A DNA stretch of 64,000 nucleotides from Pseudomonadota bacterium (GTDB taxonomy: Bacteria > Pseudomonadota > Alphaproteobacteria > Rhodobacterales > Rhodobacteraceae). The stretch lies in NCBI GenBank assembly GCA_038531775.1, contig JBCBBI010000016.1, positions 8,662-72,661 of the forward strand, read 5' to 3'. The notes under the pieces are model-generated. The model was not told the origin of the DNA. It saw only the letters and a program-made list of their open reading frames with translations, and made no database searches. Below, one piece after another: positions 1-64,000 of this stretch; within the stretch, counting starts at the first letter, position 1; every line of letters starts with the position of its first letter. The position numbers and the translations under genes are program-made.

Positions 1-2
1 CG

Positions 3-914
3 CCCAGTCTGTTGATAGGTCACTCTCTTGGTGGAGCGGCCGTTTTGGGCGCGGCGAGGTCAATGCAATCCGTGCGCGGTATCGTTACGATAGGGGCGCC
101 TTTTGACCCAGGCCATGTAACGCATAATTTTGGTGGCGCTTTGGCCGAGATTGAGACCTCGGGTGCCGCAGAGGTTATTCTCGGAGGGCGACCCATTCGC
201 ATCGGTCAAAACTTTGTTGAAAACGTGCGGGCCGAAAACCTCAAAGACGATATTGCCAACCTCAAACGTGCGCTTCTAGTGCTTCACGCGCCTCTAGATG
301 ATGTAGTCGGCATTGAAAACGCAGGTGAGATTTTTGTAACGGCCAAACATCCCAAGAGTTTTGTCACCCTAGATAAGACCGATCACTTGGTTTCTGACGC
401 ACCGTCGGCAGATTATGCGGCGGAGGTTATTGCGACCTGGGCTAACCGGTATCTTGAGTTGAAGCGCCCTGCCCCGCCCCCAGGCGCACCCGAAGGTATC
501 CTGCGCGTCTCAGAGGCCGATCCGAATGGTTTTTTGCAAGACGTGAACTCTGGCCCAGATCACCATGTGCTCGCCGATGAACCTGTCGCATATGGCGGCA
601 CCAATCGCGGAATGTCGCCATACGGTTTCCTTTCTGCGGGCCTCGGCGCCTGCACTTCGATGACCATCCGGATGTATGCGCGACGCAAGAAATGGCCATT
701 GCAGCATGTTAGCGTTGAGGTGGCCCATGACAAATTGCACGCTCAAGATGCAACTTCTCCGCCAGGAGAAAAGATTGATAACTTTACGCGGGTCATCAAA
801 CTTACTGGCGATCTAAGTGAGCAACAGATTGAAAAGCTCTTGGAAATTGCAGACAAATGCCCGGTTCACCGAACACTCGAGCAAACATCAAAAATTAAAA
901 CTGTGCTGAATTGA
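3..914 (+). CDS. Bifunctional alpha/beta hydrolase / OsmC-like protein (5'-truncated by window edge)
   Basis: GHSLGG nucleophile elbow in the N-terminal part; OsmC Cys motifs GACTSMT and KCPVH in the C-terminal part; frame is open from position 3. Confidence 0.85.
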   Translation, partial: PSLLIGHSLGGAAVLGAARSMQSVRGIVTIGAPFDPGHVTHNFGGALAEIETSGAAEVILGGRPIRIGQNFVENVRAENLKDDIANLKRALLVLHAPLDDVVGIENAGEIFVTAKHPKSFVTLDKTDHLVSDAPSADYAAEVIATWANRYLELKRPAPPPGAPEGILRVSEADPNGFLQDVNSGPDHHVLADEPVAYGGTNRGMSPYGFLSAGLGACTSMTIRMYARRKKWPLQHVSVEVAHDKLHAQDATSPPGEKIDNFTRVIKLTGDLSEQQIEKLLEIADKCPVHRTLEQTSKIKTVLN

Positions 915-935
915 GTAATCGCTTGAAAGCGAAGC

Positions 936-1304
936 TTAAGCGCGCCCGTAGTGTTCCACCATAGCGGCAAGATCTTCTGGTGGTGTGGTCGTCTGCAGAT
1001 AGGCACAGGCATTCGGGCAAAGGCCAAAAATAGAGCCATCTGAAAAAAATGTCGAATTGGTTACGTAAATGATCGGAATGTGTGGATGGAGCAGCCTCAC
1101 GTTATCCGCCAAGGAAAACGCACTGCCCCCACGTAGAACAACATTCATAATAATGAGGTCGGCCTTTTCTGCCTCCAACATATCGAGCGCATTATCTTGT
1201 GTGTGGGCAAGTCGGACTTCTGCACCACCACGTCGCAAGTGCCGTTCCCAAAGCTGCGCTAGAGCACAATTGTTTTCAACAATAAGGACATTCAAATGTT
1301 CCAC
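936..1304 (-). CDS. Single-domain response regulator receiver; phosphoacceptor position is Asn
   Basis: Receiver pattern VLIVENN...ADLIIMNVVL...IIYVT; no output domain. Confidence 0.75.
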   Translation of the reverse strand: MEHLNVLIVENNCALAQLWERHLRRGGAEVRLAHTQDNALDMLEAEKADLIIMNVVLRGGSAFSLADNVRLLHPHIPIIYVTNSTFFSDGSIFGLCPNACAYLQTTTPPEDLAAMVEHYGRA

Positions 1305-1363
1305 GCGATCACACTTCCATTTTCACCCACCACGGCAGTTGCGTCGTTGTTGAGTGCGAATGG

Positions 1364-1379
1364 TTAACAAAAGATTAAC
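1364..1379. promoter_or_regulatory. CtrA-type binding site TTAA-N7-TTAAC
   Basis: TTAACAAAAGATTAAC matches the full CtrA consensus on both strands, 60-75 bp upstream of the receiver gene. Confidence 0.65.
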
Positions 1380-1539
1380 TGCTTCTGAGGCCCGCGTGAT
1401 ACGGCAAGTTTGAGCTTGTTTTCGCCTGTTTTCTGGGTTTCTAACGTAAAACGAGAATGAAAAATGATGAGGCATTGTCCGTGAAAATCATATTACTCGG
1501 ACGACTATATATTTTGATCAAAACGTTTGATGTCCGAAA

Positions 1540-2484
1540 GTGCGATCAGTGACGCATCAGCGTGATCATGGAGGTGGGCTTGATGCGGCAATCATCCGTT
1601 TTGGGGGCCAGCGGCACGAGTGGATTGATCTATCTACAGGGATCAACCCAGTGCCATATCCAATCGGTGAACTTGATCATGAATGTTGGACAGCTCTTCC
1701 AGACAAAAAAGCTTTTGAAGATCTTATCGAGGCGGCTTGTGCTTTTTGGGATGTGCCGGAGCAGGCTGCACTTTTGCCTGCCCCTGGCGCGTCGGCGCTT
1801 ATCGCGCAAATACCAGCACTTGCCAGTCCCGGAACCGTGCACATTCCTGCACCGACTTATAACGAGCATGCTGCGGCCTTTGAGGCACATGGTTGGAGAC
1901 AATCGCAGGACGAAAAGAACGCTTGCGTCCTTGTAAACCCCAACAATCCGACAGGTCACTGGTATAGCGATCAGGACGTAACGGCACCTTTCTGTATCAT
2001 CGATGAGAGTTTTGCCGATATCGCGCCCGAACACTCGCTTATTTCGCATGCAGCCAGGCCTGGCGTTATCGTTCTCAAGAGCTTTGGCAAGTTCTGGGGG
2101 CTCGCAGGATTGCGACTCGGCTTTGCAATTGGCGATCCAAATATGATTGCGAGGTTGAACACAAAACTAGGGCCTTGGGCCGTGTCTGGTCCGGCGTTGG
2201 CACTAGGCGCGCGAGCGCTTCGAGACACCAACTGGGCGCAAAAGACGCGTAAGCGTTTGAGCCAGGACGCCGAACGCCTCGACCAGATAATGTTAAAGTC
2301 GGGAGCAAGCATAACTGGTGGAACGACACTTTTCCGGCTTTACGAAGTCGGCGATGCATCTGCATGGCATGAGCGGCTTGCAAGAAGCCACATCTTAAGT
2401 CGCATATTCCCGTATTCAAATACTTGGCTACGACTGGGTTTGCCTGGACCTGATCAGTGGTCGCGATTGGAGCAGGCGCTTTGA
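1540..2484 (+). CDS. cobC: Threonine-phosphate decarboxylase (cobalamin synthesis; P. denitrificans CobC, S. enterica CobD type)
   Basis: HGG, WIDLSTGINP, NPNNPTG, DESF and PLP-Lys motif SFGKFWGLAGLRLG; adjacent to cobD. Confidence 0.9.
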   Translation: MRSVTHQRDHGGGLDAAIIRFGGQRHEWIDLSTGINPVPYPIGELDHECWTALPDKKAFEDLIEAACAFWDVPEQAALLPAPGASALIAQIPALASPGTVHIPAPTYNEHAAAFEAHGWRQSQDEKNACVLVNPNNPTGHWYSDQDVTAPFCIIDESFADIAPEHSLISHAARPGVIVLKSFGKFWGLAGLRLGFAIGDPNMIARLNTKLGPWAVSGPALALGARALRDTNWAQKTRKRLSQDAERLDQIMLKSGASITGGTTLFRLYEVGDASAWHERLARSHILSRIFPYSNTWLRLGLPGPDQWSRLEQAL

Positions 2485-3392
2485 ACTTTATCGCCATCCT
2501 TACACTGGCGATGTTGCTTGATGCCTTATTGGGAGAACCACGCTGGCTTTGGAGCAGGTTTCCGCATCCTGCTGTGTTGATGGGAAACTTGATTGGCTGG
2601 AGCGACAAAACCTTCAACAAAGGAAAGAGTAAGCGATTGAAAGGCACAGCTTGCTTGTTGACGTGGCTGGCAGGAGCCGCTCTCTGCGGGGTTTTCCTGC
2701 AAAGTTTAGGCTGGTTTTTTGAAATCCTTGTTGCCGCAGTACTCCTTTCACACCGCTCGTTGATTGACCACGTTCAAGCGGTTGCAGACGCGCTTCGCAT
2801 CTCTTTGGGAGATGGCCGGAGAAGCGTCGCTATGATTGTGGGACGCGACACAAAAGATATGGACAGCGCTGCGGTCTCCCGTGCTGCGATCGAATCTGCT
2901 GCTGAGAATTTCAGCGACGGGGTAATCGCGCCTGCGTTCTGGTTTCTGGTGGCGGGCCTGCCAGGTTTGTTGATCTACAAAATCACCAACACAGCAGATA
3001 GCATGGTTGGGTATCAAACAGAACGCCACGGCGAATTTGGCTGGGCATCTGCACGATTTGACGATCTGTTAAACCTGATCCCTGCGCGCGTGACGGCTTT
3101 GCTTTTTGCCATCACGCAAAGGCGGATGGGCGTTTGGCGCGAAATTTCTGACGACGCCGCTCTGCATCGTTCGCCTAACGCGGGCTGGCCAGAGGCAGCC
3201 CTGTCGCGCGGTTTAGGTGTAGCACTAGCAGGACCTCGGTCTTACGATGGTAAAGCGAGCGATTTTCCTTTTGTGAACGTGTCCGGTCGAAAGAGCATCG
3301 GACCGAATGAAATTGAACAGGCATGCACGGCACTCTGGTTCGGATGGTTTGCCGTTGTAGCCTGCCTTTGTGTGGTTTGGCTGGCCTTTTGA
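2481..3392 (+). CDS. cobD: Adenosylcobinamide-phosphate synthase (CbiB)
   Basis: HPAVLMG, VGRDT, AIESAAENFSDG, NTADSMVGY, SPNAGWPEAA; TTG start overlaps the cobC stop (TTGA). Confidence 0.92.
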   Translation: MNFIAILTLAMLLDALLGEPRWLWSRFPHPAVLMGNLIGWSDKTFNKGKSKRLKGTACLLTWLAGAALCGVFLQSLGWFFEILVAAVLLSHRSLIDHVQAVADALRISLGDGRRSVAMIVGRDTKDMDSAAVSRAAIESAAENFSDGVIAPAFWFLVAGLPGLLIYKITNTADSMVGYQTERHGEFGWASARFDDLLNLIPARVTALLFAITQRRMGVWREISDDAALHRSPNAGWPEAALSRGLGVALAGPRSYDGKASDFPFVNVSGRKSIGPNEIEQACTALWFGWFAVVACLCVVWLAF

Positions 3393-3440
3393 TCAACCCT
3401 GCAAGTGTGGGCAAAACACGGAACGGCTTGCCCAGAAAGG

Positions 3441-3471
3441 AAAACAGCGCCTGAAACGAGGCGCTGTTTTT
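3441..3471. terminator. Bidirectional intrinsic terminator
   Basis: AAAACAGCGCCT-GAAACG-AGGCGCTGTTTT stem-loop between convergent genes. Confidence 0.8.
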
Positions 3472-3494
3472 GACGATCCGTCTTTGCTGTAACC

Positions 3495-4412
3495 TTAGGC
3501 GTCAGGTTTGGCCTGGTTACTATACATCACGACTACCCGCTCCATTTCTTCCATGACCTTGATCATGCTGTGAAACTTATGGGTCTCTTCTTCAAGCGTC
3601 ACCTCTTTACCGCTTATGAGTTTGTTCATCTCTGGTTTAACTTCTAGCCAAAGCTGCTCAACTTTTTCTAGACCATTCGAAATCTCTTTGGTTGGTGGGG
3701 CTTTGATGCCAGCGCTCGGCATGCCATGGCGCAAAGCCTCAAGAGAAGCTTCAAAAATACCGATATCCTGAGTCAGTTTTTCTATGGTGTCTGGCTGTTC
3801 ATGATGACTAGCCAGCATGCAGGCTTCTTTAGAAATCCTTTGTGCTAACATACGCTGGCGACTGGCAATCTTAATTATCATCGCATCGGCTTGCACCATC
3901 TCCGCAGGATTTGCGTACTGGCCGGAAATTTCTGTCAAAAGCGCGTCTGCCGCTATCAGAACGGAACCATTTGTTTCAAGCACTGAATTCAAGTCAGCTT
4001 CGTTGACATTGCCCGAAGCAAAAGACAGTGCCGGTTTTTTCAACGGTGCCCAAGCCTCTTTGACAGATGCGATTTTAGCAAGGGTCTTGCGTCTTTCCTC
4101 TGCACCAAGGATGTTGAGATTTGTATCTCCATGCTCCAATGCAGTGAGTATGACGTCAAACTCTTTAATGGAAGCATCTACCATAGCGGCCGTTGTTTTG
4201 GCTTCGACGCCTTCAGCCATATGACAAGCTGATGCGGCGATACTTTGTGATAGCATTCGCAACTTGCTGGAGAATTTAATCCGCTCCTGCGCGCCTACAT
4301 CTTCAATCAAGTTAATTTGCTGTACGTCAGCGTCTTCCGCCAAAGCGGATGTGGACAAACCAAAAAACCCAGTAACAACTAGTACCAACAGACTTTTGGT
4401 CTTGAGATACAT
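3495..4412 (-). CDS. Secreted protein with two tandem NarX/PilJ-like (MCP N-terminal) four-helix domains, paralog A
   Basis: Signal peptide; two P-box-like motifs (KFSSKLRMLSQ, KIASRQRMLAQ); no TM or signalling domain; ATG 4412 chosen by alignment with paralog B. Confidence 0.75.
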   Translation of the reverse strand: MYLKTKSLLVLVVTGFFGLSTSALAEDADVQQINLIEDVGAQERIKFSSKLRMLSQSIAASACHMAEGVEAKTTAAMVDASIKEFDVILTALEHGDTNLNILGAEERRKTLAKIASVKEAWAPLKKPALSFASGNVNEADLNSVLETNGSVLIAADALLTEISGQYANPAEMVQADAMIIKIASRQRMLAQRISKEACMLASHHEQPDTIEKLTQDIGIFEASLEALRHGMPSAGIKAPPTKEISNGLEKVEQLWLEVKPEMNKLISGKEVTLEEETHKFHSMIKVMEEMERVVVMYSNQAKPDA

Positions 4413-4438
4413 GGGATTGATCCTTTTCAATCTTTCAG

Positions 4439-5347
4439 TTAGGTTTCGTTTTTCGCGTATTTTGCGTACATGCCTACGACTTTGTTCATTTCTGACATGA
4501 CAACGTTCAGTTGGTTAAACTTCTGCGTCTCCTCTTCAATTGTGACCTTTTCACCGGACAGCAGTTTTTCCATTTCAGGTTTCACACTTTTCCAGCTGTT
4601 GTAGACGACCTCCAGTTCAGCTTTTATCGCTGCGGTTGGCGGTGCCATAATACCCGCGCCGGGCAAACCGTTGCGAAGGGCGTTCAAAGATGCTTCGAAG
4701 ATTCCGATGTCTTTTCGCATCTTCTCCAGCGCTTCAGAATTTGCTTTGCCACTGTTCAACATACATGCTTCTTTAGAAATCCGCTGTGTCAGCATCCGTT
4801 GGCGACCAGCGATGTCGAGCAGAACTGCATTCGCTTGAACGATCTCCGCAGGATTGGAATACTGACCAACAATGGCGGGAACCAGCTCTACGGCAGCGCC
4901 CAAAAGTGACAGGTTTCCTTCGAGAATCGTATTCAGATTAGTCTCAGAGATATCTCCAGACGCCATTGAAATTGCTGCGTCCCTCAAAGGGGTCCATTCT
5001 TCTTTTACGGCGTCGATTTTTACAATCGTTTTGCGTCTGGTTTCGGCACCCATGATATTGAGGCTTTCATCGCCAAATTCCAGGGCCGCGAGAATTTTAT
5101 CAAATTCCTTTGTAGAAGCATCAAGCATGGCCATGGTTGCTTCCTTATCAACACCTTCTGCAAGATGGCACGCGGAGGAAGCAATGCGCTGCGACAGCAT
5201 GCGAAGTTTTCCGGAGAAGTTGATGCGTTCCTGTGCACCCGTGTCTTCGACCAGGCTAGCTTTTTGAACAGATCCGTCCTGTGCCATAGCGAATGAGGAC
5301 AAACTAGTCGCCAAAACAACGGCGAGGCTTACTGGTTTAATATACAT
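4439..5347 (-). CDS. Secreted protein with two tandem NarX/PilJ-like domains, paralog B
   Basis: Signal peptide (AFAMA-Q); INFSGKLRMLSQR and IAGRQRMLTQR motifs; full-length similarity to paralog A. Confidence 0.8.
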   Translation of the reverse strand: MYIKPVSLAVVLATSLSSFAMAQDGSVQKASLVEDTGAQERINFSGKLRMLSQRIASSACHLAEGVDKEATMAMLDASTKEFDKILAALEFGDESLNIMGAETRRKTIVKIDAVKEEWTPLRDAAISMASGDISETNLNTILEGNLSLLGAAVELVPAIVGQYSNPAEIVQANAVLLDIAGRQRMLTQRISKEACMLNSGKANSEALEKMRKDIGIFEASLNALRNGLPGAGIMAPPTAAIKAELEVVYNSWKSVKPEMEKLLSGEKVTIEEETQKFNQLNVVMSEMNKVVGMYAKYAKNET

Positions 5348-5371
5348 TTGGCAGTTCCTTCACTGGTAAAC

Positions 5372-5399
5372 ACGGCCGGGTCTGTAACAGATTGGCCGT
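5372..5399. other. Stem-loop in the leader of paralog B
   Basis: ACGGCC-GG-GTCTGT-A-ACAGAT-T-GGCCGT, 25-50 bp upstream of ATG 5347. Confidence 0.4.
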
Positions 5400-5533
5400 T
5401 CACTTGACTGCGAGCTCACATCCGTTTCGGAACTCTTTTCCCGCTGAAAGTTGGGGAGAAACACAACGCAAAAACACACAGTGTTACTTCGTAAGGTTTC
5501 TTGTGGGGCAGCAAGTTTGGTTGGTGGAAGTCA

Positions 5534-5564
5534 TTGGCGACGCCCAAAAATAGGGCGCCGCCAA
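5534..5564. terminator. Stem-loop directly after the PBP/OmpA stop (terminator or mRNA stabiliser)
   Basis: TTGGCG-A-CGCCC-N7-GGGCG-C-CGCCAA; no clear U-tract on the minus strand. Confidence 0.45.
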
Positions 5565-5572
5565 CGTAATTT

Positions 5573-7174
5573 TTAAGATTCTTGGTTTCCGTTGGAAATC
5601 CAAACTTCAACCCGGCGGTTGATGGAGCGACCTTGGTCGGTCACGTTACATGCCGATGGAGAAAGCTCACCGTAGCCCTTGGCTTCCATCTGGATGTGAT
5701 CGAGACGGCCCTGCGCAGCAGAACGGATTTCGAACATCAGAGTGTCAGCGCGGTTTTGCGACAGCTGACGGTTGCCTTCGAAAGCACCCACATCATCGGT
5801 AAAGCCAACAAATGTGATCTTGGTGTCTTTTTCAGCTCGCTCCAGGTAGGAGATCAAACGCGACACGTCGAGACGACCACGCTCATCAAGCTTGGAAGAC
5901 CCTGTGTTGAAGCGGAAAGTTGTGGACAAACGATCGTTGTTGCCCAAGTCTTTCAGCATTGCTTCCACCAGCTTCTCTTCAAAGCCTACATCGTAGCCAG
6001 CGAGTTGCCCTTGTAGAGCAACCTTGCGGTTTTCGATACTTTCAGGGGTGCTGCGGATGATGCCGAGATCGATAAAGCCCGATTTCGCGATCACACCGTC
6101 TGCCAGCTCTGATTTTGCAAATTCGACAAGGTCTTTGGTTGGTTTGTCGAAGTTGTCAGAACGAGAGTACAGGTAAAGACGACGGCTAAGGTCGTATTCC
6201 TCTGTCTTGGCCGAGAACGCGTCTGGGCTCACAGTGATTCCACACTCGTTAACCAGCGTCATGGCTTTTGTACCACGCTGGAACGCGTAGCCAACGTAAC
6301 CGATAGAGTAACGGTCGAAGAAAACGGTGTTGGATACACCTTGATCATCGTTGGCAATAGCTTGAGCCAAAAATGGTGAGTTTTCGCCTTCAAAAAGGTA
6401 GTTCATGAAGTATGCATGGCTTGAAGAACCCGCATCACGTGCAACGACGTTGATTGGGAAATCATTACCGCCGACCTGGCTCCAGTTTCTGATTTCACCA
6501 GAGAAAATGGCACGCAGTTGCTCTTTGGTGAGTTGCTTAACTGGGTTGGAAGGGTGTGTAACCACAACCACGTTGTCAATCGCCAGGATGCTTTCCTGTT
6601 GCGGGCTAACCATGTTGCCTGCGCCATCTGCCCGAAGGGCACGAGCCTCGTCGCGCGTGATGCGGCGCGAAGACATACCGATCTGTGCAGAACCATCAAG
6701 CAGCGATGCAAACGCACCGTCGTCAGAAGTAGTCGATACCAGGTAAGAACCCATTTCGTCGCCAAAACCGCCATCCGCGAACAATGTCGCGATGGATTGA
6801 CCTTCTGATACGTTGTTGACTTCAACATCTGCGTCGACGGACGTCGCAAAGCCAGTCATCAGAAGCGGCATCATGCCAAGACCGATCGTGGCAGAACCTG
6901 CGATCGTAACGTCTGCTGTTGTGGTTTCTAGGGAAGGACAGCCAGGGCCCTCACAACGAACGCGAGCCGCGCTGACGCGCATGTCGCCGAGAGCAGTACG
7001 AATGATGTACACGCCTTCTTCTAGAGCGATAAATTCGCCATTAATGTTGACGGTGCCGTCTGCCGATTTCAAAGAAACGTCGTTGGCCACCGCTGCGGTG
7101 GAAAACAACATTCCCGCTGCTACCGCAGCACTCGCCACCGAAGTTTTGAGATGAGTTTTAAATCTTGTTTGCAT
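5573..7174 (-). CDS. PstS-like periplasmic binding protein fused to a C-terminal OmpA-like peptidoglycan-binding domain
   Basis: Signal peptide; TIAGSAT, IGMSSR, SIGYVG, LSRRLYLY (PBP); FRFNTGS, GFTDDVG, LSQNRA, NRRVE (OmpA). Confidence 0.85.
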   Translation of the reverse strand: MQTRFKTHLKTSVASAAVAAGMLFSTAAVANDVSLKSADGTVNINGEFIALEEGVYIIRTALGDMRVSAARVRCEGPGCPSLETTTADVTIAGSATIGLGMMPLLMTGFATSVDADVEVNNVSEGQSIATLFADGGFGDEMGSYLVSTTSDDGAFASLLDGSAQIGMSSRRITRDEARALRADGAGNMVSPQQESILAIDNVVVVTHPSNPVKQLTKEQLRAIFSGEIRNWSQVGGNDFPINVVARDAGSSSHAYFMNYLFEGENSPFLAQAIANDDQGVSNTVFFDRYSIGYVGYAFQRGTKAMTLVNECGITVSPDAFSAKTEEYDLSRRLYLYSRSDNFDKPTKDLVEFAKSELADGVIAKSGFIDLGIIRSTPESIENRKVALQGQLAGYDVGFEEKLVEAMLKDLGNNDRLSTTFRFNTGSSKLDERGRLDVSRLISYLERAEKDTKITFVGFTDDVGAFEGNRQLSQNRADTLMFEIRSAAQGRLDHIQMEAKGYGELSPSACNVTDQGRSINRRVEVWISNGNQES

Positions 7175-7585
7175 AGTCCTGCTTTCACTTTTTTAGGTTC
7201 CGATTACGCTCTCACGCGACCGGGAAATTTTACGTTCCGACAGAGATTCATCGGGACCTTTACAGTTCGTTCATGTGTTGGAAACAAAGACCGAAAATCA
7301 GAAAATAATGTGTCCAAATATGGGAATTGTTGTATTTTATTTTTATTTTAAACAACGGCGGGCACCATATTTCGTGCCTGCACGATTCAAAGACTAAGCC
7401 AGATTTTAATGCAGCCGCGCAGCGAACAGATTTGCAGCACTAATTTTTGATTTTTAACGGTTTTTTTATAATTGCGCTTATCCAAATACGGTCGATTGAT
7501 TCAACTTCAAGCCCGCCAATACCGTGCGAATGCGAAAGTATGTTTCAAAAGAAATGGTATGATTTGGGCAATTTTTGGTCCGAGA

Positions 7586-8359
7586 TCAGATACGGCCAAA
7601 TGCTGACGCAATCGTAGTCAAGGTATCAGGTTTTGCCGCGTAAATTGCTGTGCTTTGGTCGAAATAAAGCAAAACGCTCAGTAGATCCTCAGGCAGCAGT
7701 CCTTCGAGGACCATCATCCTGTAATCGCTGTCGACAAGTTTGATTTCGGATAGGTTTTTGCCAATCTCTCCGAATTTGTCCAACACTTCGGTTTTTAGAA
7801 GTAAAACCGTGGCAGGATCACCGCCTTCGCCCAAAATGGCCTCGTCACCAATCTCGATGCTAGCGATGCAATCATCGCCAAGAAACGCTTGAAATTGTTC
7901 TGCCAAACTTGGCGGAGCGGTGTCCAAATCCACATCCCATAATTCGGCCAATTTGCCAGGCGAAATACCAGCATCCGATTGCGCGGCAGCCTCAGGATCA
8001 AGGTTTCGGAGCAGCATAAGGGAACCGTCTTTGGCAACCAGGGAGACCAGCATCTCGCCAACTGTTTTAACTGCCTCTTCATCTTCCAACGAAAGGGTCT
8101 GCCCAAACACCTGCGAGTTCTGTGCCAAATCCTCTGTTGCGCTCGCGCAGGATCGCAAACGGCGGCCTACCACGCTTAGAGATACACGTGATGTACCCAC
8201 CGAAACATCAATGATCCTAGGCAAAATCGTGTTGTCTATAGCGCGAAGGATACCGGCCAAACCGATCTCAACATTCGACGAGATCAGTTTCATCGCACCG
8301 TTTTTGAAATCACCGGAGTCTGTAAGGTCCTTCAATTTGCGCTCGACATCATCGACCAT
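7586..8359 (-). CDS. Hypothetical protein; C-terminal part is Roadblock/profilin-like (inferred)
   Basis: 257-aa ORF starting 2 bp after the upstream gene; C-terminal alpha-beta-beta-alpha-beta-beta-beta-alpha pattern by eye. Confidence 0.65.
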   Translation of the reverse strand: MVDDVERKLKDLTDSGDFKNGAMKLISSNVEIGLAGILRAIDNTILPRIIDVSVGTSRVSLSVVGRRLRSCASATEDLAQNSQVFGQTLSLEDEEAVKTVGEMLVSLVAKDGSLMLLRNLDPEAAAQSDAGISPGKLAELWDVDLDTAPPSLAEQFQAFLGDDCIASIEIGDEAILGEGGDPATVLLLKTEVLDKFGEIGKNLSEIKLVDSDYRMMVLEGLLPEDLLSVLLYFDQSTAIYAAKPDTLTTIASAFGRI

Positions 8360-8361
8360 CG

Positions 8362-8694
8362 TCAGTCACCAGTACTAATCGCGGACAAACAGTCTTTGGC
8401 TGCGGGTATAAGCTCTTTGATTTCTGTATCGACCGCACAAATGCAGCACAAGACATCTGTCGGTTCGATTTCAGAGCGCAAAAACAGCTTTAGCCGATCC
8501 TTCGTCGTAACCATTGCAGTCGTTCCACCTTCAAGCAAGAAGCTTGCCTCGCGACACATCGCATTTAGGAAGTCTTGGCTTTCGGGAGACGCCGCGTTTT
8601 TTAGAAGAACCATGCGCGTGCTCACATCAATAAAGGCGAGCGTTTCACAGCCCGCAATCTTTTCGCATAGTTCGTCTAGTGTTTGTTGACCCAT
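8362..8694 (-). CDS. Small Roadblock/LC7 (MglB)-like protein (inferred fold)
   Basis: 110 aa; apparent element order: helix, ETLAFID, MVLL, helix, AMVTT, LKLFLR, VLCCIC, helix. Confidence 0.65.
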   Translation of the reverse strand: MGQQTLDELCEKIAGCETLAFIDVSTRMVLLKNAASPESQDFLNAMCREASFLLEGGTTAMVTTKDRLKLFLRSEIEPTDVLCCICAVDTEIKELIPAAKDCLSAISTGD

Positions 8695-8799
8695 CGACCG
8701 ACCAAAACTCTAACTCACGTTATTGGGTTAAGGCAATCATTGGTCGAATGGAAGCCATGTCGCGCCAAATTTTCTGCGGTGTAGCAGCAGGACCTTGGG

Positions 8800-9843
8800 T
8801 CAGCCGCCCTCACTGCCAAAAACTGAGCGTAACTGATCTGGATCGGTCGTCTGCTTTGGGCTGGTCGGGAATGGAGGGGCCATACTCTCACCGGTCTGTC
8901 TGGATCCGCGAGGCCTTTCTGATCTGGCAAGCGCACCGGCAGGGCGCACGCGACGCGGCATCACTTTCGATGAAATTTCATCGATATTCTCTGAGTCACC
9001 TACGCTGTCACTTTCATTTTGAGCCGCTTGGGCGTGTTCCTCTTTGAACTCGCCGTCATGGTCCTGAGATTTTCCAGCTTCCTGTTTCGTCTGTGCGGAT
9101 GTTTCGGAGGCGTCAACAGAGTTCGTTCCGACGGCAGACTGATAAATCGAGGTGTCCATGTGCTCCACGGTTTCGCCAAGATCACCAACCATTGTAATCA
9201 AATGCTCGAGGAACGCGCCACCGCCGCTTGCATTGAAAGCATCATAATCTTCTCCCGCTTCCAACGCCTGCGTCAGCGAAATCGGAAAGGTAGCCGCAAA
9301 TTTTCCTGCGACTTCTTTGCGTAGACGCGACAAAACACGCGCTCTATCCCGCTCCGTTTTGAGCTTGTCAAAGCGCGTTATAAGTAGGACGGACCGTTCG
9401 CGCACAGCATCCGGCATTGTGTCCCAAACCGCTGCTTCCGACTGCCGCCAGGCTTGCGTGGCATGGGTGCACCAAAGCACGGCATCAACTTCTGTAAGAA
9501 CGCGCTGCCAGACTTCTGAAGACATATTCGGGTCCGAAATGCCTGGAAAATCGATCATATCACAGACTTGCAGCACATCAGCTTCGAAAAACACGCGAAT
9601 GACGCGGGTTGTGTCCAGATCAATGCTCTCCAGATCAGACAGATCAACTGGTTCTTCGTTTCCGTTAAGGTCAATGCGAAAGGGCTCTTGGTTACCATGC
9701 GCCATCCAAACAGGCGACAGACGCGTTGCAGTAACTTTTTCAGGCAAAGGGCGGGCACCGAGCAAGAGATTGGAAAGCGTGCTTTTGCCAGCGCTGAATT
9801 CACCCATCAAAGCAATGCGGGGCTTACGTGTTCCCTCAGTCAT
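8800..9843 (-). CDS. Dynamin-like GTPase (short: G-domain plus low-complexity tail)
   Basis: G1 GEFSAGKS, G2 VTAT, G3 DFPG, G4 TRFD; ATGA overlap with the upstream gene. Confidence 0.85.
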   Translation of the reverse strand: MTEGTRKPRIALMGEFSAGKSTLSNLLLGARPLPEKVTATRLSPVWMAHGNQEPFRIDLNGNEEPVDLSDLESIDLDTTRVIRVFFEADVLQVCDMIDFPGISDPNMSSEVWQRVLTEVDAVLWCTHATQAWRQSEAAVWDTMPDAVRERSVLLITRFDKLKTERDRARVLSRLRKEVAGKFAATFPISLTQALEAGEDYDAFNASGGGAFLEHLITMVGDLGETVEHMDTSIYQSAVGTNSVDASETSAQTKQEAGKSQDHDGEFKEEHAQAAQNESDSVGDSENIDEISSKVMPRRVRPAGALARSERPRGSRQTGESMAPPFPTSPKQTTDPDQLRSVFGSEGG

Positions 9844-12008
9844 GCTGCAGTCCCTTCATCTTCCATGTCTTGCGTTTTGGCTACTGGGCGCGTCGGCCTA
9901 GCTGGTCTTCCGGAAGGTTCATCGTCTGCGTCCGCTTCTGCTTCGAGCTCGCCATCTAGAGAAAACTCCTCGAAAAGGATCTCGAACAAGGACTCCCGCT
10001 CTTCTTGTTGAGTAATGCCAAAAAGATCCTTGAGCTCTTTGGTCGAGATTTGCGACTTATGGCTCACATCGGTGAGGATGCCACTTTGCTCTCCAAGAAA
10101 CTCGTCATATTCATCAAGGGCAATCTGGCGAATTTCCTGCACCTGACCGTTTTTTAGGTCGTTAATAATCGGCATGGTTTCAGCTTCGATCAGCTCATAG
10201 AAAGCATCGGCATAAGCGCGATAACCTTTACGACGCTGCCACCAACCTTTCCACCAAGACGTCTGAAGATCGAGCGCAATGGTCTGGCCAAGCGTCACAG
10301 GCGGTGGAAATTCCGGGGCAGATGGCGGCAAAACCTTGAACCCATCAACCTCTGCTGAAAGCAGGCTGAGATAAGTTTTGGTTAGCTCATCAGTAACGCC
10401 ACCAAATACGCTGTCACAGGTACCTGCAACCGACTTTCGCATTGATTGATAGCTGGAACGCAAAAGGATGCGCAAACCGTCAGGAGAATACTGCCAAAGT
10501 TCGTTTTCGCCCTTGGTTTCTAGGTGTTGAATGAGCGACTCTAGAGCGCGACTGATAAAGCGCTTATGCGCCTGATCAATGCGTTTGGAGTAGTTTTCAA
10601 TCAGCGCGTCGAGTTGCTTTTCGAGAGTGGCACGGAAGCTGTCTTCCAACGCATCCAGATGTTTACCAAGCGTCTCGGGATCGACCACTTTCAATGCCTG
10701 GTTACTCATGCGAAGTGATACGATTGAGCTTGACGCTTTAAGGCCTTGTAGATGGTTCATCGCACGTTTGCGTATCGTGTTGAGCATCGTTGTGCCCTCA
10801 CCCTCCGCAATACGCTCGCCGATCTTGTCAAAAAGTGTTGGAAGGCCCGAATGGTCCCAGACTTGCTCGGCACTTAGCTCGGATTTACCGACGCCAGAGT
10901 AGTTTTGCAGGGCGGCCGCACTATCAGGGTCAAGATCATCGATCTGTTCTTGCAACGCCATGTTGGCCCAATAAGCGGAGCCAAATACGACTTCTAGATC
11001 ATCCGGACAGTTGTTATTGGCCAAAGTGCTGAGGATGGAGGTTCTGATTTCCTCAATCTCATCTTTGGGGTTGGCCAACTCGTCAATACGATTGACAAAG
11101 ATCACAACCTCACGGGATTTCACATTGGAAATCAACCGTATAAGACCCATGTCCATTGAGCTTAGCGCTTGCGTTGCCGAAAGGACCACAACGCAAATGC
11201 GGCTTCCACGTAAAGCATTAATGGTAATCTGCTCTCGCATCATGAAGGTATCGTTGACGCCTGGTGTATCGCGAATGCAAAGCGCATGAGGCAATGACGG
11301 CGCATCAATATAAAGATCGGCTGACTTTGTGATGTCGGCGAACTGACCTTGTGCATCCTGTGCATCTTCGTCTTCGAAATCGTCGCCCATACAGACGTAA
11401 CGCTGAATCAAATCATCATCGAGGTGGCGATAATTATGCGTTTGGCCGAGTAGCAATTCAAACTTGCGCCCAAGGCGAGCTTTTGTCTTTTCGCGCATCT
11501 CTGCGATTTGCTCACGCACTTTTTCAAGTTCGTCGGAAGCACCGGCACGGCTCGAAAGTTCACCAATGCGGCCACCATTTTCGACCAGGTGATCCCACTC
11601 GGACGGATCAAAAAACTGAAACGAGGCGATCGTTCCCTCGTCATTTACCTTAGTATTCAAATGCAATGAGGTCACAACGGATGTCCATGGGTTCACATCC
11701 GCAGGCAACAGGTCAGGGCGACCAGACATTGCATTTACAAGAGATGTCTTGCCCGACTTAATTTGGCCAATCATTGTAATGGACGGCTCAAACGCCTCCA
11801 TAGCATCGATCAGCTTATGTGACTTCTTTGATGCATTCTGACCACCGAGGCTTTCAATGTCCAAAAGCGCTTCGCGCATATCGGACATTTCCTGATGAAA
11901 CTCTTCCATTCGCTCAAGGCCGTTGCGCGCAAAATCCGGACTGAATGAACGAGCCGTCTGCGCGGTTGCAGCGGCGTCGCCCTCTATCTCGCTGTTTTCA
12001 ATATTCAT
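9840..12008 (-). CDS. Dynamin-like GTPase (full length, with helical stalk)
   Basis: G1 GQIKSGKT, G2 PWTSVVT, G3 DTPG, G4 NRID; long helical C-terminal half with SWWKGWWQRRKG. Confidence 0.88.
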   Translation of the reverse strand: MNIENSEIEGDAAATAQTARSFSPDFARNGLERMEEFHQEMSDMREALLDIESLGGQNASKKSHKLIDAMEAFEPSITMIGQIKSGKTSLVNAMSGRPDLLPADVNPWTSVVTSLHLNTKVNDEGTIASFQFFDPSEWDHLVENGGRIGELSSRAGASDELEKVREQIAEMREKTKARLGRKFELLLGQTHNYRHLDDDLIQRYVCMGDDFEDEDAQDAQGQFADITKSADLYIDAPSLPHALCIRDTPGVNDTFMMREQITINALRGSRICVVVLSATQALSSMDMGLIRLISNVKSREVVIFVNRIDELANPKDEIEEIRTSILSTLANNNCPDDLEVVFGSAYWANMALQEQIDDLDPDSAAALQNYSGVGKSELSAEQVWDHSGLPTLFDKIGERIAEGEGTTMLNTIRKRAMNHLQGLKASSSIVSLRMSNQALKVVDPETLGKHLDALEDSFRATLEKQLDALIENYSKRIDQAHKRFISRALESLIQHLETKGENELWQYSPDGLRILLRSSYQSMRKSVAGTCDSVFGGVTDELTKTYLSLLSAEVDGFKVLPPSAPEFPPPVTLGQTIALDLQTSWWKGWWQRRKGYRAYADAFYELIEAETMPIINDLKNGQVQEIRQIALDEYDEFLGEQSGILTDVSHKSQISTKELKDLFGITQQEERESLFEILFEEFSLDGELEAEADADDEPSGRPARPTRPVAKTQDMEDEGTAA

Positions 12009-12184
12009 CAACCCACTCTAGCCTTCGAATTAAGCCTCGTTTTTCGCTCTTTTAGAAACTGTCTAGGGACATTCACGGCGCTGTTCACGTTTTGAGTAGT
12101 AAAACCGCCAGTTCCGAGCATTTTTGTGGCATCAATTTGATTAAATTTCGAAGAACCCCAACCACGCATATTCTGCAAATACCC

Positions 12185-13744
12185 TTACGCAGCCAAACTT
12201 GTCTGCATCTCTTGCTTGACCTGCACCATCAGAGTCAGCGCATCGGAAGCCACGCTATCACCCGGCTCAAGCTGTATTAGTTGGATAACGTCAGCAGCAT
12301 CCATAGCGATATCACAGCATTTCTGGTAATGATGGTCGCCCTGATCACCATTACTTGTCAGATATTCCGCGACCCATGACACAGTATCGACACAGGTTTC
12401 GATAATTGCCCCGTCATCAAGCTCACCAGCGATCTGCTTTTCAAGCAAAACACCTCCTTCTGCACCCAACTGGTCAACAACTTGTTTGATCAAATCCCAT
12501 GACGCAGGCTGCAAACTTTCGACTTGCACAACCTCGGGCTCGTTGTTGGCATCCGTTTCCGTTGAAGATTCCGGCTCCGTGTTCTCTTCTATGTCCCGTT
12601 CAGGCTGGTCGTTAGGCTCGGCGCCAGTCTCGCTTGTTGCGTCCGAAGCAACTTCGGTACCTGTTTTTGGCTCTTCCGCCTCGGCTGATTCAACCAAGGC
12701 ATCTGTCGTATTCACTTGTTGAGCGTCGTTCTGCTTTTGCTCTTCCGCATTTGCATCAGTCTCTGGTTCTTGCTCAACTTTTCCAGACGTGTCTGAAGAA
12801 GGTTCTTCCTCAAGAGCACGTTCGACCGCTGCCAGAACTTCATTTTGAGGTGCAGCTGTCGGAGTTTGCTTGCTTTCGAGAGTCGCTTTTTTCGTATTGC
12901 CTGCAACTTCTGCTGACGGCGTAAGGTCAATCTGCCGCAGGAATACGTCCGCCTGATCAATACCGTGCTGGCGACCAGCCTCAACGTCTCTTAGGATCGA
13001 CGAAATCAGCGCGACCGCACCAGAGCTTTTCATTGTCTCTTTGTCGACAGTGCCATCAGGATTGCGCGCGGCAATTGCCGTTTTTGTACCGACGGGAAGG
13101 ACTTTTCTGAAAAAATCTTGGCCATTTGCTTCGGCTTCCGAAAGCCGTTGTCGCAATTCAGATTGTGAGCTGTGTGCATCTGTCTTTGTAACGACTAGAA
13201 ACGAGTGGTCATCGAGCTTTTCTGGAACCAAGTCCCAAAGATCTTGCTCAGCCTCTCCAAATTGACCACTTGTGCACCAAAGCGCGATGTCGATTTTTTT
13301 CGAAGCCCACTGGATAGCACGCTGCTGTTCTTCCTGGCTATCACCTGCGACCACTTCCATCATCGAAAGCTTGGTGAGCGCTGGCAAAGGCAGGCGCGCT
13401 TCGACGAACGCCGGGCTAAGCATGGACACTTCGCGCATGTCCTCACCTTCAACCGTCAATTGCGTGCGATCACCTAAGGTGCAAACCGCTTCGGCTTTAT
13501 CGCCGTGTACCAGTTGGATCGTCGGCAACCTAAAATGCTCAGGCAAAACCTCTTTGCCCAACAGCAAGTTCATTATCGCCGACTTCCCGCTTCCTGGAAG
13601 TCCGAAAACACCAAGCCTGAAAGGGCGCTCAATGCGTTGCAAAAGTCCTTTGGCACGCTGCTGCAGCTGTTCCGAAAGATTTTGCGATGCAATGACATCC
13701 TTCAGGTCTTTTAGAGTAGAAGGAATTTCCTCTTGGATTGTCAT
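12185..13744 (-). CDS. Dynamin-like protein with degenerate GTPase motifs
   Basis: G1 GLPGSGKS and G4 TKTD present; G2 Thr and G3 DxxG not recognisable (MMEVVAG); acidic linker; TAATG overlap with the PP2C stop. Confidence 0.75.
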   Translation of the reverse strand: MTIQEEIPSTLKDLKDVIASQNLSEQLQQRAKGLLQRIERPFRLGVFGLPGSGKSAIMNLLLGKEVLPEHFRLPTIQLVHGDKAEAVCTLGDRTQLTVEGEDMREVSMLSPAFVEARLPLPALTKLSMMEVVAGDSQEEQQRAIQWASKKIDIALWCTSGQFGEAEQDLWDLVPEKLDDHSFLVVTKTDAHSSQSELRQRLSEAEANGQDFFRKVLPVGTKTAIAARNPDGTVDKETMKSSGAVALISSILRDVEAGRQHGIDQADVFLRQIDLTPSAEVAGNTKKATLESKQTPTAAPQNEVLAAVERALEEEPSSDTSGKVEQEPETDANAEEQKQNDAQQVNTTDALVESAEAEEPKTGTEVASDATSETGAEPNDQPERDIEENTEPESSTETDANNEPEVVQVESLQPASWDLIKQVVDQLGAEGGVLLEKQIAGELDDGAIIETCVDTVSWVAEYLTSNGDQGDHHYQKCCDIAMDAADVIQLIQLEPGDSVASDALTLMVQVKQEMQTSLAA

Positions 13745-14787
13745 TATTTCTTACCAGCGGATACCTTTGCAGGTGGTTCTTCTTCAGGCGCGGCTTCAGG
13801 CACAGCGTTTTTTTTCGCTTTAGAGCTAGACCCTTTGGTACCGGATTTCTTGCCAGGCTTTGCATCGGACTTGTTGGCCGATTTGAATGCGATCACATCC
13901 TTTTTCGCCTCATCAAGCTGAATAACGCGCGTAACCGTTGAAGTCTTGGTCTCCATTGCATCGATAGGCTTCGGCTCTATCACCCGCTCCATCGGCTTGT
14001 TATGATTGAGCTTTAACACAGCAAAGGAAATATTATCCTGATCGGGATCTGCCAGCGCCTCAATCGCTTCCAATAGATGCCCCGCGATCTCAGCTGATTT
14101 GCGTCGGCGATACCGATGCAAAATCTTTTGGATTTTAGGTTCTTCGAGATATTGAAGGCCATCGCTGGAAACGACCACAATGTCGCCGACCTTAATTTCC
14201 GTCGGCGTCGAAGGGCAATCAGACTTTGCCACCCTGTCACCCAAAATCACGGATGTCAGACAGTTTCGGTCCGGATGGTTTTTAGCCGCTTCCTTATCAA
14301 GCAAACCTTGCTGAACCATAAAGTCGATTTGCGGCGCCATAGAATGATCTTCATTAAGCTGCTGCAGTTTTCCGCCACGCAGTAAGTAAAGCGGGCTGTC
14401 ACCAATCGACATCCAGAACATCCGGTTTTCAACCATGATGACCGACACCAAAGTGGCACCCATACCTCGAACCTTCGGGTTCTTTTTCACATGCGCTTTT
14501 ACAGCAGAATTAGCTTTTGAGGCTGCTACAGCCATAAAATCGGGAATTTCTTTCTCTTTCCGAACGAAATTCGCACTTTGGAATTTCAACTCGGCGAAAA
14601 CCTTAGTCACGACCAGTTTGGACGCGACGTCACCTGCAGCATGGCCACCCATGCCATCGGCAAGAACGATCAGGCCAGTGTCAGCACCAAACGGAAAATC
14701 CGTGGTTATCGCATCTTCCTGGTAGTCGCGGCCACCCTGACACAGGGCTGATGCAACATCAAATCTTGGTTCAGGCGATCGCCACAT
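13744..14787 (-). CDS. PP2C/PPM-family Ser/Thr phosphatase
   Basis: RDYQED, ADGMGGH, GATL, GDSP, DHS, SSDGL, DNIS; ATG 14787 overlaps the 3' end of the FHA gene. Confidence 0.92.
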   Translation of the reverse strand: MWRSPEPRFDVASALCQGGRDYQEDAITTDFPFGADTGLIVLADGMGGHAAGDVASKLVVTKVFAELKFQSANFVRKEKEIPDFMAVAASKANSAVKAHVKKNPKVRGMGATLVSVIMVENRMFWMSIGDSPLYLLRGGKLQQLNEDHSMAPQIDFMVQQGLLDKEAAKNHPDRNCLTSVILGDRVAKSDCPSTPTEIKVGDIVVVSSDGLQYLEEPKIQKILHRYRRRKSAEIAGHLLEAIEALADPDQDNISFAVLKLNHNKPMERVIEPKPIDAMETKTSTVTRVIQLDEAKKDVIAFKSANKSDAKPGKKSGTKGSSSKAKKNAVPEAAPEEEPPAKVSAGKK

Positions 14788-15625
14788 CGTCTTGCTCCTC
14801 CGGGCCTTCGTTCTCATCTGTCCAGTTGAATTCGGCTGTGCAGAGCGGAACGAAACGCAGGGTTGTTTCCCCTACCTTGATTTCATCGCCTGCTTTGATC
14901 TCTTCGTTGGAAATCACAGGTTTGCCGTTCAACCGAACGACGTTTTTCTTGCCACCGTGACCGATGTAGAATGCGTGGGTGTCTTGGTCGTAAACAATGG
15001 CTGCGTGATTGACACGCGACACGCTATTATCTCCGAAATCAAGGCGGATTGTCTGATCCTCGCCACGACCGATCTGCGACATGCCGGCTTCAAGAGAGAA
15101 GCACTCGCCTCTTCCTGGTCCGTGGGACACCGCGATAAAACCAACTGGGAACTTCACCCGCGAGGTTGGTTCCATTTTCTCAGCCTTATCGAAGGCGGAG
15201 ACAATGCTGTCTTCATTGCTGTCATCAAAACCAAGCAACCGCGTTTGGTTGCGACGGCGACGGCGCCGCTTTGGCTCTTCCTGTGGGAATACATCTGCCG
15301 GCTCATCGTCCTCGTCGAGATCCCAGATGTTGACGGCGGACTCGTCGGTCGGTTCCTCCATCGTATTGATCTTGTCCAAGATCGCGTCCTGAGCGTCGCT
15401 TTCTGACTGCCTCGCAGCAGCCTCAGATGCCCCGTCGGATGCCGAATCTCCAGCTACGACCTGAAGGCTCGATGTCGTTTGCGGCGCGGGCGCATCACCA
15501 AAGCCACTTGGCATTTCGATTTCAGGCTTCTTAGCTTTTCTGACTGAAACCAAATCCTCTAAACGCTCTGCGGGTTCCAACTGCTCGGATTGCTTGCGGG
15601 AAAGTAGATCTTTTATGAACTTCAT
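14771..15625 (-). CDS. FHA-domain protein with disordered acidic N-terminal region
   Basis: FHA signature IGR...VSRVNH...NG in the C-terminal third. Confidence 0.88.
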   Translation of the reverse strand: MKFIKDLLSRKQSEQLEPAERLEDLVSVRKAKKPEIEMPSGFGDAPAPQTTSSLQVVAGDSASDGASEAAARQSESDAQDAILDKINTMEEPTDESAVNIWDLDEDDEPADVFPQEEPKRRRRRRNQTRLLGFDDSNEDSIVSAFDKAEKMEPTSRVKFPVGFIAVSHGPGRGECFSLEAGMSQIGRGEDQTIRLDFGDNSVSRVNHAAIVYDQDTHAFYIGHGGKKNVVRLNGKPVISNEEIKAGDEIKVGETTLRFVPLCTAEFNWTDENEGPEEQDDVAIA

Positions 15626-15658
15626 TACTTGCCTCTATTTTTATGAACTGCAGTTACG

Positions 15659-18154
15659 TTATCCAGCATCGCCCGAGTAAGTCAGCGAGACGACCCAAGT
15701 CGATCCATCGCGTGATACGGCAAAACTGAACTGTTCTTGTCCATTGGCCAACTCACGTTCGAAGATATCCTTGATTGTGGTACGGCCTTCAATTTTCTCA
15801 GACGTAGACATCAATGCGATGACCTGGTCACCAACTTGGAAGTTGTTTTCGCCACCGGCACTTTCAGTCACGTAGGTTTTCCAGACATCGTCTTCAAAGC
15901 GAGTGCTGAATTGCGTACCGTTAAGGAGGGCTGTTCCCTGAACAATCGGGATGTTCCACTCTTGCTCCGTGGCTGTACCGCCATTTGCGGGTTCAACAGT
16001 GAATTCCACTTTTTGCAGAGCGCCGCCACTTGGCTCAACTGTAGAGCGCAGGATGCCCTGAATATCGGAGATCTGGTTCACAGGCTCGCCATTTACCGCA
16101 ACAATCCGGTTTCCGGCAACGGCCCAAGCCGGCGCCGCAGTGTCAACGTCTTCGATAACGTTGCTACCGAAACTTCCAGAAAAAGGAAGTTCAATGGACC
16201 AGTTGGATAGCACACCTGCGGCCTCTGCCGGCGCTGAGCTTGGTGCAGCTGCAGGTGTTTTTTCATCCTGGTTGCTGACCGCTGCTACGACCTGTTGCTC
16301 TGGCTTGTCCGTTTCGCTTGCCGCAGTGTTTTGATCAGCTTCTTCACGCTGTCTCAAAATATCAGCAAACGTCTGGGCTGCAGGAGCTTGTTCTTCAACT
16401 TTTTCCCGTTGGGCTGCAATGTTGGCAGAAATTTCAAGCAGGCGCGCGGCCTTCTTTTCGTTTTCCGTAAGCTCAACAGGTTGCTCTTCGCTAACCTGTG
16501 TTTCCTTTTCAGCCGCATCTGCTGCGGCTTGACGCTCAGCCTCTTCTTTCGCTGCTTTTTCTGCAGCAAGGCGTTGCGCTTCGCGCTCGGCTGCGGCGAT
16601 CGCTGCTAAACGAGCCGCCTCTTCTTCGGCTGCTTTCGCCGCCGCCAACTCTGCCTCGCGTTGTGCAGCCGCTTCGGCGGCTGCTGCCTCTGCAAGGCGC
16701 GCTTCTTCAGCTTCACGCTCTGCCTTTGCCGAAGCTTCAGCTGCTGCAATTTCCGCCAAGCGTGCTGCTTCAGCTTCCTCGGCGGCGCGTTCAGCTGCTA
16801 GCTTGTCAAGACGGGCGGCCTCTTCATCAGCGGCTCGCTCAGCTGCAAGGGCCGCCAGACGCGCCGCCTCTTCTTCAGCTGCTTTTGCTGCGGCTAGGTC
16901 CGCTTCACGCTGAGCGGCTCTCTCTGCTGCCGCAGCCTCTGCAAGACGCGCCGCTTCGGCTTCTTGCTGTGCTTTTGCTGCTGCAGCCTCCGCTTCACGC
17001 TGGGCAATCTGCTCAGCACTATCTTGAGCGGGCGCGCTGGCTTGTTGGACGGGTTCTTCTTCCGATCCACCAAATGTACCCATAGCAAACATGCCGCCGA
17101 CGGCCAGAACTGCTACTGCAGCAACCGAGCCGAAAAGAACAGCGTTCGATGACTTCTTTTCCGACGCTGCGGTTTCGACAGCGGCAGACGACATAACAAC
17201 CGGGGATGTGACGACACGGGATTTACGGCGCGAGCCGTCAATCATCTCGAGCCATTCTTTAGCTGATTGAATACGGTCCTTTGGAACAATTTCCATCGCC
17301 ATATCGATCGCGGCAAGGAACTTCTTGTCGAAGCCTTTGACATTGTCAGAAAGCGGAACGTAAGGATCGTCTTCGCTTGCAGCAATAGCGGCGAGACGCG
17401 CTTGGCTGTTGGCGGGGATTTCTCCAGAGATCAGATGATAGAACGTTGCCGCAAGGGCATACAAATCACTTGAAGGCGTCTGAGTGCTGCCCTGAACATA
17501 AAATTCCTGTGGTGAGTAGCCGTCTTTGACAACGCGAAGCGCCGAAAGGACCCGGCTCTTCTTTGTTGCTTCCTCCCGCGCAGCACCAAAATCGATCAAA
17601 ACCGGGCGCAAGTCTTCGTCCAAGAGGATGTTATCTGGAGAGATATCGCGGTGCAGGATGTCTTGATCATGGATATAAGAGACCGCGCCAAGCACGTCTT
17701 TGAGAATACCTTTGATCTGTGGCGCGGTAAGTGTCTTTGCTGAATCTTCTAGTGTGTCGAGCAGATCACTACCTTCTACGAAATCCAGTACCATGTAGGC
17801 GGTAGAATTGTCTTCGAACACCTGGTGCACACCAACGATGTTTGGATGCTCCAGTTTGGCCAAGCTTCTGGCCTCTTGGACGAACAAGTCCACAACCGAT
17901 TTCAGTTCTTTCGTGTGGGCACGCGAACGAGGTGACACGATGGCACGAGACCGATGACAGAATGACGATGGGAAGCATTCCTTGATCACGACACGACGGT
18001 CCAAACTGTCGCGCGCTAGGTACGTGATCCCGAAACCACCGGAGTTCAGGAACTTCTCAATGGTGAATTGTCCCTGAAGGAGTTCCGTCCCGGGTGCCAG
18101 TTCATCGACGAAGCTTTCGTCATCTTTTGCTTGCTTTTTTTGTGCGTTGCCCAT
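15659..18154 (-). CDS. Hanks-type Ser/Thr protein kinase, single TM, Ala/Glu-rich stalk, PDZ-like C-terminus
   Basis: SGGFGITY, VIKE, HPNIV, HRDISPDN, DFG, YSPQE, SDLYALA; TM VLFGSVAAVAVLAVGGMFAM; GNRIVAVNGEPV and VGDQVIAL are PDZ-like. Confidence 0.92.
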   Translation of the reverse strand: MGNAQKKQAKDDESFVDELAPGTELLQGQFTIEKFLNSGGFGITYLARDSLDRRVVIKECFPSSFCHRSRAIVSPRSRAHTKELKSVVDLFVQEARSLAKLEHPNIVGVHQVFEDNSTAYMVLDFVEGSDLLDTLEDSAKTLTAPQIKGILKDVLGAVSYIHDQDILHRDISPDNILLDEDLRPVLIDFGAAREEATKKSRVLSALRVVKDGYSPQEFYVQGSTQTPSSDLYALAATFYHLISGEIPANSQARLAAIAASEDDPYVPLSDNVKGFDKKFLAAIDMAMEIVPKDRIQSAKEWLEMIDGSRRKSRVVTSPVVMSSAAVETAASEKKSSNAVLFGSVAAVAVLAVGGMFAMGTFGGSEEEPVQQASAPAQDSAEQIAQREAEAAAAKAQQEAEAARLAEAAAAERAAQREADLAAAKAAEEEAARLAALAAERAADEEAARLDKLAAERAAEEAEAARLAEIAAAEASAKAEREAEEARLAEAAAAEAAAQREAELAAAKAAEEEAARLAAIAAAEREAQRLAAEKAAKEEAERQAAADAAEKETQVSEEQPVELTENEKKAARLLEISANIAAQREKVEEQAPAAQTFADILRQREEADQNTAASETDKPEQQVVAAVSNQDEKTPAAAPSSAPAEAAGVLSNWSIELPFSGSFGSNVIEDVDTAAPAWAVAGNRIVAVNGEPVNQISDIQGILRSTVEPSGGALQKVEFTVEPANGGTATEQEWNIPIVQGTALLNGTQFSTRFEDDVWKTYVTESAGGENNFQVGDQVIALMSTSEKIEGRTTIKDIFERELANGQEQFSFAVSRDGSTWVVSLTYSGDAG
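16601..16951 (-). repeat. Internal 34-aa duplication in the kinase stalk
   Basis: ARLAEAAAAE(R/A)AAQREA(D/E)LAAAKAAEEEAARLAA at 16850-16951 and 16601-16702. Confidence 0.85.
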
Positions 18155-18218
18155 TTCAAGACTACCTTTAAACCATCGACTCCACGGATGAATCCTATGG
18201 AGCGTTCACCAATTATTC

Positions 18219-18226
18219 ATGGTTAA
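18219..18226 (-). promoter_or_regulatory. Possible CtrA half-site TTAACCAT upstream of the kinase operon
   Basis: Minus strand reads TTAACCATGAATAAT about 65-70 bp upstream of ATG 18154. Confidence 0.3.
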
Positions 18227-18721
18227 AAATGTCTAAATGTGGGCGCTGCTTTGTTGTTTCTTGGACGGAAACATTTGGTCCCAAATGGCCCCCTTTATAC
18301 GCCTTGCTCTATCTCTGGATAAATCGAAGGTTAGACCGCTAAGCGAGCAAATCATTCGTCCTTTGATTTTTTTTGCATAGCAGCTTTGCCGCCAACCAGG
18401 AATTCGTTGACTAGGCTAGCACCCTAAGGCTCTGAAGAATATATGAATTCCGGAACAATCGTTGCCTGGGAAAAGCCTGCCTTAAAGACTAAAACAGTAA
18501 GAGAAAAAGAATTTGATTATTTCATGTTTCAAGCTGCGCAATCCGTTAGTTGAGCCAATCGAACATAAAATACGTAAGCTATGGTCCGTCTCTGCGTTTG
18601 ATCGAGAGCCTGATAATTTTCGTTGTACATCACTGGCAAGTGCTTTGGCCGCTTCCGACAACTGATTTAGGCCAAATCTCGACACCAAGTCGAAAATCCG
18701 TAAAAGCGAAGGCTATAGGAG

Positions 18722-19465
18722 ATGTTTCACATGCCGCTCTCGTTGCCATCCGATTTTGACATTGTGCAAGGCCTCGCGATAGCTCTTCTTTTTACGTCTT
18801 GGTTTTCCTACACTTTAATTCTGGCGGTGATTTCCAGCGGTTCATTAAATGAACAGCTGAACACTGTCCGCACCCAATGGCTTGCTGCGTCTTTGAAGCG
18901 CTCGCAAAAGCCTTTTGATGCAATCCTGCTTGGCAACATGGTAAACTCAATCGCGTTTTTCGGCTCGGCCACTTTGATTGTTCTGGCTGGTGTCATAACC
19001 GTATTTGCCAGCGTGCAATCGGTTTATGAAACCGTTCTGGATTTACCATTTGTTCGGCACTCTAGTTTCGAGCTTTTTGTGATCCATATGGCTGTGCTGA
19101 ACCTGACCCTAGCGATTGCGTTCTTTTCTTTCACATATGCGCTGAGAAAACTCATATACGTTCTTGCGTTGGTCGGGGCGTTGCCCGAAGGCAAATTGGA
19201 TCACGCGCAACAAATACATAGCGAAGTCATGGTAAGCAGCGCGTCCATCGTACTCACCGAAGCTTTGAAAACTTTCAACTTCGGGATCCGTGGATATTAC
19301 TATTTTGTGGCGGCTCTTGGGTTATTTATATCGCCGTATCTTTGCATCGCTCTGACATTCTTCATGACGTCGATGCTGCTCTATCGTCAGATAGCGACAG
19401 CAACCTCTCGCGCAATCAAGAAATACGTTGCAGCGACCGATGCTTATCACGAAACTCTTAAGTGA
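18722..19465 (+). CDS. DUF599-family membrane protein
   Basis: Multi-TM; R..W, LLGNMVNSIAFFGSAT, FNFGIRGYY. Confidence 0.75.
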   Translation: MFHMPLSLPSDFDIVQGLAIALLFTSWFSYTLILAVISSGSLNEQLNTVRTQWLAASLKRSQKPFDAILLGNMVNSIAFFGSATLIVLAGVITVFASVQSVYETVLDLPFVRHSSFELFVIHMAVLNLTLAIAFFSFTYALRKLIYVLALVGALPEGKLDHAQQIHSEVMVSSASIVLTEALKTFNFGIRGYYYFVAALGLFISPYLCIALTFFMTSMLLYRQIATATSRAIKKYVAATDAYHETLK

Positions 19466-19508
19466 AGCTCTTAATTGAGGCCCAGCGAAATGGATATCTG
19501 GGGTCAGA

Positions 19509-20909
19509 TCATCTGATGCAACGATGGGTTACGATGTGCAGTCTGTGTTGCATTGGGCACAAGAAAGGCATGAAGAGGTGCTCTTTCGGGCTTCGGATCA
19601 CCCGCAGGCTCAGAGCGACTGCAATTGCTGCAAAGAGCACACCGCCGACCGCTTGACCAATTAGCACACCAGGCGCCCCCCACCATGCCGCAAACACGAT
19701 AATAAATGGCCATGTGCCTACCGTATGACGCCCCCAGTTTATCCAGGTTGAATATCCGGGATGTCCAAGATTGTTAAAAGATGCGTTTGACAGGAAAATC
19801 GCGCCATTAAAGAAACTTGCCAACGCCAGTGGACCGCAGAACCAGAAAAGTAGAATTCGCGCATCCCCTTTTGCATCAAATGCGTCGGCCAAAGGCACGC
19901 GGAACACGTACAAGACAAACGCTGCAAAAACGACATATACCGCCAGAAACTTAATTCCGTCAAAATAGCTCTCGCGAACCCGATCAAGTCTGGCAGCACC
20001 GTAGTTTTGACCGATAATTGGGCCAATCGCACCGGAAAGGGCCAGGACAACGGCAAAAACCACAGGTGAAAGCCTGCCAATGACGGCCATACCTGCAACC
20101 GCCTCGGTTCCGTATTTTGCCATTTCTCGGGTGACGATTGCACTGCCCACCGGTGTCGCGACATTCGTCAAAACGGCCGGAATAGCAATGCCAACAACTT
20201 GGGAGGCATCGCGACGTAAAGTGCTCAGGCTCAGTTTGTCAAATGCGTCGTAATGTTTGATCGCAGGATAAAGTGCAAACCCCATGGTCGCGAAACGCGC
20301 AACCGCCGTTGCCCAAGCTGCACCTTCGAGGCCCCAGCTAAAACTGAAGATAAAAATGGGATCTAGAACGGCATTGATGCCGCCTCCGAGCAAGGATGGA
20401 TACATCGCCCGCTTGGCATCCCCATAGGCCCTTAGAACGGCGACGGAAACCATTGCGATACCGGAAAAAACCGTCGTCGGCAGAATGATCTTCAGGTAGG
20501 ATTTGGAAATCTCTGCGATCTCTCCTGTGGCCCCGATAAGTCCCAAGAAAAAGTCAGCATATGCAAGCATTATGACCGGCACGATGATACCAATCACGAC
20601 AGCGAAAACAGCAACGCTGGTGGCGTACTCTCTTGCCTCCTGATCCTTGCCAGCTCCAACGGCCTGAGAAACCAAAGCCGCTGCCGCAATGGACAAACCG
20701 ATGTTTATCGCACTGGCAAAAAACATAATCGTGCTTGCATATCCCGCAGACGCGGCAAGCTCTTCCACCCCTAAAAGTGAGATGAAGAACAAGTCGATCA
20801 AGTCCACAGCGAAAACCGCCATTAAACCGATGCTAGCCATGAGTGACATCGACGATACGTGCCACATCAGGTTGCCGTGGATAAATTTTGCTTCAGCCGT
20901 ATGCGCCAA
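19509..20909 (-). CDS. MATE family efflux transporter
   Basis: About 12 TM segments; D..F...LG, LRAYGDAKRAM, NAVLDPIFIF, GLEGAAWAT. Confidence 0.9.
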   Translation of the reverse strand: MAHTAEAKFIHGNLMWHVSSMSLMASIGLMAVFAVDLIDLFFISLLGVEELAASAGYASTIMFFASAINIGLSIAAAALVSQAVGAGKDQEAREYATSVAVFAVVIGIIVPVIMLAYADFFLGLIGATGEIAEISKSYLKIILPTTVFSGIAMVSVAVLRAYGDAKRAMYPSLLGGGINAVLDPIFIFSFSWGLEGAAWATAVARFATMGFALYPAIKHYDAFDKLSLSTLRRDASQVVGIAIPAVLTNVATPVGSAIVTREMAKYGTEAVAGMAVIGRLSPVVFAVVLALSGAIGPIIGQNYGAARLDRVRESYFDGIKFLAVYVVFAAFVLYVFRVPLADAFDAKGDARILLFWFCGPLALASFFNGAIFLSNASFNNLGHPGYSTWINWGRHTVGTWPFIIVFAAWWGAPGVLIGQAVGGVLFAAIAVALSLRVIRSPKEHLFMPFLCPMQHRLHIVTHRCIR

Positions 20910-21110
20910 TTATCAAATCCTTCCTGTCGTTTTCCCAAAGACAGAATTCACAGTGGGATTTGGAAATAGCGCATGTCACATCGTTTTGGAAATGCACAAA
21001 GCTTATGCGATATTCGCACATATAATTTTCAAAAAAATAGTAGGACTGTTGCCAGCGGTTAATAGACCGACTTCTTGACGTACGTCGCGCACATTCTCAT
21101 TGAACCTAAC

Positions 21111-22117
21111 ATGCACCCGAAACTCCAAATCGTAACTCACCCCACACCTCTGGAAAAAAACGGTTACCTTTCTCGCCATTTGGGAATCGATCTCTACGTA
21201 AAAAGAGACGACCTCGCCGGCCCCACATTCGGGGGCAATAAATCCCGGCAGCTTGAGTATTACTTTGGCGCCGCAAAAGCGGAAAAAGCCGATACCATTC
21301 TGATAACAGGAGCGGTGCAGTCAAATTTCGCACGTCTCGCGGCCGCAGTTGCAAACAAGAATGGCATGCAGGCCATCGTACAACTCGAAGATCGGGTAAA
21401 AGGAAAACCCAATCAATATAAAGCATCGGGGAACGTGCTTTTGAGCGGTATCCTTGGGGCTGAAATCATCCACTATCCAGAAGGCGAGGACGAAGAAGGG
21501 GCCGACGCAGCTTTACGCCAAAAGGCGGAGACTTTAGCGGCTGAAGGCAGGCGTCCCTACATCATCCATCTATCGGAGCAGCATCCGCCACTCGGCGCCT
21601 TGGGATATGTAGATGCGGCTAATGAAGTCTTGGAACAATCTGACGATTTTGATTTCTACGTGGTTGCCTCTGGTAGCGGGTCCACCCATGCCGGGTTACT
21701 GGCCGGTCTTCGCGCGGTCGGATCAAAAGCCATAGCCATAGGTAGTTGTGTCAGACGACCTGCTGCTCAACAAGGCCCGCGCATTCGACGGGTCATCGAT
21801 AGGCTGACCTTACTTTTTCCCGATGCAAAAGCCGTCTCAGACAACGACATTGTGGTTTGGGACCGCGCGTTGGCACCAGGTTACGGAAACCTTGGCGAAA
21901 ATAGCCTGAACGCAATCAAACTGATGGCCCGCATGGAGGGGCTACACCTCGATCCGGTCTACACCTCGATCCGGTCTACACAGCTAAAAGCTTTGCGGCT
22001 GTCATGACCCTGGTAGAAACCGGGGAAATCCCAAAAGGCAGCCGGGTCTGTTTTGTGCACACCGGTGGATTGGCAGCCCTATTCGCCTATCAACAGGATA
22101 TTGAGGGTAGCTTCTAA
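21111..22117 (+). pseudogene. D-cysteine desulfhydrase / ACC deaminase family PLP enzyme, frameshifted near the 3' end
   Basis: HPTPLE, KRDD, GGNKSRQ, QSNFAR, ASGSGSTHAG; removing one 17-bp repeat copy restores LDPVYTAKSFAA...FVHTGGLAALFAY ending at TAA 22115-22117. Confidence 0.85.
21942..21981 (+). repeat. Exact 17-bp tandem duplication CTACACCTCGATCCGGT x2, followed by CTACAC
   Basis: Read directly: 21942-21958 equals 21959-21975. Confidence 0.95.
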
Positions 22118-23061
22118 ACCAAACGTTCAAACCTTGGATTGAAGCCAGCATCGTTAAGCAAATCGATTACTTCTTCCTGCCAAGCCTGCAAAATGTTCTT
22201 GGCTACCACCGAAGTCGGACGGTATCGCGGCGAAAAGATCGCGTAATGGTACCTCACCGGGTCGATCATAGGACGTACGGTGACCCCTTCGACCATCGGC
22301 TTGCTGGCCTCTATGAAAAAGTGTGAGAGAGGGTCAAGCATCGAGCAGCACTGGTTTGCTGCAACAAATTGAAGCAAAGGCAAAAAAGTCTGGCTCTCAA
22401 CGGTTGGTTTGTACGCTATGCCTGATGCGGCAAACCGGTTGGCCAAGTCAACGGAATGACGGTGGGATGCTGGCAGAGATCCCATTGGCTCATTGTCAAG
22501 ATCTTCGAAGGAGATTCTCGTTTTGCTAGTTAGTGGATGGTTTGCAGGTAGTGCAATTGGGCAATCAGCACTGATTACGACCGTTTGATATAGATTTTCA
22601 TCCATTTCACCGTCAGGTGCGTCAGCAAAGCCGAAATCTATCGATTGTGCACGGGTTAATTCAAGGATTTGCTTGGAAGTCCGTGCTTGAATCGAAATAG
22701 ATATATCTTTCAATCCGCTTACTCTTTCCGCAACGAACTTTGGAAAGACCATCGAAACCGGGCCCGGCATGGCGGCCACCTTTAAGGACCCGGCTTGGCC
22801 ATCCGACAAGCTCCTCATCGTCTGACGCACGCGGTTCATTTGCGAAAGGATTGCGTCTGCCTCTGCCAATAAATACTGCGCTTCCGGCACTGGGATGAGC
22901 TTTCGGCCGCGTCTCTCAAAAAGCTGCAAACCAAGTTGATCTTCCAGTCCTTTGATCGCCGCGCTTACCGCTGGCTGCGTGCGGCCGAGCTTATTGGCCG
23001 CATCCGAAAGCGAAGCCGACGTCATAACCGCCTGAAATGTCGAGATCTGATTAAAGTTCAT
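22114..23061 (-). CDS. LysR family transcriptional regulator
   Basis: HTH SLSDAANKLGRTQPAVSAAIKGLEDQLG..LFER; divergent from the TAXI gene. Confidence 0.92.
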   Translation of the reverse strand: MNFNQISTFQAVMTSASLSDAANKLGRTQPAVSAAIKGLEDQLGLQLFERRGRKLIPVPEAQYLLAEADAILSQMNRVRQTMRSLSDGQAGSLKVAAMPGPVSMVFPKFVAERVSGLKDISISIQARTSKQILELTRAQSIDFGFADAPDGEMDENLYQTVVISADCPIALPANHPLTSKTRISFEDLDNEPMGSLPASHRHSVDLANRFAASGIAYKPTVESQTFLPLLQFVAANQCCSMLDPLSHFFIEASKPMVEGVTVRPMIDPVRYHYAIFSPRYRPTSVVAKNILQAWQEEVIDLLNDAGFNPRFERLV

Positions 23062-23071
23062 AATCCGAAAT

Positions 23072-23086
23072 ATAAACAAAATCTAT
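23072..23086. promoter_or_regulatory. Possible LysR box (ATA-N9-TAT, T-N11-A)
   Basis: ATAAACAAAATCTAT just upstream of the LysR start in the divergent intergenic region. Confidence 0.3.
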
Positions 23087-23181
23087 GGAAATGCAGAATA
23101 ATAAAATTGGTATTTATTTTTTTCGCTAGCTACGCTCTCACCATGACTCGCTTATCGAAGTCTGCTCAAAGGGAGTGCAAT

Positions 23182-24192
23182 ATGAACAAAATTTCAAAAA
23201 TTATGGCCCTTGCCACAGCTGCAACGCTTGCAGCTGGTACGGCCTTTTCTGCCGATCCTACTTTCTTCCGTATCGGAACAGGAAGTGCTGGCGGCACCTA
23301 TTTCCCCATCGGCGGGACAATCGCCAACGGCATCTCTGCCCCTCCAGGGTCGCGTCCTTGCGACGAAGGCGGACAATGCGGGGTGCCCGGTCTGATTGCC
23401 ATTGCTCAATCAACCACCGCCTCGGTTTTCAACAACACGGCCGTGCAAAACGGTGAGCTTGAGGCCGGAATGGCCGCAGCTGATGTGACCCGTTCCATGT
23501 TCTTGGGCGAAGGAAAGTTTGACGGCAAACCACATGAAAAACTGCGGATTGTGGCCAACCTTTATCCTGAGGATCTGCATCTGGTGCTGCCAAAAGGCGC
23601 GAGTGTTTCCAGCTTGTCTGACCTTGAAGGTAAGCGCGTGGGCATTGCTCAAGCCGGATCGGGTACGCAGGTTGCCGTTGAAATGATGCTAGGCCAATGG
23701 GGCGTTACCCGCGATAACATGGATGAAGCAGAGCTTAACAACAGCCAATCCGCCGAACGCCTCGCTGATGGTCAGCTTGATGCGTACTTCTATGCTGCGG
23801 GTTGGCCAGTATCCGCCATGGTACAGCTTGCCACAACCAAAGGCATGGAGCTACACAGCTTTACCGATGAGGATCTGGCAAAGATCAACGAGATCATCCC
23901 GGCCTACATTCCGTCGCAGATTCCTGCAGGTGTTTATGAAGGCGTAGACTATGACGTGAAAACACCGGCGGTCTCGGCGCTTCTTGTGGTATCTTCAGAC
24001 CTCTCGGAAGGACTGGTCTACGGCATCACAGCCGCGTTGTGGAACGACAACACGCGCAAACTGCTCGACAATGGCCACGCCAAAGGCAAGCAGATTACGC
24101 CTGATACAGCGCTTGACGGAGTTGCAGCACTCGGCGTTCCACTTCATGCAGGTGCGGAGAAATTTTATAAAGAAGCGGGTCTTCTTGAGTAA
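23182..24192 (+). CDS. TAXI-family TRAP transporter solute-binding protein
   Basis: Signal peptide; IGTGSAGGTYFPIG, NLYPEDLHLV, PLHAGAEKFYKE; GGGAG RBS before ATG 23182. Confidence 0.92.
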   Translation: MNKISKIMALATAATLAAGTAFSADPTFFRIGTGSAGGTYFPIGGTIANGISAPPGSRPCDEGGQCGVPGLIAIAQSTTASVFNNTAVQNGELEAGMAAADVTRSMFLGEGKFDGKPHEKLRIVANLYPEDLHLVLPKGASVSSLSDLEGKRVGIAQAGSGTQVAVEMMLGQWGVTRDNMDEAELNNSQSAERLADGQLDAYFYAAGWPVSAMVQLATTKGMELHSFTDEDLAKINEIIPAYIPSQIPAGVYEGVDYDVKTPAVSALLVVSSDLSEGLVYGITAALWNDNTRKLLDNGHAKGKQITPDTALDGVAALGVPLHAGAEKFYKEAGLLE

Positions 24193-24272
24193 CTTCGACA
24201 TTTAGAACCGGGCGGCTCTGGTCGCCCGTTTGCGTTGTTCCAACCGAACTTTCCGAACTAAAGGGGATAGCC

Positions 24273-26486
24273 ATGAGCGATCCGCGATCAGAAGAGGTGC
24301 GCGAGCTTACCGAAGAGGAACTCGCAGCGATCGAAGAAAAATATGACGAGGGTGCCGCTACTAGATCAGTGACACCAGCGTTTGGAAAGTTCCTACGCTA
24401 CATCGCGCTAACCTTTGCCATCTACCACTACCTCACGGCAGGTTTCGCTCTCCCGCCAGACTACTGGCATATGGGTTGGCACCTATCGGGCCTTTTTATT
24501 CTTACCTATTCCTTTTATCCGCTGGTCAAAACCAAGACATCCTTTGATCTGAATACAGGCGCACTACGCCTAGGAGGCGTGCCCTATCTTGACGTCATCC
24601 TAATGATCCTGGGCGTTATGTCCGCGCTGTATCTCGGTTTCGCGTGGCGCGGGATCGAATGGTTGGGCGTCGAGGAGATGACCTTTCGCATGGGGAACCC
24701 AAATGGCTGGGACATGCTTTTTGGCTGTATTCTTATCGTCCTTGTTCTGGACATCGCACGGCGAACGCTTGGTTGGATCCTGCCGCTTATCATTAGTATA
24801 TTTATCTCTTATGCATTGTTTGGACCTGTCTTCCCCGGGCTACTTCAGCATCCTGGTGTCAAGTTTAATACTTTCGTTTCATCAATGTATTTCCCTCAGG
24901 AAGGCATCTTTGGCGTGACGCTCTGGGTGGTCTCGACCATCGTGTTTCATTTCGTTCTCTTTGGCGTCATTGCGCAGCGCACGGGCCTGGGACAGCTCTT
25001 TATTGATAACGCCACGATCCTTGCTGGCCGCTATACAGGTGGCCCAGCAAAGGTCTCGGTCGTCTCTTCGGCCTTCTTTGGCACGATTTCCGGCTCCTCG
25101 GTGGCCAATACAGTGTCCACCGGCGCATTAACGATCCCAAATATGAAGCGCCTTGGTTATCCGGGTCACTTCGCTGGCGGTGTTGAGGCTGCGGCATCAG
25201 CTGGTGGGCAGATCACCCCGCCAATCATGGGCGCGGCCGCATTCATTATGGCCGAGTTCCTGGAGGTGCCCTACACCACGATCGTCATCGCCGCGATTTT
25301 TCCAGCGCTCCTGCACTATGTAGGTGTGTTCACCGTCGTGCACCTGATGGCCCGCCGCCTTGGCCTGAAAGGTTTGAGCCGCGACGCGCTTCCACAGCTT
25401 GGTGCAGTATGGCGAGACGGTTGGGCTAACATCGTCCCGCTCGTCGGTCTGCTTGTCGTTCTGTTCTCTGGCTATACGCCATACATGTCGGCCTTCTGCG
25501 GCATCTCACTGGCAATCATCGCGGGCATGGCGCGCCTGAAAGATCCAGTCACGCTTGTCTATGCGGCCGCCTTCATTTCCTTTGTCGTGTGGAAATACAC
25601 AGGTGGTGGATTTGATTTGGTGATGTCGTGTATTCTGATCGCTGGCGCTATGCTGGCCACCTTGAACCCACAGCGCCGCGTTTCGCTTCAAGAGATGGCT
25701 GATACCTTTGAAACCGGCGTCAAATACGCGTTGGCAGTAGGTGCTGCATCCGCTGCTGTGGGCATTGTCATTGGCGTGATCAACACAACGGGTGTGGGTT
25801 TCCGCATCGGCTTTATGGTGACGCAAGCGGCGTCAAACCTCGGGACTGATCTGATCTGGCTGTTTCAGTTCGGCGCCTATGAACTTTTCACTGTTGAAGA
25901 CCTGACGCTTTTCATCAGTCTCGTCTTCATCGCTTTGGCTTGTATCCTGATGGGCGCGGGCGTGCCGACAACGGCTCTTTACATCATGCTCGTCTCGGTT
26001 GCTCAACCCGCCCTGGCACAACTTGGCATTCCGCCGATCGCCAGCCATATGTTTGTGCTTTACTACGGTGTCGTTGCCGAGATCACGCCGCCTGTCTGCA
26101 CCTCCGCTTACGCAGCGGCAGCAATTGCAAATTCAAACCCTTTCCGCACTGGCATTTCCGCCTTCACACTAGGCCTTGGGAAGGTGGTCGCACCGATGGC
26201 CTTTGTCTACGCACCGGTGCTGCTCTTTGTCTCTTCGACAGGGTTTGATCTTTGGGAATTTAGCTATACCGCAGCAAGCTGTATCGCGGGCGTGATAGCA
26301 CTTTCAGCTTCTGTTGTCGGCTATTGGCTTGCACCAATGGGCTCCATCTTCCGGATATTGATGGCAATCGCCGGGCTAATCTTCATTGCACCTTCGCTTC
26401 AGGCAGATCTCGTTGCACTAATTATTGCCGCGCCAGCGATCCTTAGCCAGTTTGCGGCACGGCGCGGCACAAATGCCACCGCCTGA
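24273..26486 (+). CDS. TRAP transporter fused 4TM/12TM permease
   Basis: GGPAKVSVVSS, GTISGSSVAN, AASAGGQITPPIMGAAAF, AEITPPVC. Confidence 0.92.
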   Translation: MSDPRSEEVRELTEEELAAIEEKYDEGAATRSVTPAFGKFLRYIALTFAIYHYLTAGFALPPDYWHMGWHLSGLFILTYSFYPLVKTKTSFDLNTGALRLGGVPYLDVILMILGVMSALYLGFAWRGIEWLGVEEMTFRMGNPNGWDMLFGCILIVLVLDIARRTLGWILPLIISIFISYALFGPVFPGLLQHPGVKFNTFVSSMYFPQEGIFGVTLWVVSTIVFHFVLFGVIAQRTGLGQLFIDNATILAGRYTGGPAKVSVVSSAFFGTISGSSVANTVSTGALTIPNMKRLGYPGHFAGGVEAAASAGGQITPPIMGAAAFIMAEFLEVPYTTIVIAAIFPALLHYVGVFTVVHLMARRLGLKGLSRDALPQLGAVWRDGWANIVPLVGLLVVLFSGYTPYMSAFCGISLAIIAGMARLKDPVTLVYAAAFISFVVWKYTGGGFDLVMSCILIAGAMLATLNPQRRVSLQEMADTFETGVKYALAVGAASAAVGIVIGVINTTGVGFRIGFMVTQAASNLGTDLIWLFQFGAYELFTVEDLTLFISLVFIALACILMGAGVPTTALYIMLVSVAQPALAQLGIPPIASHMFVLYYGVVAEITPPVCTSAYAAAAIANSNPFRTGISAFTLGLGKVVAPMAFVYAPVLLFVSSTGFDLWEFSYTAASCIAGVIALSASVVGYWLAPMGSIFRILMAIAGLIFIAPSLQADLVALIIAAPAILSQFAARRGTNATA

Positions 26487-27717
26487 GCCCAGCCCTCCGG
26501 TCACGATCCTTGGCGCCGGGATCGTTGGCATATGTACCGCGCTTTCACTGCTGGAGCGTGGGGTGGATGTCACTTTGGTGGATAGGGGCGAACCCGGGCA
26601 AGAAACATCTATGGGAAACGCCGGTGTCGTCTCACCCTGGTCGATAATCCCGCAATCCCTGCCCGGCACTTGGCGGAAAATCCCGAGACTTCTGTTTGGA
26701 TACGGCCGTCCGCTTTCCATCCATCCGAAAGGCGCGTTAAAAATGATCCCATGGGGTGTGCAGTTCCTTCGCATGGGTCAGGAGACACAAGTCCGAAAGA
26801 CGGCTGAAGCAATGTCCTTTCTATGCGGGCCCTCTATCGAGCTTTACCAAAAGCACCTGAGCGGAACCGGGCATGAAGGGCTCATTGCCCAAAGCATGTA
26901 TGTACATGCCTTCCGGGACGGAAGCCGCGCGACGATGAGTGATCTGGAATACCAGATACGCTCGGATTTGGGAGCAGATGCAGAATTGGTTGGCAAAGAC
27001 CGTCTAGCGGAAATTGAGCCGGCGTTGAGCCCAGATTTCAATGCGGCAATTCTCATCAAGGATCAGGCGCGCATGCGATCACCTGGAACACTGGGGCGCG
27101 TTCTGGCTAAGAAAGCAGTGGGATTAGGTGCCAAGTTCCGGAATGCAGTCATTGAAAAAATTACACGAAATGAGATGGGCTGGTCCATTCAGTGCGATCG
27201 GGAAATTTTGAAATCAAAACGTGTCGTGATTTGTTTGGGCGCTTGGAGCGCAGGTTTGCTTGATGAAAAGATACCGCTCATGGCTGAGCGTGGCTATCAT
27301 GTTGAGTTCGCTGATCCGGGGATTGAGATTTACAATTCAGTTATGGATGTCGATGCGAAAGTCGTCGCCAGTAGTATGGAAGACGGCGTTCGCGTTGCTG
27401 GACAAGCTGAATTTGCGCCTGTTGACGCCCCACCCAATGAGCGTCGCAAACATCAATTGAGCCAAATAGCTCAAAGAGCTTTCCCCGATCTTCACACCGG
27501 CAAGACTTCCTTTTGGATGGGCCGGAGGCCGTCCTTTCCCGATAGCCTTCCGGTATTGGGCCAGGCATCGCAACAAGATGGTCTTTTTCTTAACTTTGGT
27601 CACTCGCATTACGGTTTGATGATGGCCCCGAAATCAGGCGAAGTTCTTGCCCAAACTCTATGTGGAGAACACGTCAATCACAGCCTGGAAGCCTTCTCCG
27701 ACACTCGTTTTCAGTGA
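26473..27717 (+). CDS. FAD-dependent oxidoreductase, DadA / D-amino acid oxidase family
   Basis: GAGIVG, TSMGNAG, ERGYH, WMGRRP, FGHSHYGL. Confidence 0.85.
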   Translation: MPPPEPSPPVTILGAGIVGICTALSLLERGVDVTLVDRGEPGQETSMGNAGVVSPWSIIPQSLPGTWRKIPRLLFGYGRPLSIHPKGALKMIPWGVQFLRMGQETQVRKTAEAMSFLCGPSIELYQKHLSGTGHEGLIAQSMYVHAFRDGSRATMSDLEYQIRSDLGADAELVGKDRLAEIEPALSPDFNAAILIKDQARMRSPGTLGRVLAKKAVGLGAKFRNAVIEKITRNEMGWSIQCDREILKSKRVVICLGAWSAGLLDEKIPLMAERGYHVEFADPGIEIYNSVMDVDAKVVASSMEDGVRVAGQAEFAPVDAPPNERRKHQLSQIAQRAFPDLHTGKTSFWMGRRPSFPDSLPVLGQASQQDGLFLNFGHSHYGLMMAPKSGEVLAQTLCGEHVNHSLEAFSDTRFQ

Positions 27718-27925
27718 CTGACCGATTTACGGATTGCAGTCTTGAAAGACAAAGGTTCTTTCCCAAAACCTTGCCTTACAAACGAGGCGTTTCAGACAAT
27801 GAGTGCCATTTTCTTTGTTAAAGGTTGAGAAGAAGAAAATTCTGATACTATTGATTTTTATTTAAAATTCAGACTTGTACCGTATTTTCGATGCGGCGTA
27901 GACGGCAAGGCTTTTAGTAGTCTTC

Positions 27926-29095
27926 CTACGGAGAGCAGGCTGTTGTGTCTGCTCCGATTGCCGTCAGTGCCGAACACGCATCAAGAACGCGCGTTTCGTT
28001 CTTGATGTCAACAGCGTCAGACAAAGCCTGGCCAACATCTGTTCTCGAAAGGCTGGAATTCTCAGCTAGCAGCAATGCTACTATACCCGTCACGTGAGCC
28101 GTGGCAATAGAAGAGCCCGACGCGAAACGGTGGCGCTCTCCTGGCGCCGTGGTGATAACATCTCGCATTGGCGCCGGTATACGATCCGAGCGACCCAAAC
28201 CGGCCGCTATGACACCGGACATAGAAGCTGGAAAGGCGTTACGGTTTCGTCCTTCACCGGAAGCCGCAATCACGATCATTTCCTTGGCAAGCGCGGCTTC
28301 GATTAACTCCCTTAAAAGAGGGTCTTCTGTTCCACCAATACTTAGGTTGAGCACATCTACATCGTTTAGGATTGCAAAGTTTATGGCGCGCGCGAGCGAA
28401 AAGCTATTACAGCGACCGATCTGACCTGCCGCTTGCCAACAAGCGCGGAGACCCAGAAGCCGCGCCTCTGGCGCGACGCCAACGATCCCCACGGCATTTC
28501 CAGCACTTGCCGCTATAACGCCCGCCACAGCCGTGCCATGCTCCTCCGCTGGGCGAGACGGACCGGCAGCAACAAAATCATGGGCGCTGTCCATGCGGTC
28601 TTTGAGATCTTTGTGAGTGACATCAATGGCTGAGTCCACGACTCCAATCCGGATGCCTTCCCCAAGGGAGATCTGATGCGCTTTGGCCACATTGATTTCA
28701 TTGAGCGCGTTTTGCAGAGGATACAACGGATCGGTGTAAAACGCCTCAGTGGTTGTAAAGTCCTGAATCCGTTGTGCGGTTCGAATGCGGCTGTCTTTTT
28801 CCATTGCATCTATCAATGCTTGGATATCAGGCACCTTTGAGGCGTCAAACACAAAACAGTGTACACCGATGGCCTTGAGTGGCCACTCTGCAGCGAGAGG
28901 TACATCGTAGTCTCTTGAGATGTCTTTTGCTATCAGGGCGAGAGCGGCTGGATCATCGTCTGGCACCGTCAGGATGAGATACGTGTCTCCGCGTAGATTA
29001 TTGGCATCAACAAGGTTCCACTCAGGTGCTTTTGCACATGCAGAAAGGGTGAGGAACAACAGGGCTGCAAGGGTTCTGATCATGAAACCAATCAT
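27926..29095 (-). CDS. S8 (subtilase) serine peptidase, predicted lipoprotein
   Basis: Lipobox LSAC; triad VVDS, HGTAVAG, SGSSIA; usual oxyanion AAGN reads AASGE. Confidence 0.85.
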   Translation of the reverse strand: MIGFMIRTLAALLFLTLSACAKAPEWNLVDANNLRGDTYLILTVPDDDPAALALIAKDISRDYDVPLAAEWPLKAIGVHCFVFDASKVPDIQALIDAMEKDSRIRTAQRIQDFTTTEAFYTDPLYPLQNALNEINVAKAHQISLGEGIRIGVVDSAIDVTHKDLKDRMDSAHDFVAAGPSRPAEEHGTAVAGVIAASAGNAVGIVGVAPEARLLGLRACWQAAGQIGRCNSFSLARAINFAILNDVDVLNLSIGGTEDPLLRELIEAALAKEMIVIAASGEGRNRNAFPASMSGVIAAGLGRSDRIPAPMRDVITTAPGERHRFASGSSIATAHVTGIVALLLAENSSLSRTDVGQALSDAVDIKNETRVLDACSALTAIGADTTACSP

Positions 29096-29730
29096 GGCCC
29101 TTCCGGTGCTGCGAAATCAACCTCTGGCAACGCCATCAATAGATCCGCTATGGCCATAGCGTCACCGTCTTTTGGCACGTTCACCGTGTAAATACCTGCA
29201 TCAGTTGGACCTGACAGGTTTGTGAGACCGTGTTCAGCAATAATAGCGTTCAATCTGTCGTCTTTTAATCCCGGCACAGGCTGAAATTTAATTACCGCCT
29301 CAGCCTGTTCTGCGGCAGTTGTTAGCGTGACAAAGCCATCCTCGCCCGGACCTCCAAACTGTACCACCACAAACAGACAAACCGCTGCTGTTAAGCCAGT
29401 TAAACCAAGCGCTCCAGCATTGCGACCAGCAAACCACCTACGCGGCTCGGATCGCGGTGCACGTGCCACAGTCTCTGTATCAAGCTGCGCACGTATTATT
29501 TCCCAACTGCGCACTCTTGCTTGCTCAACCGGTTCTTCAACAGCAACTTGGTCTGCCAAAAACCTCTGACGCTCGATTTCTGCCTGGCAAACTTCGCAGC
29601 TTGCGGCTTCACGTTCGAATTGCTGCACTTCAGCTTCGGGCAAGGAGCCGTTCACATACCATGGGATCATGTCCCAAACCTCGTCAGAGCATTGTCTGGC
29701 TAGGGGTGTTTGATCATCACGCAAATTCAT
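29092..29730 (-). CDS. Anti-sigma factor (zf-HC2-like N-terminus, TM, C-terminal alpha/beta domain)
   Basis: MIPWYVNGSL...EAASCEVC; TM ALGLTGLTAAVCLFVVV; overlaps both neighbouring genes. Confidence 0.8.
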   Translation of the reverse strand: MNLRDDQTPLARQCSDEVWDMIPWYVNGSLPEAEVQQFEREAASCEVCQAEIERQRFLADQVAVEEPVEQARVRSWEIIRAQLDTETVARAPRSEPRRWFAGRNAGALGLTGLTAAVCLFVVVQFGGPGEDGFVTLTTAAEQAEAVIKFQPVPGLKDDRLNAIIAEHGLTNLSGPTDAGIYTVNVPKDGDAMAIADLLMALPEVDFAAPEGP

Positions 29731-30319
29731 TTTGTGCACCCTTGCTGTAAGCCTCGTCCGACAACAGATCGCGCAACCTGTTGCGCGCCGTCATCATACG
29801 GGTCTTTACGGTCCCAACTGGACATTCCAAAATTTCGGCGATTTCTGTGTAAAGATAGCCATTGTAATACGTAAGCTCCACAACCGCGCGAAGCTCTGGT
29901 TTCAGTTGTTTAAGCGCTTTCGTCACGTCCTGTGCTATCGCCAACTGCTCTACATGATCTGCATCATCACTTATCAACGTTTCATCCAACTCAACGTCAC
30001 CTTTCCGCAGGCCAAGCTTTTGGCGCTGCTTCATCGACATGCGGTAGGCAATGCCAAAGATCCATGTTGATGGCTTAGAACGGCCTTCAAATCGATCGGC
30101 GGTGCGCCAAACCGTCATTAGAACATCGTTGGCAACTTCTTCCGCTGCTTCGTTGCTATCTGTAATCCGGCGGGCGAAATGCATTAGTTTCGGAAAATAC
30201 TTACGGTGAAGCTGCTCAAAAGCCGCAACATCGCCTGCCGCAACGGCGCGCAACAGGTCCCCATCACTCATGGTTGACGAAGATCGGGATGTTCCAAGGA
30301 TGGTCTTGAGCAATCGCAT
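29717..30319 (-). CDS. ECF sigma-70 factor
   Basis: Region 2 AEEVANDV...RFEGRSKPSTWIFGIAYR; region 4 YTEIAEILECPVGTVKTR. Confidence 0.92.
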   Translation of the reverse strand: MRLLKTILGTSRSSSTMSDGDLLRAVAAGDVAAFEQLHRKYFPKLMHFARRITDSNEAAEEVANDVLMTVWRTADRFEGRSKPSTWIFGIAYRMSMKQRQKLGLRKGDVELDETLISDDADHVEQLAIAQDVTKALKQLKPELRAVVELTYYNGYLYTEIAEILECPVGTVKTRMMTARNRLRDLLSDEAYSKGAQNEFA

Positions 30320-30348
30320 CGTGGAGAAGTCTCTTATTGGTTTGTGTT

Positions 30349-30377
30349 TGTGTGGCGCAGATCACGCAAAAGGTTCA
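30349..30377 (-). promoter_or_regulatory. Candidate ECF promoter TGAACC-N16-CCACACA
   Basis: Upstream of the ECF gene; same spacing as the motifs at 30616 and 60242. Confidence 0.45.
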
Positions 30378-30615
30378 GCGAACCTGAAAAATTTTTTGGT
30401 GTGCTTGTTTTTTGTAATGGAGTTCGTTTGAAGGATAGCATACGAAACCAATCGGCTAAATCAGATTTGATCACTTCGGCCTTCAGATCGCTGGAAATTA
30501 CCTCGTTCACCATTCAGTATTCAAAAGCGTATTTCTTTCGAGGCGGGTCGCGCGCTTGATTTCTGTAGCGAGCAGCGCGCGGCCGGAGGTGGGACAAATT
30601 CTTTTTCGATAACGA

Positions 30616-30644
30616 TGAACCTTCTGCCCATTCCTCAGCACTCA
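30616..30644 (+). promoter_or_regulatory. Candidate ECF promoter TGAACC-N16-GCACTCA
   Basis: Ends 54 bp upstream of the likely DMT start (ATG 30699). Confidence 0.35.
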
Positions 30645-30698
30645 CAAAAAGCATTGGTGGCTAGGCCATCCTTTAGACCGGCAAAGAAGAGTTCCAAA

Positions 30699-31745
30699 AT
30701 GACAAATGCAGTTGCAGCAACAAGCCCTGAGCGATCACACGTCCTTTACGGAGCGCTGCTCGTCTGGGCGGCAGTGTTCATATACGCTTCATCGAATTCC
30801 ATTGTCTCGGCCCTGGCTCATATCGGTTGGCAAAACAAGATTGACGGCCGCAACGCCATTTCCTTTTGCAACCTGCTTTTTCTTGGCTCGCTGATCTCTC
30901 TGGTGCCTATGTGGTTCATGTTTCGCAAAGACTGGACCCGCGAAAACCTAAGGAAGGTCAGTCGCAAGGATTGGGTCGTTCTCACGATCTCGGCCGGACT
31001 GTCCTCGGCGCTCACGCCATATCTTTTCTTTATTGCTCTGGACGCGACGAGCGTGACGAACGTGGTACTGGTAGGCCGCATTGAGCCGCCGCTATTCCTC
31101 TTGGCGACTGTAATCTTTCTAAAAGAGAAACTCGACGTCTGGGCGCTGATAGCCGGGCTCGTGGCTCTGGTAGGCGCTGTTGTCATGTTTGTTATGAACA
31201 GCGAAACCGGCTTCACTCTCGGCAAAGGTGAGATCGCTACAGTATTCGCAACACTGTCTTTTATCGCATCAACCCTGATCACGCGAGCGGGTCTGCAGGG
31301 GATACCGATGGGGATTTTCTCAATCTACCGCTGCGTGCTTGGCACAATAATTTTCTACTTTCTTGGACTTTACCTCTACGGACCCGGCCACTTTCAGGAT
31401 CTGCTGGAGCCTATCGTCCTGAAATGGGTCTGGGTCTACGCGATCGTCGTGATCCTGTGTGGTCAACTGGCATGGAACTTCGGGCTCAAGCATGCGAGGT
31501 CGGGAGATATCTCGTTGGCTACATCCTTTTCCCCGCTGGCAGCCATTGGCCTTGCGATGTTGATCCTGGGAGAAGAGCCTGGTCCGGGCCTAATCCCCGG
31601 AGGAGCGATTATTCTGATCGCCATTGGCATTGGTCAGTTCGCCCGTTTGCGCGCGCACGCTGCTGATCGGCTTGAAACCAAAAGTGAGCTGAAACCCGAA
31701 GAAACGTTAAAAGCGGAAGGCAAGATAAACTTTAAGGGGGCGTGA
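30699..31745 (+). CDS. DMT/EamA family transporter
   Basis: About 10 TM segments in two EamA repeats; AAGAAGAG before ATG 30699. Confidence 0.85.
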   Translation: MTNAVAATSPERSHVLYGALLVWAAVFIYASSNSIVSALAHIGWQNKIDGRNAISFCNLLFLGSLISLVPMWFMFRKDWTRENLRKVSRKDWVVLTISAGLSSALTPYLFFIALDATSVTNVVLVGRIEPPLFLLATVIFLKEKLDVWALIAGLVALVGAVVMFVMNSETGFTLGKGEIATVFATLSFIASTLITRAGLQGIPMGIFSIYRCVLGTIIFYFLGLYLYGPGHFQDLLEPIVLKWVWVYAIVVILCGQLAWNFGLKHARSGDISLATSFSPLAAIGLAMLILGEEPGPGLIPGGAIILIAIGIGQFARLRAHAADRLETKSELKPEETLKAEGKINFKGA

Positions 31746-32126
31746 TTTTCGGTCTCGATGATACAACCTTTGTCCCAATCCAAGCAGGGTACGCTATCGC
31801 CCGCCTTTATCAGATTTGCAAAAAACCAGCCTGTTTATGAAAATTTAGCGGGAATCCTACAACGCCACCTGATCGTCTGCGTGGAACGGTTCGTGATCAC
31901 CTGTAAAGCTTCCATGAGAAGCTTGGCCAATTTGTAAACAAGCGTTGCTGGCAAAACCAAGAAGGAATTGGATGGCTTGAAAGACAGCGTGGCCTTAGCA
32001 CAAAATCTGCCGCAGCAGAGCGGACGGCCGCCAGTAAGACCAAGTGGGACAAATCGCGATAAAATACTTGCCAAGAGAACTTGTTTTGATGACAACTTGT
32101 CGCACCAACAGAGATCGGGGGATTCT

Positions 32127-32333
32127 ATGCGGGGTTACTTAGTTGCTGAGACAGACGCATCTGGAAAAGTCGAGTGGGTTTGGGTTCGCCACAAAGGCCA
32201 AAGACTGGCCAGACCGGTCGACAGAAGCGCGTTCCAAGTATCCGACATTCGCGGTTTCGAAGTACATGGCGCGTCTGAATTGGCGGTGAGAAACTGGTTG
32301 GAACGTGACCAGACGGCGCTTTCGCAAAGATGA
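32127..32333 (+). CDS. Small hypothetical protein (68 aa)
   Basis: GGGGGA RBS before ATG; protein-like sequence; fills the gap ahead of the methyltransferase. Confidence 0.45.
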   Translation: MRGYLVAETDASGKVEWVWVRHKGQRLARPVDRSAFQVSDIRGFEVHGASELAVRNWLERDQTALSQR

Positions 32334-32369
32334 AAAGCGGTTTGCAATCAACTTCAGCGTGACGAACAT

Positions 32370-33074
32370 TTGCACAGCTATTCTTCCGTTTCGGCACGAC
32401 ATTACGCAGCTTACCGCCCACCTCTTCACCGACCCATTTTAGAAACGGCCCTACATCAGCGGCGTTTCGCGAAGGCGCTGGACGTAGGATGTGGCGTGGG
32501 ACACTCTTGCAAAGCCTTGTTGCCATTTTGTGACCGGGTGATCGGTCTTGATTCGAGCCTTCAGATGATTTCTTCTGCAGAAAAGCACCCCTGTATTTCC
32601 TATGTTTCAAGTCCTGCGGGAACGCTGCCTGCGCGCCAGGGTCCGTTTGATTTGGTGAGCTTGGCCGGTGTTCTGCCTTATCTTGATGTCGCGACCCTTG
32701 CTGACAAATTGAAACGGGTTTGCCGTAGGTCTGCGATGGTTTTGGTCTACGATTTCAAGATAGACCTTGATGGCATAGTCGCCGCTCTAAATCTGCCCCG
32801 TACGCCCTCAATGTACGATTATAACCATGCAACGAACCTGTCGGGGGCGGCTGGATATACAACGCTCGACGCCAAGTCCGAGCAGATTTCGTTTTCAGTG
32901 ACATCGCGAGAGCTTGCAAGCCTCTTGCTTGCGAATGAAGATCGGGCGCGGCGCATTGCCGGCTGTCTTGGTCAAGAAGACCCAACAAATGGGTTGGTCC
33001 TTCAAATTGACAAGAAAATCGCAGATTTGACGCTCTCTGCGACGACATGGTACGCGCTGCATCGGCAGGATTAA
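32370..33074 (+). CDS. Class I SAM-dependent methyltransferase
   Basis: YAAYRP, LDVGCGVG, IGLDSS, FDLV. Confidence 0.8.
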   Translation: MHSYSSVSARHYAAYRPPLHRPILETALHQRRFAKALDVGCGVGHSCKALLPFCDRVIGLDSSLQMISSAEKHPCISYVSSPAGTLPARQGPFDLVSLAGVLPYLDVATLADKLKRVCRRSAMVLVYDFKIDLDGIVAALNLPRTPSMYDYNHATNLSGAAGYTTLDAKSEQISFSVTSRELASLLLANEDRARRIAGCLGQEDPTNGLVLQIDKKIADLTLSATTWYALHRQD

Positions 33075-33143
33075 GGTAACTTTGGCATGTTGCGATTTAA
33101 ACTTTACTAGATTGCTCCCAAGTTTTTAACACACCATCCCGGA

Positions 33144-34091
33144 GTGCGACGCTTGAAAAAACTAAATGCACAGGACGGCTCTCATGCGTCCGCATTATGT
33201 TTTGGCTGCATGCAGTTTGGTGGCACTGCAGATGCCACTGACAGCCGTGCGATGTTTGACGCGTGCCGAGCCGTTGGTGTGAATGTCTTCGATACGGCTC
33301 ACACTTATACTCAAGGCGCATCGGAGCGATTGCTTGGGGATTTCGTGTCGCAAGATCGCGACCAACTGATCATCGCGACCAAGGCAGGCTACACAGGGGG
33401 CAGTGGACGCGAAACCATTCTCAGGCAATTCGATGAAAGCCGAACGCGTCTCAATCTCGATATGGTGGACATCCTCTATTTGCACCGATGGGACCCGGAC
33501 ACGCCATTGGAAGAAACCTTTGAGACCTTGTGTGCGCTGCAGCAATCGGGTGCCATTCGTCACATCGGTGTCTCTAATTTTGCGGCCTGGCAGGTGATGA
33601 AGGCACAGGCCATTGCGAAAGACTTGGGCACCCGGATTGATGTGCTGCAACCAATGTATTCTTTGGTCAAACGGCAGGCAGAGGTGGAGCTTTTTCCAAT
33701 GGCCATTTCCGAAGGTATCGCGGTCATGCCTTACTCGCCATTGGGAGGGGGGCTTTTGACAGGCAAGTACTTAGAAGGTGGTACTGGACGACTGTCTGAA
33801 GACGAGCGCTATGCGGCGCGCTATGGGCAATCGTGGATGCATGATGCCGCTAAAGAGCTGCTTGCCGTGTCTCAGGCAATGCGCACCGATGCTGCCACTT
33901 TGGCCGTGGCATGGGTGGCGCATCATCCCGCAGTGACCGCCCCGATCATCAGCGCGCGCACTGTTCATCAGCTCGGACCGTCACTTGCCGCTTTGGGCGT
34001 CGATCTATCGCCGCAAGACTATGCCGACCTGGAAGCTTTATCGCCGCGTCCGGCACCGGCGACTGATCGCCTCGAGGAGGCTTCAGGCTAG
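33144..34091 (+). CDS. Aldo/keto reductase
   Basis: FGCMQFG, FDTAHTY, ATK, YLHRWD, IGVSNF, YSPLGGGLLTGKY. Confidence 0.92.
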   Translation: MRRLKKLNAQDGSHASALCFGCMQFGGTADATDSRAMFDACRAVGVNVFDTAHTYTQGASERLLGDFVSQDRDQLIIATKAGYTGGSGRETILRQFDESRTRLNLDMVDILYLHRWDPDTPLEETFETLCALQQSGAIRHIGVSNFAAWQVMKAQAIAKDLGTRIDVLQPMYSLVKRQAEVELFPMAISEGIAVMPYSPLGGGLLTGKYLEGGTGRLSEDERYAARYGQSWMHDAAKELLAVSQAMRTDAATLAVAWVAHHPAVTAPIISARTVHQLGPSLAALGVDLSPQDYADLEALSPRPAPATDRLEEASG

Positions 34092-34381
34092 GCCGGTCCC
34101 AATCTGTTGCTTTCCCAGTGGTCACCCATGGCGACAATACAAGATGTCCCGTTGGCGTAGTTTTGCACGATAATCCACTCTCTGCTTTTCTTCGCCACCC
34201 AAACTTCGAGCATGGTTTCGCGATCACGAAAGCCCATGCCTTGACGCTCCGCTCTCATGACATTCTTTAGAGTGTTGGTCATGCGAGCGCTGTCATCACA
34301 ACTGACATCGGCCAATTGGGCGTGACTGGTCGTGCTGATGGAGCATGCAGAAACGAGCGGAAGGAGGTAACGGATCAACAT
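34088..34381 (-). CDS. Small secreted hypothetical protein
   Basis: Signal-peptide-like N-terminus (SHA-Q); two Cys in the mature part; EVWV...WIIV...NGTSCIV. Confidence 0.6.
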   Translation of the reverse strand: MLIRYLLPLVSACSISTTSHAQLADVSCDDSARMTNTLKNVMRAERQGMGFRDRETMLEVWVAKKSREWIIVQNYANGTSCIVAMGDHWESNRLGPA

Positions 34382-34507
34382 ATTATGCAAAGTAGCGCGA
34401 TCTCCGAGTGATTGTAACGGTTTTATGACAGCCTGTGGATAAAGTTTCGGCACTGTGATGCAAAGAACATGGACATATGCATTGACGCGTCAGCGACGTC
34501 ATTTTTC

Positions 34508-34525
34508 CGTTACGAAAACGTAACG
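34508..34525. promoter_or_regulatory. Perfect inverted repeat CGTTACG-AAAA-CGTAACG (operator-like)
   Basis: Read directly in the phnC upstream region. Confidence 0.4.
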
Positions 34526-34528
34526 ATT

Positions 34529-34557
34529 TTGAATCAAAACTGTCGCGCCACTGTCGT
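34529..34557 (+). promoter_or_regulatory. Pho-box-like 11-bp-periodic repeats
   Basis: TTGAATC-AAAA-CTGTCGC-GCCA-CTGTCGT resembles CTGTCAT-N4-CTGTCAT; 37 bp upstream of phnC. Confidence 0.5.
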
Positions 34558-34594
34558 TTTTGGGCCGTAAATCGCCGTGAAAACTGGGGGCCAT

Positions 34595-35404
34595 ATGCTG
34601 CATATTGAAGCGCTGACCAAGCGGTTCGGAGACAAGACCGCCGTTGACGCGGCCACCATCTCTGTCACTGAACCAAACATGATCGGCATCATCGGTCGTT
34701 CTGGGGCCGGTAAATCCACCCTTCTGCGCATGCTAAATAGGCTAAGTGATGCGTCTGAGGGTTCCATCTGTTTTGAGGGTCAAGACATAACCGCTTTGAA
34801 GGGTCCTGCAAAGCGCAGATGGCAATCGCGCTGCGCGATGATCTTTCAACAATTCAATCTTGTCCCGCGAATGGATGTGGTATCGAACGTTCTGCATGGT
34901 ACGTTGAACAAGCGCTCTACCTTTGCGACTTTGTTCAATCTTTACCCGCAGTCGGACATCCATAAAGCCATCGAAATTCTCGACCGGCTTGGGATCGCGG
35001 AACAAGCGCCCAAGCGGGCCGAAGCGCTTTCGGGCGGGCAGCAGCAGCGCGTCGCGATTGCACGCGCGTTGATGCAAGACCCTAAGATCATTCTGGCCGA
35101 TGAACCCATCGCCTCGCTTGATCCTATGAACGCGCAGGTGGTGATGCAGTCTCTGCGCCGGATCCATGAAGAAGATGGGCGCATGGTGATCGCCAATCTG
35201 CACACACTCGATACAGCGCGCCGATACTGTGACCGCGTGATCGGGATGCGCGACGGCAGGATCGTCTTTGACGGCACTCCTCAACAGCTGACCACCGGAG
35301 CGGCGCGCGACATCTACGGTGCGGGAGCGGATTTTTCCGAGGCGGCCACGTCAACCGAAATCGAAACGCTGGACAGGTCCAACGTGGAGAAAACTTACGC
35401 CTGA
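34595..35404 (+). CDS. phnC: Phosphonate ABC transporter ATP-binding protein
   Basis: [37 protein letters not shown]. Confidence 0.95.
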
Positions 35405-35475
35405 GCCAGTTTCACACCCCGCGCCAAAACGAACAAGACGCGGGCCACCTTCATCAAACCCAATGGAGACGACAG

Positions 35476-36387
35476 ATGAAAAAGACCCTAGTTTTGGCGC
35501 TTGCCGCCACCACGGCGTTGAGCACAGGCGCATTCGCTGAAGAGATCTCAGAGTTCCGCATCGGTATTCTGGGCGGTGAAAACGCGCAAGACAGGATGAA
35601 TTCTTACCAGTGTTTGGCCGACTATACGTCAGAGGCACTCGGCGTTGAAACCAAACTTTTTGCTCCAGCTGACTATAACGGCGTGATTCAGGGCCTATTG
35701 GGCGGCACGATAGATATGGCATGGCTTGGCGCGTCCTCTTATGCGGCCACATATCTACAGGACCCCGAAGCGGTTGAGCCTGTGCTGATTAAGGTTAATG
35801 TGGATGGCTCCATTGGCTATCACTCCATCGGTTTCGCCCGCAAGGATAGCGGTATAGCCAACCTCGATGACATGGAAGGCAAGGTGTTTGGTTTTGGTGA
35901 TCCGAACTCCACGTCCGGCTATCTGATCCCCTCCATTGAGATCCCGCAATACAAGGACGGTGTGACCATGGAGTCCGGCGAATATTTTGCTGACGTGAAG
36001 TTCACCGGCGGCCATGAACAGACCATCGTTGCGGTCAACAATGGTGACATCGACGGGGGTGTTACTTGGGCCGATGGTCAGGGCAACTGGGAAGATGGCT
36101 ACAATTCCGGCGCGCTGCGCAAAGCTGTGGATGCGGGTCTCGTAGACATGAACGACATGGTCCAGATCTGGAAGTCGGCCGTTATCCCCGAAGGCCCGGT
36201 TGTGCTGCGCAAAGCGCTGCCTGCAGATGTGCGCGAAACCATGACTGAGTTGGTGGACGGCCTGCACGAACGTGACGCCGATTGCGCGTACGGTGTTGCG
36301 GCCGGTGACACACTGGGCTTCCAGCCGGTGACGCATGACACTTACATCTCCATCGTCGAGGCGCGCAAAGCTAAGATTGGTGGCTAA
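35476..36387 (+). CDS. phnD: Phosphonate ABC transporter substrate-binding protein
   Basis: Signal peptide; DYNGVIQG, DPNSTSGYLIP, GGHEQ; operon context. Confidence 0.95.
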   Translation: MKKTLVLALAATTALSTGAFAEEISEFRIGILGGENAQDRMNSYQCLADYTSEALGVETKLFAPADYNGVIQGLLGGTIDMAWLGASSYAATYLQDPEAVEPVLIKVNVDGSIGYHSIGFARKDSGIANLDDMEGKVFGFGDPNSTSGYLIPSIEIPQYKDGVTMESGEYFADVKFTGGHEQTIVAVNNGDIDGGVTWADGQGNWEDGYNSGALRKAVDAGLVDMNDMVQIWKSAVIPEGPVVLRKALPADVRETMTELVDGLHERDADCAYGVAAGDTLGFQPVTHDTYISIVEARKAKIGG

Positions 36388-36405
36388 GCCATTTTTATGA
36401 CGCAG

Positions 36406-36435
36406 CCGGTAGCCCTTCTGGGCTGCCGGTTTTTT
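36406..36435 (+). terminator. Intrinsic terminator / attenuating hairpin after phnD
   Basis: CCGGTAGCCC-TTCT-GGGCTGCCGG-TTTTTT. Confidence 0.7.
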
Positions 36436-36451
36436 ACGACCTGGGGGCAGG

Positions 36452-37327
36452 ATGGCAGACGTTTCCTTTAGTGGCGCGCAACCCAGCGTGGCCAGCATTC
36501 AGACCAGCTATATGGCGCAAGTGCAGAGGCGCAGGCTTTATGGCGGGCTGACCTTGTTGATTTTCGTCATGCTGATGGTGTCGGGTTTTAACGTCGCCGA
36601 TGATCGCAACGCGGGCGGGTTCTGGGAGGGTTTGCACCAGATCGGGGATTACCCCGCAGATGTTCTGTCCGAGGCGTGGGAGAAACGAACCGACTTGCCT
36701 GGCTTGATTGCCAAGTATTTCCCCGCGCTTGTGGAGACCATAAACATTGCCGCCGTATCGACGCTCATTGGCGCCATCGCCGGTCTATTTTTATCATTGC
36801 TGGGAACAAGGGGGTTGGCCAAGTGGCCGCGTCTGATCCCGCTCTTCCGCCGCCTCTCAGACATCATGCGCGCCGTGCCAGAGATCGTGATTGCCCTCAT
36901 GCTGATCTTCGTTCTGGGTGGTGGGCCTGTGCCGGCGATGATCGCCATCGCGATCCATACAGCAGGCGCTCTGGGCAAGATGTTCTCGGAAGTGGCGGAG
37001 AATTCCGACCTCAAACCCATTGAGGGTTTGCATTCTACAGGTGCCAATTGGTCCCAAAGAATGCTGCTCGGCGTGATGCCGCAGGTGGCACCTAACTACA
37101 TCAGCTATACGCTGTTGAGATTTGAGATCAACATCCGCGCCTCTGCCATTCTGGGTTTCGTGGGTGCGGGCGGTTTGGGGTACGAGTTGCGCAACGCCAT
37201 GGCTTGGGGACCGGGTCGATTTGGCGAGGCAGGCGCCATCTTCATTTTGCTATTTGGCACGATCGTGTTCTTCGATCAGGTCTCAAGCCGCTATCGAAAC
37301 CGTCTGACAGAGGGGCAAGGCCAATGA
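36452..37327 (+). CDS. phnE: Phosphonate ABC transporter permease
   Basis: RAVPEIV, GALGKMFSE, RFEINIRASAILGFVGAGGLG. Confidence 0.95.
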   Translation: MADVSFSGAQPSVASIQTSYMAQVQRRRLYGGLTLLIFVMLMVSGFNVADDRNAGGFWEGLHQIGDYPADVLSEAWEKRTDLPGLIAKYFPALVETINIAAVSTLIGAIAGLFLSLLGTRGLAKWPRLIPLFRRLSDIMRAVPEIVIALMLIFVLGGGPVPAMIAIAIHTAGALGKMFSEVAENSDLKPIEGLHSTGANWSQRMLLGVMPQVAPNYISYTLLRFEINIRASAILGFVGAGGLGYELRNAMAWGPGRFGEAGAIFILLFGTIVFFDQVSSRYRNRLTEGQGQ

Positions 37328-38637
37328 GTGCCGTCGATCTGAGTGCCGCAAAGCTTCAAGCGGACCGGGTGATCCACCGCAAACGCGTTATTGGCGTCGG
37401 TATCCCCGCCGTCATCGCAGCCTACCTTGTCTACATATTCTTTGCCTTCGATTTGCCGGGTCTTGCGCAACGGGCCAACCTCGATAACGCCGTGACGCTT
37501 GCCTCGGATAGCTGGTCCCACAAGGTGCATGTGACCCGCGACAACCGGTCAGGCAAGATCACCTATGCCGTAGAAGGTGAACGCAAAGGCCGCTACCCCG
37601 AAGGCCAGCGCCCGAATTGGGTGAGCGGCGATGATACGATAACAATCGATCTGGGCGCGGGTCACATCGTGCGGTATCTACCGGAAAACCGCGCGGAAAT
37701 TGAGGTGCCCGGTTTCCAGATGATCGAGGTGCAGGCTAAAGGGCGCAGCCTGATCAGCAACCTGCCCAACAATGTGCCTGACTGGATTTCAGTCTCCAGC
37801 CGCCGCATCGGTATCACAACGCCTGAGGGCCGTATCACGATGACCGGCGCACGCACCGAGGTGTTCAATTACTTCCCGGGGTGGGAGCTATTCTGGTTCA
37901 CGCTGGACAGCCCCTATCATGGCAAAAGCCTCGGCACGCTGCTTTTTGGAGAGCGTGTGGTGCCCGCACAATCCAATTTCGCGGGCGCGATCTCTGAGTG
38001 GTGGAACAATGCAATGTGGCGGCACAAGGATGTGGCATGGGCCATTGGGGAGACAATCCTAATGGCGTTCCTGGGCACCATAGGAGCCGCGATCATCGCG
38101 CTGCCACTTTCCTTCCTTGCAGCAAAGCGGTTCTCCCCACTTGTCCTTTTGCGCGCCGCGACCCGGCGTCTTTTTGATTTCCTGCGCGGCGTGGATGCCT
38201 TGATCTGGACGGTTGTTTTAGCACGAGCCTTTGGCCCTGGGCCGCTGACCGGGGCGCTGGCGATTCTGATCACCGACACGGGCACTTTCGGCAAAACATT
38301 CTCGGAGGCTTTGGAGAACGTGGACGAGAAGCAAATCGAAGGCGTGTCTTCTACGGGTGCAAAGCCACTGCAACGCTATCGTTTTGGTGTCATCCCACAG
38401 GTTGTGCCAGTGCTCTTGGCGCAGGTCCTCTATTTCCTTGAATCAAATACGCGCTCTGCCACGATCATCGGGGCGATCACTGGCGGCGGCATTGGTCTGA
38501 TGTTGACCCAAGCGATCCAGACACAAAAGGATTGGGAAGAGGTGGCCTATTACATCGTCCTCATCGTGATCATGGTGATGTTTATGGATTGGTTCTCTGG
38601 CTGGCTGCGGGGTAAGCTAATCGGGCGAAAGCATTGA
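37324..38637 (+). CDS. phnE: Phosphonate ABC transporter permease with extended periplasmic domain
   Basis: RGVDALIW, GPGPLTG, ESNTRSATIIGAITGGGIG; ATGA overlap. Confidence 0.93.
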   Translation: MSAVDLSAAKLQADRVIHRKRVIGVGIPAVIAAYLVYIFFAFDLPGLAQRANLDNAVTLASDSWSHKVHVTRDNRSGKITYAVEGERKGRYPEGQRPNWVSGDDTITIDLGAGHIVRYLPENRAEIEVPGFQMIEVQAKGRSLISNLPNNVPDWISVSSRRIGITTPEGRITMTGARTEVFNYFPGWELFWFTLDSPYHGKSLGTLLFGERVVPAQSNFAGAISEWWNNAMWRHKDVAWAIGETILMAFLGTIGAAIIALPLSFLAAKRFSPLVLLRAATRRLFDFLRGVDALIWTVVLARAFGPGPLTGALAILITDTGTFGKTFSEALENVDEKQIEGVSSTGAKPLQRYRFGVIPQVVPVLLAQVLYFLESNTRSATIIGAITGGGIGLMLTQAIQTQKDWEEVAYYIVLIVIMVMFMDWFSGWLRGKLIGRKH

Positions 38638-39254
38638 TGGCGCGGCTTGCGGCCGATGCGCCCTTCTTTCATCCTGATTGTGAGGTCACCGAGGGCAGCT
38701 TTGGCGCGTATGTCGAGATCGGCAAAGGCAGCCGCGTGTCCAACTCAGTGTTTGGCGATTACAGCTACTGCGACCGCTACGCCGACATTGCCAATGCGCA
38801 GATCGGGAAATTCGCCAACATCGCCGCGTTCACCCGTATAGGCGCGACAGACCACCCGCTGCACACCGCGTCCTGCCATCACTTCATGTATCGCTCAAAT
38901 GACTATTGGGATAACGTGCCGCGAGATGAGGCATTCTTTGCCCAGCGTAGATCGCGCACCGCGTTCATCGGCCATGACACTTGGATCGGAGCCGGTGCCA
39001 TGATCAAACCCGAAGTGACGCTCGGACACGGTTCGGTTGTCGCCGCCGGTGCGCTCGTGACAAAGGATGTTGCTCCCTACACAATCGTTGCAGGCACTCC
39101 CGCCAAGCCCCTGCGCTTGCGCCAGCCGCCAGAGATTGCAGAAAGACTGATCGAACTGGCCTGGTGGGACTGGTCACATGAAGGCATCCTACACGCTTTG
39201 GAAGACTTTCGTACCCTCGAAGCGCCTGCCTTTCTAGAGAAGTACGAGGTTTAA
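38637..39254 (+). CDS. Hexapeptide-repeat (CAT/Vat-like) acetyltransferase associated with phn clusters
   Basis: IGKFANIA, IGHDTWIG, GHGSVVAAGALVTKDV. Confidence 0.85.
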   Translation: MARLAADAPFFHPDCEVTEGSFGAYVEIGKGSRVSNSVFGDYSYCDRYADIANAQIGKFANIAAFTRIGATDHPLHTASCHHFMYRSNDYWDNVPRDEAFFAQRRSRTAFIGHDTWIGAGAMIKPEVTLGHGSVVAAGALVTKDVAPYTIVAGTPAKPLRLRQPPEIAERLIELAWWDWSHEGILHALEDFRTLEAPAFLEKYEV

Positions 39255-39982
39255 ATCTCCAGCGTCAGAGTTACGCGGTCCCCGGCAAACCACGTCCGCC
39301 CGTATTCAACTGGCGCGTCTGTGCCATTCACATTCACGCTGGTAGATTTCATCAGGGGATCGCCTTCTGCTACGTTGAGGTGTAGCGCATGCGTGGTTGT
39401 CGCCCGAACCGCAGTTAGCCGCGTGGACGCGCGCGTGTAATCGATGATGCCAACTGCATGAAGCGCTTCGGTCACACTGCCGGTAGTGCGCAAAGCGTCC
39501 TCTATACCGGCGAGCCGGTCCCGCGGAAACATGCTCTCAAACACCGCAACGGGCTGACCATCCGCGAGAGACAGACCATGGTAAGCGCAGACCAGATCTC
39601 CGGGTGAGATGTTCAAAGCCTTGGCTTCGCCCTTGGTCGAGGCTCTCTCTTCTATCTGCAAGATGCGCTTTTCAGGTATGCGGCCTGCGGCAGCTAGGTT
39701 TTCATGAAAGCGGACCCTTTTGCCGATTGGGTAATCCGTAGGGGCGCTTTCCACGAAAGCACCGGACCCTCGGCGTGTTCGTATCAGCCCTTCTTCGACC
39801 AAGGCCGACAGACCATGCCGTACAGTGTGGCGATTGACGCCAAACCTGCTTGCCAAGGCAGCCTCGGTCGGCAGCTTTTCACCGGGGGCATAGCGCCCTT
39901 CGGCGATGTCGCTTCGCACGGCATCTGCAATCGCTGTCCAAACCGGTGTCTTTCGTTTGCGGTTGATCGCCTTGTCACGCAA
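39251..39982 (-). CDS. phnF: GntR/HutC-family phosphonate regulator
   Basis: LPTEAALASRFGVNRHTVR; UTRA domain; divergent from phnG. Confidence 0.92.
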   Translation of the reverse strand: MRDKAINRKRKTPVWTAIADAVRSDIAEGRYAPGEKLPTEAALASRFGVNRHTVRHGLSALVEEGLIRTRRGSGAFVESAPTDYPIGKRVRFHENLAAAGRIPEKRILQIEERASTKGEAKALNISPGDLVCAYHGLSLADGQPVAVFESMFPRDRLAGIEDALRTTGSVTEALHAVGIIDYTRASTRLTAVRATTTHALHLNVAEGDPLMKSTSVNVNGTDAPVEYGRTWFAGDRVTLTLEI

Positions 39983-40028
39983 ATTTCACAATATTCCTGT
40001 GTCAATTCTCAGCCAAAGTGGTAAGATA

Positions 40029-40048
40029 TGTATAGTTGTATAGTAATT
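40029..40048. promoter_or_regulatory. Possible PhnF operator (TGTATAG repeats)
   Basis: TGTATAGTTGTATAGTAATT between divergent phnF and phnG; resembles HutC-family TTGTATAnACAA sites. Confidence 0.35.
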
Positions 40049-40063
40049 GAAAAAGTTGTCGAG

Positions 40064-40519
40064 ATGAAAGACGCCTCTGACGAAAACACGCGAAGAAAAC
40101 TCTGGATGTCCGTTATGGCCAAAGCGCCTAGAGGCCGTGTGTCAGAATTATTGGACGCTACGATGAAGCGCCCGGAATTCACTTGGTTGCGTGCGCCAGA
40201 GATTGGCAGCACGATGGTCCGGGGGCGGGCCGGCGGAACCGGGGCGCCCTTCAATTTGGGCGAGGTGACCGTAACGCGCTGCGCTTTGAGGCTGCATAGC
40301 GGCGAGGTAGGACACGCCTATATCCAGGGGCGACGCAAAGCAGATGCAGAAGCGGTAGCGCTTGTGGACGCTTTGATGCAGAGCGACATAGCGGATTTGG
40401 TCGATACCACCATCCTGCAAAACCTCGAAAATGACCACGCCGCGGCCAGACAAGCACGCGCTGCGAAAGCAGCGGCCACAAAAGTTGAGTTTTTCACCAT
40501 GACCAGAGGGGAAGATTGA
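40064..40519 (+). CDS. phnG: C-P lyase subunit PhnG
   Basis: PEIGSTMVRGRAGGTGAPFNLGEVTVTRC. Confidence 0.95.
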   Translation: MKDASDENTRRKLWMSVMAKAPRGRVSELLDATMKRPEFTWLRAPEIGSTMVRGRAGGTGAPFNLGEVTVTRCALRLHSGEVGHAYIQGRRKADAEAVALVDALMQSDIADLVDTTILQNLENDHAAARQARAAKAAATKVEFFTMTRGED

Positions 40520-41082
40520 TGCAGACGGATAAACTGTCCGGCGGGTTTGATCACCCGGCCATCCAGTCCGCCCATGCCTTCCGAAGTGTTATGGAGGCCA
40601 TGGCCCGACCCGGCACAGTACAGGACATTCATGGGGCTGAACCGCCAACGCTGCTTTCAAGCGCGGCAGGTTCAGTATTGCTTACGCTGTGCGACGCGGA
40701 TACGCCCGTTCATCTGGCCGGTGAGTTAGATTGCGAAGACGTGCGCGCATGGCTGGCCTTCCATACCGGCGCGCCGATCGTTGGCCCAGCGCATTGCATG
40801 TTTGCCGTGGGCACATGGGTGACGCTGACGCCATTATCGCTGTATCCAATTGGCACGCCAGAATATCCGGATCGCTCCAGCACGTTGATCGTCGAATGTA
40901 GTGATTTGGAGCAGGACGGTGTACGCCTCAAAGGGCCTGGTATCCAATCAATCGCATCCCTTTCCCTGCCAGAGGTAGACCCGTTTCAAGCCAATCACTC
41001 TTTGTTTCCCCTTGGGTTGGATTTCATCTTCACAAGCGGAAGCCGGATCGCGGCGCTTCCCAGAAGCACGGAGGTTTTCTGA
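40519..41082 (+). CDS. phnH: C-P lyase subunit PhnH
   Basis: QSAHAFRSVMEAMARPG, GTPEYPDRS, FPLGLD. Confidence 0.95.
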   Translation: MQTDKLSGGFDHPAIQSAHAFRSVMEAMARPGTVQDIHGAEPPTLLSSAAGSVLLTLCDADTPVHLAGELDCEDVRAWLAFHTGAPIVGPAHCMFAVGTWVTLTPLSLYPIGTPEYPDRSSTLIVECSDLEQDGVRLKGPGIQSIASLSLPEVDPFQANHSLFPLGLDFIFTSGSRIAALPRSTEVF

Positions 41083-42170
41083 TGTATGTCGCCGTCAAGG
41101 GCGGGGAGCGCGCCATTGAAAATGCCCATGCCTGGCTGGCCGAAGAGCGCCGGGGCGACAGAGATGTGGCTGAGCTGACTATCTGCCAAATTCGGGAACA
41201 GTTGAGTTTGGCCGTAGACCGCGTGATGGCGGAAGGGTCGCTTTATGACCCTGATCTGGCGGCCTTGGCAATCAAACAGTCGCGCGGAGATCTGATTGAG
41301 GCGATTTTCCTGATCCGGGCCTATCGCACGACTTTGCCCCGGTATGGGGCGTCAGAGCCGGTAGAGACGGGTTCGATGTCCTGTGACAGGCGCATCTCGG
41401 CCACCTTCAAGGATCTACCAGGGGGGCAGGTTCTGGGCCCGACTTTTGACTACACACACCGTTTGCTGGATTTCAAATTGGCCGCAGATGGCGACGTGTC
41501 AGACTCACCTTCCGTAGAGCCAGACTTGACCGAAGTGCCGCGTGTGACGGAATTCCTAAATCAGGAAGGCTTGATCGAGGAATCCGCCTTTGACGACACG
41601 ACACCGCCTGATCTGACCCGTGAACCGCTGGCAATGCCTGCAGATCGCGCGCTGCGCTTGCAGGCTCTGACGCGGTCTGACGAAGGGTTTACCCTTGGGC
41701 TCGCCTACTCAACACAGCGCGGCTATGCCCGCAATCACGCCTTTGTTGGGGAGTTGCGCATCGGGACGGTCGCGGTTGAGATGGACATCCCCGAACTGGG
41801 CTTTGCCGTGGAGATCGGGGAGATCACGCTCACCGAGTGCGAAACCATCAACCAATTCAAAGGCTCCAAGACCGAGCCGCCGCAATTCACGCGAGGCTAT
41901 GGTCTCGTTTTTGGTCAATCGGAACGCAAGGCCATATCAATGGCATTGGTGGATCGCGCGCTGCGGTGGGAAGAACTCGGTGAGGACAATGTTGGCGCAC
42001 CGGCGCAAGATGCCGAGTTTGTACTCTATCACGCTGACAACATTCAGGCGACTGGGTTTCTGGAACACATCAAACTGCCCCACTACGTGGATTTCCAATC
42101 CGAGCTCGAACTCGTGCGAAAGCTGCGGCGCGAGGCAGGCGCAGATCAGGTGCAGGAGGCTGCGGAATGA
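41082..42170 (+). CDS. phnI: C-P lyase subunit PhnI
   Basis: MYVAVKGGERAI, RRISATFKDLPGGQVLGPT, HIKLPHYVDFQ. Confidence 0.97.
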   Translation: MYVAVKGGERAIENAHAWLAEERRGDRDVAELTICQIREQLSLAVDRVMAEGSLYDPDLAALAIKQSRGDLIEAIFLIRAYRTTLPRYGASEPVETGSMSCDRRISATFKDLPGGQVLGPTFDYTHRLLDFKLAADGDVSDSPSVEPDLTEVPRVTEFLNQEGLIEESAFDDTTPPDLTREPLAMPADRALRLQALTRSDEGFTLGLAYSTQRGYARNHAFVGELRIGTVAVEMDIPELGFAVEIGEITLTECETINQFKGSKTEPPQFTRGYGLVFGQSERKAISMALVDRALRWEELGEDNVGAPAQDAEFVLYHADNIQATGFLEHIKLPHYVDFQSELELVRKLRREAGADQVQEAAE

Positions 42171-43018
42171 GCGACTACAATTTCGCATATCTCGACGAAC
42201 AAACCAAACGGATGATCCGGCGGGCTATCCTCAAGGGGTTGGCGGTGCCCGGCTATCAGGTGCCTTTCGCCTCCCGTGAGATGCCAATGCCCTACGGGTG
42301 GGGCACGGGAGGGGTGCAGGTGTCGGCGGCGGTGTTGACGCCTGAGGATACGCTTAAGGTGATCGATCAGGGCGCGGATGATACGACCAATGCGGTGTCC
42401 ATTCGAGCGTTCTTTGAGCGCACGGCCGGGGTTGAGACGACCACCGCAACGAAAGACGCCACCGTCATCCAGACCCGCCACCGCATCCCAGAAGAGCCTT
42501 TGAGCGAGGATCAGATCCTTGTCTATCAGGTACCTATCCCGGAGCCGCTGCGCTTTCTGGAGCCGCGCGAAAGCGAGACGCGCAAGATGCACTCATTGGA
42601 AGAATATGGGCTGATGCATGTAAAGCTCTACGAGGACATCTCGTGCCACGGTCATATCGCCACCTCTTATGCCTACCCTGTGAAGGTGGAGGGGCGATAT
42701 GTGATGGATCCCTCTCCTATCCCTAAATTCGACAACCCAAAGCTCGGCGATATGCCTGCGATCCAGCTTTTCGGTGCGGGTCGCGAGCAGCGGATCTATG
42801 CGCTGCCCCCCTACACGCAGGTGGTCAGCCTCGATTTTGAGGACCATCCATTTGAGGCGTCAAAGGCGGATCACTGCTGTGCGATTTGCGGTGTGGATGA
42901 TGCCTATCTCGATGAGGTAATTGTCGATGATGCAGGCGGGCGGATGTTTGTGTGTTCTGACACGGATTACTGCGAAACGCGCGTGACTGAGGGCCAGACA
43001 GAGGAGTCAGTGGCATGA
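42167..43018 (+). CDS. phnJ: C-P lyase radical SAM subunit PhnJ
   Basis: GWGTGG, IQTRHRIPE, CAIC-X21-CSDTDYC. Confidence 0.97.
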   Translation: MSDYNFAYLDEQTKRMIRRAILKGLAVPGYQVPFASREMPMPYGWGTGGVQVSAAVLTPEDTLKVIDQGADDTTNAVSIRAFFERTAGVETTTATKDATVIQTRHRIPEEPLSEDQILVYQVPIPEPLRFLEPRESETRKMHSLEEYGLMHVKLYEDISCHGHIATSYAYPVKVEGRYVMDPSPIPKFDNPKLGDMPAIQLFGAGREQRIYALPPYTQVVSLDFEDHPFEASKADHCCAICGVDDAYLDEVIVDDAGGRMFVCSDTDYCETRVTEGQTEESVA

Positions 43019-43785
43019 CCCCGCTTCTGTCTGTGCACGGCGTGACCAAGCATTACGGCAACCATCTGGGTTGTGCGGATGTGTCCTTTGATCTTTACCC
43101 CGGTGAGGTGATGGGTATCGTTGGCGAAAGCGGCTCTGGCAAATCGACACTTCTAAACTGTATGGCCGGGCATTTGGCCCCAGATATGGGCCAAGTCGTG
43201 TTTGACACGCGCGGCGACGGGCCGCGCGACACGCTGACCATGTCAGAACCCGAACGTCGGATGTTGGGGCGCACCGACTGGGCCTTTGTGCATCAACACG
43301 CACGCGACGGGCTGCGCATGGGCGTCAGCGCGGGCGGCAATGTAGGCGAACGGCTGATGGCGGTTGGTGCGCGCCACTATGGTGACATCAGGGAGCAAGC
43401 CACCGATTGGCTGGAGCGGGTGGAGATTGACGCAGGCCGTGTGGATGACCGGCCGACGACCTTCTCGGGCGGCATGCAGCAACGTCTGCAGATCGCGCGC
43501 AATCTAGTCACCGGGCCGCGTCTGGTGTTCATGGATGAACCGACCGGTGGACTTGATGTCTCAGTGCAGGCACGCCTTCTTGATTTGCTGCGCGGATTGG
43601 TTCGCGACATGGGATTGTCAGCGATCATCGTCACTCATGATCTTGCCGTGGTGCGGCTACTTGCGGATCGCTTGATGGTGATGAAATCTGGCCATGTGGT
43701 TGAGACGGGGCTAACCGATCAGGTGCTCGATGATCCTCAGCACGCGTATTCCCAACTTCTTGTGTCCTCCGTTTTGCAGGTCTGA
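43015..43785 (+). CDS. phnK: C-P lyase ABC-type ATPase PhnK
   Basis: GESGSGKST, AGGNVGERLM, FSGGMQQRLQIARNL. Confidence 0.96.
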   Translation: MTPLLSVHGVTKHYGNHLGCADVSFDLYPGEVMGIVGESGSGKSTLLNCMAGHLAPDMGQVVFDTRGDGPRDTLTMSEPERRMLGRTDWAFVHQHARDGLRMGVSAGGNVGERLMAVGARHYGDIREQATDWLERVEIDAGRVDDRPTTFSGGMQQRLQIARNLVTGPRLVFMDEPTGGLDVSVQARLLDLLRGLVRDMGLSAIIVTHDLAVVRLLADRLMVMKSGHVVETGLTDQVLDDPQHAYSQLLVSSVLQV

Positions 43786-43788
43786 TCG

Positions 43789-44250
43789 ATGACTTTACAA
43801 ATCATGCGCGCAACAGATCAAGACAGTCAGGAGATCGCCTCATTTTTGGCCATCGCCTTGCCAAAACACTGGCGGCTGCCCGAACTTCCAGATCCAGCTC
43901 AAATTCGCCGGGTCATTTCACACAGAGGGTCTATCCTACTGATCGCGCGTCAAAGGGAAAATGTCGTCGGTTTGGCGCTTGGATGGTACTTTCCCAACAC
44001 TATCGGCCAAGGCGATACAGCCATGCTAGATGAGCTTTTGGTCGATACGAACTCTCGCAGGAGAGGCATTGGAACCGAGCTTGTGGCAGCTTTTGCAAGA
44101 ACTGCACGGCAGCTTGGTAAAGCGCCTATCGAAATTTGGGCAACAACAGATTTTCCACAAGAGCCCGCCGCGACCGCGTTTTCAAGATCAGGCGGAAAAA
44201 AGGGCGTGTTGGTTCGGCAATTCGACTGGCCGCGGGAGGTATGCGCATGA
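43789..44250 (+). CDS. GNAT family N-acetyltransferase
   Basis: LDELLVD..SRRRGIGTEL; stop overlaps the phnL start (ATGA). Confidence 0.8.
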   Translation: MTLQIMRATDQDSQEIASFLAIALPKHWRLPELPDPAQIRRVISHRGSILLIARQRENVVGLALGWYFPNTIGQGDTAMLDELLVDTNSRRRGIGTELVAAFARTARQLGKAPIEIWATTDFPQEPAATAFSRSGGKKGVLVRQFDWPREVCA

Positions 44251-44930
44251 TTGCCCTCAAGGAAGTTTCCAAGACTTTCACGCTGCACAATCAGGGCAGC
44301 GCCATCATCGAAGTGATCGATGATGTGTCGTTCGATGTTTCGCCCGGGGAGTGTGTTGCTCTGACCGGCGCATCCGGGTCCGGCAAGTCAACATTGATGC
44401 GCATGATTTATGGCAACTATCTAACGCAATCGGGCTCCATCTGCATCGGTGACGTGGATCTGGTTAAATCTGAGCCGCGCGAAGTGATCGCTTTGCGTCG
44501 TGAGGTGTTGGGGTATGTCAGCCAATTCCTTCGCGTTGTACCGCGTGTGCCGACGGTGCAGGTTGTGGCAGAACCGCTGCGCGCTTTGGGAGCCGAGGCG
44601 GAAGAGGCAGAGGCCCGCGCCAAGTATTTGTTGGCGCAGCTTAACATTCCCGAAAGGCTCTGGTCGCTCAGCCCCACTACATTCTCTGGCGGCGAACAGC
44701 AGCGCGTGAACATTGCGCGCGGCTTTGCCCATCCCTATCCCGCATTGCTTCTGGACGAACCCACCGCGAGCCTTGATGCCAAGAACCGCGAAATTGTACT
44801 GTCGCTTATTGAAGAGGCCAAAGCGCAGGACGCAGCCGTCATCGGTATTTTCCATGATGAGGCCGCACGCGCCCGGGTTTGCGACCGAGAGATTGATATC
44901 AGCCAGTTTACGCCGGCGATGGTGGCATGA
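44247..44930 (+). CDS. phnL: C-P lyase ABC-type ATPase PhnL
   Basis: KTFTLH, GASGSGKST, YVSQFLRVVPR, TFSGGEQQRVNIARG. Confidence 0.96.
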   Translation: MIALKEVSKTFTLHNQGSAIIEVIDDVSFDVSPGECVALTGASGSGKSTLMRMIYGNYLTQSGSICIGDVDLVKSEPREVIALRREVLGYVSQFLRVVPRVPTVQVVAEPLRALGAEAEEAEARAKYLLAQLNIPERLWSLSPTTFSGGEQQRVNIARGFAHPYPALLLDEPTASLDAKNREIVLSLIEEAKAQDAAVIGIFHDEAARARVCDREIDISQFTPAMVA

Positions 44931-45505
44931 CGGAAAACAGCACCAAATCAGGGCGTCTTATCGCCGTTGTGGGCGAGTCTTGCGTGGGCAACGATAGCTT
45001 CATGCAAGGGTTGCATGACGTTATGCCAAGCCTGCATTTGGTGCGACAGGTTGTGACACGTGCGCCAGAGTTAGCGGACGAGGCATACGATGCCGTATCT
45101 GTCCAAGAGTTCCAGGACATGGCCGAACACGGGGCCTTCGCGTTGCATTGGCATGCGCACGGGTTACTCTACGGCATTCCCGTTACAATCAAGTATCACT
45201 TGAACAGAGGCACAGATTGTCTTGCCAATTTTTCCTGGACAGCTTTGGCTGAGGCATCGACACTATTTGCCCGTTTGGTCATTCTCAACATCAGCGCGAA
45301 CTCCGATACGTTGGCGGCGCGTCACGCCGCACGAGGGCACGAAGACGCCGAAGAGATCGCAAAGCGTCAGGGCGAGGCCGAAAAACCTCTGCCTCGTGGC
45401 TTGGACGTGACCACCCTATCCAACGAAGGCCCTCTTTCTCAAACGATTGCCCGTGCCGTAATCCTGTTGCAACAGGACCAGGTTACCGTTGGGAACACGA
45501 CATGA
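44927..45505 (+). CDS. phnN: PhnN-like ribose 1,5-bisphosphokinase with degenerate P-loop
   Basis: RLIAVVG, VTR, FALHWHAHGLLYGIP; P-loop reads GESCVGND where GPSGxGKD is expected. Confidence 0.8.
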   Translation: MTENSTKSGRLIAVVGESCVGNDSFMQGLHDVMPSLHLVRQVVTRAPELADEAYDAVSVQEFQDMAEHGAFALHWHAHGLLYGIPVTIKYHLNRGTDCLANFSWTALAEASTLFARLVILNISANSDTLAARHAARGHEDAEEIAKRQGEAEKPLPRGLDVTTLSNEGPLSQTIARAVILLQQDQVTVGNTT

Positions 45506-46695
45506 ATTCTCCCTTTTCGACCCCATCACTTTCGACGTTTGGCAACCCTGATCTGCGAGATGACATGTGTCTGGCGAATGCGCGGTTGATCCTGCCCGAT
45601 CGTGTGATCCTGGGCGCGATCACTATTGAACAAGGCGTGATAAACGAGATCGTAGAAGGCGACCGGTTGCCTGATGGCGCAACGGATTGCGCCGGCGACT
45701 TCGTTTTACCGGGCCTTGTGGAGCTTCATACCGACAATGTGGAACGCCATATTGAACCACGTCCAGAGGTCGATTGGCCCCATTTGCCCGCCCTTTTGGC
45801 CCATGATGCGGAACTTGCCGGGGCCGGTATAACCACGGTCTTTGACGCTATGCGGGTTGGATCCATCCACAGCGGCAAGGGGCGCTACATCGATTATGCA
45901 CGCAAGCTTGCAGATGAACTGTTGGCGGCGCGTGCGCAAGGCATGTTTAAAATCAGCCATTTTCTACACCTGCGTGCTGAGATTTGTTCAGAAACACTGC
46001 TGGAAGAAATGGCAACCTTTGAGCCGGAAGATCGCGTGGGCATCGTCAGCCTGATGGATCACACACCTGGGCAAAGGCAGTTCCGCGACTTGACTGCTTT
46101 GAAAACCTATATCTCCAAGAAGCGCGGCATGAACGACGCCGAGTTTGCGGCCCATGTAGAGAACCTTCTCGGTCTGCAAAAGCGATTTGGCCAAAAGCAC
46201 GAGGCAGGCGCTGTCAAAGCGGCCAGGCGCCTAGGTGCCGTGCTTGCCAGCCATGACGATACCACAGCGGAGCAAGTAGCAACTTCCGCGCAAAATGGTG
46301 TGGGGTTTGCCGAATTTCCGACAACGATTGAGGCCGCTAAAGCCTGCCGCGAACATGGGATTGCCGTCATGATGGGTGCACCCAACCTGATTCGCGGTGG
46401 TTCACATTCTGGCAACGTTGCAGCGGAAAATCTGGCAAGAGCCGACAGGCTGGACATCATGTCGTCTGATTATGTGCCTTCGGCACTTCTTTGGTCTGCG
46501 TTTCAACTGGCGAAGATTTGGGATGACATGCCACGCGCTGTCGCGACAGTGACATCCAACCCCTCAAAAGCCGCGAATTTGCAGGATCGAGGCGCTCTGC
46601 GAGAGGGACTCAGAGGTGATGTTCTACGCGTATGCCTTTCAGATCAAACACCATTGCTGCGTGGCGTCTGGAGCCAAGGCCGTAAAATAGGCTAA
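45502..46695 (+). CDS. phnM: alpha-D-ribose 1-methylphosphonate 5-triphosphate diphosphatase
   Basis: PGLVELHTDN, MDHTPGQRQF, ASHDD, GAPNLIRGGSHSGN, SSDY. Confidence 0.96.
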   Translation: MNSPFSTPSLSTFGNPDLRDDMCLANARLILPDRVILGAITIEQGVINEIVEGDRLPDGATDCAGDFVLPGLVELHTDNVERHIEPRPEVDWPHLPALLAHDAELAGAGITTVFDAMRVGSIHSGKGRYIDYARKLADELLAARAQGMFKISHFLHLRAEICSETLLEEMATFEPEDRVGIVSLMDHTPGQRQFRDLTALKTYISKKRGMNDAEFAAHVENLLGLQKRFGQKHEAGAVKAARRLGAVLASHDDTTAEQVATSAQNGVGFAEFPTTIEAAKACREHGIAVMMGAPNLIRGGSHSGNVAAENLARADRLDIMSSDYVPSALLWSAFQLAKIWDDMPRAVATVTSNPSKAANLQDRGALREGLRGDVLRVCLSDQTPLLRGVWSQGRKIG

Positions 46696-46841
46696 AAAGT
46701 GACGAGCACTTAAGTCGGTCGCGCCGCACGTTTTCGCCGGTTCCGCTCAAAAATTTTGTGGATTGGGGTATGACAGATGCAGTTCAGGACAAAAACCAAC
46801 TGGGTCATCTTGCGGGCCTCTCTGCTCAAAACCCAAAGGGT

Positions 46842-47666
46842 CTAGCGCACCATAGTCAGACGGTTCCATTCTGCATATTCGGGTGATCCCTCGTTATTGA
46901 TTTCGCCGTCGTAGCCAAATTCAATCTGATGAACGATGGTGGAATTCGCATCTGCAAATACGACGGAATACGCTTCAATTAGGTCCGCGGTGGAGAGCAA
47001 CCTATTCGCAGCAAAATCGGGCCAGCCTGCGTGATTGGTGCCGCGCGGCGCGGAAAACGGGATTCCCTGCAGGGAACCCGATAACGTCAAATGGCAATGG
47101 CCGTGAAAGATGTGACGGATCTTGTCCCGATGTGGCGCTAAGGTCTGCGCAAAACGATCACGCTCCTGCAGCATTATTTTGTCCATAGGCCCCACGCGCG
47201 TCGGCACCGGGTTGTGATGCATGTAAATCCAGATCGGTCCTGGAAGGGTTTGCAATCGATCATCCAACCACGCGGCGCGGGCTGCACAGAAATGCCCCGC
47301 ATGGGTGTTGGGCCCCCAGGTGTCAAGCGTGATGGCGTGACCCAAGGAGAGCGGAATAACGTGTTGCACAAAGCCACCATCGCCCTTCAAATCCGGGAAG
47401 ACCTCAAGCAGATTCGACCGGTCGTCATGGTTGCCTATCAACAGATGAACCGGCACCGGCAGCGTTGCGATCCTTTCTTTGAGGCGCCGGTAGTCTTCCA
47501 AGTCTCCCCAATCAGAAAGATCGCCGGTGATGAACAGCGCCTCCGCATCCGCGTGCAGCGCCATGGCGTGGTCAAGCGCGTGTTCAAAATTGGCATTGGG
47601 ATCGCGCCCGCCGATGGTTTGGCCAGGCGTGGTCAGATGAATGTCAGTAAACTGGAGGAGTTTCAT
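46842..47666 (-). CDS. Calcineurin-like metallophosphoesterase (CpdA/GpdQ-like phosphodiesterase)
   Basis: TDIH, TGDL, GNHD, MHH, GHCH. Confidence 0.9.
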   Translation of the reverse strand: MKLLQFTDIHLTTPGQTIGGRDPNANFEHALDHAMALHADAEALFITGDLSDWGDLEDYRRLKERIATLPVPVHLLIGNHDDRSNLLEVFPDLKGDGGFVQHVIPLSLGHAITLDTWGPNTHAGHFCAARAAWLDDRLQTLPGPIWIYMHHNPVPTRVGPMDKIMLQERDRFAQTLAPHRDKIRHIFHGHCHLTLSGSLQGIPFSAPRGTNHAGWPDFAANRLLSTADLIEAYSVVFADANSTIVHQIEFGYDGEINNEGSPEYAEWNRLTMVR

Positions 47667-47700
47667 GCTATTCTTCTTGCTGAAAAAATCCTGAGGAGGT

Positions 47701-47723
47701 CTGGGGGAGCAACGCTCCCCCAG
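47701..47723. other. Intercistronic stem-loop after the SBP gene
   Basis: CTGGGGGAGC-AAC-GCTCCCCCAG, perfect 10-bp stem. Confidence 0.65.
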
Positions 47724-47732
47724 TTTGGTGCT

Positions 47733-48992
47733 TTAGGAACCGGTCGGAAGCAGGTCCTGAACTTCTTCGCTCAACTCTTCTTGCAGCTCTTCCATGTCGT
47801 CGAACTCTCCGGTCACGATGCCTTCAAGCGCGTCATAGATCACTTGCGTGGCCGCAAGACCGTTGTCGCCCGGATAGGCTTGCCACTCGCGCAGAAGTGG
47901 CAATTGGCGCACGGCGGTGGCCTTTGTGGGGTTCTCGGCATAGAAATCCGCCAGGATGATTTCATTGGCAGCCTGGTTGGGCGGCATGTAGCCCGTTGTC
48001 CGCGCCACATCCGCAGCACCCTCACCCGATGTGATGAACTTCAGCCACTTCCACGCCGCATCCAGCTCTGCTGGGTCCTCAGATGTAGAGACCAGCATGG
48101 CCGAATTGCCGCCCGCAGGCAGACCCATAGGGCCTTTATCCGTCAGACCAGGGAACTCATTCGTCACAAGTGTGAAATCCCCCATAGAGCGTTCTACGGC
48201 TCCCACAGCGGAGGTGGACCAGAACATCATGCCCACGTCGCCCGCAGCAAAGGAGGCCAGTGCAGCCTTCCATTCAAGGTTCTGCATTTCACAACCACGA
48301 AAGATGTCATGCATGGTATTGAGTGCGGTCAAGCCTTCGGGTTCATCAAGCGTGAAATCCGTGCCCATGACAGTGGGTTTGTCCTGGCTCCACATCAGGG
48401 CTTGCAGGAACCAGTTCCCGGTGATGTTCCAGCCCCAGAAGACCGGGTTGTCGACTCCCGCTTCCTTCAGCGCAACGCAAGCTGCGATCACCTCTTCCCA
48501 TGTGGTGGGCAGGTTTTCGGTGGTGTAGCCTGCTTTGGCCATCGTCTCCATGTTGTAGTAGCTGACAGGTAGTGAGATGGAGAAGGGCAGACCATGGACA
48601 TCGCCCTCAAACGTGCCCAGATCCAGCATCGCCCTGTGATAGCCATCCTTGGCAAAATCGGCTTCTTCCGCGATGAACGGCTCCAGCGATTTGGCGATGC
48701 CCTTTTCCACCAGGATCGCCTGCCGGTTCAAACCCTGCATAGTCACATCGGGCAGCGTGCCCGCAACAGACTCGCGCAGGATGGTGTTGGTGCCGTCCTC
48801 ATAGCTTTCGTAGGTTGCGCGCATCTTCACTTCGATGTTGGGATGCGCCTCATAAAATTTCGGTAGGATCTTTTCATAGGTCACGTCAAAGAGGTGGCTA
48901 TAGGGGTAGGCAAATTCGATGACGATCTTGTCTTCTGCCAAGGTGGGGCCTGCGAGCAGTGCAAGCGCCATTGCGGTTGTGAGTTTTTTCAT
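47733..48992 (-). CDS. ABC transporter substrate-binding protein (UgpB-like, CUT1 family)
   Basis: Signal peptide; LPFSISLPVSYYN, PTTWEE, GGNSAM, TGYMP; operon context. Confidence 0.85.
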   Translation of the reverse strand: MKKLTTAMALALLAGPTLAEDKIVIEFAYPYSHLFDVTYEKILPKFYEAHPNIEVKMRATYESYEDGTNTILRESVAGTLPDVTMQGLNRQAILVEKGIAKSLEPFIAEEADFAKDGYHRAMLDLGTFEGDVHGLPFSISLPVSYYNMETMAKAGYTTENLPTTWEEVIAACVALKEAGVDNPVFWGWNITGNWFLQALMWSQDKPTVMGTDFTLDEPEGLTALNTMHDIFRGCEMQNLEWKAALASFAAGDVGMMFWSTSAVGAVERSMGDFTLVTNEFPGLTDKGPMGLPAGGNSAMLVSTSEDPAELDAAWKWLKFITSGEGAADVARTTGYMPPNQAANEIILADFYAENPTKATAVRQLPLLREWQAYPGDNGLAATQVIYDALEGIVTGEFDDMEELQEELSEEVQDLLPTGS

Positions 48993-49092
48993 TACTCTCT
49001 CCATGTGCTAGGGGCCTGACGGTTTGGCGATTGGCAGCGCCCCGGTTGGTATCCCGTTTGGGATTTCGTTGTGGGGTGGGCCTTGGCCCGCC

Positions 49093-50028
49093 CTACTTCA
49101 TTCCGGACAATGTGATCCCTTCGATGAAACGGCGTTGCGCCAGAAGGAAGGCCACGATGAGCGGGGTCACGATGATGCAGGCGGTGGCCATCATCGGCCC
49201 GAAATTATCCCCATCCGCATCGCCTTTGAATTCACGCAGTCCCAGTGGCGGCGTGAACAGATCACGATTGCCGGTGATCACAATGCGGGGCCAAAAGTAA
49301 TCATTCCAATGGGCCACCACGCTGAAGATACCAAAGGCCATCAGCGCGGGGATCGCCGTGGGCAGCATCACGTTCCAGACGATGGAATATTCACTCATCC
49401 CGTCCATCCGCGCGGCATCTATGAGGTCATCGGGGACGGTCATGAAGAATTGCCGCATCAGAAAAATGCCAAACACCGATATTGTCCACGGTATAATCAA
49501 AGCTGCGTAAGAATTGGTCAGCCCAAGCTTGGCCAGCATGATGTAAAGCGGCAGCGCGATCGCATGGACCGGGATCAGCAAGCAAAAGAGCACCAGCCCA
49601 AACACCGCCTCTCGCCCCCAGAATTTCAACTTGGCGAGCGCATAGGCGCAAGGCAGCGCGACGATCACCTGAATGAGGAAAATAGAGACCGTCACGATCA
49701 CGCCGTTGAGCAGATACCGCACCAGCGGCGCTTTCTCGAACGCGGTTGTGTAGTTATAGACGATTGGATTAACCATGCAGTCCTCGACCGCGTTGCCTAG
49801 CTTCACACAGAAGTCATCCCGGAAGGGTTCCTGAGACCCCAAAAACCCACCGGTCTGCTGCATGATCTCTGCCGGTGCCTTCAGCGAGTAACTGACCATC
49901 ACGTAGAAGGGCAGCAACACGACAATTGCCCCCAGTATCAGCACAGCATGTTTCATCGTCTCGCGGGTTGAAAAACCAAGAGTGAGACTGTCGATAAGGA
50001 CGGACGAGCGGGCACTCATATCAGACAT
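49093..50028 (-). CDS. CUT1 ABC permease (UgpE-like)
   Basis: PDDLIDAARMDG EAA motif; HWNDYFWP. Confidence 0.9.
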   Translation of the reverse strand: MSDMSARSSVLIDSLTLGFSTRETMKHAVLILGAIVVLLPFYVMVSYSLKAPAEIMQQTGGFLGSQEPFRDDFCVKLGNAVEDCMVNPIVYNYTTAFEKAPLVRYLLNGVIVTVSIFLIQVIVALPCAYALAKLKFWGREAVFGLVLFCLLIPVHAIALPLYIMLAKLGLTNSYAALIIPWTISVFGIFLMRQFFMTVPDDLIDAARMDGMSEYSIVWNVMLPTAIPALMAFGIFSVVAHWNDYFWPRIVITGNRDLFTPPLGLREFKGDADGDNFGPMMATACIIVTPLIVAFLLAQRRFIEGITLSGMK

Positions 50029-50941
50029 AATGCGTCCTCCGTTCCACCAGCCATCGCTGCAGGATGGTCAGGAACATCACAAAGCCGAGGAAAACGACCG
50101 TAATCGCCGCCCCGATCCCCATCAGGTTCTGCTGAATGGCTTTTTCATAAATAGCGAACATCATCACATAGACGGATTTCGACGGACCTCCGCCTTGGGG
50201 ATAGAACGCCTCGACCGTGTCAAAGACCTGAAAAGACCGGATGAAACTGATTGTCACCACGAACACTGTGGTTGGCCCCAGCATCGGCCATGTCACCAGG
50301 CGAAACCGCTCCCACCCCGTTTGCGCACCGTCCATTTCAGCGGCGTTGTAAAGCGTGCGCGGGATGGATGTGAGCCCGGCAAGGTAGAGCACCATGTTGA
50401 ATCCAAAGCCCTGCCAGACGCCGATAAAAGCAACCGTCCAGATGGCATAATCCCGATCGGTCAGCCAAAGCGGGAAGGTGCGTGCGCAGCCGGCAGCGTA
50501 CCAATCCCACGCCTCAAGCCACGTGCCGCAGCCCCGCTCCAACGTCGCGTTTATGATCCCGATGGTGGGGTGGAAGGCGAATTCCCATACAATGGCCATG
50601 GCAATCAGCGCAGCCATTACAGGCAAGAAATAGATCGTCTTGTACAGATCGCCGAACCGCGTCAGCGAGTGGATCAGCAGCGCCGCCCCAAGGCCGAGAA
50701 GCACCGTCAGTGGCACCACCACAAAGACATAGCGGAACGTGGCGCCAAACATCTTTTCATAGGTCGTGCGCGTGAAGATGCGCTCATAGTTCTCGGTGCC
50801 GACGAAATTCGCGCTTGTATTGCCCAGAGAGTAATCCGTAAAGCTCAGCGCGCCCGCGATCCCGATGGGTAAAAGCAGGATCAAAACCATCAAAACAATG
50901 GCAGGCCCAATAAACCACAGATAGGCGCGCGAGCCGGGCAT
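50021..50941 (-). CDS. CUT1 ABC permease (UgpA-like)
   Basis: YLAGLTSIPRTLYNAAEMDGA; FRLVTWPML. Confidence 0.9.
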   Translation of the reverse strand: MPGSRAYLWFIGPAIVLMVLILLLPIGIAGALSFTDYSLGNTSANFVGTENYERIFTRTTYEKMFGATFRYVFVVVPLTVLLGLGAALLIHSLTRFGDLYKTIYFLPVMAALIAMAIVWEFAFHPTIGIINATLERGCGTWLEAWDWYAAGCARTFPLWLTDRDYAIWTVAFIGVWQGFGFNMVLYLAGLTSIPRTLYNAAEMDGAQTGWERFRLVTWPMLGPTTVFVVTISFIRSFQVFDTVEAFYPQGGGPSKSVYVMMFAIYEKAIQQNLMGIGAAITVVFLGFVMFLTILQRWLVERRTHYV

Positions 50942-52095
50942 TAGGCGACCTCCACCAGGCTGGTCCTTGCCACGCGAAGCCGCTGGCCGTCGGCCCCAAA
51001 CACATGCACCTCATCCAAAAGGCCAGAAAACGTCACTTCTTCTTCCAGCCCCGTGCCCGCCAAAATCTTGGGATGGCTGCGCAAGATCACTGGCTTTTCC
51101 AACCCCGCCACCTGAGCGTGGAGGAAGACATCAGAGCCAAGGTTTTCCCGATGCCGGATCACGCCTTTGAATGGACCATCCGGGTCCAATTTCAGATGCT
51201 CTGGTCGTATCCCGACGGAGACGGGTTGTCGTGTCAGTTGCGTGTCAGGGATAAGAGCCTTGCCCATCACCGACAGGCCGCCCGTTCCGTTGATCTCCCC
51301 TGGCAGGATATTGATCGCGGGGGAGCCCACGAATTTGGCCACTTCGAGCGAGGCAGGCGCGCTATAGACATGCGATGGGCGCCCATATTGCAGGATTTGT
51401 CCGTTCATCATAACCGCCATCTGATCCGACATGGTCAGCGCCTCAGCCTGGTCATGGGTCACGTAAACGAAGGTGGTCTTTAACCGCCGATGCAATTCCG
51501 ACAGTTCCGCCCGCATATGCACGCGCAACGCCGCATCAAGATTGGACAGCGGCTCATCCATCAGAAACGCGATAGGGTTGCGCACCATGGCACGCCCAAG
51601 GGCAGCGCGTTGCCGTTGACCGCCCGAGAGCTGCCCAGGCTTGCGATCAAGTAGCGCCTCGATCTTCAGCGTCTCTGCCGTGCGATGCACTTGCTTTCTC
51701 AGGCGCAAATGCTCCGTTCGCGCCAGGATCGGCCCTACGAAAGGCAACCGCCCAGCAAGCCTCAGATCACGCAGCTTCAAAGGCGTCATCATGTTCTCCG
51801 CCACGGTCAAATGCGGGTAGAGGGCATAGGATTGAAAAACCATCGCCAGATTGCGATCCGCCGGGCGCGTGCAGGTTACATCCTGGTCGCCGATCAGCAC
51901 CTTGCCTGTGTCCGCGGCCTCAAGCCCGGCCAGAATGCGTAAGAGAGTAGATTTTCCGCAGCCTGACGGCCCCACCAGCGTCACGAATTGACCGGCCTCA
52001 ACCGCCAAGTCAATTCCACGCAGCACCTCAGTTTCACCAAAGGATTTACCAATGCCTGACAGCACAATCTTCGACATCCCACCCTCGTTCATCAT
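50941..52095 (-). CDS. CUT1 ABC ATP-binding protein (UgpC/MalK-like)
   Basis: GPSGCGKST, VFQSYALYPH, LSGGQRQR, DEPLSNLD. Confidence 0.93.
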   Translation of the reverse strand: MMNEGGMSKIVLSGIGKSFGETEVLRGIDLAVEAGQFVTLVGPSGCGKSTLLRILAGLEAADTGKVLIGDQDVTCTRPADRNLAMVFQSYALYPHLTVAENMMTPLKLRDLRLAGRLPFVGPILARTEHLRLRKQVHRTAETLKIEALLDRKPGQLSGGQRQRAALGRAMVRNPIAFLMDEPLSNLDAALRVHMRAELSELHRRLKTTFVYVTHDQAEALTMSDQMAVMMNGQILQYGRPSHVYSAPASLEVAKFVGSPAINILPGEINGTGGLSVMGKALIPDTQLTRQPVSVGIRPEHLKLDPDGPFKGVIRHRENLGSDVFLHAQVAGLEKPVILRSHPKILAGTGLEEEVTFSGLLDEVHVFGADGQRLRVARTSLVEVA

Positions 52096-52145
52096 GCAGC
52101 TTAGGAAACACTTAGGCGGCGCAAATCTCGATTCTGTGACGACAT

Positions 52146-52160
52146 ATAAGTGTCACTTAT
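52146..52160. promoter_or_regulatory. LysR-type operator ATAAGTG-T-CACTTAT
   Basis: Perfect 7-bp inverted repeat with T-N11-A geometry between the divergent ABC operon and LysR. Confidence 0.65.
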
Positions 52161-52195
52161 GCCTGCTAAACTGATGATAGAAAGGACTGCGCCCG

Positions 52196-53050
52196 GTGTT
52201 CAACCCGTACCATTTCAAAGCCTTTTCCCAGGTCGTAAGGACGGGTAGTTTTTCCGCCGCAGCCCGCGCGATGGGCGTGTCGCAATCGGCAGTTACACAG
52301 CATGTGGCGAACTTGGAAAACACAGTCGGTGTAAGGCTGCTGATCCGCGCCCGCGACGGAGTGCAATTGACCTCAACGGGTCAGGAATTCTTTGACCTGG
52401 CTGATCGCTACGCTGTGCTCGATGCCGTCATCGATGAAAAACTGCGCGGTTATTCTGAGTTTTCCGAAGGCCATCTGCGCATCATCGCCAACGCGCCGCA
52501 GCCTGCCTTGCGCCTGATCTCGAAATACGCGGCACTCTACCCGGATGTGAACATCGATTTCGCCCTGTGCGATTGGACCTCGGCGATGGAGCTGTTGCAG
52601 GGTCAACAAACAGACATTGCCATTGTGACCGATCCCAGCAGGCAAGACGATTGGCACTACGTGCCTGTCTGTCGTGCGCGCTATGTCCTCTACATGCTCA
52701 AGAGCCACCCTTTGGCATCGCGCAACGCCGTTTCTCTGAACGATCTCGTGCCGGAAACCCTGCTTTTGCCCGAAACCGGGTCTCTCACTCAACGGATAGT
52801 GACAGGTGCGCTGAAAAAGAGCGGGCTGACCATGCGGCGGATCGTCAAAGTGACAAGTTTTCCCGTGATGAAAGAGGCCATCCTTGAGGGTCTAGGCGTC
52901 GGCATCTTCCTGGAAAACAGTGCGCAGAAAGAAAGCCAATTGCACGAGGTGCGCATTGAAGAACTGAACCGAGAGCACGAAACGAGCCTTGTGATCCCGA
53001 ATTACAAACTGGATCTCAGGCAGACGCAGAGTTTCCTTAGAATTCTGTGA
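52196..53050 (+). CDS. LysR family transcriptional regulator
   Basis: GSFSAAARAMGVSQSAVTQHVANLE; AAAGGA RBS before GTG. Confidence 0.92.
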   Translation: MFNPYHFKAFSQVVRTGSFSAAARAMGVSQSAVTQHVANLENTVGVRLLIRARDGVQLTSTGQEFFDLADRYAVLDAVIDEKLRGYSEFSEGHLRIIANAPQPALRLISKYAALYPDVNIDFALCDWTSAMELLQGQQTDIAIVTDPSRQDDWHYVPVCRARYVLYMLKSHPLASRNAVSLNDLVPETLLLPETGSLTQRIVTGALKKSGLTMRRIVKVTSFPVMKEAILEGLGVGIFLENSAQKESQLHEVRIEELNREHETSLVIPNYKLDLRQTQSFLRIL

Positions 53051-53438
53051 ACTTTCATTATTGCGAGCTGACCCGAAGCCGTTTGGTTTCCAATATCACT
53101 TGGCTTGAAGACGCTCGATTGTCTAACCGAGTTTATATATGCACCCTCGAAAACTTTAGGGCCTCCTTTGGCGGCGACTACTTTATCGCGTCAGACTACC
53201 CCTGACCCAGCCCCCTAATCAGGGCGAATTGGATGTAGATTACGTTCCTGTTTCTTTCACTGGACTAGTTGCGGTCAAGGCCTGCTAAGCGGAGCTCGAG
53301 TGAGGCAAGCCGTGTGGCACGTTTGGGATCGGCGTAGACGCCCAAAGCCAACCGACACCAGTATTCTGGCACCACCTCAGTGCGGCGTGAGACGTCACTT
53401 AAGTACCGTCATCGAAGGCAGACGTTTATCCGGCCTGC

Positions 53439-54116
53439 TCAAAGGTTGCGCTTCTTCTCAGTAGATAACACCATTTTAGCGGTTTCAGAGAGCATATTGT
53501 CTAGATCGAAACCGCCGCCCATATCCGACAACCGCTTGTCGTAGAGCAAGAAGGACAAGCCATGAACAAAGCTCCAAAGCATAAATCCCCTGTCACGTAC
53601 ATCCTGATTTATTTCAGTTTCGCCGATGCATTTAGCAACCTCTTGAAGGACAAAACCAAATGTGTCTTCTCCGTAAGACTGGAGGCGGTCATCCTCGAGT
53701 TTGTCTGTAAAGCCACCAAATTTTAGTCGGAAAATCCCAGGCTCTTTCAAGGCGAAATTGATATATTCCCTTCCCAAAGCTTTTATGCGCATTGGCGAGC
53801 CTTCTGGAATTTCCTTAATAGATTCCAGCATGTTGGAACGGTGACGCGTCATCCCTTCTAAAACTGTTGCGACGATCATCTCGTTTTTGTCTTTAAAGTG
53901 CTTGTAGGGCGCCGCAGTAGAAACGCCAGCCAGTCGGCATGCGTCCGACACCGAAAAACCGTGCTGGCCTCTTTCTTCGACAAGTCGGCGTGTGGCCTCG
54001 ATCAAACCCGCGCGAAGATCTCCGTGGTGGTATCCCGACTTCACAATCGGATCTGGCGCATGCTCTTCCAACTTCGAAGTGTGCTTTTCTAACGTTTCTT
54101 TCATGATCCAAGTCAT
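53439..54116 (-). CDS. TetR/AcrR family regulator
   Basis: YHHGDLR..LI, FSVSDACRLAGVSTAAPYKHF; WSFVHG. Confidence 0.92.
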   Translation of the reverse strand: MTWIMKETLEKHTSKLEEHAPDPIVKSGYHHGDLRAGLIEATRRLVEERGQHGFSVSDACRLAGVSTAAPYKHFKDKNEMIVATVLEGMTRHRSNMLESIKEIPEGSPMRIKALGREYINFALKEPGIFRLKFGGFTDKLEDDRLQSYGEDTFGFVLQEVAKCIGETEINQDVRDRGFMLWSFVHGLSFLLYDKRLSDMGGGFDLDNMLSETAKMVLSTEKKRNL

Positions 54117-54151
54117 GGCAAATCACGTACCTCTTGTCAAAGTAAGAGAAA

Positions 54152-54175
54152 CTAACATATGTTAGAGGCGCTAAC
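54152..54175. promoter_or_regulatory. Candidate TetR operator
   Basis: Perfect palindrome CTAACATATGTTAG plus overlapping GTTAG-N5-CTAAC, downstream of a TTGTCA -35-like hexamer. Confidence 0.6.
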
Positions 54176-54193
54176 TTTACGAGGATTCGAAAG

Positions 54194-55357
54194 ATGGCAG
54201 GGAAAGAAAAAACCGCCAAAACCGCAGACAAGCCCGGCTACATTATGAAGAGTGTGAATATGCTTGGCCGTGTCGGGCTTACTATTTCGTTTGTCGCCGT
54301 TGCGTTGTTTGCCGTTCAGTTTGGTGCAGCCGAATTAGATCGGCGCGCCGAAGCCTCCCCAGAACCGGAAGCCGCGGCTATCATTCCGGTCTCGACCTCG
54401 CCAGTCGAGTTCAATCAGGGCTATGAGGTCCAGCGTACATTTATCGGCCAGGTGGAGCCGCAAAAGACAACATCGCTCTCTTTTGAACTCGCCGGAAAAC
54501 TCGCAAACATCAGCGTTGAGGAAGGCCACTACGTCAAAAAAGGACAGGTTCTGGCCAAACAAGACGTATCACTCCTTTTGGCCGAACAAGATCAATTGAA
54601 CGCGTCCAAAGCCGCCAACGAAGCGCAACTTGTCTTTGCCAACCAGACAGTTGAACGCAATAGCCAATTGTCCAAGCGCGGTTTTACAAGCCAAGCGGGC
54701 CTTGACGAGGCCATGGCGCGTCAAAGCGAGTTGCTTGCAAGAATTGCCGAAATAGATGCACGCTTGAGCAGCGTGTCGATCCGGATTTCAAAGGCCACGC
54801 TCGTCGCACCATTTGATGGTCAGATAACGGAACGTTTGGTCGACGGCAGTGAAACGCTGAGCGCTGGACAACGCGTTCTTGGCCTCTTGGACACGCGCAA
54901 ACCCCAGGCCCGTGTCGGTGTGCCTTTGGACGTTACCGAAGCAGATCTTAAAGACGCAATAATCAAGATCAACGGTGTCGAACGCGCGGCCGAACTGTTG
55001 AGTCTACGCCCTGATATCGACCAGATCACACGCACTAGAACTGCGATCTTTGAGATTGCTACCCTCGAGGTACCGGCCTTTGGTCAAACAGCCCGCCTCG
55101 TTTTTTCGGAGTGGATTGAAGCGGATGGCGTGTGGACCCTGATCACCAGCCTGAAAGAGGGCGTCAGAGGTCAGTGGACGGTGCTCGTCGTCGACGCCGA
55201 AAATATCGTCAAAACCGCCTCGGTCGAAATCCTTCATGCCGAGACAAATCGGGTTTTTGTGCGCGGAGCGTTTCCGCAAGGCACACGTCTCGTTAATGAA
55301 GGACCGCAACGCGTGACCGTCGGTCAGCGTGTCACCTTAGCGTCAACACAAGACTAG
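54194..55357 (+). CDS. RND efflux membrane fusion protein
   Basis: N-terminal TM; LSFELAGKL...VEEG..VKKGQVLA lipoyl half; LVAPFDG. Confidence 0.92.
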   Translation: MAGKEKTAKTADKPGYIMKSVNMLGRVGLTISFVAVALFAVQFGAAELDRRAEASPEPEAAAIIPVSTSPVEFNQGYEVQRTFIGQVEPQKTTSLSFELAGKLANISVEEGHYVKKGQVLAKQDVSLLLAEQDQLNASKAANEAQLVFANQTVERNSQLSKRGFTSQAGLDEAMARQSELLARIAEIDARLSSVSIRISKATLVAPFDGQITERLVDGSETLSAGQRVLGLLDTRKPQARVGVPLDVTEADLKDAIIKINGVERAAELLSLRPDIDQITRTRTAIFEIATLEVPAFGQTARLVFSEWIEADGVWTLITSLKEGVRGQWTVLVVDAENIVKTASVEILHAETNRVFVRGAFPQGTRLVNEGPQRVTVGQRVTLASTQD

Positions 55358-55366
55358 AGGCTGACG

Positions 55367-58300
55367 ATGGAAACCCTCACCTTTCGCCAACCGCGCCTTG
55401 TGGCGCTGATAATCCTGGTTTTAGTCTCTGCCGGGTTGTCGTCTTTTCTTTCCTTAGGACGGCAGGAAGATCCGACAATCACCAATCTGTTTGCAACCAT
55501 CACAACGCAGTTTCCCGGCGCTGATCCAGAACGTGTTGAATCGTTGGTCACGGCGGAGATCGAAGAAGAGTTACGCGAGATCGAGGAGGTGGATGAGGTA
55601 TCCTCCGTTTCTCGGTCAGGGGTCTCTGTTGTGTCGGTGGAGCTTTTGGAGACGCTCGATGAGGCTACGATCGAGCAGGTGTGGGCCGAGGCAAGGGATG
55701 CGGTCGAAGATGCGCGGCGGAATTTTCCAACCGGCGTCTTGGCACCTGACTTCAACGCAGAAGGTATTTCAGCCTATTCTGCCGTAATATCAGTTGCAGC
55801 CACGCATGAGGACACGCCTATAACCCTGCTGGCGCGTCACGCCGAGGCTTTGGGTGACAGGCTTCGCTCTATACCAGCCACCCGCGCTGTGGACCTATTC
55901 GGCATGCCCGAAGAAGAGGTGCTGGTGAGCGTTGATCCGATCCGCGCGGCGACCTTGGGCCTCACTGCCGCCGAAATATCACAGCGTATCACTGCGGCCG
56001 ACGGCAAGGTGCAGTCCGGGCGACTTCAAGGTGATGTTGATCTGACGATTGGCGTCACGGGCGAGATTGAAACGCTTGGGCGGCTGCGTACCGTAGTTCT
56101 GCGCGAGAATGCCTTGGGCAGTACTGTCGCCTTGGGCGATATTGCGGCGATTGACCGTGGCCCCAGAAGCCCTGCGTCGTCACTTGCTTATGCCAACGGA
56201 AAACCAGCGGTTCTTGTCGGCGTTTTGGCTCAGGATGGCGTGCAGATCGACCGATGGATGAGTTTCGTACGCGAAGAACTCTTGGCAGGGTCAGAAAATG
56301 TGCCGTTCGGGATCGAAGAGAGCCTACTATTCGATCAGAGCACCTACACGCTCGACCGGCTTTCCAACGTTGCGGTCAACATGGCCATCGGCGTCTCACT
56401 CGTCGTAATCGTACTGCTTTTGACGCTCGGTATCCGCGCCGCAGCGATCGTCGCGCTTGTCCTGCCCGTCGTGTCCCTTGCCACTTTGGCCACAATGAAC
56501 ATCATCGGCCTGCCAATCCACCAGATGTCAGTAACGGGTCTTATTGTTGCGCTCGGTCTTCTGGTTGACGCAGCAATTGTGATGTCTGATGAAGTTCGCA
56601 GGCGCCTCCAAAACGGCGTGGAACGCATAGAAGCGGTAAGCCAATCGGTCCGCCGACTTGCGGCACCTCTGCTGGCCTCGACCGTTACAACCGCACTGGC
56701 CTTCACGCCTATGATCTTGCTGCCAGGCCCGGCCGGGGATTTTGTAGGAGCCATTGCCATTGCTGTCGTCCTAATGCTGATTTGGTCTTTGGTCGTGGCC
56801 CTGACAGTTACCCCTGCCCTCGCTGGCTGGCTGCTCCCCACGGCCGAAAAAGGCAATGCATTTAGCAGAGGTATCTCTGTTCCGCTTCTCGCTCGTGTTT
56901 TCGAAGGATCCATACGCTTGGCGGTAAATAACCCGCTGCGCGCGATTTCGCTTTCGCTGATCTTACCTCTTCTGGGGTTCGCAGCTTTCCCAACACTGAC
57001 CGCTCAATTTTTTCCCGGTGTGGAACGTAACCAGTTCTACATAGAGGTCGACATGGCGTCCGGTGCGGGCATTGGACGAACTGTGCAAACCGTCAAGGGA
57101 ATGGACCAGATAATCAGAGCGAGTGATGGCGTTGAGAGTGTGTACTGGACCGTCGGAGAGTCAGCACCGGCATTCTATTACAATATTGTAGGCAACCGTT
57201 CACAAGAAACTGGCTATGCTCAGGCCATGGTGACCACTGCCACCGACGCGGACGCGGCTCGCCTAGTTGGCTCATTACAAGTGAAATTCGACGCAGAATT
57301 TCCTGACGCCCAAGTGATAGTGCGCGGTTTGGTGCAAGGCCCGCCAGTTGACGCACCCGTTGAGATCAAAATCCAAGGCCAAGATATCTCAAAACTGCGC
57401 CAATTGGGCGACGAAGTCCGCGCTATAATGGCCGACCTGGAATTGGTCACACAGGCCCGCGCCGGCGTGAACGGCGGCGCTCCCGAAGTGAAGGTCCAGA
57501 TCGATGAGGTTAACACGCGATTGCTCGGGCTCGACATCACTGATGTTGCCGCACAACTCGACTCCGCACTTGTCGGCGTCACGGGTGGCTCTCTTGTCGA
57601 GGGGACGGAGCAACTTCCCGTGCGCGTACGCATGGGGGATGCTCTTCGCTCTGATCTTCAAGCTATCACTGATATGCCGATCTTGCTCCCAAACGCACAG
57701 TCTATCTCTGCAACTGGCGCCTTCCCTGCCGTGCCGTTGTCGGAACTGGCAACACTGGCGATCGAACCTGCTGAAAGTACCATCTCGCGTACGAACGGTA
57801 TCCGTGAAAACACCATTCAGGCGTTCATTGTTCCGGGTGTTTTACCAGAAGAGGCGTTGCAAGACGTCCTTGCTGCGCTCGACGAACGTGGTTTCGAGTT
57901 GCCTAGCGGTTACAGCCTGCAACTTGGCGGAGATAGCGACGCCCGTTCGAACACAGTCGGCAATCTTTTGGCCTCTATTGGTATCATCGTTACACTTACG
58001 ATAGCCACGATAGCGCTCACCTTTAACTCATTCCGTCTCACGGCGGTCGCGCTTATCGTTTGCGTTTTATCGGCGGGACTATCCATGCTTTCGCTAGCGA
58101 TAATGCAATACCCGTTTGGGATAAACGCGATCATCGGTGTCATCGGCTCAATCGGTGTGTCGATCAACGCCGCGATCATCATCCTAACCGCTTTGCAACG
58201 GGACCCTGAGGCAAGTTCAGGCGACAGAAACGCAATGGCGCGCGTGGTGACTGATTCCAGCCGGCACATTGTTTCAACCACGATCACCACTTTTGGCGGC

Positions 58301-58510
58301 TTCTTGCCGTTAATGCTCGGTGGCGGAGCTTTCTGGCCCCCCTTCGCCGTGGCAATCGCCGGTGGTGTACTCCTATCCACGATCGTGTCATTTTATTTCA
58401 CGCCTCCGATTTTTGCGCTTATTCATCGGCGGTCGCACCCGCAATACGCGGGGTCGACTGTCGCAACAACTAACCCCAACACTGTCAGACTTTTTCACGC
58501 GGCGGAGTAG
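55367..58510 (+). CDS. RND efflux permease (AcrB/AcrD/AcrF family)
   Basis: 1047 aa; RQEDP, GLLVDAAIV, ASTVTT.LAF.P, PFAVAIAGG. Confidence 0.93.
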   Translation: METLTFRQPRLVALIILVLVSAGLSSFLSLGRQEDPTITNLFATITTQFPGADPERVESLVTAEIEEELREIEEVDEVSSVSRSGVSVVSVELLETLDEATIEQVWAEARDAVEDARRNFPTGVLAPDFNAEGISAYSAVISVAATHEDTPITLLARHAEALGDRLRSIPATRAVDLFGMPEEEVLVSVDPIRAATLGLTAAEISQRITAADGKVQSGRLQGDVDLTIGVTGEIETLGRLRTVVLRENALGSTVALGDIAAIDRGPRSPASSLAYANGKPAVLVGVLAQDGVQIDRWMSFVREELLAGSENVPFGIEESLLFDQSTYTLDRLSNVAVNMAIGVSLVVIVLLLTLGIRAAAIVALVLPVVSLATLATMNIIGLPIHQMSVTGLIVALGLLVDAAIVMSDEVRRRLQNGVERIEAVSQSVRRLAAPLLASTVTTALAFTPMILLPGPAGDFVGAIAIAVVLMLIWSLVVALTVTPALAGWLLPTAEKGNAFSRGISVPLLARVFEGSIRLAVNNPLRAISLSLILPLLGFAAFPTLTAQFFPGVERNQFYIEVDMASGAGIGRTVQTVKGMDQIIRASDGVESVYWTVGESAPAFYYNIVGNRSQETGYAQAMVTTATDADAARLVGSLQVKFDAEFPDAQVIVRGLVQGPPVDAPVEIKIQGQDISKLRQLGDEVRAIMADLELVTQARAGVNGGAPEVKVQIDEVNTRLLGLDITDVAAQLDSALVGVTGGSLVEGTEQLPVRVRMGDALRSDLQAITDMPILLPNAQSISATGAFPAVPLSELATLAIEPAESTISRTNGIRENTIQAFIVPGVLPEEALQDVLAALDERGFELPSGYSLQLGGDSDARSNTVGNLLASIGIIVTLTIATIALTFNSFRLTAVALIVCVLSAGLSMLSLAIMQYPFGINAIIGVIGSIGVSINAAIIILTALQRDPEASSGDRNAMARVVTDSSRHIVSTTITTFGGFLPLMLGGGAFWPPFAVAIAGGVLLSTIVSFYFTPPIFALIHRRSHPQYAGSTVATTNPNTVRLFHAAE

Positions 58511-58984
58511 TCACAGACCAATGGACGGCAAGTTCATCTTATTTGACAGCCGAATAAGCCTTTCTTCAGCTGTCGCAACTCAACAAAAAAGACGAGATTT
58601 TGTATTTATCCGTGGTCTATCCAATCGGCTGATTGTCAAACATCAAAATTCTACGCAGAACGGTTTCAAGGGTGACGCAAGCGCAGGGTCGCTTTGAAGG
58701 AAAATCATTCGCCTAATGCGTCATTTTTTGCTCCGGCTGCGAATTACAGGTTCGGAAAGCAGCACTGCTACGAGATGAATGTGGGTCCAAGGTCTGCAAA
58801 CGGCCGTTCCTAGCAAAAGCTGGAACGTGTTGGCGTAAAAATGCCGCGGCCTCCTGTATCGGCGTTGGACCCAAAATGCATGGTACTACATTTCGTCCAA
58901 ATGGCAGCTGACCTTGAGCACTACGATCATCCACCATGCATCAATTGCGCCACGCTATTTGCTCTGACTGCTTCAAACATAAAT

Positions 58985-59521
58985 TCAATTTTTGAAACCA
59001 AGTTTACCAGGTGCGACATTGATGAGTTCATACATATTTACGTTATTGCTCAGATCGAGTTCGCTTTGTGTCGTGTCTATCCAAACGCCAAAGTCAATCA
59101 AGTTCTTGTACTTCGAAGTAATGTAGGCTCCACGGCAAAAAATCTCGCCTGCTGCTATGCTGGGCCAGTTTATGCGCCTGGTGTTTGTGCCCACCATCAG
59201 TGCGACGCGCGTTGGCTTACTTGGCGCAAAGCCGATATTGCGCACGCAGATTCTGGCAAAGCCATCATCGCTATAGCTGGGATCTTCCGGCAGCAGGTCA
59301 GGCTTGAAGATAGCTTTGTGCTTGGTCCCAAAGGGTTTTGCTTTACGGTTTGATTTTTGATCGCGCTTTGAGCGCCCTTCTATTTGGGCCGTTTCAGCCT
59401 CGCTGAAATTGGCGCGGCTGTTTTGCTCTTTCGCCTCAGTGCCAGGCAATGTCGCCATGGCGGTTGCAAATGAGAGCGACGTGAGGATTACATTGGTTTG
59501 CATCGGAATGATCTTTTCCAT
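58985..59521 (-). CDS. Secreted CARDB (Ig-like) domain protein
   Basis: Signal-like N-terminus; PDL...VRNIG...WID...E.D.SNN; start is 59521 or 59503 (the longer ORF runs through a terminator). Confidence 0.6.
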   Translation of the reverse strand: MEKIIPMQTNVILTSLSFATAMATLPGTEAKEQNSRANFSEAETAQIEGRSKRDQKSNRKAKPFGTKHKAIFKPDLLPEDPSYSDDGFARICVRNIGFAPSKPTRVALMVGTNTRRINWPSIAAGEIFCRGAYITSKYKNLIDFGVWIDTTQSELDLSNNVNMYELINVAPGKLGFKN

Positions 59522-59624
59522 GTCGATTGTACATCGGCTAGATGAGCAGAACGGAAGGTTCAAAAGTAGATCATGAAAAGTCTGAGCAGCTGAACCAACC
59601 GGTGGCGTGCGACATGCACACGAT

Positions 59625-59650
59625 AAAAAACCCGGGGAGACCCCGGGCTT
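59625..59650 (-). terminator. Intrinsic terminator after the 59671-60180 gene
   Basis: Minus strand reads CCCGGGG-TCT-CCCCGGG-TTTTTT. Confidence 0.8.
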
Positions 59651-59670
59651 TCGCGAATACATTTTTCAAC

Positions 59671-60180
59671 TCAGCACTGATCCTGTGCAAAGTTGTTCGT
59701 GACACTTTCCTCTTGCATGGCGTCGAAATGATCTGCGCCTACCAGAACCGTGAAGCTTTCCTGGTTAAATGGATGCGGCACAGCGGCTGTGATCAGCACC
59801 TGTTTTTTGCGCGGCACGATCGGAACGGAGACCGTATAATAGGTGGTAGAGCTACCCTGAAACCCGACATAGGCATGAGACGCAGGGGCCATCTTGTCGC
59901 CGATATTCTTGACGTAGAACTGAACCGTTGAGGGTGAGTTGCACATGCCACCGCGTGCTGGCGTAACGATCAGATCCGGCAAAGCATTTTCATACTCATT
60001 GCTCACCAAATCGCCGCTGGCAGAGCGTGTTCTAGGGGCGCGCAACTGTTGTTGTCCCACCGATTTCTGGCTTACGCCTTTCTTACGAAGTTCTGCGGCC
60101 TCGGCGGAAACGACAAGGCCACTGACGATAACTGAGGCCGTCAGGGTGGAACGAATGATGTTGGCGATGATGCGGTTCAT
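59671..60180 (-). CDS. Secreted CARDB (Ig-like) domain protein
   Basis: Signal peptide (AEA-A); LPDLIV...VKNIG...GAD....EES.TNN. Confidence 0.75.
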   Translation of the reverse strand: MNRIIANIIRSTLTASVIVSGLVVSAEAAELRKKGVSQKSVGQQQLRAPRTRSASGDLVSNEYENALPDLIVTPARGGMCNSPSTVQFYVKNIGDKMAPASHAYVGFQGSSTTYYTVSVPIVPRKKQVLITAAVPHPFNQESFTVLVGADHFDAMQEESVTNNFAQDQC

Positions 60181-60213
60181 GGAAATGTCCTTTCAAATCA
60201 TGTTTTCTGGACA

Positions 60214-60242
60214 TGTGTCGTAAGCACCCCGCCGATGGTTCA
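60214..60242 (-). promoter_or_regulatory. Candidate ECF promoter TGAACC-N16-CGACACA
   Basis: Ends 33 bp upstream of ATG 60180; matches the motif upstream of the ECF gene at 30319. Confidence 0.45.
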
Positions 60243-60277
60243 AAAAGATTCTAAAACTCTTTAAATTCGATTTTTGC

Positions 60278-61759
60278 TCAGCAACCGTTCGACTGAACAA
60301 GCCCGTAGCCGAACTTTGTGTCCCTGCCAGATGCGCCAATGTCGCGCACGTTCTGACGCAGCGCTTTGCGAGCGTTGTTGATCGAAAACGCCCCACGTGC
60401 GGCCCGGCGCGCTAGAAGACCAATGACAAGGGGAGCCGCAAAGGATGTGCCAGACTGATAAGACGCCCCGGCCCCTTTGGCCGAATAGATATCGACACCG
60501 GGGGCCGCGAACTCGATATGCTTTCCGGTGTTTGCTTTTCGGAAGAGGCGACCTGCCGCGTCGACGGCTGTGATAGCAATCACCTCGGGTGCCGCGGCGG
60601 GGTATTTTGGTTTCGACGAGCGATCATTGCCCGCAGCGGCGATCATAACCATTCCCTTGCTCGCAGATAGCGTAAGGATACGACCCATAGTCGCATTGGG
60701 TGGCCCAGCAAAGGACATGTTCACCAGCCGCACACGCTGGCCCGCTAGCCAGCCAATACCTGCGGCCACGTTCTCCAAGCGCCCGCCGTTGCGTCCCTTG
60801 GCATTGCTAAAAGCTGCCGCCGCAAAGACCTGCGCACCTGGTGCGACGCCAATAAGAGGACCTGCAGCCGGCCCACCGGCGATGAGGGCCGCCACCGCTG
60901 TTCCATGATCGGCACCAACATGACGCTCGCCCGCGCTCAGCACAGATTTTCGTGTGACAGAGACGCCCTTGAGCGCCGCATGATCAGTATTGACCGGTCC
61001 GTCGATCACGCCCACACGCACCGCACCGCGCAATCGGCAGACCTTCGAAGGGTCATCGCCCAGCATCTTCGAATGATAGAGCCGCGGGCCCGAAGATAGC
61101 CGATAAATATGGTGCAAATCGATAACCGCCGTTGATGCCACGTTTTGCAAAGCCGCCCGCGCCTGTTGCAAGGTTAGATTGCCGGGAAAGGCATAGAACT
61201 GCATCTGCTGACCCAGGCCAGGAATGTTGCGCGTGCGTAGAAGCTGCGCACCGACGCTCTGCATTGCATTTGCTGCGGCATTTGCTTGCCCAGTGGAGAC
61301 GGTCAGCGCGTATTCGGACGAACCGTCCGGCGCCGAAACCACATCGCTGCCAGCGCGTTTGCTCTTGGTGGTGCGGCTCTTGCGCTCTGGCCTGTTGGAT
61401 GCTGCGTCGCTGCATATCTCCAAGCGCCCTAGTGTCAAAGCAGACGTGCCAGGTCGTTCCCAAAGCATTGAGTACATCGCCCCTTCACTGAGCCCACGCC
61501 GAGGTATGACGACAGAGATGCGCCGAATTGACCACCTCGTTGCACGCGCCACTACAGCCGGGCCCGATCCTGTGAGAAGGATCCGGCCCGAAGGGCTGCG
61601 GCCAAAGCCGGGGCCTGTTACTGTAGCCGTGGCCCCAAGAGCATAGCAGTCGGACCGATCAAGCCGGTACTGGGCTTGGGCGTCTTGCGATAAAAGCACA
61701 ATCGCAAACGCCGCCAAAATGATATGGGCAAAACTGTGCATATCATTCGACGCTTTCAA
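60278..61759 (-). CDS. Secreted S8 (subtilase) serine peptidase with N-terminal IPT/TIG-like domain and propeptide
   Basis: Signal peptide (AQA-Q); VTGPGFG; VIDG, HGTAVA, AAAGND, SGTSFAAP. Confidence 0.9.
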   Translation of the reverse strand: MKASNDMHSFAHIILAAFAIVLLSQDAQAQYRLDRSDCYALGATATVTGPGFGRSPSGRILLTGSGPAVVARATRWSIRRISVVIPRRGLSEGAMYSMLWERPGTSALTLGRLEICSDAASNRPERKSRTTKSKRAGSDVVSAPDGSSEYALTVSTGQANAAANAMQSVGAQLLRTRNIPGLGQQMQFYAFPGNLTLQQARAALQNVASTAVIDLHHIYRLSSGPRLYHSKMLGDDPSKVCRLRGAVRVGVIDGPVNTDHAALKGVSVTRKSVLSAGERHVGADHGTAVAALIAGGPAAGPLIGVAPGAQVFAAAAFSNAKGRNGGRLENVAAGIGWLAGQRVRLVNMSFAGPPNATMGRILTLSASKGMVMIAAAGNDRSSKPKYPAAAPEVIAITAVDAAGRLFRKANTGKHIEFAAPGVDIYSAKGAGASYQSGTSFAAPLVIGLLARRAARGAFSINNARKALRQNVRDIGASGRDTKFGYGLVQSNGC

Positions 61760-62345
61760 TCAGCCGGGTGCGTTGTTTCAAAGCAGAAAGAGCAGCAGTG
61801 CGCGCTGCCTCGTCGGTTGCCGCCAGCGTGTAGAGGCCGAGTGCGGAAGGCCCATCGATGATCATAAGATCAAGCTCCAACATTAGTGCACGAATTTGCG
61901 CCTCGGTCGCATCGGGGTTGAAGGCCACGACAAGTGTTGGACCGACGCCAATGCTTTCTTCCTCGCCGGCAAGTTCAAATCCACTGCCGTCGCTCAGGCC
62001 AAGATAAGCCGTCTGCGCGATGAAAAGACCAAAGACGACCATCGCTGCAATCTTCCAGAAACGCGGTGGGGCAGGTATATTGGCGGCTGGTGGTGCCGTC
62101 ATCGTCTCGGCCTCGATATCGCGCAAAAGCCGGGCTAGACCAAACTCACCTGGGGATTGTACCTCGGCTTCTTTCTGCATGCTCTCGCGCATGGCCTTCA
62201 GCGCCTGGAGCTGTGCCTGAAGATCAGGATCAGCATCTACGGCAGCCTCGACTGCCTCGCGCTCCTCACCTTCAAGCGAACCGTTTGCTAAAAAGACTAA
62301 AAGCGCCTCCACCTCTTCGCGCGGCATATCGAATTGCTCGGTCAT
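61743..62345 (-). CDS. Anti-sigma factor (Cys-free zf-HC2-like N-terminus, TM, C-terminal alpha/beta domain)
   Basis: LLVFLANGSLEGEEREAVE; TM FWKIAAMVVFGLFIA; ATGA overlap with the ECF gene. Confidence 0.8.
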   Translation of the reverse strand: MTEQFDMPREEVEALLVFLANGSLEGEEREAVEAAVDADPDLQAQLQALKAMRESMQKEAEVQSPGEFGLARLLRDIEAETMTAPPAANIPAPPRFWKIAAMVVFGLFIAQTAYLGLSDGSGFELAGEEESIGVGPTLVVAFNPDATEAQIRALMLELDLMIIDGPSALGLYTLAATDEAARTAALSALKQRTRLIESVE

Positions 62346-62899
62346 GTCCGTGCCTCCTTCATCCGGGCCTCAAGGCAACGAAGAAGCAGCTTTTTAGCGT
62401 GAAAAATGCGCGTTTTGATCGTGCCTTCGGGAACCTCAGCGGTCTCTGCGATCTGGCCGTAGGACATGTCTTCATAAAAAGCGAGTTCCACCGCTGAGCG
62501 GTGCTGCGGCTTTAAGGTCTCCATGCAAAAGCGTAGGTGCACCGCCTCTTGTGCCACCGCAATGCAGGTTACCGCATCGGGCGTGTCGTCCACCGTTTCT
62601 TCCATTTCGTCAGTCAGATCGGTTCGTGAGTGTTTGCGAAAATGATCCATTGTCTTCCTGTAAGCGATTCCAAAAACCCATGTTTTGACGGTCGACCTGC
62701 CCTCAAAGCGCGATGCTGAGCGCCAGAGATCAATGAAAACGTCATGGAGTATGTCGGAGGACTGATGCGGATCGTTCAATTTCGATTGGATAAATCTGTA
62801 GACGGGCTTCTCAAGCGCCTTGTAAAGAGCCGCAAAGGCCGCGCGATCCTGCGCGGCCACGCGGGCCATCAAGCTGGCAAGCTCAGTATTGTCAGTCAT
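62342..62899 (-). CDS. ECF sigma-70 factor
   Basis: RFEGRSTVKTWVFGIAYR; YGQIAETAEVPEGTIKTRIFHA. Confidence 0.92.
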   Translation of the reverse strand: MTDNTELASLMARVAAQDRAAFAALYKALEKPVYRFIQSKLNDPHQSSDILHDVFIDLWRSASRFEGRSTVKTWVFGIAYRKTMDHFRKHSRTDLTDEMEETVDDTPDAVTCIAVAQEAVHLRFCMETLKPQHRSAVELAFYEDMSYGQIAETAEVPEGTIKTRIFHAKKLLLRCLEARMKEART

Positions 62900-62926
62900 A
62901 CATTCATCCGTTTAATGCGGCGTAAC

Positions 62927-64000
62927 CTACTTCAACTGGCGCTTTGAAGATACTGCTATAGGCGTACCCGCCCCGTCGAACGCCACCACGTACCAAAACA
63001 AACGCGTCTCCGTATTCAGACGTCGAAGCGTGAACTGGCGCAACAACGCCGATGTCTGCCTGCTCTCAATGGCCGCAAGAAAATCACGGTCAAGACCGAC
63101 GGCGTCAGTCCGGCTGAATTCAACGCGGTAACGTGCCGCTCCTGGTACAGGTTGCCAGGCAAAACGCGTGGCCCCTTTGACCCCAAAGCCAGGCGGCGGA
63201 GACAGGAGGTTCACGTTCTTTGCTGCCGGTTCTGCTGCGTCCGGTTCAACCACGCTGTAGCTGATAACCTCCAATGGAGTCGGGCTCAAACCTAGTGTGA
63301 CAGCTTCCGGTACAAACCGCACCTGATATAGGCCTGGTCTGTCTGTTCGAAGATTAGGGCTTTCAAAAACCGTCCGAACCGCGCCGGAGAGGCGCCGGGA
63401 CACCCGCCCAATCGGTCTGAACGCGGCAGAACCAGTCGGACCAGAAACCTCCCACCGTCCGGCAAAACTACCGCGACCAAGCGACGAAATCTCTAGCCTT
63501 GCATTCAGTGCATCGCCGGATTCAACCACTGCAAAACGGCTGTCATCGTCAAAGATCAACTCCAAATTCCGAATGGAGAGCGATCCGCCCGAAGATGGCT
63601 GCAAAGAAATCGTTCCGGGGATGGGTCCATTGGTGGCGACGGTCGAACCAAAGCTGCGGGTGTAGGTGCTTGGACCAGCCGCCCCAATCGCCTCTGCTGT
63701 GTTCCGGTCAATAAACAGCCGTTCTGTCAGAGTTATCGTTTCAGTTTGACCAGCGCCAGGGCTTGGCACCCGTTTCGATAAACTTCCACCCAAAGTGACC
63801 CCCGTGCTCGTCACGCCGCTTGCAGAAGACACCGTTTCCGCGGCGGGACCAAAAAAGTTTAGCCTAATCGTCCATCTTACCGTGATTGCACTGGATCCGC
63901 CCGGGTTCACTCGAACAGTCGCGGGCGCAGGTGATACAGAAACAACGACGGCTTGTGCGTGGGCGCTTTGTAGCGAAAGGAGAAGCACAAAAGTTGTCAG
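62927..64000 (-). CDS. Secreted beta-sandwich (Ig/FN3-like) protein, start outside the window
   Basis: Frame open to the window end; signal peptide end (SAHA-Q); C-terminal FAWQPVPGAARYRVEF...WYVVAFD is FN3-like. Confidence 0.7.
   Translation of the reverse strand: MTTFVLLLSLQSAHAQAVVVSVSPAPATVRVNPGGSSAITVRWTIRLNFFGPAAETVSSASGVTSTGVTLGGSLSKRVPSPGAGQTETITLTERLFIDRNTAEAIGAAGPSTYTRSFGSTVATNGPIPGTISLQPSSGGSLSIRNLELIFDDDSRFAVVESGDALNARLEISSLGRGSFAGRWEVSGPTGSAAFRPIGRVSRRLSGAVRTVFESPNLRTDRPGLYQVRFVPEAVTLGLSPTPLEVISYSVVEPDAAEPAAKNVNLLSPPPGFGVKGATRFAWQPVPGAARYRVEFSRTDAVGLDRDFLAAIESRQTSALLRQFTLRRLNTETRLFWYVVAFDGAGTPIAVSSKRQLK

Follow-up and report, generated by a model that had tools for sequence, protein, structure and literature searches.

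The window analyzed here, a stretch of 64,000 nucleotides from a Rhodobacteraceae contig, carries eleven open reading frames between positions 3495 and 18154, all in the same orientation on the minus strand. Their coordinates, together with Pfam and NCBIfam searches, bore out the eleven co-oriented genes and the domains proposed in an earlier sequence-only reading of this DNA, and the tight junctions it had listed matched as well. Base 13744 was common to the stop codon of the PP2C phosphatase gene and the start of the gene for the dynamin-like protein DLPa (TAATG), the DLPb and DLPc genes overlapped by 4 nt (ATGA, 9840 to 9843), and the genes for the two Roadblock proteins, Rb1 and Rb2, were separated by 2 nt (8360 to 8361). 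The FHA and PP2C genes overlapped by 47 nt, or by 17 nt with a PP2C start at the conserved Met11 (14787), which is likely the true one. The DLPa-DLPb spacer measured 173 nt in the window, with a median of 161 nt, and spacers between DLPc and Rb1 were typically about 82 nt; both could carry internal promoters, and there could therefore be up to three transcription units. A search of RNA sequencing runs returned none containing this DNA or that of Yoonia vestfoldensis. Alignment of the DLPa-DLPb spacer from 76 loci revealed a conserved non-coding motif, AATCAAATTGATGCCACA (12125 to 12142, minus strand), a candidate internal promoter or operator, which occurred as a single copy in the window, was exact in L001 to L004, and was found as a variant in other loci. 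The GC content of the module was in line with that of its flanks, the neighbors in the window were housekeeping genes (cobD, DUF599, MATE), and no mobile elements were seen among these neighbors in Pfam searches.

The first three genes encode a set of the kind that writes, reads, and erases phospho-Thr marks. The kinase (15659 to 18154, minus strand; 831 aa) is a receptor-type Hanks Ser/Thr kinase (STK; Pfam Pkinase, 116 bits, 2.5e-33) and the only membrane-integral protein of the module, with an N-terminal cytoplasmic kinase domain in which the catalytic motifs VIKE, HRD, DFG, and SPQE are readable, a transmembrane helix at residues 338 to 356, an Ala/Glu-rich linker that is hypervariable, and, at the C terminus, some 180 aa that are conserved. 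Among orthologs, the kinase-domain columns were over 90% conserved, the linker varied, and the C terminus was again conserved. This extracytoplasmic region gave a weak PDZ_6 match (Pfam), which recurred below threshold in 19 of 23 orthologs. Profile searching related it to the PDZ domains of DegP and RseP with an E value of about 0.02; it may have tandem PDZ-like character, an assignment lying below Pfam thresholds. The FHA-domain protein (14771 to 15625, minus strand; 284 aa) matched Pfam FHA (1.6e-8) with 35.3 bits, above the cut-off of 20.7. It has a disordered acidic N-terminal half, a conserved basic patch (R.RR..TRL.GF) containing the invariant Thr127, the FHA core, and an invariant C-terminal DVAIA, and its weak NCBIfam matches were to FhaB/FipA (1.7e-8), OdhI, and the gliding protein GltG. 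The PP2C-type Ser/Thr phosphatase (13744 to 14817, minus strand; Pfam PP2C_2, 47 bits, 3.5e-12) is soluble, retains the metal-binding motifs DGMGGH, SSDGL, and DQDN, and is the best-conserved protein of the cluster (orthologs 62 to 81% identical). Against the NCBIfam Stp1/IreP model it reached 154.6 bits, under the equivalog cut-off of 230.

Three genes had been read as encoding dynamin-like proteins, and this held in full for DLPb, the sole full-length member at the locus, whereas DLPa and DLPc proved to be truncated G-domain paralogs. DLPb (9840 to 12011, minus strand; 722 to 723 aa, with 12008 as the likely ATG start) matched Dynamin_N (Pfam, 50 bits, 4.9e-13) and has intact G1 to G4 motifs (GQIKSGKTS, DTPGVND, NRID). 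At residues 585 to 597, the ortholog alignment showed an invariant Trp-rich basic motif, SWWKGWWxRRKGY, which is a candidate membrane paddle. The DLPb family comprised 367 clusters at 50% identity (E ≤ 1e-30). DLPc (8800 to 9843, minus strand; Dynamin_N, 43 bits, 7.5e-11) has a G domain only (residues 1 to 230), followed by a disordered tail with a conserved PRRV motif, and judged by its motifs (GEFSAGKST, DFPGISDPN, TRFDK) it appears to be a catalytically intact DLP2-type G-domain protein. DLPa (12185 to 13744, minus strand), already called degenerate in the sequence-only reading, indeed gave just weak P-loop GTPase matches in Pfam; in alignments its P-loop was mostly retained, TKxD was retained, and LEVVA stood in place of DxxG. 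Beyond its G domain lie a variable Pro/Ala/Glu-rich linker and a C-terminal domain, helical and about 125 aa long, for which searches of PDB and Pfam returned no match. DLPa and DLPc are paralogs (hhalign probability 99.5%, E of 6e-23). By profile search, the closest solved structures were Campylobacter jejuni DLP1 (5owv_A, 1.6e-10) and Nostoc BDLP (2j68, 2.7e-5) for DLPb, and the G domain of C. jejuni DLP2 for both DLPa (3e-11) and DLPc (3e-14).

Neither of the two small proteins that follow had a family match in Pfam/NCBIfam sequence searches; the suggestion that they form a Roadblock pair was supported by structure prediction, strongly for Rb1 and with weak matches for Rb2. The AlphaFold2 model of Rb1 (s110; 8362 to 8694, minus strand; 110 aa, single domain, pLDDT 89.7) had top Foldseek PDB matches with TMq values of 0.75 to 0.80 and E values of 8e-6 to 3e-4, among them the Roadblock/LC7 protein 3kye, MglB (1j3w and 6hjm), MglC (7ct3), LAMTOR2, and the RagC C-terminal domain. 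Some Rb1 orthologs carry the UniRef name "Roadblock/LAMTOR2 domain-containing," and the predicted Roadblock fold of Rb1 is clear from the model. Rb2 (s257; 7586 to 8359, minus strand; 257 aa, pLDDT 83) was modeled as two tandem Roadblock/longin-like modules, each alpha-beta-beta-alpha-beta-beta-beta-alpha, and its Foldseek matches were weak (E ≥ 5e-3) and all from the longin/Roadblock superfamily (Fuzzy-Inturned, Mon1-Ccz1, LAMTOR4/5, dynein LC7, and Rag C-terminal domains).

Three further genes of the same orientation encode secreted proteins: a periplasmic protein that has a signal peptide and joins a PstS-like binding domain to a peptidoglycan-binding domain of the OmpA type (5573 to 7174, minus strand; PBP_like_2, 6e-28; OmpA, 6e-8), and two paralogous PilJ/NarX-type proteins of 302 and 311 aa (3495 to 5347, minus strand; 4439 to 5347 and 3495 to 4430, respectively). 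Both paralogs have signal peptides and two stretches matching PF13675 (2.6e-30 and 3.2e-26), i.e., two four-helix-bundle sensor domains per protein and no output domain. The sequence-only reading had counted these ligand binders as part of a trans-envelope system, which our survey did not sustain. In the window, a 411-bp AT-rich spacer parts the PstS-OmpA gene, which probably has its own promoter, from the module. Of 80 loci, 17 had PstS-OmpA or PilJ-type genes beside the module (PstS-OmpA in 14, on the 5' side in Marivita; PilJ-type genes in 9), and in Yoonia and Loktanella an unrelated hydrolase took their place. These genes lie outside the conserved unit, and a trans-envelope module is therefore a lineage-specific elaboration at best; the proteins are optional periplasmic add-ons of some lineages.

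The remaining eight genes (STK-FHA-PP2C-DLPa-DLPb-DLPc-Rb1-Rb2) form the core order. Counting species-level Rhodobacteraceae genomes with enough flanking sequence, the upstream half was collinear in 64 of 66 and the downstream half in all 73 (73/73 for Rb2 being reached using HMMs), and such loci spanned Litoreibacter, Yoonia, Loktanella, Marivita, Cognatiyoonia, Aliishimia, Aestuariibius, and Albidovulum. Because the gene order recurs to this extent, the eight-gene arrangement far exceeds chance. Synteny of the kinase, FHA, and PP2C genes with the dynamins, on which the sequence-only reading had staked its proposal, was thus kept, and the overlaps were conserved: FHA and PP2C overlapped in 64 of 64 loci, the PP2C/DLPa junction ranged from -4 to +8 nt in the same number, and the DLPb/DLPc gap was at most 10 nt in 67 of 77 (median, -4; ATGA). 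The chromosomal site of the module was stable within genera, with a GAPDH-like gene upstream in 39 Yoonia/Loktanella loci. In two species, the kinase and PP2C genes were eroded and DLPb-DLPc-Rb1-Rb2 was intact.

More distant relatives showed these parts in other combinations. The complete eight-gene order was found in L083 and L088 with a short, soluble kinase, and L084, a differently built locus, held STK-PP2C-DLPb by itself; in all three, orthologous kinase and PP2C genes adjoined a DLPb relative. L081 and L085 combined the long and short DLP and a Roadblock pair with a PTP-type phosphatase replacing STK/PP2C, and in these two and L091 the Roadblock genes lay upstream of the DLP pair, i.e., in a different order. 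A coupled short DLP followed the long one in 9 of 10 distant relatives, and DLPa was confined to loci having the FHA/STK/PP2C set. Several relatives were without any phospho-enzyme, and there were distant relatives in which the long and short DLP pair stood alone. The design is, therefore, nested: at its core is the DLP pair, which is frequently joined by a Roadblock pair, and the accompanying phospho-enzymes differ between loci (STK/FHA/PP2C, STK/PP2C, or a PTP-type phosphatase). Since the associations are rearranged in distant relatives, the link between kinase and DLPs is more than inherited gene order; and since kinase and PP2C are eroded in two species and absent from several relatives, the DLP engine is not strictly kinase-dependent.

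We consider it somewhat probable (about 0.55) that the eight genes are a single conserved functional module of Roseobacter-group Rhodobacteraceae, combining a bacterial dynamin pair with eukaryote-like regulators that would work as follows. With its PDZ-like domain, the kinase would detect a cue from the envelope or periplasm, and it would then phosphorylate Thr residues. Candidate targets are Thr127 in the FHA protein, as with GarA/OdhI, or else the disordered linkers in DLPa and DLPc. These marks would be read by the FHA protein and erased by PP2C, and the phospho-state would be relayed via DLPa, as a pseudo-GTPase, and via a platform formed by a Roadblock heterodimer, the latter acting as a GAP/GEF-like regulator of, or a scaffold for, the short GTPases. 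The relayed state could then decide DLPb-DLPc assembly and GTP cycling at the cytoplasmic membrane, which DLPb would probably contact through its Trp-rich basic motif, with membrane tethering, fusion, or repair as output. The function would accordingly be phospho-regulated inner-membrane remodeling, probably tied to envelope sensing. Dynamin-family GTPases do not normally need a GAP or GEF, and the proposed role of the Roadblock proteins is therefore unprecedented. The sequence-only reading had known of no characterized locus with this combination, and our search of the literature and of defense-system models (PADLOC) likewise found no description of kinase/FHA/PP2C, dynamin, and Roadblock genes together. 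The marine Roseobacter-group cluster is thus a testable candidate for bacterial control of dynamin-type membrane remodeling.

Dynamin-like proteins and Hanks kinases are both found in known defense systems, and the module might be a kinase-armed relative of the LeoABC-type "Dynamins" system or might act in the way of Bacillus subtilis DynA; the kinase would sense infection and the DLPs would seal infected cells or delay their lysis. In PADLOC, the LeoA and LeoBC models were partially matched by DLPb and DLPc (50.9 and 30.5 bits), as were PD-T4-6 and mad6 by the kinase; the best NCBIfam match of the kinase was MADS6, far under the cut-off. However, these matches are to generic domains, and no PADLOC model matched the FHA, PP2C, DLPa, or Roadblock proteins. 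Collinearity in nearly all sampled species of the clade at sites stable within genera, the high conservation of PP2C and the kinase domain, a GC content in line with the flanks, and housekeeping neighbors free of mobile elements argue for a vertically inherited cellular function and not a defense island, which makes defense the least probable of the alternatives. Control of envelope growth, division, or polarity ranks highest among them and is still unlikely. Wall growth and division are under STK-FHA-PP2C trios in Actinobacteria (PknA/B-FhaA/B-PstP), Streptomyces DynA/DynB stabilize division rings, and MglB sets polarity; by analogy, septum or pole would be where the DLPs act, and polarity would be set by the Roadblock proteins. 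The FhaB/FipA and GltG matches of the FHA protein and the presence of the polarity factors MglB and MglC among the folds closest to Rb1 fit this idea. Yet neither the window nor the 80 loci showed a division, peptidoglycan-synthesis, or motility gene linked to the module, most Alphaproteobacteria with the same mode of division lack it, and the GTPases it contains are of the dynamin and not the MglA type.

It is also improbable, to a degree between these two, that a generic STK-FHA-PP2C signaling cassette and the DLP and Roadblock pairs have unrelated roles, are fortuitously juxtaposed, and are held together only by shared ancestry in one family. The uncoupled DLPa-DLPb (~161 nt) and DLPc-Rb1 spacers, the DLP pairs standing alone in distant relatives, and the two genomes that lost kinase and PP2C and retained the other genes would all agree with such an origin. 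Against it, PP2C shows translational coupling to DLPa, itself a DLP paralog, in 64 of 64 loci, L084 places orthologous kinase and PP2C beside a DLPb relative despite its different build, the Roadblock genes accompany the DLP pair from the upstream side in L081, L085, and L091, and the same DLP family recruits a different phosphatase class (PTP). Because the DLP/Roadblock/phospho-enzyme association recurs in rearranged form, we favor function over inertia.

Parts of this module resemble known systems. As in C. jejuni, whose DLP1/DLP2 (5owv) are with Nostoc BDLP the closest solved relatives, DLP1-type and DLP2-type genes are adjacent and coupled, but here the DLP2-type partners are reduced to the G domain and duplicated, with one degenerate; for the Campylobacter or Nostoc proteins, partners of the kinase, FHA, PP2C, or Roadblock kind are not known, and the literature search turned up none. 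LeoABC of enterotoxigenic Escherichia coli, or the "Dynamins" defense system, is likewise a three-gene dynamin cluster with one DLP split or truncated. The module differs in that its weak PADLOC matches extend over just a part of the models, a LeoC-like stalk-only protein is missing, regulators absent from LeoABC are present, and it behaves in genomes as a core locus passed on vertically. With PpkA-Fha1-PppA of the T6SS and mycobacterial PknB-FhaA/GarA-PstP it shares the trio that writes, reads, and erases, its catalytic and pThr-binding motifs being intact, as well as a kinase of the single-pass receptor type, and with the self-binding switches GarA and OdhI a conserved Thr, here in a basic patch. 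In contrast to these pathways, the attached machine is a dynamin/Roadblock set, which takes the place of a T6SS, of TCA-cycle enzymes, or of the divisome (Tss genes were not seen near the module), and the ectodomain of the kinase resembles PDZ and not vWA or PASTA domains. Roadblock genes also adjoin GTPase genes in MglA/MglB, the Streptomyces conservons (CvnA-D), and the eukaryotic Rag-Ragulator and Mon1-Ccz1, although those GTPases are of the Ras/MglA/Rag type and the neighbors here are of the dynamin family, a partnership of which we found no description in the literature. Rb1 superposed at a TM of about 0.8 on MglB, MglC, LAMTOR2, and the conservon-type Roadblock 3kye, and Rb2 resembles multi-longin/Roadblock regulators.

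The cluster consisted of 11 ORFs, every one on the minus strand, spanning 3495-18154 of the window, and plus-strand genes on either side (cobD at 2457-3392 and a DUF599 gene at 18722-19465) showed that it was delimited by strand switches. In transcription order, Pfam and NCBIfam identified a Hanks kinase of 831 aa (STK; 15659-18154), an FHA protein (14771-15625), a PP2C phosphatase (13744-14817), a 519-aa protein with weak matches only, to P-loop GTPases (DLPa; 12185-13744), two Dynamin_N proteins of 723 aa (DLPb; 9840-12011) and 347 aa (DLPc; 8800-9843), two proteins of 110 and 257 aa with no family match (Rb1, 8362-8694; Rb2, 7586-8359), a PBP_like_2 and OmpA fusion (PstS/OmpA; 5573-7174), and two proteins with two PilJ/NarX-type domains apiece (PilJ genes; within 3495-5347). 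The eleven co-oriented genes and their domains, as described in the sequence-only reading, were thereby confirmed. The coordinates also confirmed the coupled junctions it had listed: base 13744 is common to PP2C and DLPa (TAATG), the four bases ATGA at 9840-9843 belong to both DLPb and DLPc, the FHA and PP2C genes overlap, and a gap of 2 nt separates Rb1 from Rb2. Among the cluster's proteins, a transmembrane helix was found in the kinase only (residues 338 to 356), while the last three carried signal peptides. The GC content of the cluster equaled that of its flanks. No Rfam family reached threshold anywhere in the 64-kb window, and a promoter and terminator scan gave sites no more numerous than in shuffled sequence.

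More than 1800 close homologs of DLPb were found, and all that were named came from Rhodobacteraceae. Scanning one genome per GTDB species gave 490 species with a DLPb relative, and the best 80 of these 490 loci were fetched with 10-kb flanks and searched by tblastn and HMM. The nearest loci belonged to Litoreibacter MAGs (73% identity), which placed the window in the Roseobacter group. Among the best 80, the STK, FHA, PP2C, and DLPa genes lay upstream of DLPb in 64 of the 66 loci with enough flank, and DLPc, Rb1, and Rb2 lay downstream of it in 73/73, with gene order and strand identical throughout; the kinase, FHA, and PP2C genes were thus syntenic with the dynamins in other genomes as well. 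The FHA and PP2C genes overlapped in 64/64 loci, and the PP2C/DLPa junction measured -4 to +8 nt in all 64. DLPb and DLPc were separated by 10 nt or less in 67 of 77 loci, with a median of -4, i.e., the ATGA overlap, as expected of an adjacent and presumably co-expressed DLP gene pair. True spacers were found between DLPa and DLPb (median 161 nt) and between DLPc and Rb1 (median 82 nt). In the window, the former (12012-12184) contains a conserved noncoding motif, AATCAAATTGATGCCACA (12125-12142, minus strand), which was exact in four of the fetched loci (L001 to L004) and recognizable as variants in the others; it might serve DLPb-DLPc-Rb1-Rb2 as an internal promoter or operator.

The two exceptions to the upstream order, L069 and L080, were eroded loci in which DLPb-DLPc-Rb1-Rb2 was intact. 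In L069 (7352-8632), the kinase was cut to 140 aa and PP2C to an 80-aa remnant, and in L080 (9102-9845), a deletion had left a chimeric ORF made of an FHA fragment and the C-terminus of DLPa. An initial impression from tblastn, that Rb2 had been lost together with the kinase in these two loci, was rejected when the HMM search found Rb2 in both. Several hundred marine species share the conserved module of eight genes from STK to Rb2. None of the RNA runs searched contained the DLPb gene of the window or that of Yoonia vestfoldensis, and among the sequencing data searched the locus was held in marine and plastisphere DNA metagenomes only.

An exhaustive profile search extended the family to 367 clusters at 50% identity, mostly full-length DLPb relatives (E ≤ 1e-30). 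We read the contexts of ten of these distant relatives, with checks by HMM and hhalign, and a long and a short DLP were paired in nine of them. The complete eight-gene order was present in L083 and L088, with a short kinase that had no ectodomain, and L084 had orthologous STK, PP2C, and DLPb only. In L081/L082, L085, and L091, a Roadblock gene and a gene for 240 to 278 aa lay upstream of the DLP pair, and PTP-type phosphatases took the place of STK and PP2C in L081, where an ABC-ATPase::PTP (CX5R) fusion (8571-10004) shares 4 nt with the start of the DLP gene, and in L085, where a PTP-like (CX5R) gene (9673-10491) adjoins. L086 combined the DLP pair with a 117-aa gene, and L087, L089, and L090 had the long and short DLPs alone. 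DLPa was present only where the FHA/STK/PP2C set was. These comparisons gave a nested picture: the long and short DLP pair is the ancient core, the Roadblock pair a frequent addition, and phospho-enzymes of different kinds were recruited on more than one occasion. That the association recurs in rearranged form is the best argument for an action of the phospho-module and the Roadblock proteins on the DLPs.

The claim of three dynamin-like proteins stood at the family level, although in practice only DLPb is full-length. Pfam Dynamin_N matched DLPb (49.9 bits) and DLPc (42.8 bits) above its cut-off of 27, and the P-loop, DxxG, and N/T-(K/R)-x-D motifs were intact in both, as predicted for G1-G4 dynamin-type G domains. 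The solved proteins closest to the DLPb profile were Campylobacter jejuni DLP1 (5owv_A; 1.6e-10) and Nostoc BDLP (2.7e-5). DLPb has the right length for a neck/trunk and paddle, and its conserved C-terminal 400 aa hold an invariant SWWKGWWxRRKGY motif (residues 585 to 597), at a position which we take to correspond roughly to the lipid-binding paddle of BDLP, making it a candidate for that role. DLPc has a very conserved G domain of ~230 residues (GEFSAGKST, DFPGISDPN, TRFDK), followed, with no stalk, by a disordered tail whose sole conserved feature, PRRV (8800-9000, minus strand), is a candidate docking site. DLPa fell below the Dynamin_N cut-off and was tied to the family only by its paralogy with DLPc (hhalign probability 99.5%, E 6e-23, ~215 residues) and a profile match to C. 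jejuni DLP2, whose G domain was the closest solved match of both DLPa (3e-11) and DLPc (3e-14). Its P-loop is mostly kept and TKxD is kept, DxxG is replaced by LEVVA, and beyond the G domain come a Pro/Ala/Glu-rich linker, whose length varies greatly, and, at the C-terminus, a helical domain of ~125 aa that is conserved but had no relative in PDB or Pfam. Together, these features suggested one full DLP (DLPb), a truncated active partner (DLPc), and a truncated pseudo-GTPase (DLPa). The idea that DLPa and DLPc had split the functions of an ancestral short DLP found no support, as the DLPa C-terminal domain showed no relation to the C-terminal extensions of distant short DLPs. The public gene call for DLPb (P0001) is 608 aa, 84% of ORF 9840-12011 on the minus strand; orthologs were conserved from about residue 27, and aligning the starts of DLPb favored the ATG at 12008, preceded by an AGGA-like site.

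Kinase, FHA protein, and phosphatase were each above the Pfam cut-off (Pkinase 116 bits, FHA 35.3 bits, PP2C_2 46.8 bits). The kinase motifs VIKE, HRD, DFG, and SPQE were intact, the DGxGG/DG/DN motifs of PP2C were legible, and the FHA protein had the GR / SRxxH / NG signature, so that kinase and phosphatase are predicted to be catalytically competent and the FHA protein to have the residues for phosphothreonine binding. Kinase-domain columns were >90% conserved and the last ~180 residues of the protein were conserved too, while the Ala/Glu-rich segment past the membrane helix was hypervariable in length and sequence among orthologs. This linker (residues ~360 to 640; 16000-17100, minus strand) is repetitive, with AAKAAEEEAARLA-like units, and its DNA has a raised GC content (0.58) and a strong AT skew. 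The kinase C-terminus gave subthreshold PDZ matches in 19 of 23 orthologs, and its profile matched the PDZ domains of DegP and RseP (E ~0.02); with low certainty, the region may be PDZ-like. In the FHA protein, which had weak NCBIfam matches to FhaB/FipA and OdhI, Thr127 is invariant within a basic patch (R.RR..TRL.GF), and the invariant C-terminus, DVAIA (14771-14790, minus strand), is another candidate docking site. PP2C was the best-conserved protein of the cluster and probably starts at Met11.

Rb1 and Rb2 matched no family of Pfam, its Roadblock entries included, or of NCBIfam at E up to 10, profile searches of the two against PDB sequences gave noise only, and hhalign found no relation between them or of either to the DLPs. 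Their identity was resolved by structure prediction alone, with AlphaFold2 models built from homolog alignments. For Rb1, the model was confident (pLDDT 89.7), and Foldseek matched it to 3kye (Roadblock/LC7), MglB, MglC, LAMTOR2, and Rag C-terminal domains with TMq 0.75 to 0.80 and a probability of 1.00; the predicted fold is a textbook Roadblock. The Rb2 model, likewise confident (pLDDT 83), had two alpha-beta-beta-alpha-beta-beta-beta-alpha modules in succession. Its Foldseek matches were weak (E ≥ 5e-3), and the informative ones were all longin/Roadblock proteins (Fuzzy-Inturned, Mon1-Ccz1, LAMTOR4/5, dynein LC7, and Rag C-terminal domains), so Rb2 is tentatively assigned two Roadblock/longin-like modules. 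The proposed Roadblock pair was thus upheld firmly for Rb1 and more tentatively for Rb2.

The trans-envelope module that had been proposed fared differently in its two parts: the coupling of the core genes was conserved, but the ligand binders did not belong to that core, since PstS/OmpA and/or PilJ genes flanked the module in only 17 of the 80 loci (Litoreibacter-like, Aliishimia, Cognatiyoonia-like, Aestuariibius, and Marivita lineages). In the window, an AT-rich spacer of 411 bp, resembling a promoter region, separates them from the module, and the gene comparisons place them outside the core. In 22 Yoonia/Loktanella loci (among L016 to L070), an unrelated alpha/beta-hydrolase gene (~303 aa) lay directly 3' of Rb2 on the same strand, -21 to +57 nt from its end, where the window has PstS/OmpA. 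Where present, the binder genes were always co-oriented with and directly adjoining the module, and in Marivita they were on its 5' side, before the kinase. A lineage-specific functional tie, e.g., input to the kinase ectodomain, is possible. Two tandem PstS/OmpA paralogs followed the module in the Litoreibacter-like loci L003 (14722-18232), L008 (14719-18224), L005, and L006.

We give a probability of about 0.7 to the reading that the eight genes form one functionally coupled, phospho-regulated DLP/Roadblock module. The receptor kinase would sense an envelope cue; in the periplasm, PDZ domains typically recognize C-termini that unfolded envelope proteins expose. It would then phosphorylate Thr residues that the FHA protein reads, the latter possibly as a self-binding switch of the GarA/OdhI type via Thr127, and PP2C would reset the state. 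The phospho-state could be relayed via the pseudo-GTPase DLPa and the Roadblock platform to DLPc and DLPb, whose assembly on the cytoplasmic membrane would bring about its tethering, fusion, or repair. That the cue is envelope stress and the output membrane repair is a specific version that we regard as rather doubtful. MglB, Ragulator, and Mon1-Ccz1 are GAP/GEF-like Roadblock/longin regulators, and we consider it unlikely, though conceivable, that Rb1 and Rb2 would likewise be nucleotide-state regulators or scaffolds of dynamin-family GTPases, with the whole complex switched by reversible Ser/Thr phosphorylation and DLPa as a phospho-controlled adaptor. Were this the case, the Roadblock/longin principle would reach beyond Ras-like GTPases, and a membrane-remodeling circuit that follows the logic of eukaryotic endomembrane GTPase control would exist in Alphaproteobacteria, the class from which mitochondria arose.

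If the genes were independent units in merely inherited juxtaposition, neither the translational fusion of PP2C and DLPa nor the recurrence of the association in rearranged loci would be expected, and we disfavor this explanation. An anti-phage defense system is disfavored as well: its PADLOC matches were merely generic, and conservation was vertical, clade-wide, and syntenic. LeoABC resembles the locus in being a multigene, partly truncated DLP set, but the "Dynamins" (LeoABC) models gave only partial, weak matches (50.9 and 30.5 bits), and, unlike a variable defense island, the locus is vertically conserved between housekeeping flanks with no GC anomaly. Control of division or polarity is a rival reading of the output, but no division or motility gene was found linked to the module.

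Other known systems share single elements with the locus: C. jejuni DLP1/DLP2 the sequence of the pair, T6SS and mycobacterial Thr-phosphorylation pathways the write/read/erase trio, and MglA/MglB, conservons, and Rag-Ragulator the pairing of Roadblock proteins with GTPases. No tss-type family of a T6SS (PpkA-Fha1-PppA) was present among the window ORFs scanned, and the conserved neighbor clusters examined in related loci were GAPDH-like, ABC-transporter, hydrolase, PstS/OmpA, and similar genes. In contrast to the MglA, CvnD, and Rag systems, the only GTPases of the cluster are dynamin-family; no MglA-like gene was found in the window's module or among those neighbor clusters. As a system, the locus belongs to none of these: it lacks tss genes and an MglA-like GTPase, and nothing in it matched at the level of LeoA/LeoBC. 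No paper linking bacterial dynamins with Roadblock proteins or an STK/FHA/PP2C set was found in the full-text literature searched, whose coverage is incomplete, in agreement with the sequence-only reading, which knew of no characterized locus with this combination. What the locus presents is a pair of bacterial dynamins with two regulatory layers for which we found no earlier description.

To our knowledge, no upstream regulator has been established for any bacterial dynamin-like protein, and what switches most of them on, and for what purpose, is as far as we know still largely open. The locus offers a hypothesis with handles (kinase, phosphatase, FHA reader, pseudo-GTPase, and two Roadblock proteins) and is directly testable in cultured carriers, which include Y. 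vestfoldensis, Y. maritima, Marivita hallyeonensis, and Roseobacter sp. CCS2. Bacteria of the carrier clade abound on algae, plastics, and marine particles, so that a conserved, envelope-linked switch of membrane remodeling could matter for life on surfaces, the release of vesicles, or survival of phage attack at sea. The remainder of the window (24273-64000) was ordinary Roseobacter chromosome, with a TRAP DctM fusion (24273-26486), two subtilases (27926-29095 and 60278-61759), the C-P lyase gene PhnI (41082-42170), and an RND pump (55367-58510).

Follow-up and report, generated by a model that had tools for sequence, protein, structure and literature searches.

A membrane anti-sigma factor with a subtilase-propeptide-like domain, encoded beside a subtilase, suggests a protease-cut gene switch in Alphaproteobacteria

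In the sigmaE-RseA/DegS/RseP system of E. coli and the sigmaW-RsiW/PrsW/RasP system of B. subtilis, as in the loci described here, an ECF sigma factor is held by a single-pass anti-sigma factor. For most ECF groups, we know of no account of how the anti-sigma factor senses its signal. In the SREBP pathway, S1P/SKI-1, an S8 subtilase, cuts first and S2P, an M50 protease of the RseP family, cuts afterwards. Subtilisins degrade their own released propeptides, and the free-standing propeptide-like proteins POIA1 and ORF2 attach in trans to a subtilase, which subsequently degrades them. Among ECF groups, ECF54 of the Actinobacteria has genes for a subtilase, a carboxypeptidase and a CHAT protein in its context; proteolytic regulation has been proposed for this group, which has no anti-sigma factor, with the protease acting on the sigma factor itself (PMC8999054). 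The loci described here resemble ECF54 in the conserved subtilase gene adjoining that of an ECF sigma factor, but differ in having a canonical membrane anti-sigma factor and in belonging to another phylum. The main text of the Casas-Pastor 2021 classification mentions no ECF group with S8 genes in its context, and a full-text search of the literature found no description of an ECF/anti-sigma/S8 triad with a propeptide-like anti-sigma factor; the supplementary ECF-group catalogue lay outside the scope of that search, so that prior cataloguing is possible.

We analysed a window of 64,000 nucleotides from a Rhodobacteraceae genome that contains two such triads, which are widespread and apparently unstudied. 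In them, the membrane protein that would restrain the sigma factor carries at its end a domain resembling a subtilisin prodomain, and the protease is almost always encoded next to it, which suggests a new gene switch operated by proteolytic cutting.

Two coupled triads and their relatives

An earlier note, made from the DNA letters, had described two operons in the order ECF sigma factor, anti-sigma factor, S8 peptidase, and gene calls and Pfam matches confirm both. The genes lie on the minus strand and overlap or abut, and each triad forms a single operon, translationally coupled, that encodes an ECF sigma factor, a class-I-type single-pass anti-sigma factor and a periplasmic or lipid-anchored pro-subtilisin. 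In copy 1, the sigma factor (29717..30319, minus strand; 200 aa; Pfam Sigma70_ECF, r2 and r4_2) is followed by the anti-sigma factor AS1 (29092..29739, minus strand), which has 215 aa when read from a GTG and 212 aa when read from the ATG at 29730; the ATG start agrees with the database protein P0001 and gives an overlap of 14 nt with the sigma gene. The gene for the subtilase S8_1 (27926..29095, minus strand), which overlaps that of AS1 as ATGA, encodes 389 aa with a lipobox signal peptide, a pro-region of about 120 aa and a catalytic domain. In copy 2, the gene for the sigma factor (62342..62899, minus strand; 185 aa; Pfam r2 and r4_2) shares an ATGA overlap with that of the anti-sigma factor AS2 (61743..62345, minus strand; 200 aa), and S8_2 (60278..61741, minus strand; 487 aa; Peptidase_S8) comes last; AF2 models were available for the last two proteins. 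The open reading frame of S8_2 covers 60278-61759 (493 aa), and its start is probably the ATG at 61741, the one used in P0130 (487 aa).

Both sigma factors, of about 180-200 aa, have only regions sigma2 and sigma4 (Pfam Sigma70_r2 and r4_2), which defines them as ECF (group 4), and both pass the cutoff of NCBIfam TIGR02937 (sigma70-ECF superfamily; 87.8 bits for sigma 1 and 81.7 for sigma 2, cutoff 42.9). The best-scoring NCBIfam subfamilies, PRK12515 and SigK, reach 121-144 bits, far under their cutoffs of 226-258. The solved structures closest to sigma 2 are M. tuberculosis SigK (4nqw, E 1.7e-20) and the RpoE of 2q1z (E 2.5e-17), an entry that we take to be R. sphaeroides RpoE-ChrR. The sequence motif that the earlier note had quoted is present in both sigma factors, as DRFEGRSKPSTWIFGIAYR and SRFEGRSTVKTWVFGIAYR, and the (W/F)xxNGSL motif of the anti-sigma factors occurs as WYVNGSL and FLANGSL.

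To survey conservation of the triad, a check that the note itself had set, a synteny scan was seeded with the sigma factor alone and covered 80 loci, each from another species. An anti-sigma gene and an S8 gene follow in the same order and abut in 74 of these, and the triad is complete at all five type-1 loci (those of the copy 1 subfamily, the window included). A gene order that recurs so often with different flanks is not due to chance. Among the six exceptions, two or three lie on cut contigs, two (L073 and L075) lack both genes, and two (L067 and L080) have the anti-sigma factor, C-terminal domain included, without an adjoining S8 gene; an S8 gene without the anti-sigma factor was found at none. 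This joint gain and loss, together with the prodomain-like sensor described below, supports the functional coupling of protease and anti-sigma factor that had been proposed. A word-index search found 169 homologues of AS2, and the anti-sigma family comprises 489 clusters at 50 % identity (E<=1e-30), all of about 190-210 aa and matching end to end. The loci inspected are all alphaproteobacterial, in a family that spans hundreds of such clusters.

The common gene order and the shared sigma motifs might be taken to mean that the triads arose by a recent, redundant duplication in this genome. The two copies are only 39 % identical in the sigma factor and 30 % in the protease, and a BLASTP alignment of AS1 with AS2 extends over just 38 residues, in the C-terminal domain. 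Closer orthologues of each copy exist in other genera, those of copy 1 in Yoonia and Tateyamaria and those of copy 2 in Roseovarius, Ruegeria and many others, and the two subfamilies are also set apart by their zinc motif, their oxyanion residue and the genes around them. A recent duplication is therefore extremely improbable, and we rejected it on the grounds of this divergence and of the orthologues of each copy elsewhere. Judged by such comparisons, the triads are old, diverged subfamilies, each with its own orthologues; the description 'duplicated into two variants' goes too far, the copies being old paralogues.

A propeptide-like domain at the end of the anti-sigma factor

The anti-sigma factors give weak matches to zf-HC2, RseA_N and NCBIfam anti-sigma models. 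AS1 has a weak zf-HC2 match (E 0.007) and a partial NCBIfam anti-sigma match, and in a profile scan of 64 family members zf-HC2 was found in 22 and RseA_N in 8. A helical N-terminal domain, a gene directly after that of the sigma factor and one TM helix mark these proteins as class I anti-sigma factors (ASD). AS1 consists of an N-terminal anti-sigma domain, one TM helix and a C-terminal prodomain-like domain, and the AF2 model of AS2 (pLDDT 83) has four N-terminal helices, a TM helix at 96-117, a linker predicted to be disordered (pLDDT 44-61) and the C-terminal domain. The zinc-binding motif HxxxCxxC is present in the orthologues of copy 1 from Yoonia, Tateyamaria and locus L091 and is replaced by ExxxCxxC in AS1. 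In AS2 and the rest of its subfamily the anti-sigma domain lacks Cys altogether and hence HxxxCxxC, the mark of a ZAS, so that AS2 is not of the zinc-binding type. The edge of the TM helix carries a conserved motif, W-(Q/K/R)-x-A-A-(A/V), with the Trp in 78 and the Ala in 76 of 81 sequences, which presumably resembles the site-2 / ClpXP-tag region of RseA.

The periplasmic part of these proteins is modelled as a short unstructured linker that leads into a domain of about 65 residues with a fold like that of subtilase propeptides (I9-like). In AS1 this C-domain (residues 147-215; 29095..29301, minus strand) matches Pfam PF22148 (Fervidolysin_NPro-like) with an E-value of 8.2e-6 for the domain alone and 7.9e-5 for the whole protein; the score of 26.6 bits exceeds the gathering score of 21, and positions 21-80 of the 81 in the profile are covered. 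PF22148 is also the sole recurrent non-anti-sigma family among the 64 members, 10 of which match it (E<=0.1). The C-domain of AS2 (residues 135-200; 61746..61943, minus strand) was compared with solved structures through its AF2 model and Foldseek. It is modelled as beta-alpha-beta-beta-alpha-beta with pLDDT 93-98, and its first-ranked Foldseek match is POIA1, an I9 inhibitor. The EpiP prodomain, pro-subtilisin E, 1scj_B, 3cnq_P and 1spb_P match at probabilities of 0.94-1.00, as does ORF2, the trans-acting chaperone of a subtilase (ASP chaperone, 3wqb_B). Superposition on propeptides gives an rmsd of 2.3-3.1 A over 63-68 columns, every Foldseek E-value being at least 0.036. A profile HMM built from the type-2 C-domains alone recovers those of type 1 with E-values of 4e-13 to 5e-6, and a GPxxxG(I/L)Y hairpin is invariant and common to AS1 and AS2; by these sequence criteria the two C-domains are homologous.

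The searches were not uniformly positive. The C-domain of AS2 alone gave no Pfam match at E<=10, neither anti-sigma C-domain matched I9 (PF05922) significantly in sequence, and a C-domain sequence profile found nothing among all PDB chains even at E<=10. Alignment by hhalign with the pro-regions of the cognate proteases, local and global, was not significant (E 0.012-0.55), and there is thus no evidence for a mimic copied from the adjoining protease.

These results bear on whether the C-domain might be a generic ferredoxin-like domain that senses another signal or mediates dimerisation, the S8 protease being cargo that is co-expressed and makes no contact with the anti-sigma factor. The beta-alpha-beta-beta-alpha-beta fold is very common; RRM and ACT domains, which share the ferredoxin-like fold, are interleaved in the Foldseek list of AS2 and, like dimeric alpha-beta-barrel domains, score about as well as propeptides. 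The missing profile match to the cognate prodomains and the missing sequence match in the PDB suit such an account too, and so does the frequent presence of the main target gene within ECF operons. It does not explain why PF22148 passes the Pfam threshold in copy 1 and is the only extra family to recur, why the matches of highest probability are all subtilase propeptides or inhibitors, or why anti-sigma and S8 genes are present or absent jointly. Nor does it predict that the anti-sigma chain stops 1-8 residues past the last strand of the C-domain, approximately where a cleaved propeptide ends. We regard mere co-expression as rather improbable. AS2 stops just one residue past the last strand and so may have no propeptide-like tail that could enter the active site.

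Subtilases, promoters and neighbouring genes

Both proteases match Peptidase_S8 in Pfam (S8_1, E 4.9e-29; S8_2, E 2e-30), and the catalytic Asp, His and Ser are kept in all 82 S8 sequences compared, the two copies in the window included. The oxyanion Asn (Asn155 of subtilisin BPN') is present in S8_2 and in 76 of the 82. A Glu takes its place in S8_1 and in all five type-1 proteases, from which poor turnover is predicted, and the others have Thr or Leu. The closest solved relatives of S8_1 are AK.1 protease and subtilisin BPN', and the best NCBIfam scores of the S8 proteins are to the processing proteases mycosin, QhpE and PatA, far under the cutoffs. The AF2 model of S8_2 (pLDDT 92) comprises a signal peptide, a beta-sandwich at 25-110, an I9-like prodomain at 141-215, itself a beta-alpha-beta-beta-alpha-beta unit, and a catalytic domain at 242-487. 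In Foldseek it matches unprocessed pro-subtilisins best, over 380-430 columns that take in both prodomain and catalytic domain (E 1e-20 to 1e-17). On the evidence of the model, S8_2 carries a cis-propeptide of its own; for S8_1 we infer one from the sequence pattern only, and neither pro-region gave a Pfam match at E<=10.

S8_1 had been called a lipoprotein and S8_2 a Sec-secreted protein with an IPT-like domain. The lipobox of S8_1 (LTLSAC, with LSAC as its core) is there, but it occurs in two of the five type-1 orthologues and is not conserved in the subfamily. S8_2 does have a Sec signal peptide, while the IPT-like assignment is a guess at the level of the fold: the N-terminal domain is modelled as a seven-stranded beta-sandwich, residues 31-121 of the 493-aa open reading frame match no Pfam family (TIG included) even at E<=1, and many orthologues, among them those of Roseovarius and Sedimentimonas, lack the domain.

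A candidate ECF-type promoter, TGAACC-N16-(C/G)(C/G)AC, is common to both copies and may mark local target genes. First noticed in type-1 loci, the motif was later recognised downstream of S8 genes and also where the extended cluster begins; the window has 3 matches, against 0.57 expected. The candidate promoter of sigma 1 (30352..30377, minus strand) reads TGAACCTTTTGC-N-CCAC, and the same motif lies upstream of the sigma gene in L001, L002 and L091. A divergent second match (30616..30641, plus strand) faces a gene for an EamA-type transporter; it falls inside the called start of the open reading frame 30615-31745, and the in-frame ATG at 30699 would put it about 60 nt before the coding sequence. 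The third, TTGAACC-N16-CGAC (60217..60244, minus strand), lies between the S8_2 stop codon and the next gene, which encodes a secreted CARDB-domain protein (59671..60180, minus strand; 169 aa; CARDB E 2.3e-7) that starts 37 nt past the motif and is its probable target. The next gene on the same strand encodes a secreted protein of 178 aa (58985..59521, minus strand), which is called as a gene in L088 and has no Pfam or NCBIfam match. At 27 of 81 loci the same motif occurs no more than 800 nt past the S8 stop codon, and over all loci 43 matches are on the operon strand and 12 on the opposite one. When the regions upstream of type-2 sigma genes were searched without bias for two-block k-mers, no motif exceeded shuffled controls. 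Because the two copies use almost the same motif, the cross-talk that had been suggested between them is plausible.

Upstream, sigma 2 adjoins the 3' part of a gene for a secreted protein of 364 aa, X (62927..64000, minus strand), which is cut by the end of the window. Homologues of X, in one copy or two in tandem, lie directly upstream of the sigma gene at 23 of the loci retrieved, including those of Kiloniellaceae, Pelagibius and Sneathiella. Neither for X nor for a conserved upstream protein of 609 aa did Pfam, NCBIfam and PDB searches yield anything usable, and they lent no support to reading the latter as a barrel of the outer membrane. Across loci, the local targets encode secreted CARDB and Cys-rich proteins and an RTX-like protein, and in some genera they lead into a type VI secretion cluster. 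Among public sequencing runs, the region was found in DNA metagenome runs only and in no RNA runs.

A possible switch and its relation to known systems

The reading that we favour, with somewhat less than even confidence, is that a propeptide mimic on the anti-sigma factor serves as the docking site for the cognate protease and that cleavage of the mimic starts the release of the sigma factor. The S8 protease, exported and self-processed, would dock on the mimic at about 1:1, a ratio suggested by the translational coupling of the genes, and would be held at the inner membrane, propeptide-bound and quiescent. A trigger would make it degrade the mimic, and this periplasmic shortening of the anti-sigma factor would be the site-1 cleavage. 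An RseP-type site-2 protease and cytoplasmic proteases would then clear the remainder, which the conserved TM edge fits. The freed sigma factor would fire the TGAACC-N16-(C/G)(C/G)AC promoters at the operon head and before nearby genes whose products are secreted, which in the window are those for the EamA-type transporter (copy 1) and the CARDB protein (copy 2), so that a single cut would both unleash the protease and turn on the regulon. That this amounts to a bacterial S1P/S2P-like logic with a built-in receptor, in which a subtilase parked inactive on a propeptide decoy is armed by the same signal-dependent cut that frees the sigma factor, is a more speculative and doubtful proposition.

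Several findings count against this mechanism. S8_2 already has a prodomain in cis, on its model, and would not need a second one for folding; a site-1 protease co-transcribed with the sigma factor makes a positive feedback with no obvious brake; and L067 and L080 keep the C-domain with no S8 gene adjoining. The weak Foldseek E-values with RRM and ACT domains among them, the want of a PDB profile or hhalign match, the short tail of AS2 and the Glu for the oxyanion Asn in type 1 also weigh against it.

The same synteny and prodomain evidence would fit an S8 protease that is the output of the regulon, for instance one that matures or turns over co-regulated secreted proteins (X, CARDB, small Cys-rich proteins), with the mimic serving as a membrane-tethered inhibitor or chaperone and as a feedback sensor. 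Bound protease would shield the anti-sigma factor from a housekeeping site-1 protease and keep the sigma factor inactive. Loss of the bound protease, or its sequestration by substrate, would expose the mimic to degradation and lead to more protease being made. Translational coupling suggests a 1:1 complex here too, trans-acting I9-like inhibitors and chaperones are known, with POIA1 and the ASP chaperone ORF2 among the fold matches, and the best NCBIfam scores, though far under cutoffs, are to dedicated processing proteases. The promoter-marked neighbours encode secreted proteins, and negative feedback is a stabler design than positive. Against this account, no housekeeping site-1 protease was identified, the S8 gene sits within the sigma operon and not behind a separate target promoter, and classical active-site inhibition fits poorly with the short tail of AS2. 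We consider the protease as output possible, if on the unlikely side; it is computationally indistinguishable from the docking mechanism, and the evidence equally allows an S8 site-1 protease and an S8 output with the anti-sigma domain as inhibitor or sensor.

In the triads, the nature of the sensor domain already suggests what it interacts with, namely the subtilase from the same operon, and makes the mechanism directly testable. Should the protease cut the mimic, the regulated proteolysis of anti-sigma factors would gain a further class of protease and propeptide mimicry as a principle of recognition, both new to it, and synthetic biology would be offered a compact, probably orthogonal protease-gated transcription switch. 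On the S1P/S2P-like reading, if true, the anti-sigma factors would have a type of sensor domain not described before, and the S8 protease would be the first subtilase to act at site 1 of an anti-sigma factor in bacteria. If the mimic inhibits the protease instead, protease homeostasis would be coupled to transcription in a new way. Either way, many proteins of marine Rhodobacterales and their relatives now listed as 'hypothetical' or 'zf-HC2 domain' gain a working annotation, with a promoter motif and local target genes defined.

Among described systems, the closest solved sigma factors point to SigK-RskA (ECF19) and the RpoE of 2q1z, and orthologues of copy 1 likewise have a zinc-type HxxxCxxC anti-sigma domain; unlike SigK-RskA and RpoE-ChrR, the triads have no RskA or cupin C-domain in the anti-sigma factor. 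With the sigmaE and sigmaW systems they share a -35 GAAC element with a short -10 and, presumably, the Ala-rich TM edge of RseA and RsiW, and if our proposal holds they would share the order of periplasmic trimming before an intramembrane cut. In contrast to DegS (S1C) and PrsW, the candidate site-1 protease is an S8 subtilase from the same operon, and in contrast to sigmaE-RseA the sensor is propeptide-like and not gated by RseB or OMP peptides, its cleavage steps being those we infer. The C-domain appears to resemble POIA1 of Pleurotus and ORF2 of the Aeromonas sobria serine protease in its predicted fold, and in copy 1 through PF22148, but it is fused to a TM anti-sigma factor, so that binding or degradation would read out as transcription; it differs from classical propeptides in its shorter tail and in matching neither I9 (PF05922) nor PDB propeptides significantly. 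By analogy with SREBP, a periplasmic rather than luminal cut by a subtilase would, if the proposal holds, license the cut by an M50 protease and free a transcription factor, although the substrates are non-homologous and recognition in the triads would go through a mimic of the protease's own propeptide.

Organisation and distribution of the triads

An earlier note had described two operons in which an ECF sigma gene is followed by an anti-sigma gene and a subtilase (S8) gene. Both were found, on the minus strand, and the motifs quoted for the sigmas and anti-sigmas are present in the window proteins. The first triad (type 1) comprises sigma 1 (29717-30319; an ORF with Pfam sigma regions 2 and 4), the anti-sigma AS1 (29092-29739; the database protein begins at ATG 29730) and the protease S8_1 (27926-29095; Pfam Peptidase_S8). 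The second (type 2) comprises sigma 2 (62342-62899; likewise an ORF with Pfam regions 2 and 4), AS2 (61743-62345; an ORF) and S8_2 (60278-61759; Peptidase_S8, with a 487-aa database protein beginning at ATG 61741). The genes of triad 1 join through one 14-nt overlap and one ATGA overlap, and those of triad 2 through one ATGA overlap and one 1-nt gap; each triad therefore forms a single translationally coupled operon. The (W/F)xxNGSL motif common to the two anti-sigmas is an ordinary first-helix motif of anti-sigma domains and nothing special. The observation is confirmed, and the interpretation offered with it, a protease-gated circuit duplicated into two variants, is supported in part.

Identity between the two copies is 39 % for the sigmas and 30 % for the proteases, and AS1 and AS2 can be aligned by BLASTP over 38 residues only, in their C-terminal domains. 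A word-index search returned nine relatives of copy 1 (Yoonia, Tateyamaria and metagenomes) and 169 of copy 2 (Roseovarius, Ruegeria, Nioella, Pararhodobacter, Rhodophyticola and others). Judged from these sequences, the copies are old paralogues, and the window holds one member of each subfamily. NCBIfam places both sigmas in the ECF superfamily, its named ECF subfamilies all scoring far under cutoff for either protein; the nearest solved sigmas are Mycobacterium tuberculosis SigK and the RpoE of entry 2q1z. In sigma 2, as in most type-2 sigmas, the stretch that links regions 2 and 4 contains two cysteines some 14 residues from each other (VTC...RFC); a redox-sensing cysteine pair has been reported in SigK (ECF19; ECF reclassification paper).

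The order sigma, anti-sigma, S8 was seen in seven hand-checked loci from five genera with unrelated flanking genes, and in two further type-1 loci. For a less biased scan, sigma alone was used as seed with one genome per species, and the best 80 of 571 relatives were retained, mainly from Rhodobacterales and also from Kiloniellaceae, Pelagibius, Sneathiella and Algimonas. Directly 3' of sigma, on the same strand, 74 of these 80 species loci have a gene of about 200 codons and then an S8 gene, so the synteny survey proposed in the earlier note came out in favour of the triad. Six loci depart from this order. L041 and L072 are interrupted by a contig end, and in L080 just 900 nt remain past the anti-sigma gene. 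L067 keeps the anti-sigma with no S8 adjoining; L073 and L075 have neither, and there sigma is followed on the opposite strand by a cation/proton antiporter operon (Mnh-like, by eye). No S8 gene without an anti-sigma gene occurs among the 80 loci. A HMMER search of 1.84 billion cluster representatives with the anti-sigma profile gave 12,654 matches at E<=0.001, 4,872 at E<=1e-10 and 489 at E<=1e-30, the best among those listed being nearly all 185-230 aa long and aligned end to end. The module is common, and its sigma, anti-sigma and pro-subtilisin genes are conserved and inherited together.

Two records call for comment. L051 (WNWL01000002.1), titled Oceanobacillus sp. HTM 045, contains a typical Rhodobacterales-type triad with a sigma 57 % identical to copy 2; the assembly has probably been mislabelled or contaminated. 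In a Roseovarius assembly (L004, 6608-7922) the S8 gene is broken into two ORFs by a frameshift or assembly error; it is intact in the otherwise identical L003 and L005.

A propeptide-like domain on the anti-sigmas

The main new result concerns the periplasmic end of the anti-sigmas, which bears a propeptide-like sensor domain. Both subfamilies begin with a helical anti-sigma domain, have a single TM helix and continue through a linker of 15-35 residues into a C-terminal domain of about 65 residues; the hairpin GPxxxG(I/L)Y of this C-domain is invariant in both, and the chain stops 1-8 residues past its last strand. In AS1 the C-domain is assigned to PF22148, the Pfam family of the fervidolysin N-terminal prodomain (E 7.9e-5 with the whole protein; E 8.2e-6 and 26.6 bits with the domain alone, against a gathering score of 21, covering profile positions 21-80 of 81). 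When 64 family members were scanned singly, PF22148 was found in 10, zf-HC2 in 22 and RseA_N in 8, making PF22148 the sole recurrent family apart from the anti-sigma ones. The zinc motif HxxxCxxC is found in the Yoonia, Tateyamaria and L091 orthologues of AS1, but AS1 itself reads ExxxCxxC at this position; its His ligand was therefore lost in this genome. The canonical motif is also absent from the L090 orthologue.

AS2 was modelled with AlphaFold2 from a 64-sequence alignment. In the model, four helices at the N-terminus precede a TM helix (96-117), and a low-confidence linker leads from there to the C-domain at 137-199 (pLDDT 93-98), which folds as beta-alpha-beta-beta-alpha-beta. A Foldseek search of the PDB with this domain placed POIA1, a fungal subtilisin inhibitor of the propeptide (I9) family, at rank 1. 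Among the matches that reach a probability of 0.94-1.00 are the EpiP prodomain, pro-subtilisin E, the propeptides 1scj_B, 3cnq_P and 1spb_P, as well as ORF2, which serves the Aeromonas sobria subtilase as a chaperone in trans. An HMM built from type-2 C-domains only retrieves the type-1 C-domains (E 4e-13 to 5e-6). The PF22148 assignment in type 1 and the fold match in type 2 therefore describe one homologous domain, which looks like a subtilase propeptide. No Foldseek E-value is better than 0.036, and the same list contains RRM and ACT domains, which have this fold; a C-domain sequence profile found no match in the PDB, and profile-profile comparison with the pro-regions of the cognate proteases gave no significant match. 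These last results speak for another reading, in which a generic ferredoxin-like sensor makes up the C-domain and the protease is no more than co-transcribed cargo; the PF22148 matches and the constancy of the triad speak against it, and we consider it unlikely.

The proteases and a possible route to sigma release

Their sequences indicate that the proteases are catalytically intact: Asp, His and Ser are conserved in 82/82, and the oxyanion-hole Asn in 76/82. At the latter position, which follows AASG, Glu takes the place of Asn in S8_1 and in each of the other four type-1 proteases (5/5); three type-2 enzymes have Thr or Leu with the catalytic triad still intact. The type-1 Glu predicts slow turnover, which would suit a regulatory role better than a digestive one. 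The model of S8_2 (pLDDT 92) comprises a signal peptide, a beta-sandwich (25-110), a beta-alpha-beta-beta-alpha-beta prodomain of its own (141-215) and the catalytic domain, and its top structural matches are unprocessed pro-subtilisins aligned across prodomain and catalytic domain. The protease thus appears to have one propeptide in cis and to be offered a second in trans by the anti-sigma. One protease had been called a lipoprotein, and S8_1 does contain a lipobox, a trait common to only 2/5 type-1 orthologues. The 'IPT-like' domain noted for the other was not borne out by the sequence of S8_2: there is no TIG/IPT match, and the extra N-terminal domain is missing from many orthologues.

We tentatively suggest, at a little less than even confidence, that the protease docks on the mimic and that degradation of the mimic triggers sigma release. 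The mature protease would dock on the propeptide mimic of the anti-sigma and degrade it, as usually happens to subtilisin propeptides; the shortened anti-sigma would then be cleared by a site-2 protease together with proteases of the cytoplasm, which would free sigma. The edge of the TM helix is conserved in the anti-sigmas as W-(Q/K/R)-x-A-A-(A/V), reminiscent of the site-2 and ClpXP-tag region of RseA, and together with the modelled disordered linker it fits stepwise cleavage. The chief rival reverses the arrow, with the protease as output and the mimic as tethered inhibitor and feedback sensor. The likeness of the C-domain to POIA1 speaks for this reading, which we regard as somewhat less probable than the first.

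Candidate promoters and neighbouring genes

An ECF-type candidate promoter marks the operon and neighbouring secreted-protein genes. Upstream of type-1 sigmas it reads TGAACC(T/A)TT-N14-(C/G)(C/G)AC, and TGAACC-N16-SSAC occurs three times in the window against 0.57 expected: at 30352-30377 (minus), 33 nt ahead of sigma 1; divergently at 30616-30641, facing an EamA-type transporter gene; and at 60217-60242, in the full form TTGAACC-N16-CGAC, between the S8_2 stop and a CARDB gene. The called start of the transporter ORF (30615-31745, plus), ATG 30615, places the second motif within the ORF; the true start may be the in-frame ATG 30699 (MTNAVAAT...), in which case the gene would be a sigma-1 target. 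A looser motif with a 17-nt spacer (TGAACCCGCAAATGGCGGTACAGCCAC; 15969-15995, minus), within the long ORF 15659-18154, is probably a chance match.

Across 890 kb from 81 loci, 43 motifs lie on the operon strand versus 12 on the opposite strand, and 27/81 loci have one in the 800 nt that follow the S8 stop. The secreted-protein genes behind the motif encode, among others, a family of about 339 aa, CARDB proteins, and Cys-rich proteins of only 115-146 aa. The last are frequent downstream of type-2 S8 genes and have GNAGAS-x-P-AC-x-x-HV-x-x-AC in common (L007 7922-8296, and the first gene past the motif in L022, L027, L029, L032, L033, L049, L052, L061 and L065); the 339-aa family is the second recurrent target (Ruegeria, L013, L035 and L042). 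Type-1 loci have three or four copies around the triad, one of them ahead of an RTX-like gene in Yoonia and one in Tateyamaria ahead of HAMP and kinase genes leading into a type VI secretion cluster. The promoter is nearly identical in both subfamilies, and the proposed cross-talk between the variants is therefore plausible at the promoter level.

Triad 2 closes a longer cluster on the same strand (window 62927-64000 and beyond; 5277-9419 in L088, the window's own genome). Upstream of the triad lie genes for a secreted protein of 144 aa, a CARDB protein of 155 aa, a 609-aa protein and a 364-aa secreted protein, with an ECF-type motif 60 nt before the first (L088 5277). The same plan, small secreted proteins, the 609-aa protein and one or often two tandem copies of the 364-aa protein ahead of sigma, anti-sigma and S8, with the motif at the cluster head, recurs in about 24 fetched loci, including those of Kiloniellaceae, Pelagibius and Sneathiella and of the most distant lineages. 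Neither the 609-aa nor the 364-aa protein matched any family. In 3/5 type-1 loci a PG_binding_1 gene overlaps the S8 stop (L002 7826-12675; L090 6802-10633; L091 5871-9717). Next come genes for a Tll0287-like/HAMP protein and a Ser/Thr kinase, and then the type VI secretion genes ImpA_N/VipA/VipB; L002 has a copy of the type-1 motif before the HAMP gene. Copy 1 in the window is without these neighbours.

The triad is a real, widespread and uncharacterised variant of ECF signalling that carries a specific, testable mechanistic clue. The literature searched contains no description of a propeptide-like anti-sigma domain, and the gene context may figure in the group catalogue of the 2021 reclassification. 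The sole ECF group found tied to subtilases in that literature is the actinobacterial ECF54, which, unlike these triads, is without an anti-sigma (PMC8999054). The sensor is similar to trans-acting propeptide-like subtilase partners such as POIA1 and ASP-ORF2, but is here fused to an anti-sigma. The triad would work like the RseA/DegS/RseP and RsiW/PrsW/RasP systems, from which it differs by its co-encoded subtilase and propeptide-mimic sensor, and its logic would be parallel to that of the eukaryotic S1P/S2P pair, in which S1P is likewise a subtilase.

Follow-up and report, generated by a model that had tools for sequence, protein, structure and literature searches.

A marine alphaproteobacterium carries, within the 64,000-nucleotide stretch of DNA analysed here (the window), two three-gene switches that each combine an ECF sigma factor, a membrane anti-sigma factor and an S8 subtilase. 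Our analysis supports the assignment of the periplasmic C-terminal domain of these anti-sigma factors to the subtilase-prodomain fold class, as a fervidolysin-type, I9-like domain. The order sigma factor, anti-sigma factor, S8 protease is conserved, and the fold of the anti-sigma domain suggests that sigma factor release may be governed by the adjacent protease. We infer that the prodomain-like domain may be bound or cleaved by that protease. Few bacterial signalling systems are as abundant as pairs of an ECF sigma factor and an anti-sigma factor, and to our knowledge the input signal of most ECF groups is not known.

Two paralogous modules and their anti-sigma factors

Both modules are encoded on the minus strand. 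In the first, ECF sigma factor 1 (200 aa, 29717..30319) matches the Pfam families Sigma70_ECF, Sigma70_r2 and Sigma70_r4_2, and its match to TIGR02937 (sigma70-ECF) exceeds the cut-off. It is followed by anti-sigma factor 1 (215 aa, 29092..29739), which is recognized below cut-off by both zf-HC2 (E 0.007) and NF052375 (E 1.6e-8), and by S8 subtilase 1 (389 aa, 27926..29095; Peptidase_S8, E 4.9e-29). The anti-sigma 1 gene overlaps both of its neighbours, the sigma 1 gene and the S8 gene, the latter by 4 nt. The second module consists of ECF sigma factor 2 (185 aa, 62342..62899; Sigma70_r2 and Sigma70_r4_2, with TIGR02937 again exceeding the cut-off), anti-sigma factor 2 (200 aa, 61743..62345; NF052375 at a sub-cut-off E of 1.3e-8, and an AlphaFold2 model) and S8 subtilase 2 (493 aa, 60278..61759; Peptidase_S8, E 2.2e-30). 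The two sigma factors share 39% identity. The modules are diverged paralogues and are presumably insulated from each other.

Both membrane proteins are single-pass class-I ECF anti-sigma factors. Anti-sigma 1 begins with a cytoplasmic anti-sigma domain, crosses the membrane once with a helix at approximately residues 109-128 (29356-29415) and ends in a periplasmic part; its hydrophobic stretch, GALGLTGLTAAVCLFVVVQF, has Arg residues on its N-terminal side and acidic residues on its C-terminal side. The AlphaFold2 model of anti-sigma 2 contains helices at residues 9-20, 26-38, 40-60, 67-82 and 96-117; the first four make up the N-terminal anti-sigma domain and the last is the transmembrane helix (61995-62060). 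The hydrophobic stretch of this protein (residues 97-117) is preceded by basic and followed by acidic residues. By the positive-inside rule, the C-terminal part of both proteins is probably extracytoplasmic. The zf-HC2 family matches nine of the ten sequences of alignment A1, which represents the copy-1 family, and 20 of the 38 members of the copy-2 family. In anti-sigma 1 a C-E-V-C sequence is present and the His of the H-x3-C-x2-C zinc site is missing, while the equivalent segment of anti-sigma 2 holds neither Cys nor His. Because the zinc site is thus incomplete in copy 1 and missing in copy 2, both proteins fall into the non-ZAS class-I group.

Anti-sigma 2 also has a conserved juxtamembrane motif, GFELAG (residues 122-127), and across the copy-2 family this linker reads [FY]-x-L-A-[GS]-G. 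The idea that the linker mimics the autoprocessing junction of a subtilase was rejected. For this comparison the prodomain/mature junction was that of the protease 2 family (Y-x-[FYL]-A-x-G-P-R), and the resulting junction PSSM scores the linker in the window at -4.6, below nearly all shuffles, and ranks the linker as the best site in just 19 of 80 family members.

The C-terminal domain and its likeness to subtilase prodomains

A first-pass annotation of this DNA had proposed that both anti-sigma factors end in a domain of approximately 65 aa with a beta-alpha-beta-beta-alpha-beta pattern, and the translated minus-strand frames agree with the coordinates and sequences it gave. The domain spans residues 147-215 of anti-sigma 1 (29095..29301), where it is recognized through PF22148, and residues 134-200 of anti-sigma 2 (61746..61946), where it is recognized through AlphaFold2 and Foldseek. 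Copy 1 contains VIKFQPVPGLKDDRLNAIIAEHGLTNLSGPTDAGIYTV, places a GPTDAGIY hairpin at 29188-29211 and closes with the conserved C-terminal end EVDFAAPEGP. Copy 2 contains LVVAFNPDATEAQIRALMLELDLMIIDGPSALGLYTL, places the corresponding GPSALGLY hairpin at 61830-61853 and closes with RLIESVE, so that anti-sigma 2 terminates right after the last strand (LIESVE). A BLASTP alignment of the two anti-sigma factors is confined to the C-terminal domain (E 0.002), and hhalign aligns the two domain families over 61 columns with a probability of 97.8% and an E of 8.8e-13. Judged from these alignments, the copy 1 and copy 2 domains are homologous, with a similarity beyond chance.

Structures were modelled for anti-sigma 2 and protease 2, and the fold of copy 1 was assigned via its homology to copy 2, at the hhalign probability given above. 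In the AlphaFold2 model of copy 2, strands at residues 137-142, 161-164, 171-175 and 196-199 alternate with helices at 148-158 and 179-191 in the proposed beta-alpha-beta-beta-alpha-beta order, with a block-mean pLDDT of 93-98 from residue 141. The proposed periplasmic domain is therefore borne out in both proteins, by AlphaFold2 for copy 2 and by homology for copy 1. The shared GP-x3-G-x-Y-T motif that had been described held for all but its final position: in an alignment of 71 domain sequences the G, P and G are invariant and the Tyr is present in 69, but the Thr that follows occurs in only 14 and is not conserved. In the same alignment the last strand is rich in acidic residues ([ILV][VI][ED][ST]x[EQD]). 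The tail past this strand is also acid-rich and is variable, with a length of 0-9 aa (0 in copy 2, PEGP in copy 1). Since this tail is short and variable, a canonical, substrate-like insertion into a protease active site is doubtful.

The propeptide-like character claimed for the domain is supported by profile searches. The Fervidolysin_NPro-like family PF22148 matches residues 149-212 of copy 1 against profile positions 21-80 of 81, with an E of 7.9e-5 and 23.4 bits, which exceeds the gathering score of 21. PF22148 also matches five of the ten sequences of alignment A1, 20 of the 71 isolated family domains (best E 6.1e-6) and four of the 38 full-length members of the copy-2 family, and the S8 gene adjoins that of the anti-sigma factor. 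Any other Pfam family matches at most two of the 71 isolated domains, and Pfam families of the ACT or RRM type match none of them. The copy 2 anti-sigma factor has no match to Pfam prodomain models at E<=1, PF05922 (Inhibitor_I9) was never matched in Pfam scans of the domain family, and a sequence search with the domain profile against all PDB chains returned nothing below an E of 0.8.

Structural comparison of the copy 2 model with Foldseek is in keeping with the proposed I9 likeness in the identity of the top matches, though not in their E-values. Its leading matches include POIA1 (1itp), EpiP (3qfh) and pro-subtilisin E (3whi), together with the prosegments 3cnq_P, 1scj_B and 1spb_P, BPN' among them. 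Nine of the top 14 matches are POIA1, EpiP, pro-subtilisin E or BPN' prosegments, with weak E-values of 0.02-0.09. The prosegment and I9 matches extend over 63-68 columns with a probability of 0.98-1.00 and an rmsd of 2.3-3.5 Å, but the best E is 0.023 and none is <=1e-3. Ferredoxin-like folds of the ACT (5uyy, 3c1n, 2f1f, 1sc6) and RRM types are interleaved with the prosegments at nearly equal scores, and the external chaperone ORF2 of the protease ASP (3wqb_B) appears at rank 28 with a probability of 0.98. The fold is among the commonest small ones, so a convergent or accidental resemblance, a common small alpha/beta fold with no functional meaning, would be in keeping with structural E-values that are not significant alone and with a domain profile that finds no sequence match in the PDB. 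Such a coincidence would have to account for a PF22148 match that is specific, recurrent and in one case over the gathering score, as well as for near-obligate synteny with subtilases over several orders, and we regard it as very improbable.

Subtilase prosegments and I9 domains (1SPB, 1SCJ, 3CNQ, 3WHI, 1ITP, 3QFH, PF22148) have the same beta-alpha-beta-beta-alpha-beta fold of approximately 65-75 aa, and they share with the anti-sigma domain the acid-rich last strand and the genetic link to an S8 peptidase. However, prosegments sit N-terminal to the catalytic domain and are autocleaved, whereas the anti-sigma domain is the C-terminus of a separate membrane protein and is not covalently joined to the protease, which has a prodomain of its own. 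The anti-sigma domain also differs from prosegments in apparently lacking a conserved tail long enough for the active-site cleft, and in possessing its own invariant GP[ST]xxGxY hairpin.

Linkage to S8 subtilases and the proteases themselves

In all 80 loci related to the copy-2 family the gene immediately upstream of the anti-sigma gene encodes the sigma factor, and in 73 of the 77 that have enough flanking sequence the next gene downstream is an S8 gene. The gaps between the anti-sigma and S8 genes range from -43 to +27 nt, and the two genes overlap in most of these 73 loci. One related locus has no S8 gene within 4 kb, and in another the S8 gene is 3.4 kb away. This linkage of the triad reaches Kiloniella, Sneathiella, Rhodospirillales and one Methylophagaceae MAG, and cultivable relatives such as Roseovarius, Ruegeria or Yoonia carry the triad too. 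In the copy-1 family the triad is present in all four loci examined, and it is also present in two further members that were found by the domain profile alone and picked for their greater length. The two domain types keep to different proteases: copy-1-type domains pair solely with Glu-type S8 proteases (5/5), and for copy-2-type domains the downstream S8 resembles protease 2 more than protease 1 in every locus with an S8 match.

A profile search at E<=1e-3 recovered 3962 clusters at 50% identity for the domain, which lies at the C-terminus or a few residues short of it in all of the best 150 matches. Most family members are annotated as 'hypothetical protein' or just as 'zf-HC2 domain-containing'. 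The domain is a large family of its own that occupies the extreme C-terminus of anti-sigma factors, and its translation is nearly always coupled to that of an S8 protease. An apparent natural fusion of anti-sigma factor and S8 protease (locus L017, a 689-aa frame) was rejected as an artefact of a long-read MAG, in which two compensating frameshifts fall within the conserved GPSALGLY stretch. In another locus, L011, the two genes share a reading frame, with a stop codon and one further codon between them. A simple k-mer tally upstream of the sigma genes of 80 loci found no enriched motif that would represent a common ECF-type promoter.

Operon linkage would be expected anyway if the protease were a main member of the regulon. 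The protease could then serve the sigma factor as an output or as an accessory instead of triggering it, comparable to the HtrA-type MucD at the end of algU-mucABCD, which clears inducing signals. The C-terminal domain would in that case be a generic ferredoxin-like sensor of something else, possibly ACT-like and binding a ligand or a protein, and a housekeeping protease would make the site-1 cut. This account draws on the ACT and RRM matches, whose Foldseek E-values are near those of prosegments, on a domain without detectable sequence kinship to its cognate prodomain and on the one related locus that has no protease. It is harder to square with the recurrence of PF22148 in 20 of 71 members when ACT and RRM families occur in none, and with Foldseek leaders at probability 1.00 that are prosegments. 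The anti-sigma and S8 genes are moreover coupled very closely, overlapping in most of the 73 loci, and it is hard to credit as coincidence that a prodomain-class fold should be tied specifically to subtilases. On balance we consider a role of the protease as mere output to be rather unlikely.

Protease 1 carries the lipobox LSAC (Cys20). Its putative prodomain covers approximately residues 37-115 (28751-28987), and its catalytic domain (145-362) has D154, H186 and S329 as catalytic residues. Glu281 (28253-28255) occupies the position of the oxyanion-hole Asn, and this Glu of the AASGE motif is kept in all five protease 1 orthologues. In protease 2 a signal peptide is followed by an Ig-like beta-sandwich (residues 44-115, 61415-61630), by an I9-like prodomain of its own (147-221, 61097-61321) and by a catalytic domain (247-486), in which D253, H285, N378 and S439 are conserved in the family. 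The Asp/His/Ser triad is conserved in both protease families and both proteases are plausibly active, though protease 1 may be a poor enzyme because Glu replaces the oxyanion Asn.

The AlphaFold2 model of protease 2 has a mean pLDDT of 91.3, and the block-mean pLDDT of its prodomain is 94-98. Foldseek matches the model to unautoprocessed pro-subtilisin E, Tk-subtilisin, fervidolysin and EpiP over 380-420 columns with E-values of 1e-18 to 2e-20, and protease 2 is predicted from this model to carry its own canonical prodomain docked on the catalytic domain. The pro-regions of the adjacent proteases had been annotated as sharing the pattern of the anti-sigma domain. For protease 2 this agrees with the model, in which residues 147-221 form a beta-alpha-beta-beta-alpha-beta fold and which superposes as a whole on the unautoprocessed pro-subtilisins. 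For protease 1 the likeness is a tentative one, seen in the sequence pattern and in a weak hhalign match, co-linear but at a probability of 11.6%, with the pro-region of protease 2. The reading that the anti-sigma domain is a recent copy of its cognate prodomain was rejected, as hhalign between them gives a probability of 0.1-4.6%, and neither PF22148 nor Inhibitor_I9 was found in any of 51 cognate proteases. That the pro-regions of proteases 1 and 2 themselves barely detect each other indicates that prodomains diverge fast, which is a caveat on this rejection.

The presence of these pro-regions also bears on a reversal of control, in which the ectodomain would be a tethered inhibitor, chaperone or dock that acts in trans on the subtilase, holding it at the inner membrane or maturing it there, and sigma release would be independent of the protease. 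The Foldseek matches include the ASP-ORF2 complex 3wqb_B and the inhibitor POIA1, the C-terminus of the domain is free like that of a cleaved prosegment, and translational coupling would favour stoichiometric co-production of the two partners, all as this reversal would have it. However, protease 2 has a complete and, in the model, confidently docked prodomain of its own, and the pro-region of protease 1 has the same sequence pattern, so a second chaperone appears unnecessary. Why such a factor should be joined to an anti-sigma domain across thousands of clusters is also hard to see without a coupling to transcription. We judge control in this direction to be distinctly improbable.

A proposed trigger and its relation to known systems

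Subtilases first bind prosegments and I9 inhibitors tightly and later degrade them, and proteolysis at site 1 and then at site 2 is a common route of release for anti-sigma factors with the topology described here. The first-pass annotation had suggested that the anti-sigma factor, as a propeptide mimic tethered to the membrane, may bind the mature protease and report its state. In the mechanism that we propose, the subtilase would be exported as a zymogen and would shed its own prodomain. The mature enzyme would then bind the membrane-tethered prodomain-like domain, as subtilases rebind prosegments, and would degrade it, as happens to prosegments and to the I9 'temporary inhibitors'. This trimming would constitute the site-1 cut, leaving an anti-sigma stub open to an intramembrane site-2 protease that would free the sigma factor, and the switch would report that active cognate protease is present in the periplasm. 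We see the chances as evenly balanced that the mature S8 enzyme docks on the prodomain-like ectodomain and degrades it, and that this is the site-1 cut that leads to sigma release. A broader generalization is more tentative and somewhat less probable: that these anti-sigma factors are 'pre-cleaved prodomain decoy' sensors, for which a co-encoded subtilase that has shed its prodomain is either the dedicated site-1 protease or the activating ligand, that they form a large, undescribed class (at least ~4,000 clusters at 50% identity for the sensor domain) and that the two copies are mutually insulated protease/decoy pairs.

The RseA/DegS/RseP system of E. coli sigmaE and the RsiW/PrsW/RasP system of B. 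subtilis sigmaW have the same pairing of an ECF sigma factor with an adjacent single-pass class-I anti-sigma factor, and the same logic of an ectodomain site-1 cut followed by a site-2 cut, which for the present modules is a proposal. Here the candidate site-1 protease is an S8 subtilase of the same operon, in contrast to DegS (S1C) or a PrsW-type enzyme, and the sensor domain, unlike those of the RseA and RsiW systems, shares its fold class with the inhibitor of that very protease. In sigmaV-RsiV of B. subtilis and Enterococcus, the ectodomain of the anti-sigma factor binds lysozyme, and this leads to proteolysis of the anti-sigma factor. The concept is the same, in that an ectodomain serves as receptor for an enzyme or binds it in the manner of an inhibitor, but the fold is unrelated, the enzyme is of foreign origin and the site-1 cut falls to signal peptidase. 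In the present modules the enzyme is encoded alongside the anti-sigma factor and could itself perform that cut.

The gene for a periplasmic serine protease is likewise part of the sigma/anti-sigma operon in algU-mucABCD of Pseudomonas and rpoE-rseA-mucD of Xanthomonas. However, MucD is a quality-control protease of the HtrA family (S1C) whose damping effect on the pathway is indirect, whereas the protease here belongs to S8, and the ectodomains of MucA and RseA, unlike the anti-sigma domains of the present modules, are not known to be protease-prodomain-like. ORF2 of the Aeromonas sobria serine protease (3WQB) is, like the domain described here, prodomain-like and encoded separately from a subtilase, on which it acts in trans, as the anti-sigma domain might. 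It is a soluble chaperone for a protease without a prodomain of its own, whereas the anti-sigma domain is fused to a transcription regulator, protease 2 keeps its own prodomain in the model and the pro-region of protease 1 has the same sequence pattern.

A full-text literature search on anti-sigma/ECF and subtilase/prodomain topics found no description of this anti-sigma/subtilase arrangement. Neither did the main text of an ECF re-classification (PMC7826278), whose supplementary group descriptions might name an S8 neighbour. Domains of this fold class are known for binding a subtilase, the type of enzyme that the next gene encodes, and for being destroyed by it afterwards, and the assignment of the sensor to this class thus offers a concrete and testable trigger mechanism.

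If the mechanism is true, a subtilase would join the short list of anti-sigma site-1 proteases, in what would be the first subtilase-driven anti-sigma cascade, and activation of a periplasmic zymogen would be turned directly into transcription. The prodomain fold would have a new use as a signalling bait, as opposed to a chaperone or inhibitor, and the paralogous pair in this genome would provide a natural system in which to study the specificity of recognition between protease and prodomain. The family of anti-sigma factors with this domain is seemingly large and unannotated, and the trigger mechanism would apply to it.

Paired sigma, anti-sigma and subtilase genes

Two co-linear modules of three genes each lie in the window, both on the minus strand, and within each the genes overlap or almost abut. 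Module 1 comprises an ECF sigma factor (29717-30319), an anti-sigma factor (29092-29739) and an S8 peptidase (27926-29095; Peptidase_S8 E 5e-29), and module 2 comprises their counterparts at 62342-62899, 61743-62345 and 60278-61759 (Peptidase_S8 E 2e-30). Both sigma factors match Pfam Sigma70_r2/r4_2 and score above the cut-off of NCBIfam TIGR02937. The anti-sigma genes give weak zf-HC2 and NF052375 scores, though their position and topology are those expected of anti-sigma factors. In the anti-sigma domain of module 1 (29590-29700 region) the C-x2-C is kept and the His of the ZAS motif is missing, and that of module 2 (62200-62320 region) has neither Cys nor His at the ZAS position, so neither protein counts as a canonical, zinc-binding ZAS factor. 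The modules are diverged paralogues, with 39% identity between the sigma factors, 30% between the proteases, and a BLASTP alignment of the anti-sigma factors that covers their C-terminal domains alone (E 0.002). On either side of module 2 lie minus-strand genes for secreted proteins, namely a CARDB-domain protein (59671-60180; E 2.3e-7) and a 225-aa protein without a family (58985-59662) downstream, and a beta-rich protein of 353 aa that weakly matches fn3 (62927-63988) 27 nt upstream of the sigma gene. None of these neighbours is kept in Roseovarius loci.

The anti-sigma factor is linked, near-obligately and with translational coupling, to a secreted subtilase whose triad is intact. Among 80 loci of the module 2 type, sampled at one genome per species, an ECF sigma gene lies directly upstream of the anti-sigma gene in all 80, and tblastn places an S8 gene downstream in 76. 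The S8 ORF could be called in 73 loci, with its start at -43 to +27 nt relative to the anti-sigma stop. Of the other loci, three run into a contig end, one has its S8 gene 3.4 kb away, and L065 lacks an S8 gene over 4 kb. Among the 77 loci with enough flank, L065 is the single clear departure from the triad, and its anti-sigma (L065:3995-4702) combines an extended linker with the motif variant GPTDRGQY. Outside Rhodobacterales, such loci occur in Kiloniella, Sneathiella, Rhodospirillales and a Methylophagaceae MAG, and anti-sigma identity across the set falls as low as 34-37%. All four fetched loci of the module 1 type likewise carry the triad, their genes overlapping by 4 nt. Three of these, from other genomes (L085, L086 and L087), continue with genes for a PG_binding_1 protein, a Tll0287-like/HAMP protein and a Ser/Thr kinase; module 1 in the window has no such neighbours. 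In a long-read MAG, a 689-aa ORF that seems to fuse anti-sigma and S8 (L017:4001-6067) results from a pair of compensating frameshifts within the conserved GPSALGLY region and is likely an assembly error or pseudogene. Whole modules co-diverge: domains of the module 1 type occur only with Glu-type S8 peptidases, and the S8 peptidases that follow domains of the module 2 type match protease 2 better than protease 1.

The extracytoplasmic domain and its fold class

The first-pass annotation had described the anti-sigma C-termini (copy 1, 29095-29301; copy 2, 61746-61946) as beta-alpha-beta-beta-alpha-beta domains resembling I9-like subtilase propeptides. The peptides it quoted were recovered within these intervals, and in our alignments the GP-x3-G-x-Y motif is common to both copies, with G, P and G invariant and Y present in 69/71. 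Homologues number nine for copy 1 (Yoonia, Tateyamaria, marine metagenomes) and, by a word-based search, 169 for copy 2 (Roseovarius, Ruegeria, Sedimentimonas and others), and their alignments conserve the C-terminal block that follows the transmembrane segment. Profile-profile comparison of the two families (probability 97.8%, E 8.8e-13) shows that the copies are truly homologous. An exhaustive search with the isolated-domain profile returned 3962 representative clusters, defined at 50% identity, with E<=1e-3; 710 of them reach E<=1e-10. The domain forms the C-terminus, or stops a few residues short of it, in the 150 matches listed (proteins of ~64-280 aa), and two of the longer matches, looked up again, have an ECF sigma gene on one side and an S8 gene on the other. 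This breadth, the C-terminal placement and the two re-checked triads mark the domain as the hallmark of a large, essentially unannotated anti-sigma family tied to subtilases.

The anti-sigma factors place their anti-sigma domain inside the cell and a prodomain-class fold outside. The AlphaFold2 model of anti-sigma 2, built on a 38-sequence alignment, begins with four helices, which are followed by a transmembrane helix (96-117), a linker without order and a domain (137-199; block-mean pLDDT 93-98 from residue 141) that bears out the proposed strand and helix order. The juxtamembrane linker motif is strongly conserved, reading [GD]-[FY]-x-L-A-[GS]-G in the copy 2 family (61965-61982, residues 122-127; Ala in 77/80) and G-F-V-T-L-T in the copy 1 family (29320-29337, residues 135-140). 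A PSSM test gave no support to [FY]-x-L-A-[GS]-G as a mimic of the protease's inferred autoprocessing junction.

Copy 1 matches the Fervidolysin_NPro-like prodomain family PF22148 across the whole domain (E 7.9e-5; 23.4 bits against a gathering score of 21). Of 71 non-redundant domains scanned alone, 20 match PF22148 (best E 6.1e-6) and at most two match any other Pfam family; full-length scans agree. The leading Foldseek PDB matches of the copy 2 model are the I9 inhibitor POIA1 (1itp), the EpiP prodomain (3qfh, 3t41), unprocessed pro-subtilisin E (3whi) and BPN' prosegments (3cnq_P, 1scj_B, 1spb_P), with the Aeromonas sobria ASP external chaperone ORF2 (3wqb_B) ranking lower. Probabilities for these prodomain-type matches are 0.98-1.00, with an rmsd of 2.3-3.5 Å across 63-68 aligned columns, and no PDB match of the model reaches E 1e-3. 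Scores nearly as good come from ACT and RRM domains, whose topology is likewise ferredoxin-like. Pfam profiles, structure and genomic context are three independent lines in agreement, and we consider an accidental resemblance to prodomains highly improbable. The domain profile found nothing in the PDB by sequence, copy 2 in the window has no Pfam prodomain match of its own, and the classical Inhibitor_I9 model never matched the domain. Because of these caveats, we place the domain, with good but not complete confidence, in the prodomain fold class and not in the I9 family itself.

Cognate proteases and a possible signalling route

The high-confidence AlphaFold2 model of protease 2 (mean pLDDT 91) shows, in order, a signal peptide, an Ig-like beta-sandwich (61415-61630, minus strand; residues 44-115), a beta-alpha-beta-beta-alpha-beta prodomain (147-221), a low-confidence junction with a conserved G-P-R-[LV]-Y, and a catalytic domain with D253, H285, N378 and S439. 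The sandwich is unusual in lying upstream of the prodomain, and is found only in a subset of orthologues (e.g. L011-L013, L037, L064). The best structural matches, unautoprocessed pro-subtilisins, fervidolysin and EpiP, cover 380-420 columns and so span the prodomain and the catalytic domain at once. In protease 1 a lipobox (Cys20) and a pro-region accompany D154, H186 and S329, and Glu281 (28253-28255, AASGEG) replaces the oxyanion-hole Asn, as it does in 5/5 orthologues; the module 2 protease family keeps AAAGN there. The pro-region pattern that the first-pass annotation ascribed to both proteases is thus seen in the model of protease 2 and, for protease 1, as a pattern in the sequence.

Having its own prodomain, protease 2 needs none in trans, and protease 1, judged by its sequence pattern, probably needs none either. 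Comparison by hhalign of the anti-sigma domains with their cognate pro-regions gave probabilities of 0.1-4.6%, and 0/51 cognate proteases match PF22148 or I9. The anti-sigma domain is not a recognisable copy of either protease's prodomain, and by sequence it is nearer to the fervidolysin-type family than those prodomains are. Another reading, that the domain regulates, docks or chaperones the protease with no feedback on sigma, we regard as rather unlikely.

From prosegments, the I9 'temporary inhibitors' and regulated anti-sigma proteolysis, we infer a model in which the mature protease would dock on the tethered domain and then degrade it, a site-1 event that may license intramembrane cleavage and sigma release. 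The observation underlying the earlier proposal of a membrane-tethered propeptide mimic reporting protease state is confirmed, and the proposal is partly supported, as regards the likeness to propeptides; binding of the protease and reporting of its state are putative. We judge the whole sequence of events to be evenly balanced between right and wrong. The tail after the domain is short and variable, and absent from copy 2 in the window, which makes canonical active-site insertion doubtful and weakens the model, as does the Glu-for-Asn replacement in protease 1. Alternatively, the protease may be no more than an output of the system or a modulator like MucD, with the domain sensing something else, an explanation we find unlikely though worth weighing.

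Functionally, the modules are closest to sigmaE-RseA-DegS-RseP and sigmaW-RsiW-PrsW, with their site-1 then site-2 proteolysis; sigmaV-RsiV, in which the RsiV ectodomain binds an enzyme, and algU-mucABCD, whose operon carries a protease, are also close. Subtilisin prosegments, I9 inhibitors and the trans-acting ASP chaperone ORF2 are structurally closest to the domain. Full-text literature searches, and a term search of the ECF re-classification paper's main text, turned up no description of the arrangement. Unlike all of the systems named above, each module in the window joins a sensor of the prodomain class to a subtilase encoded alongside, which already has its own prodomain. The known part is ECF/anti-sigma signalling, and the new part is a variant of it with a prodomain-class sensor and a co-encoded subtilase.
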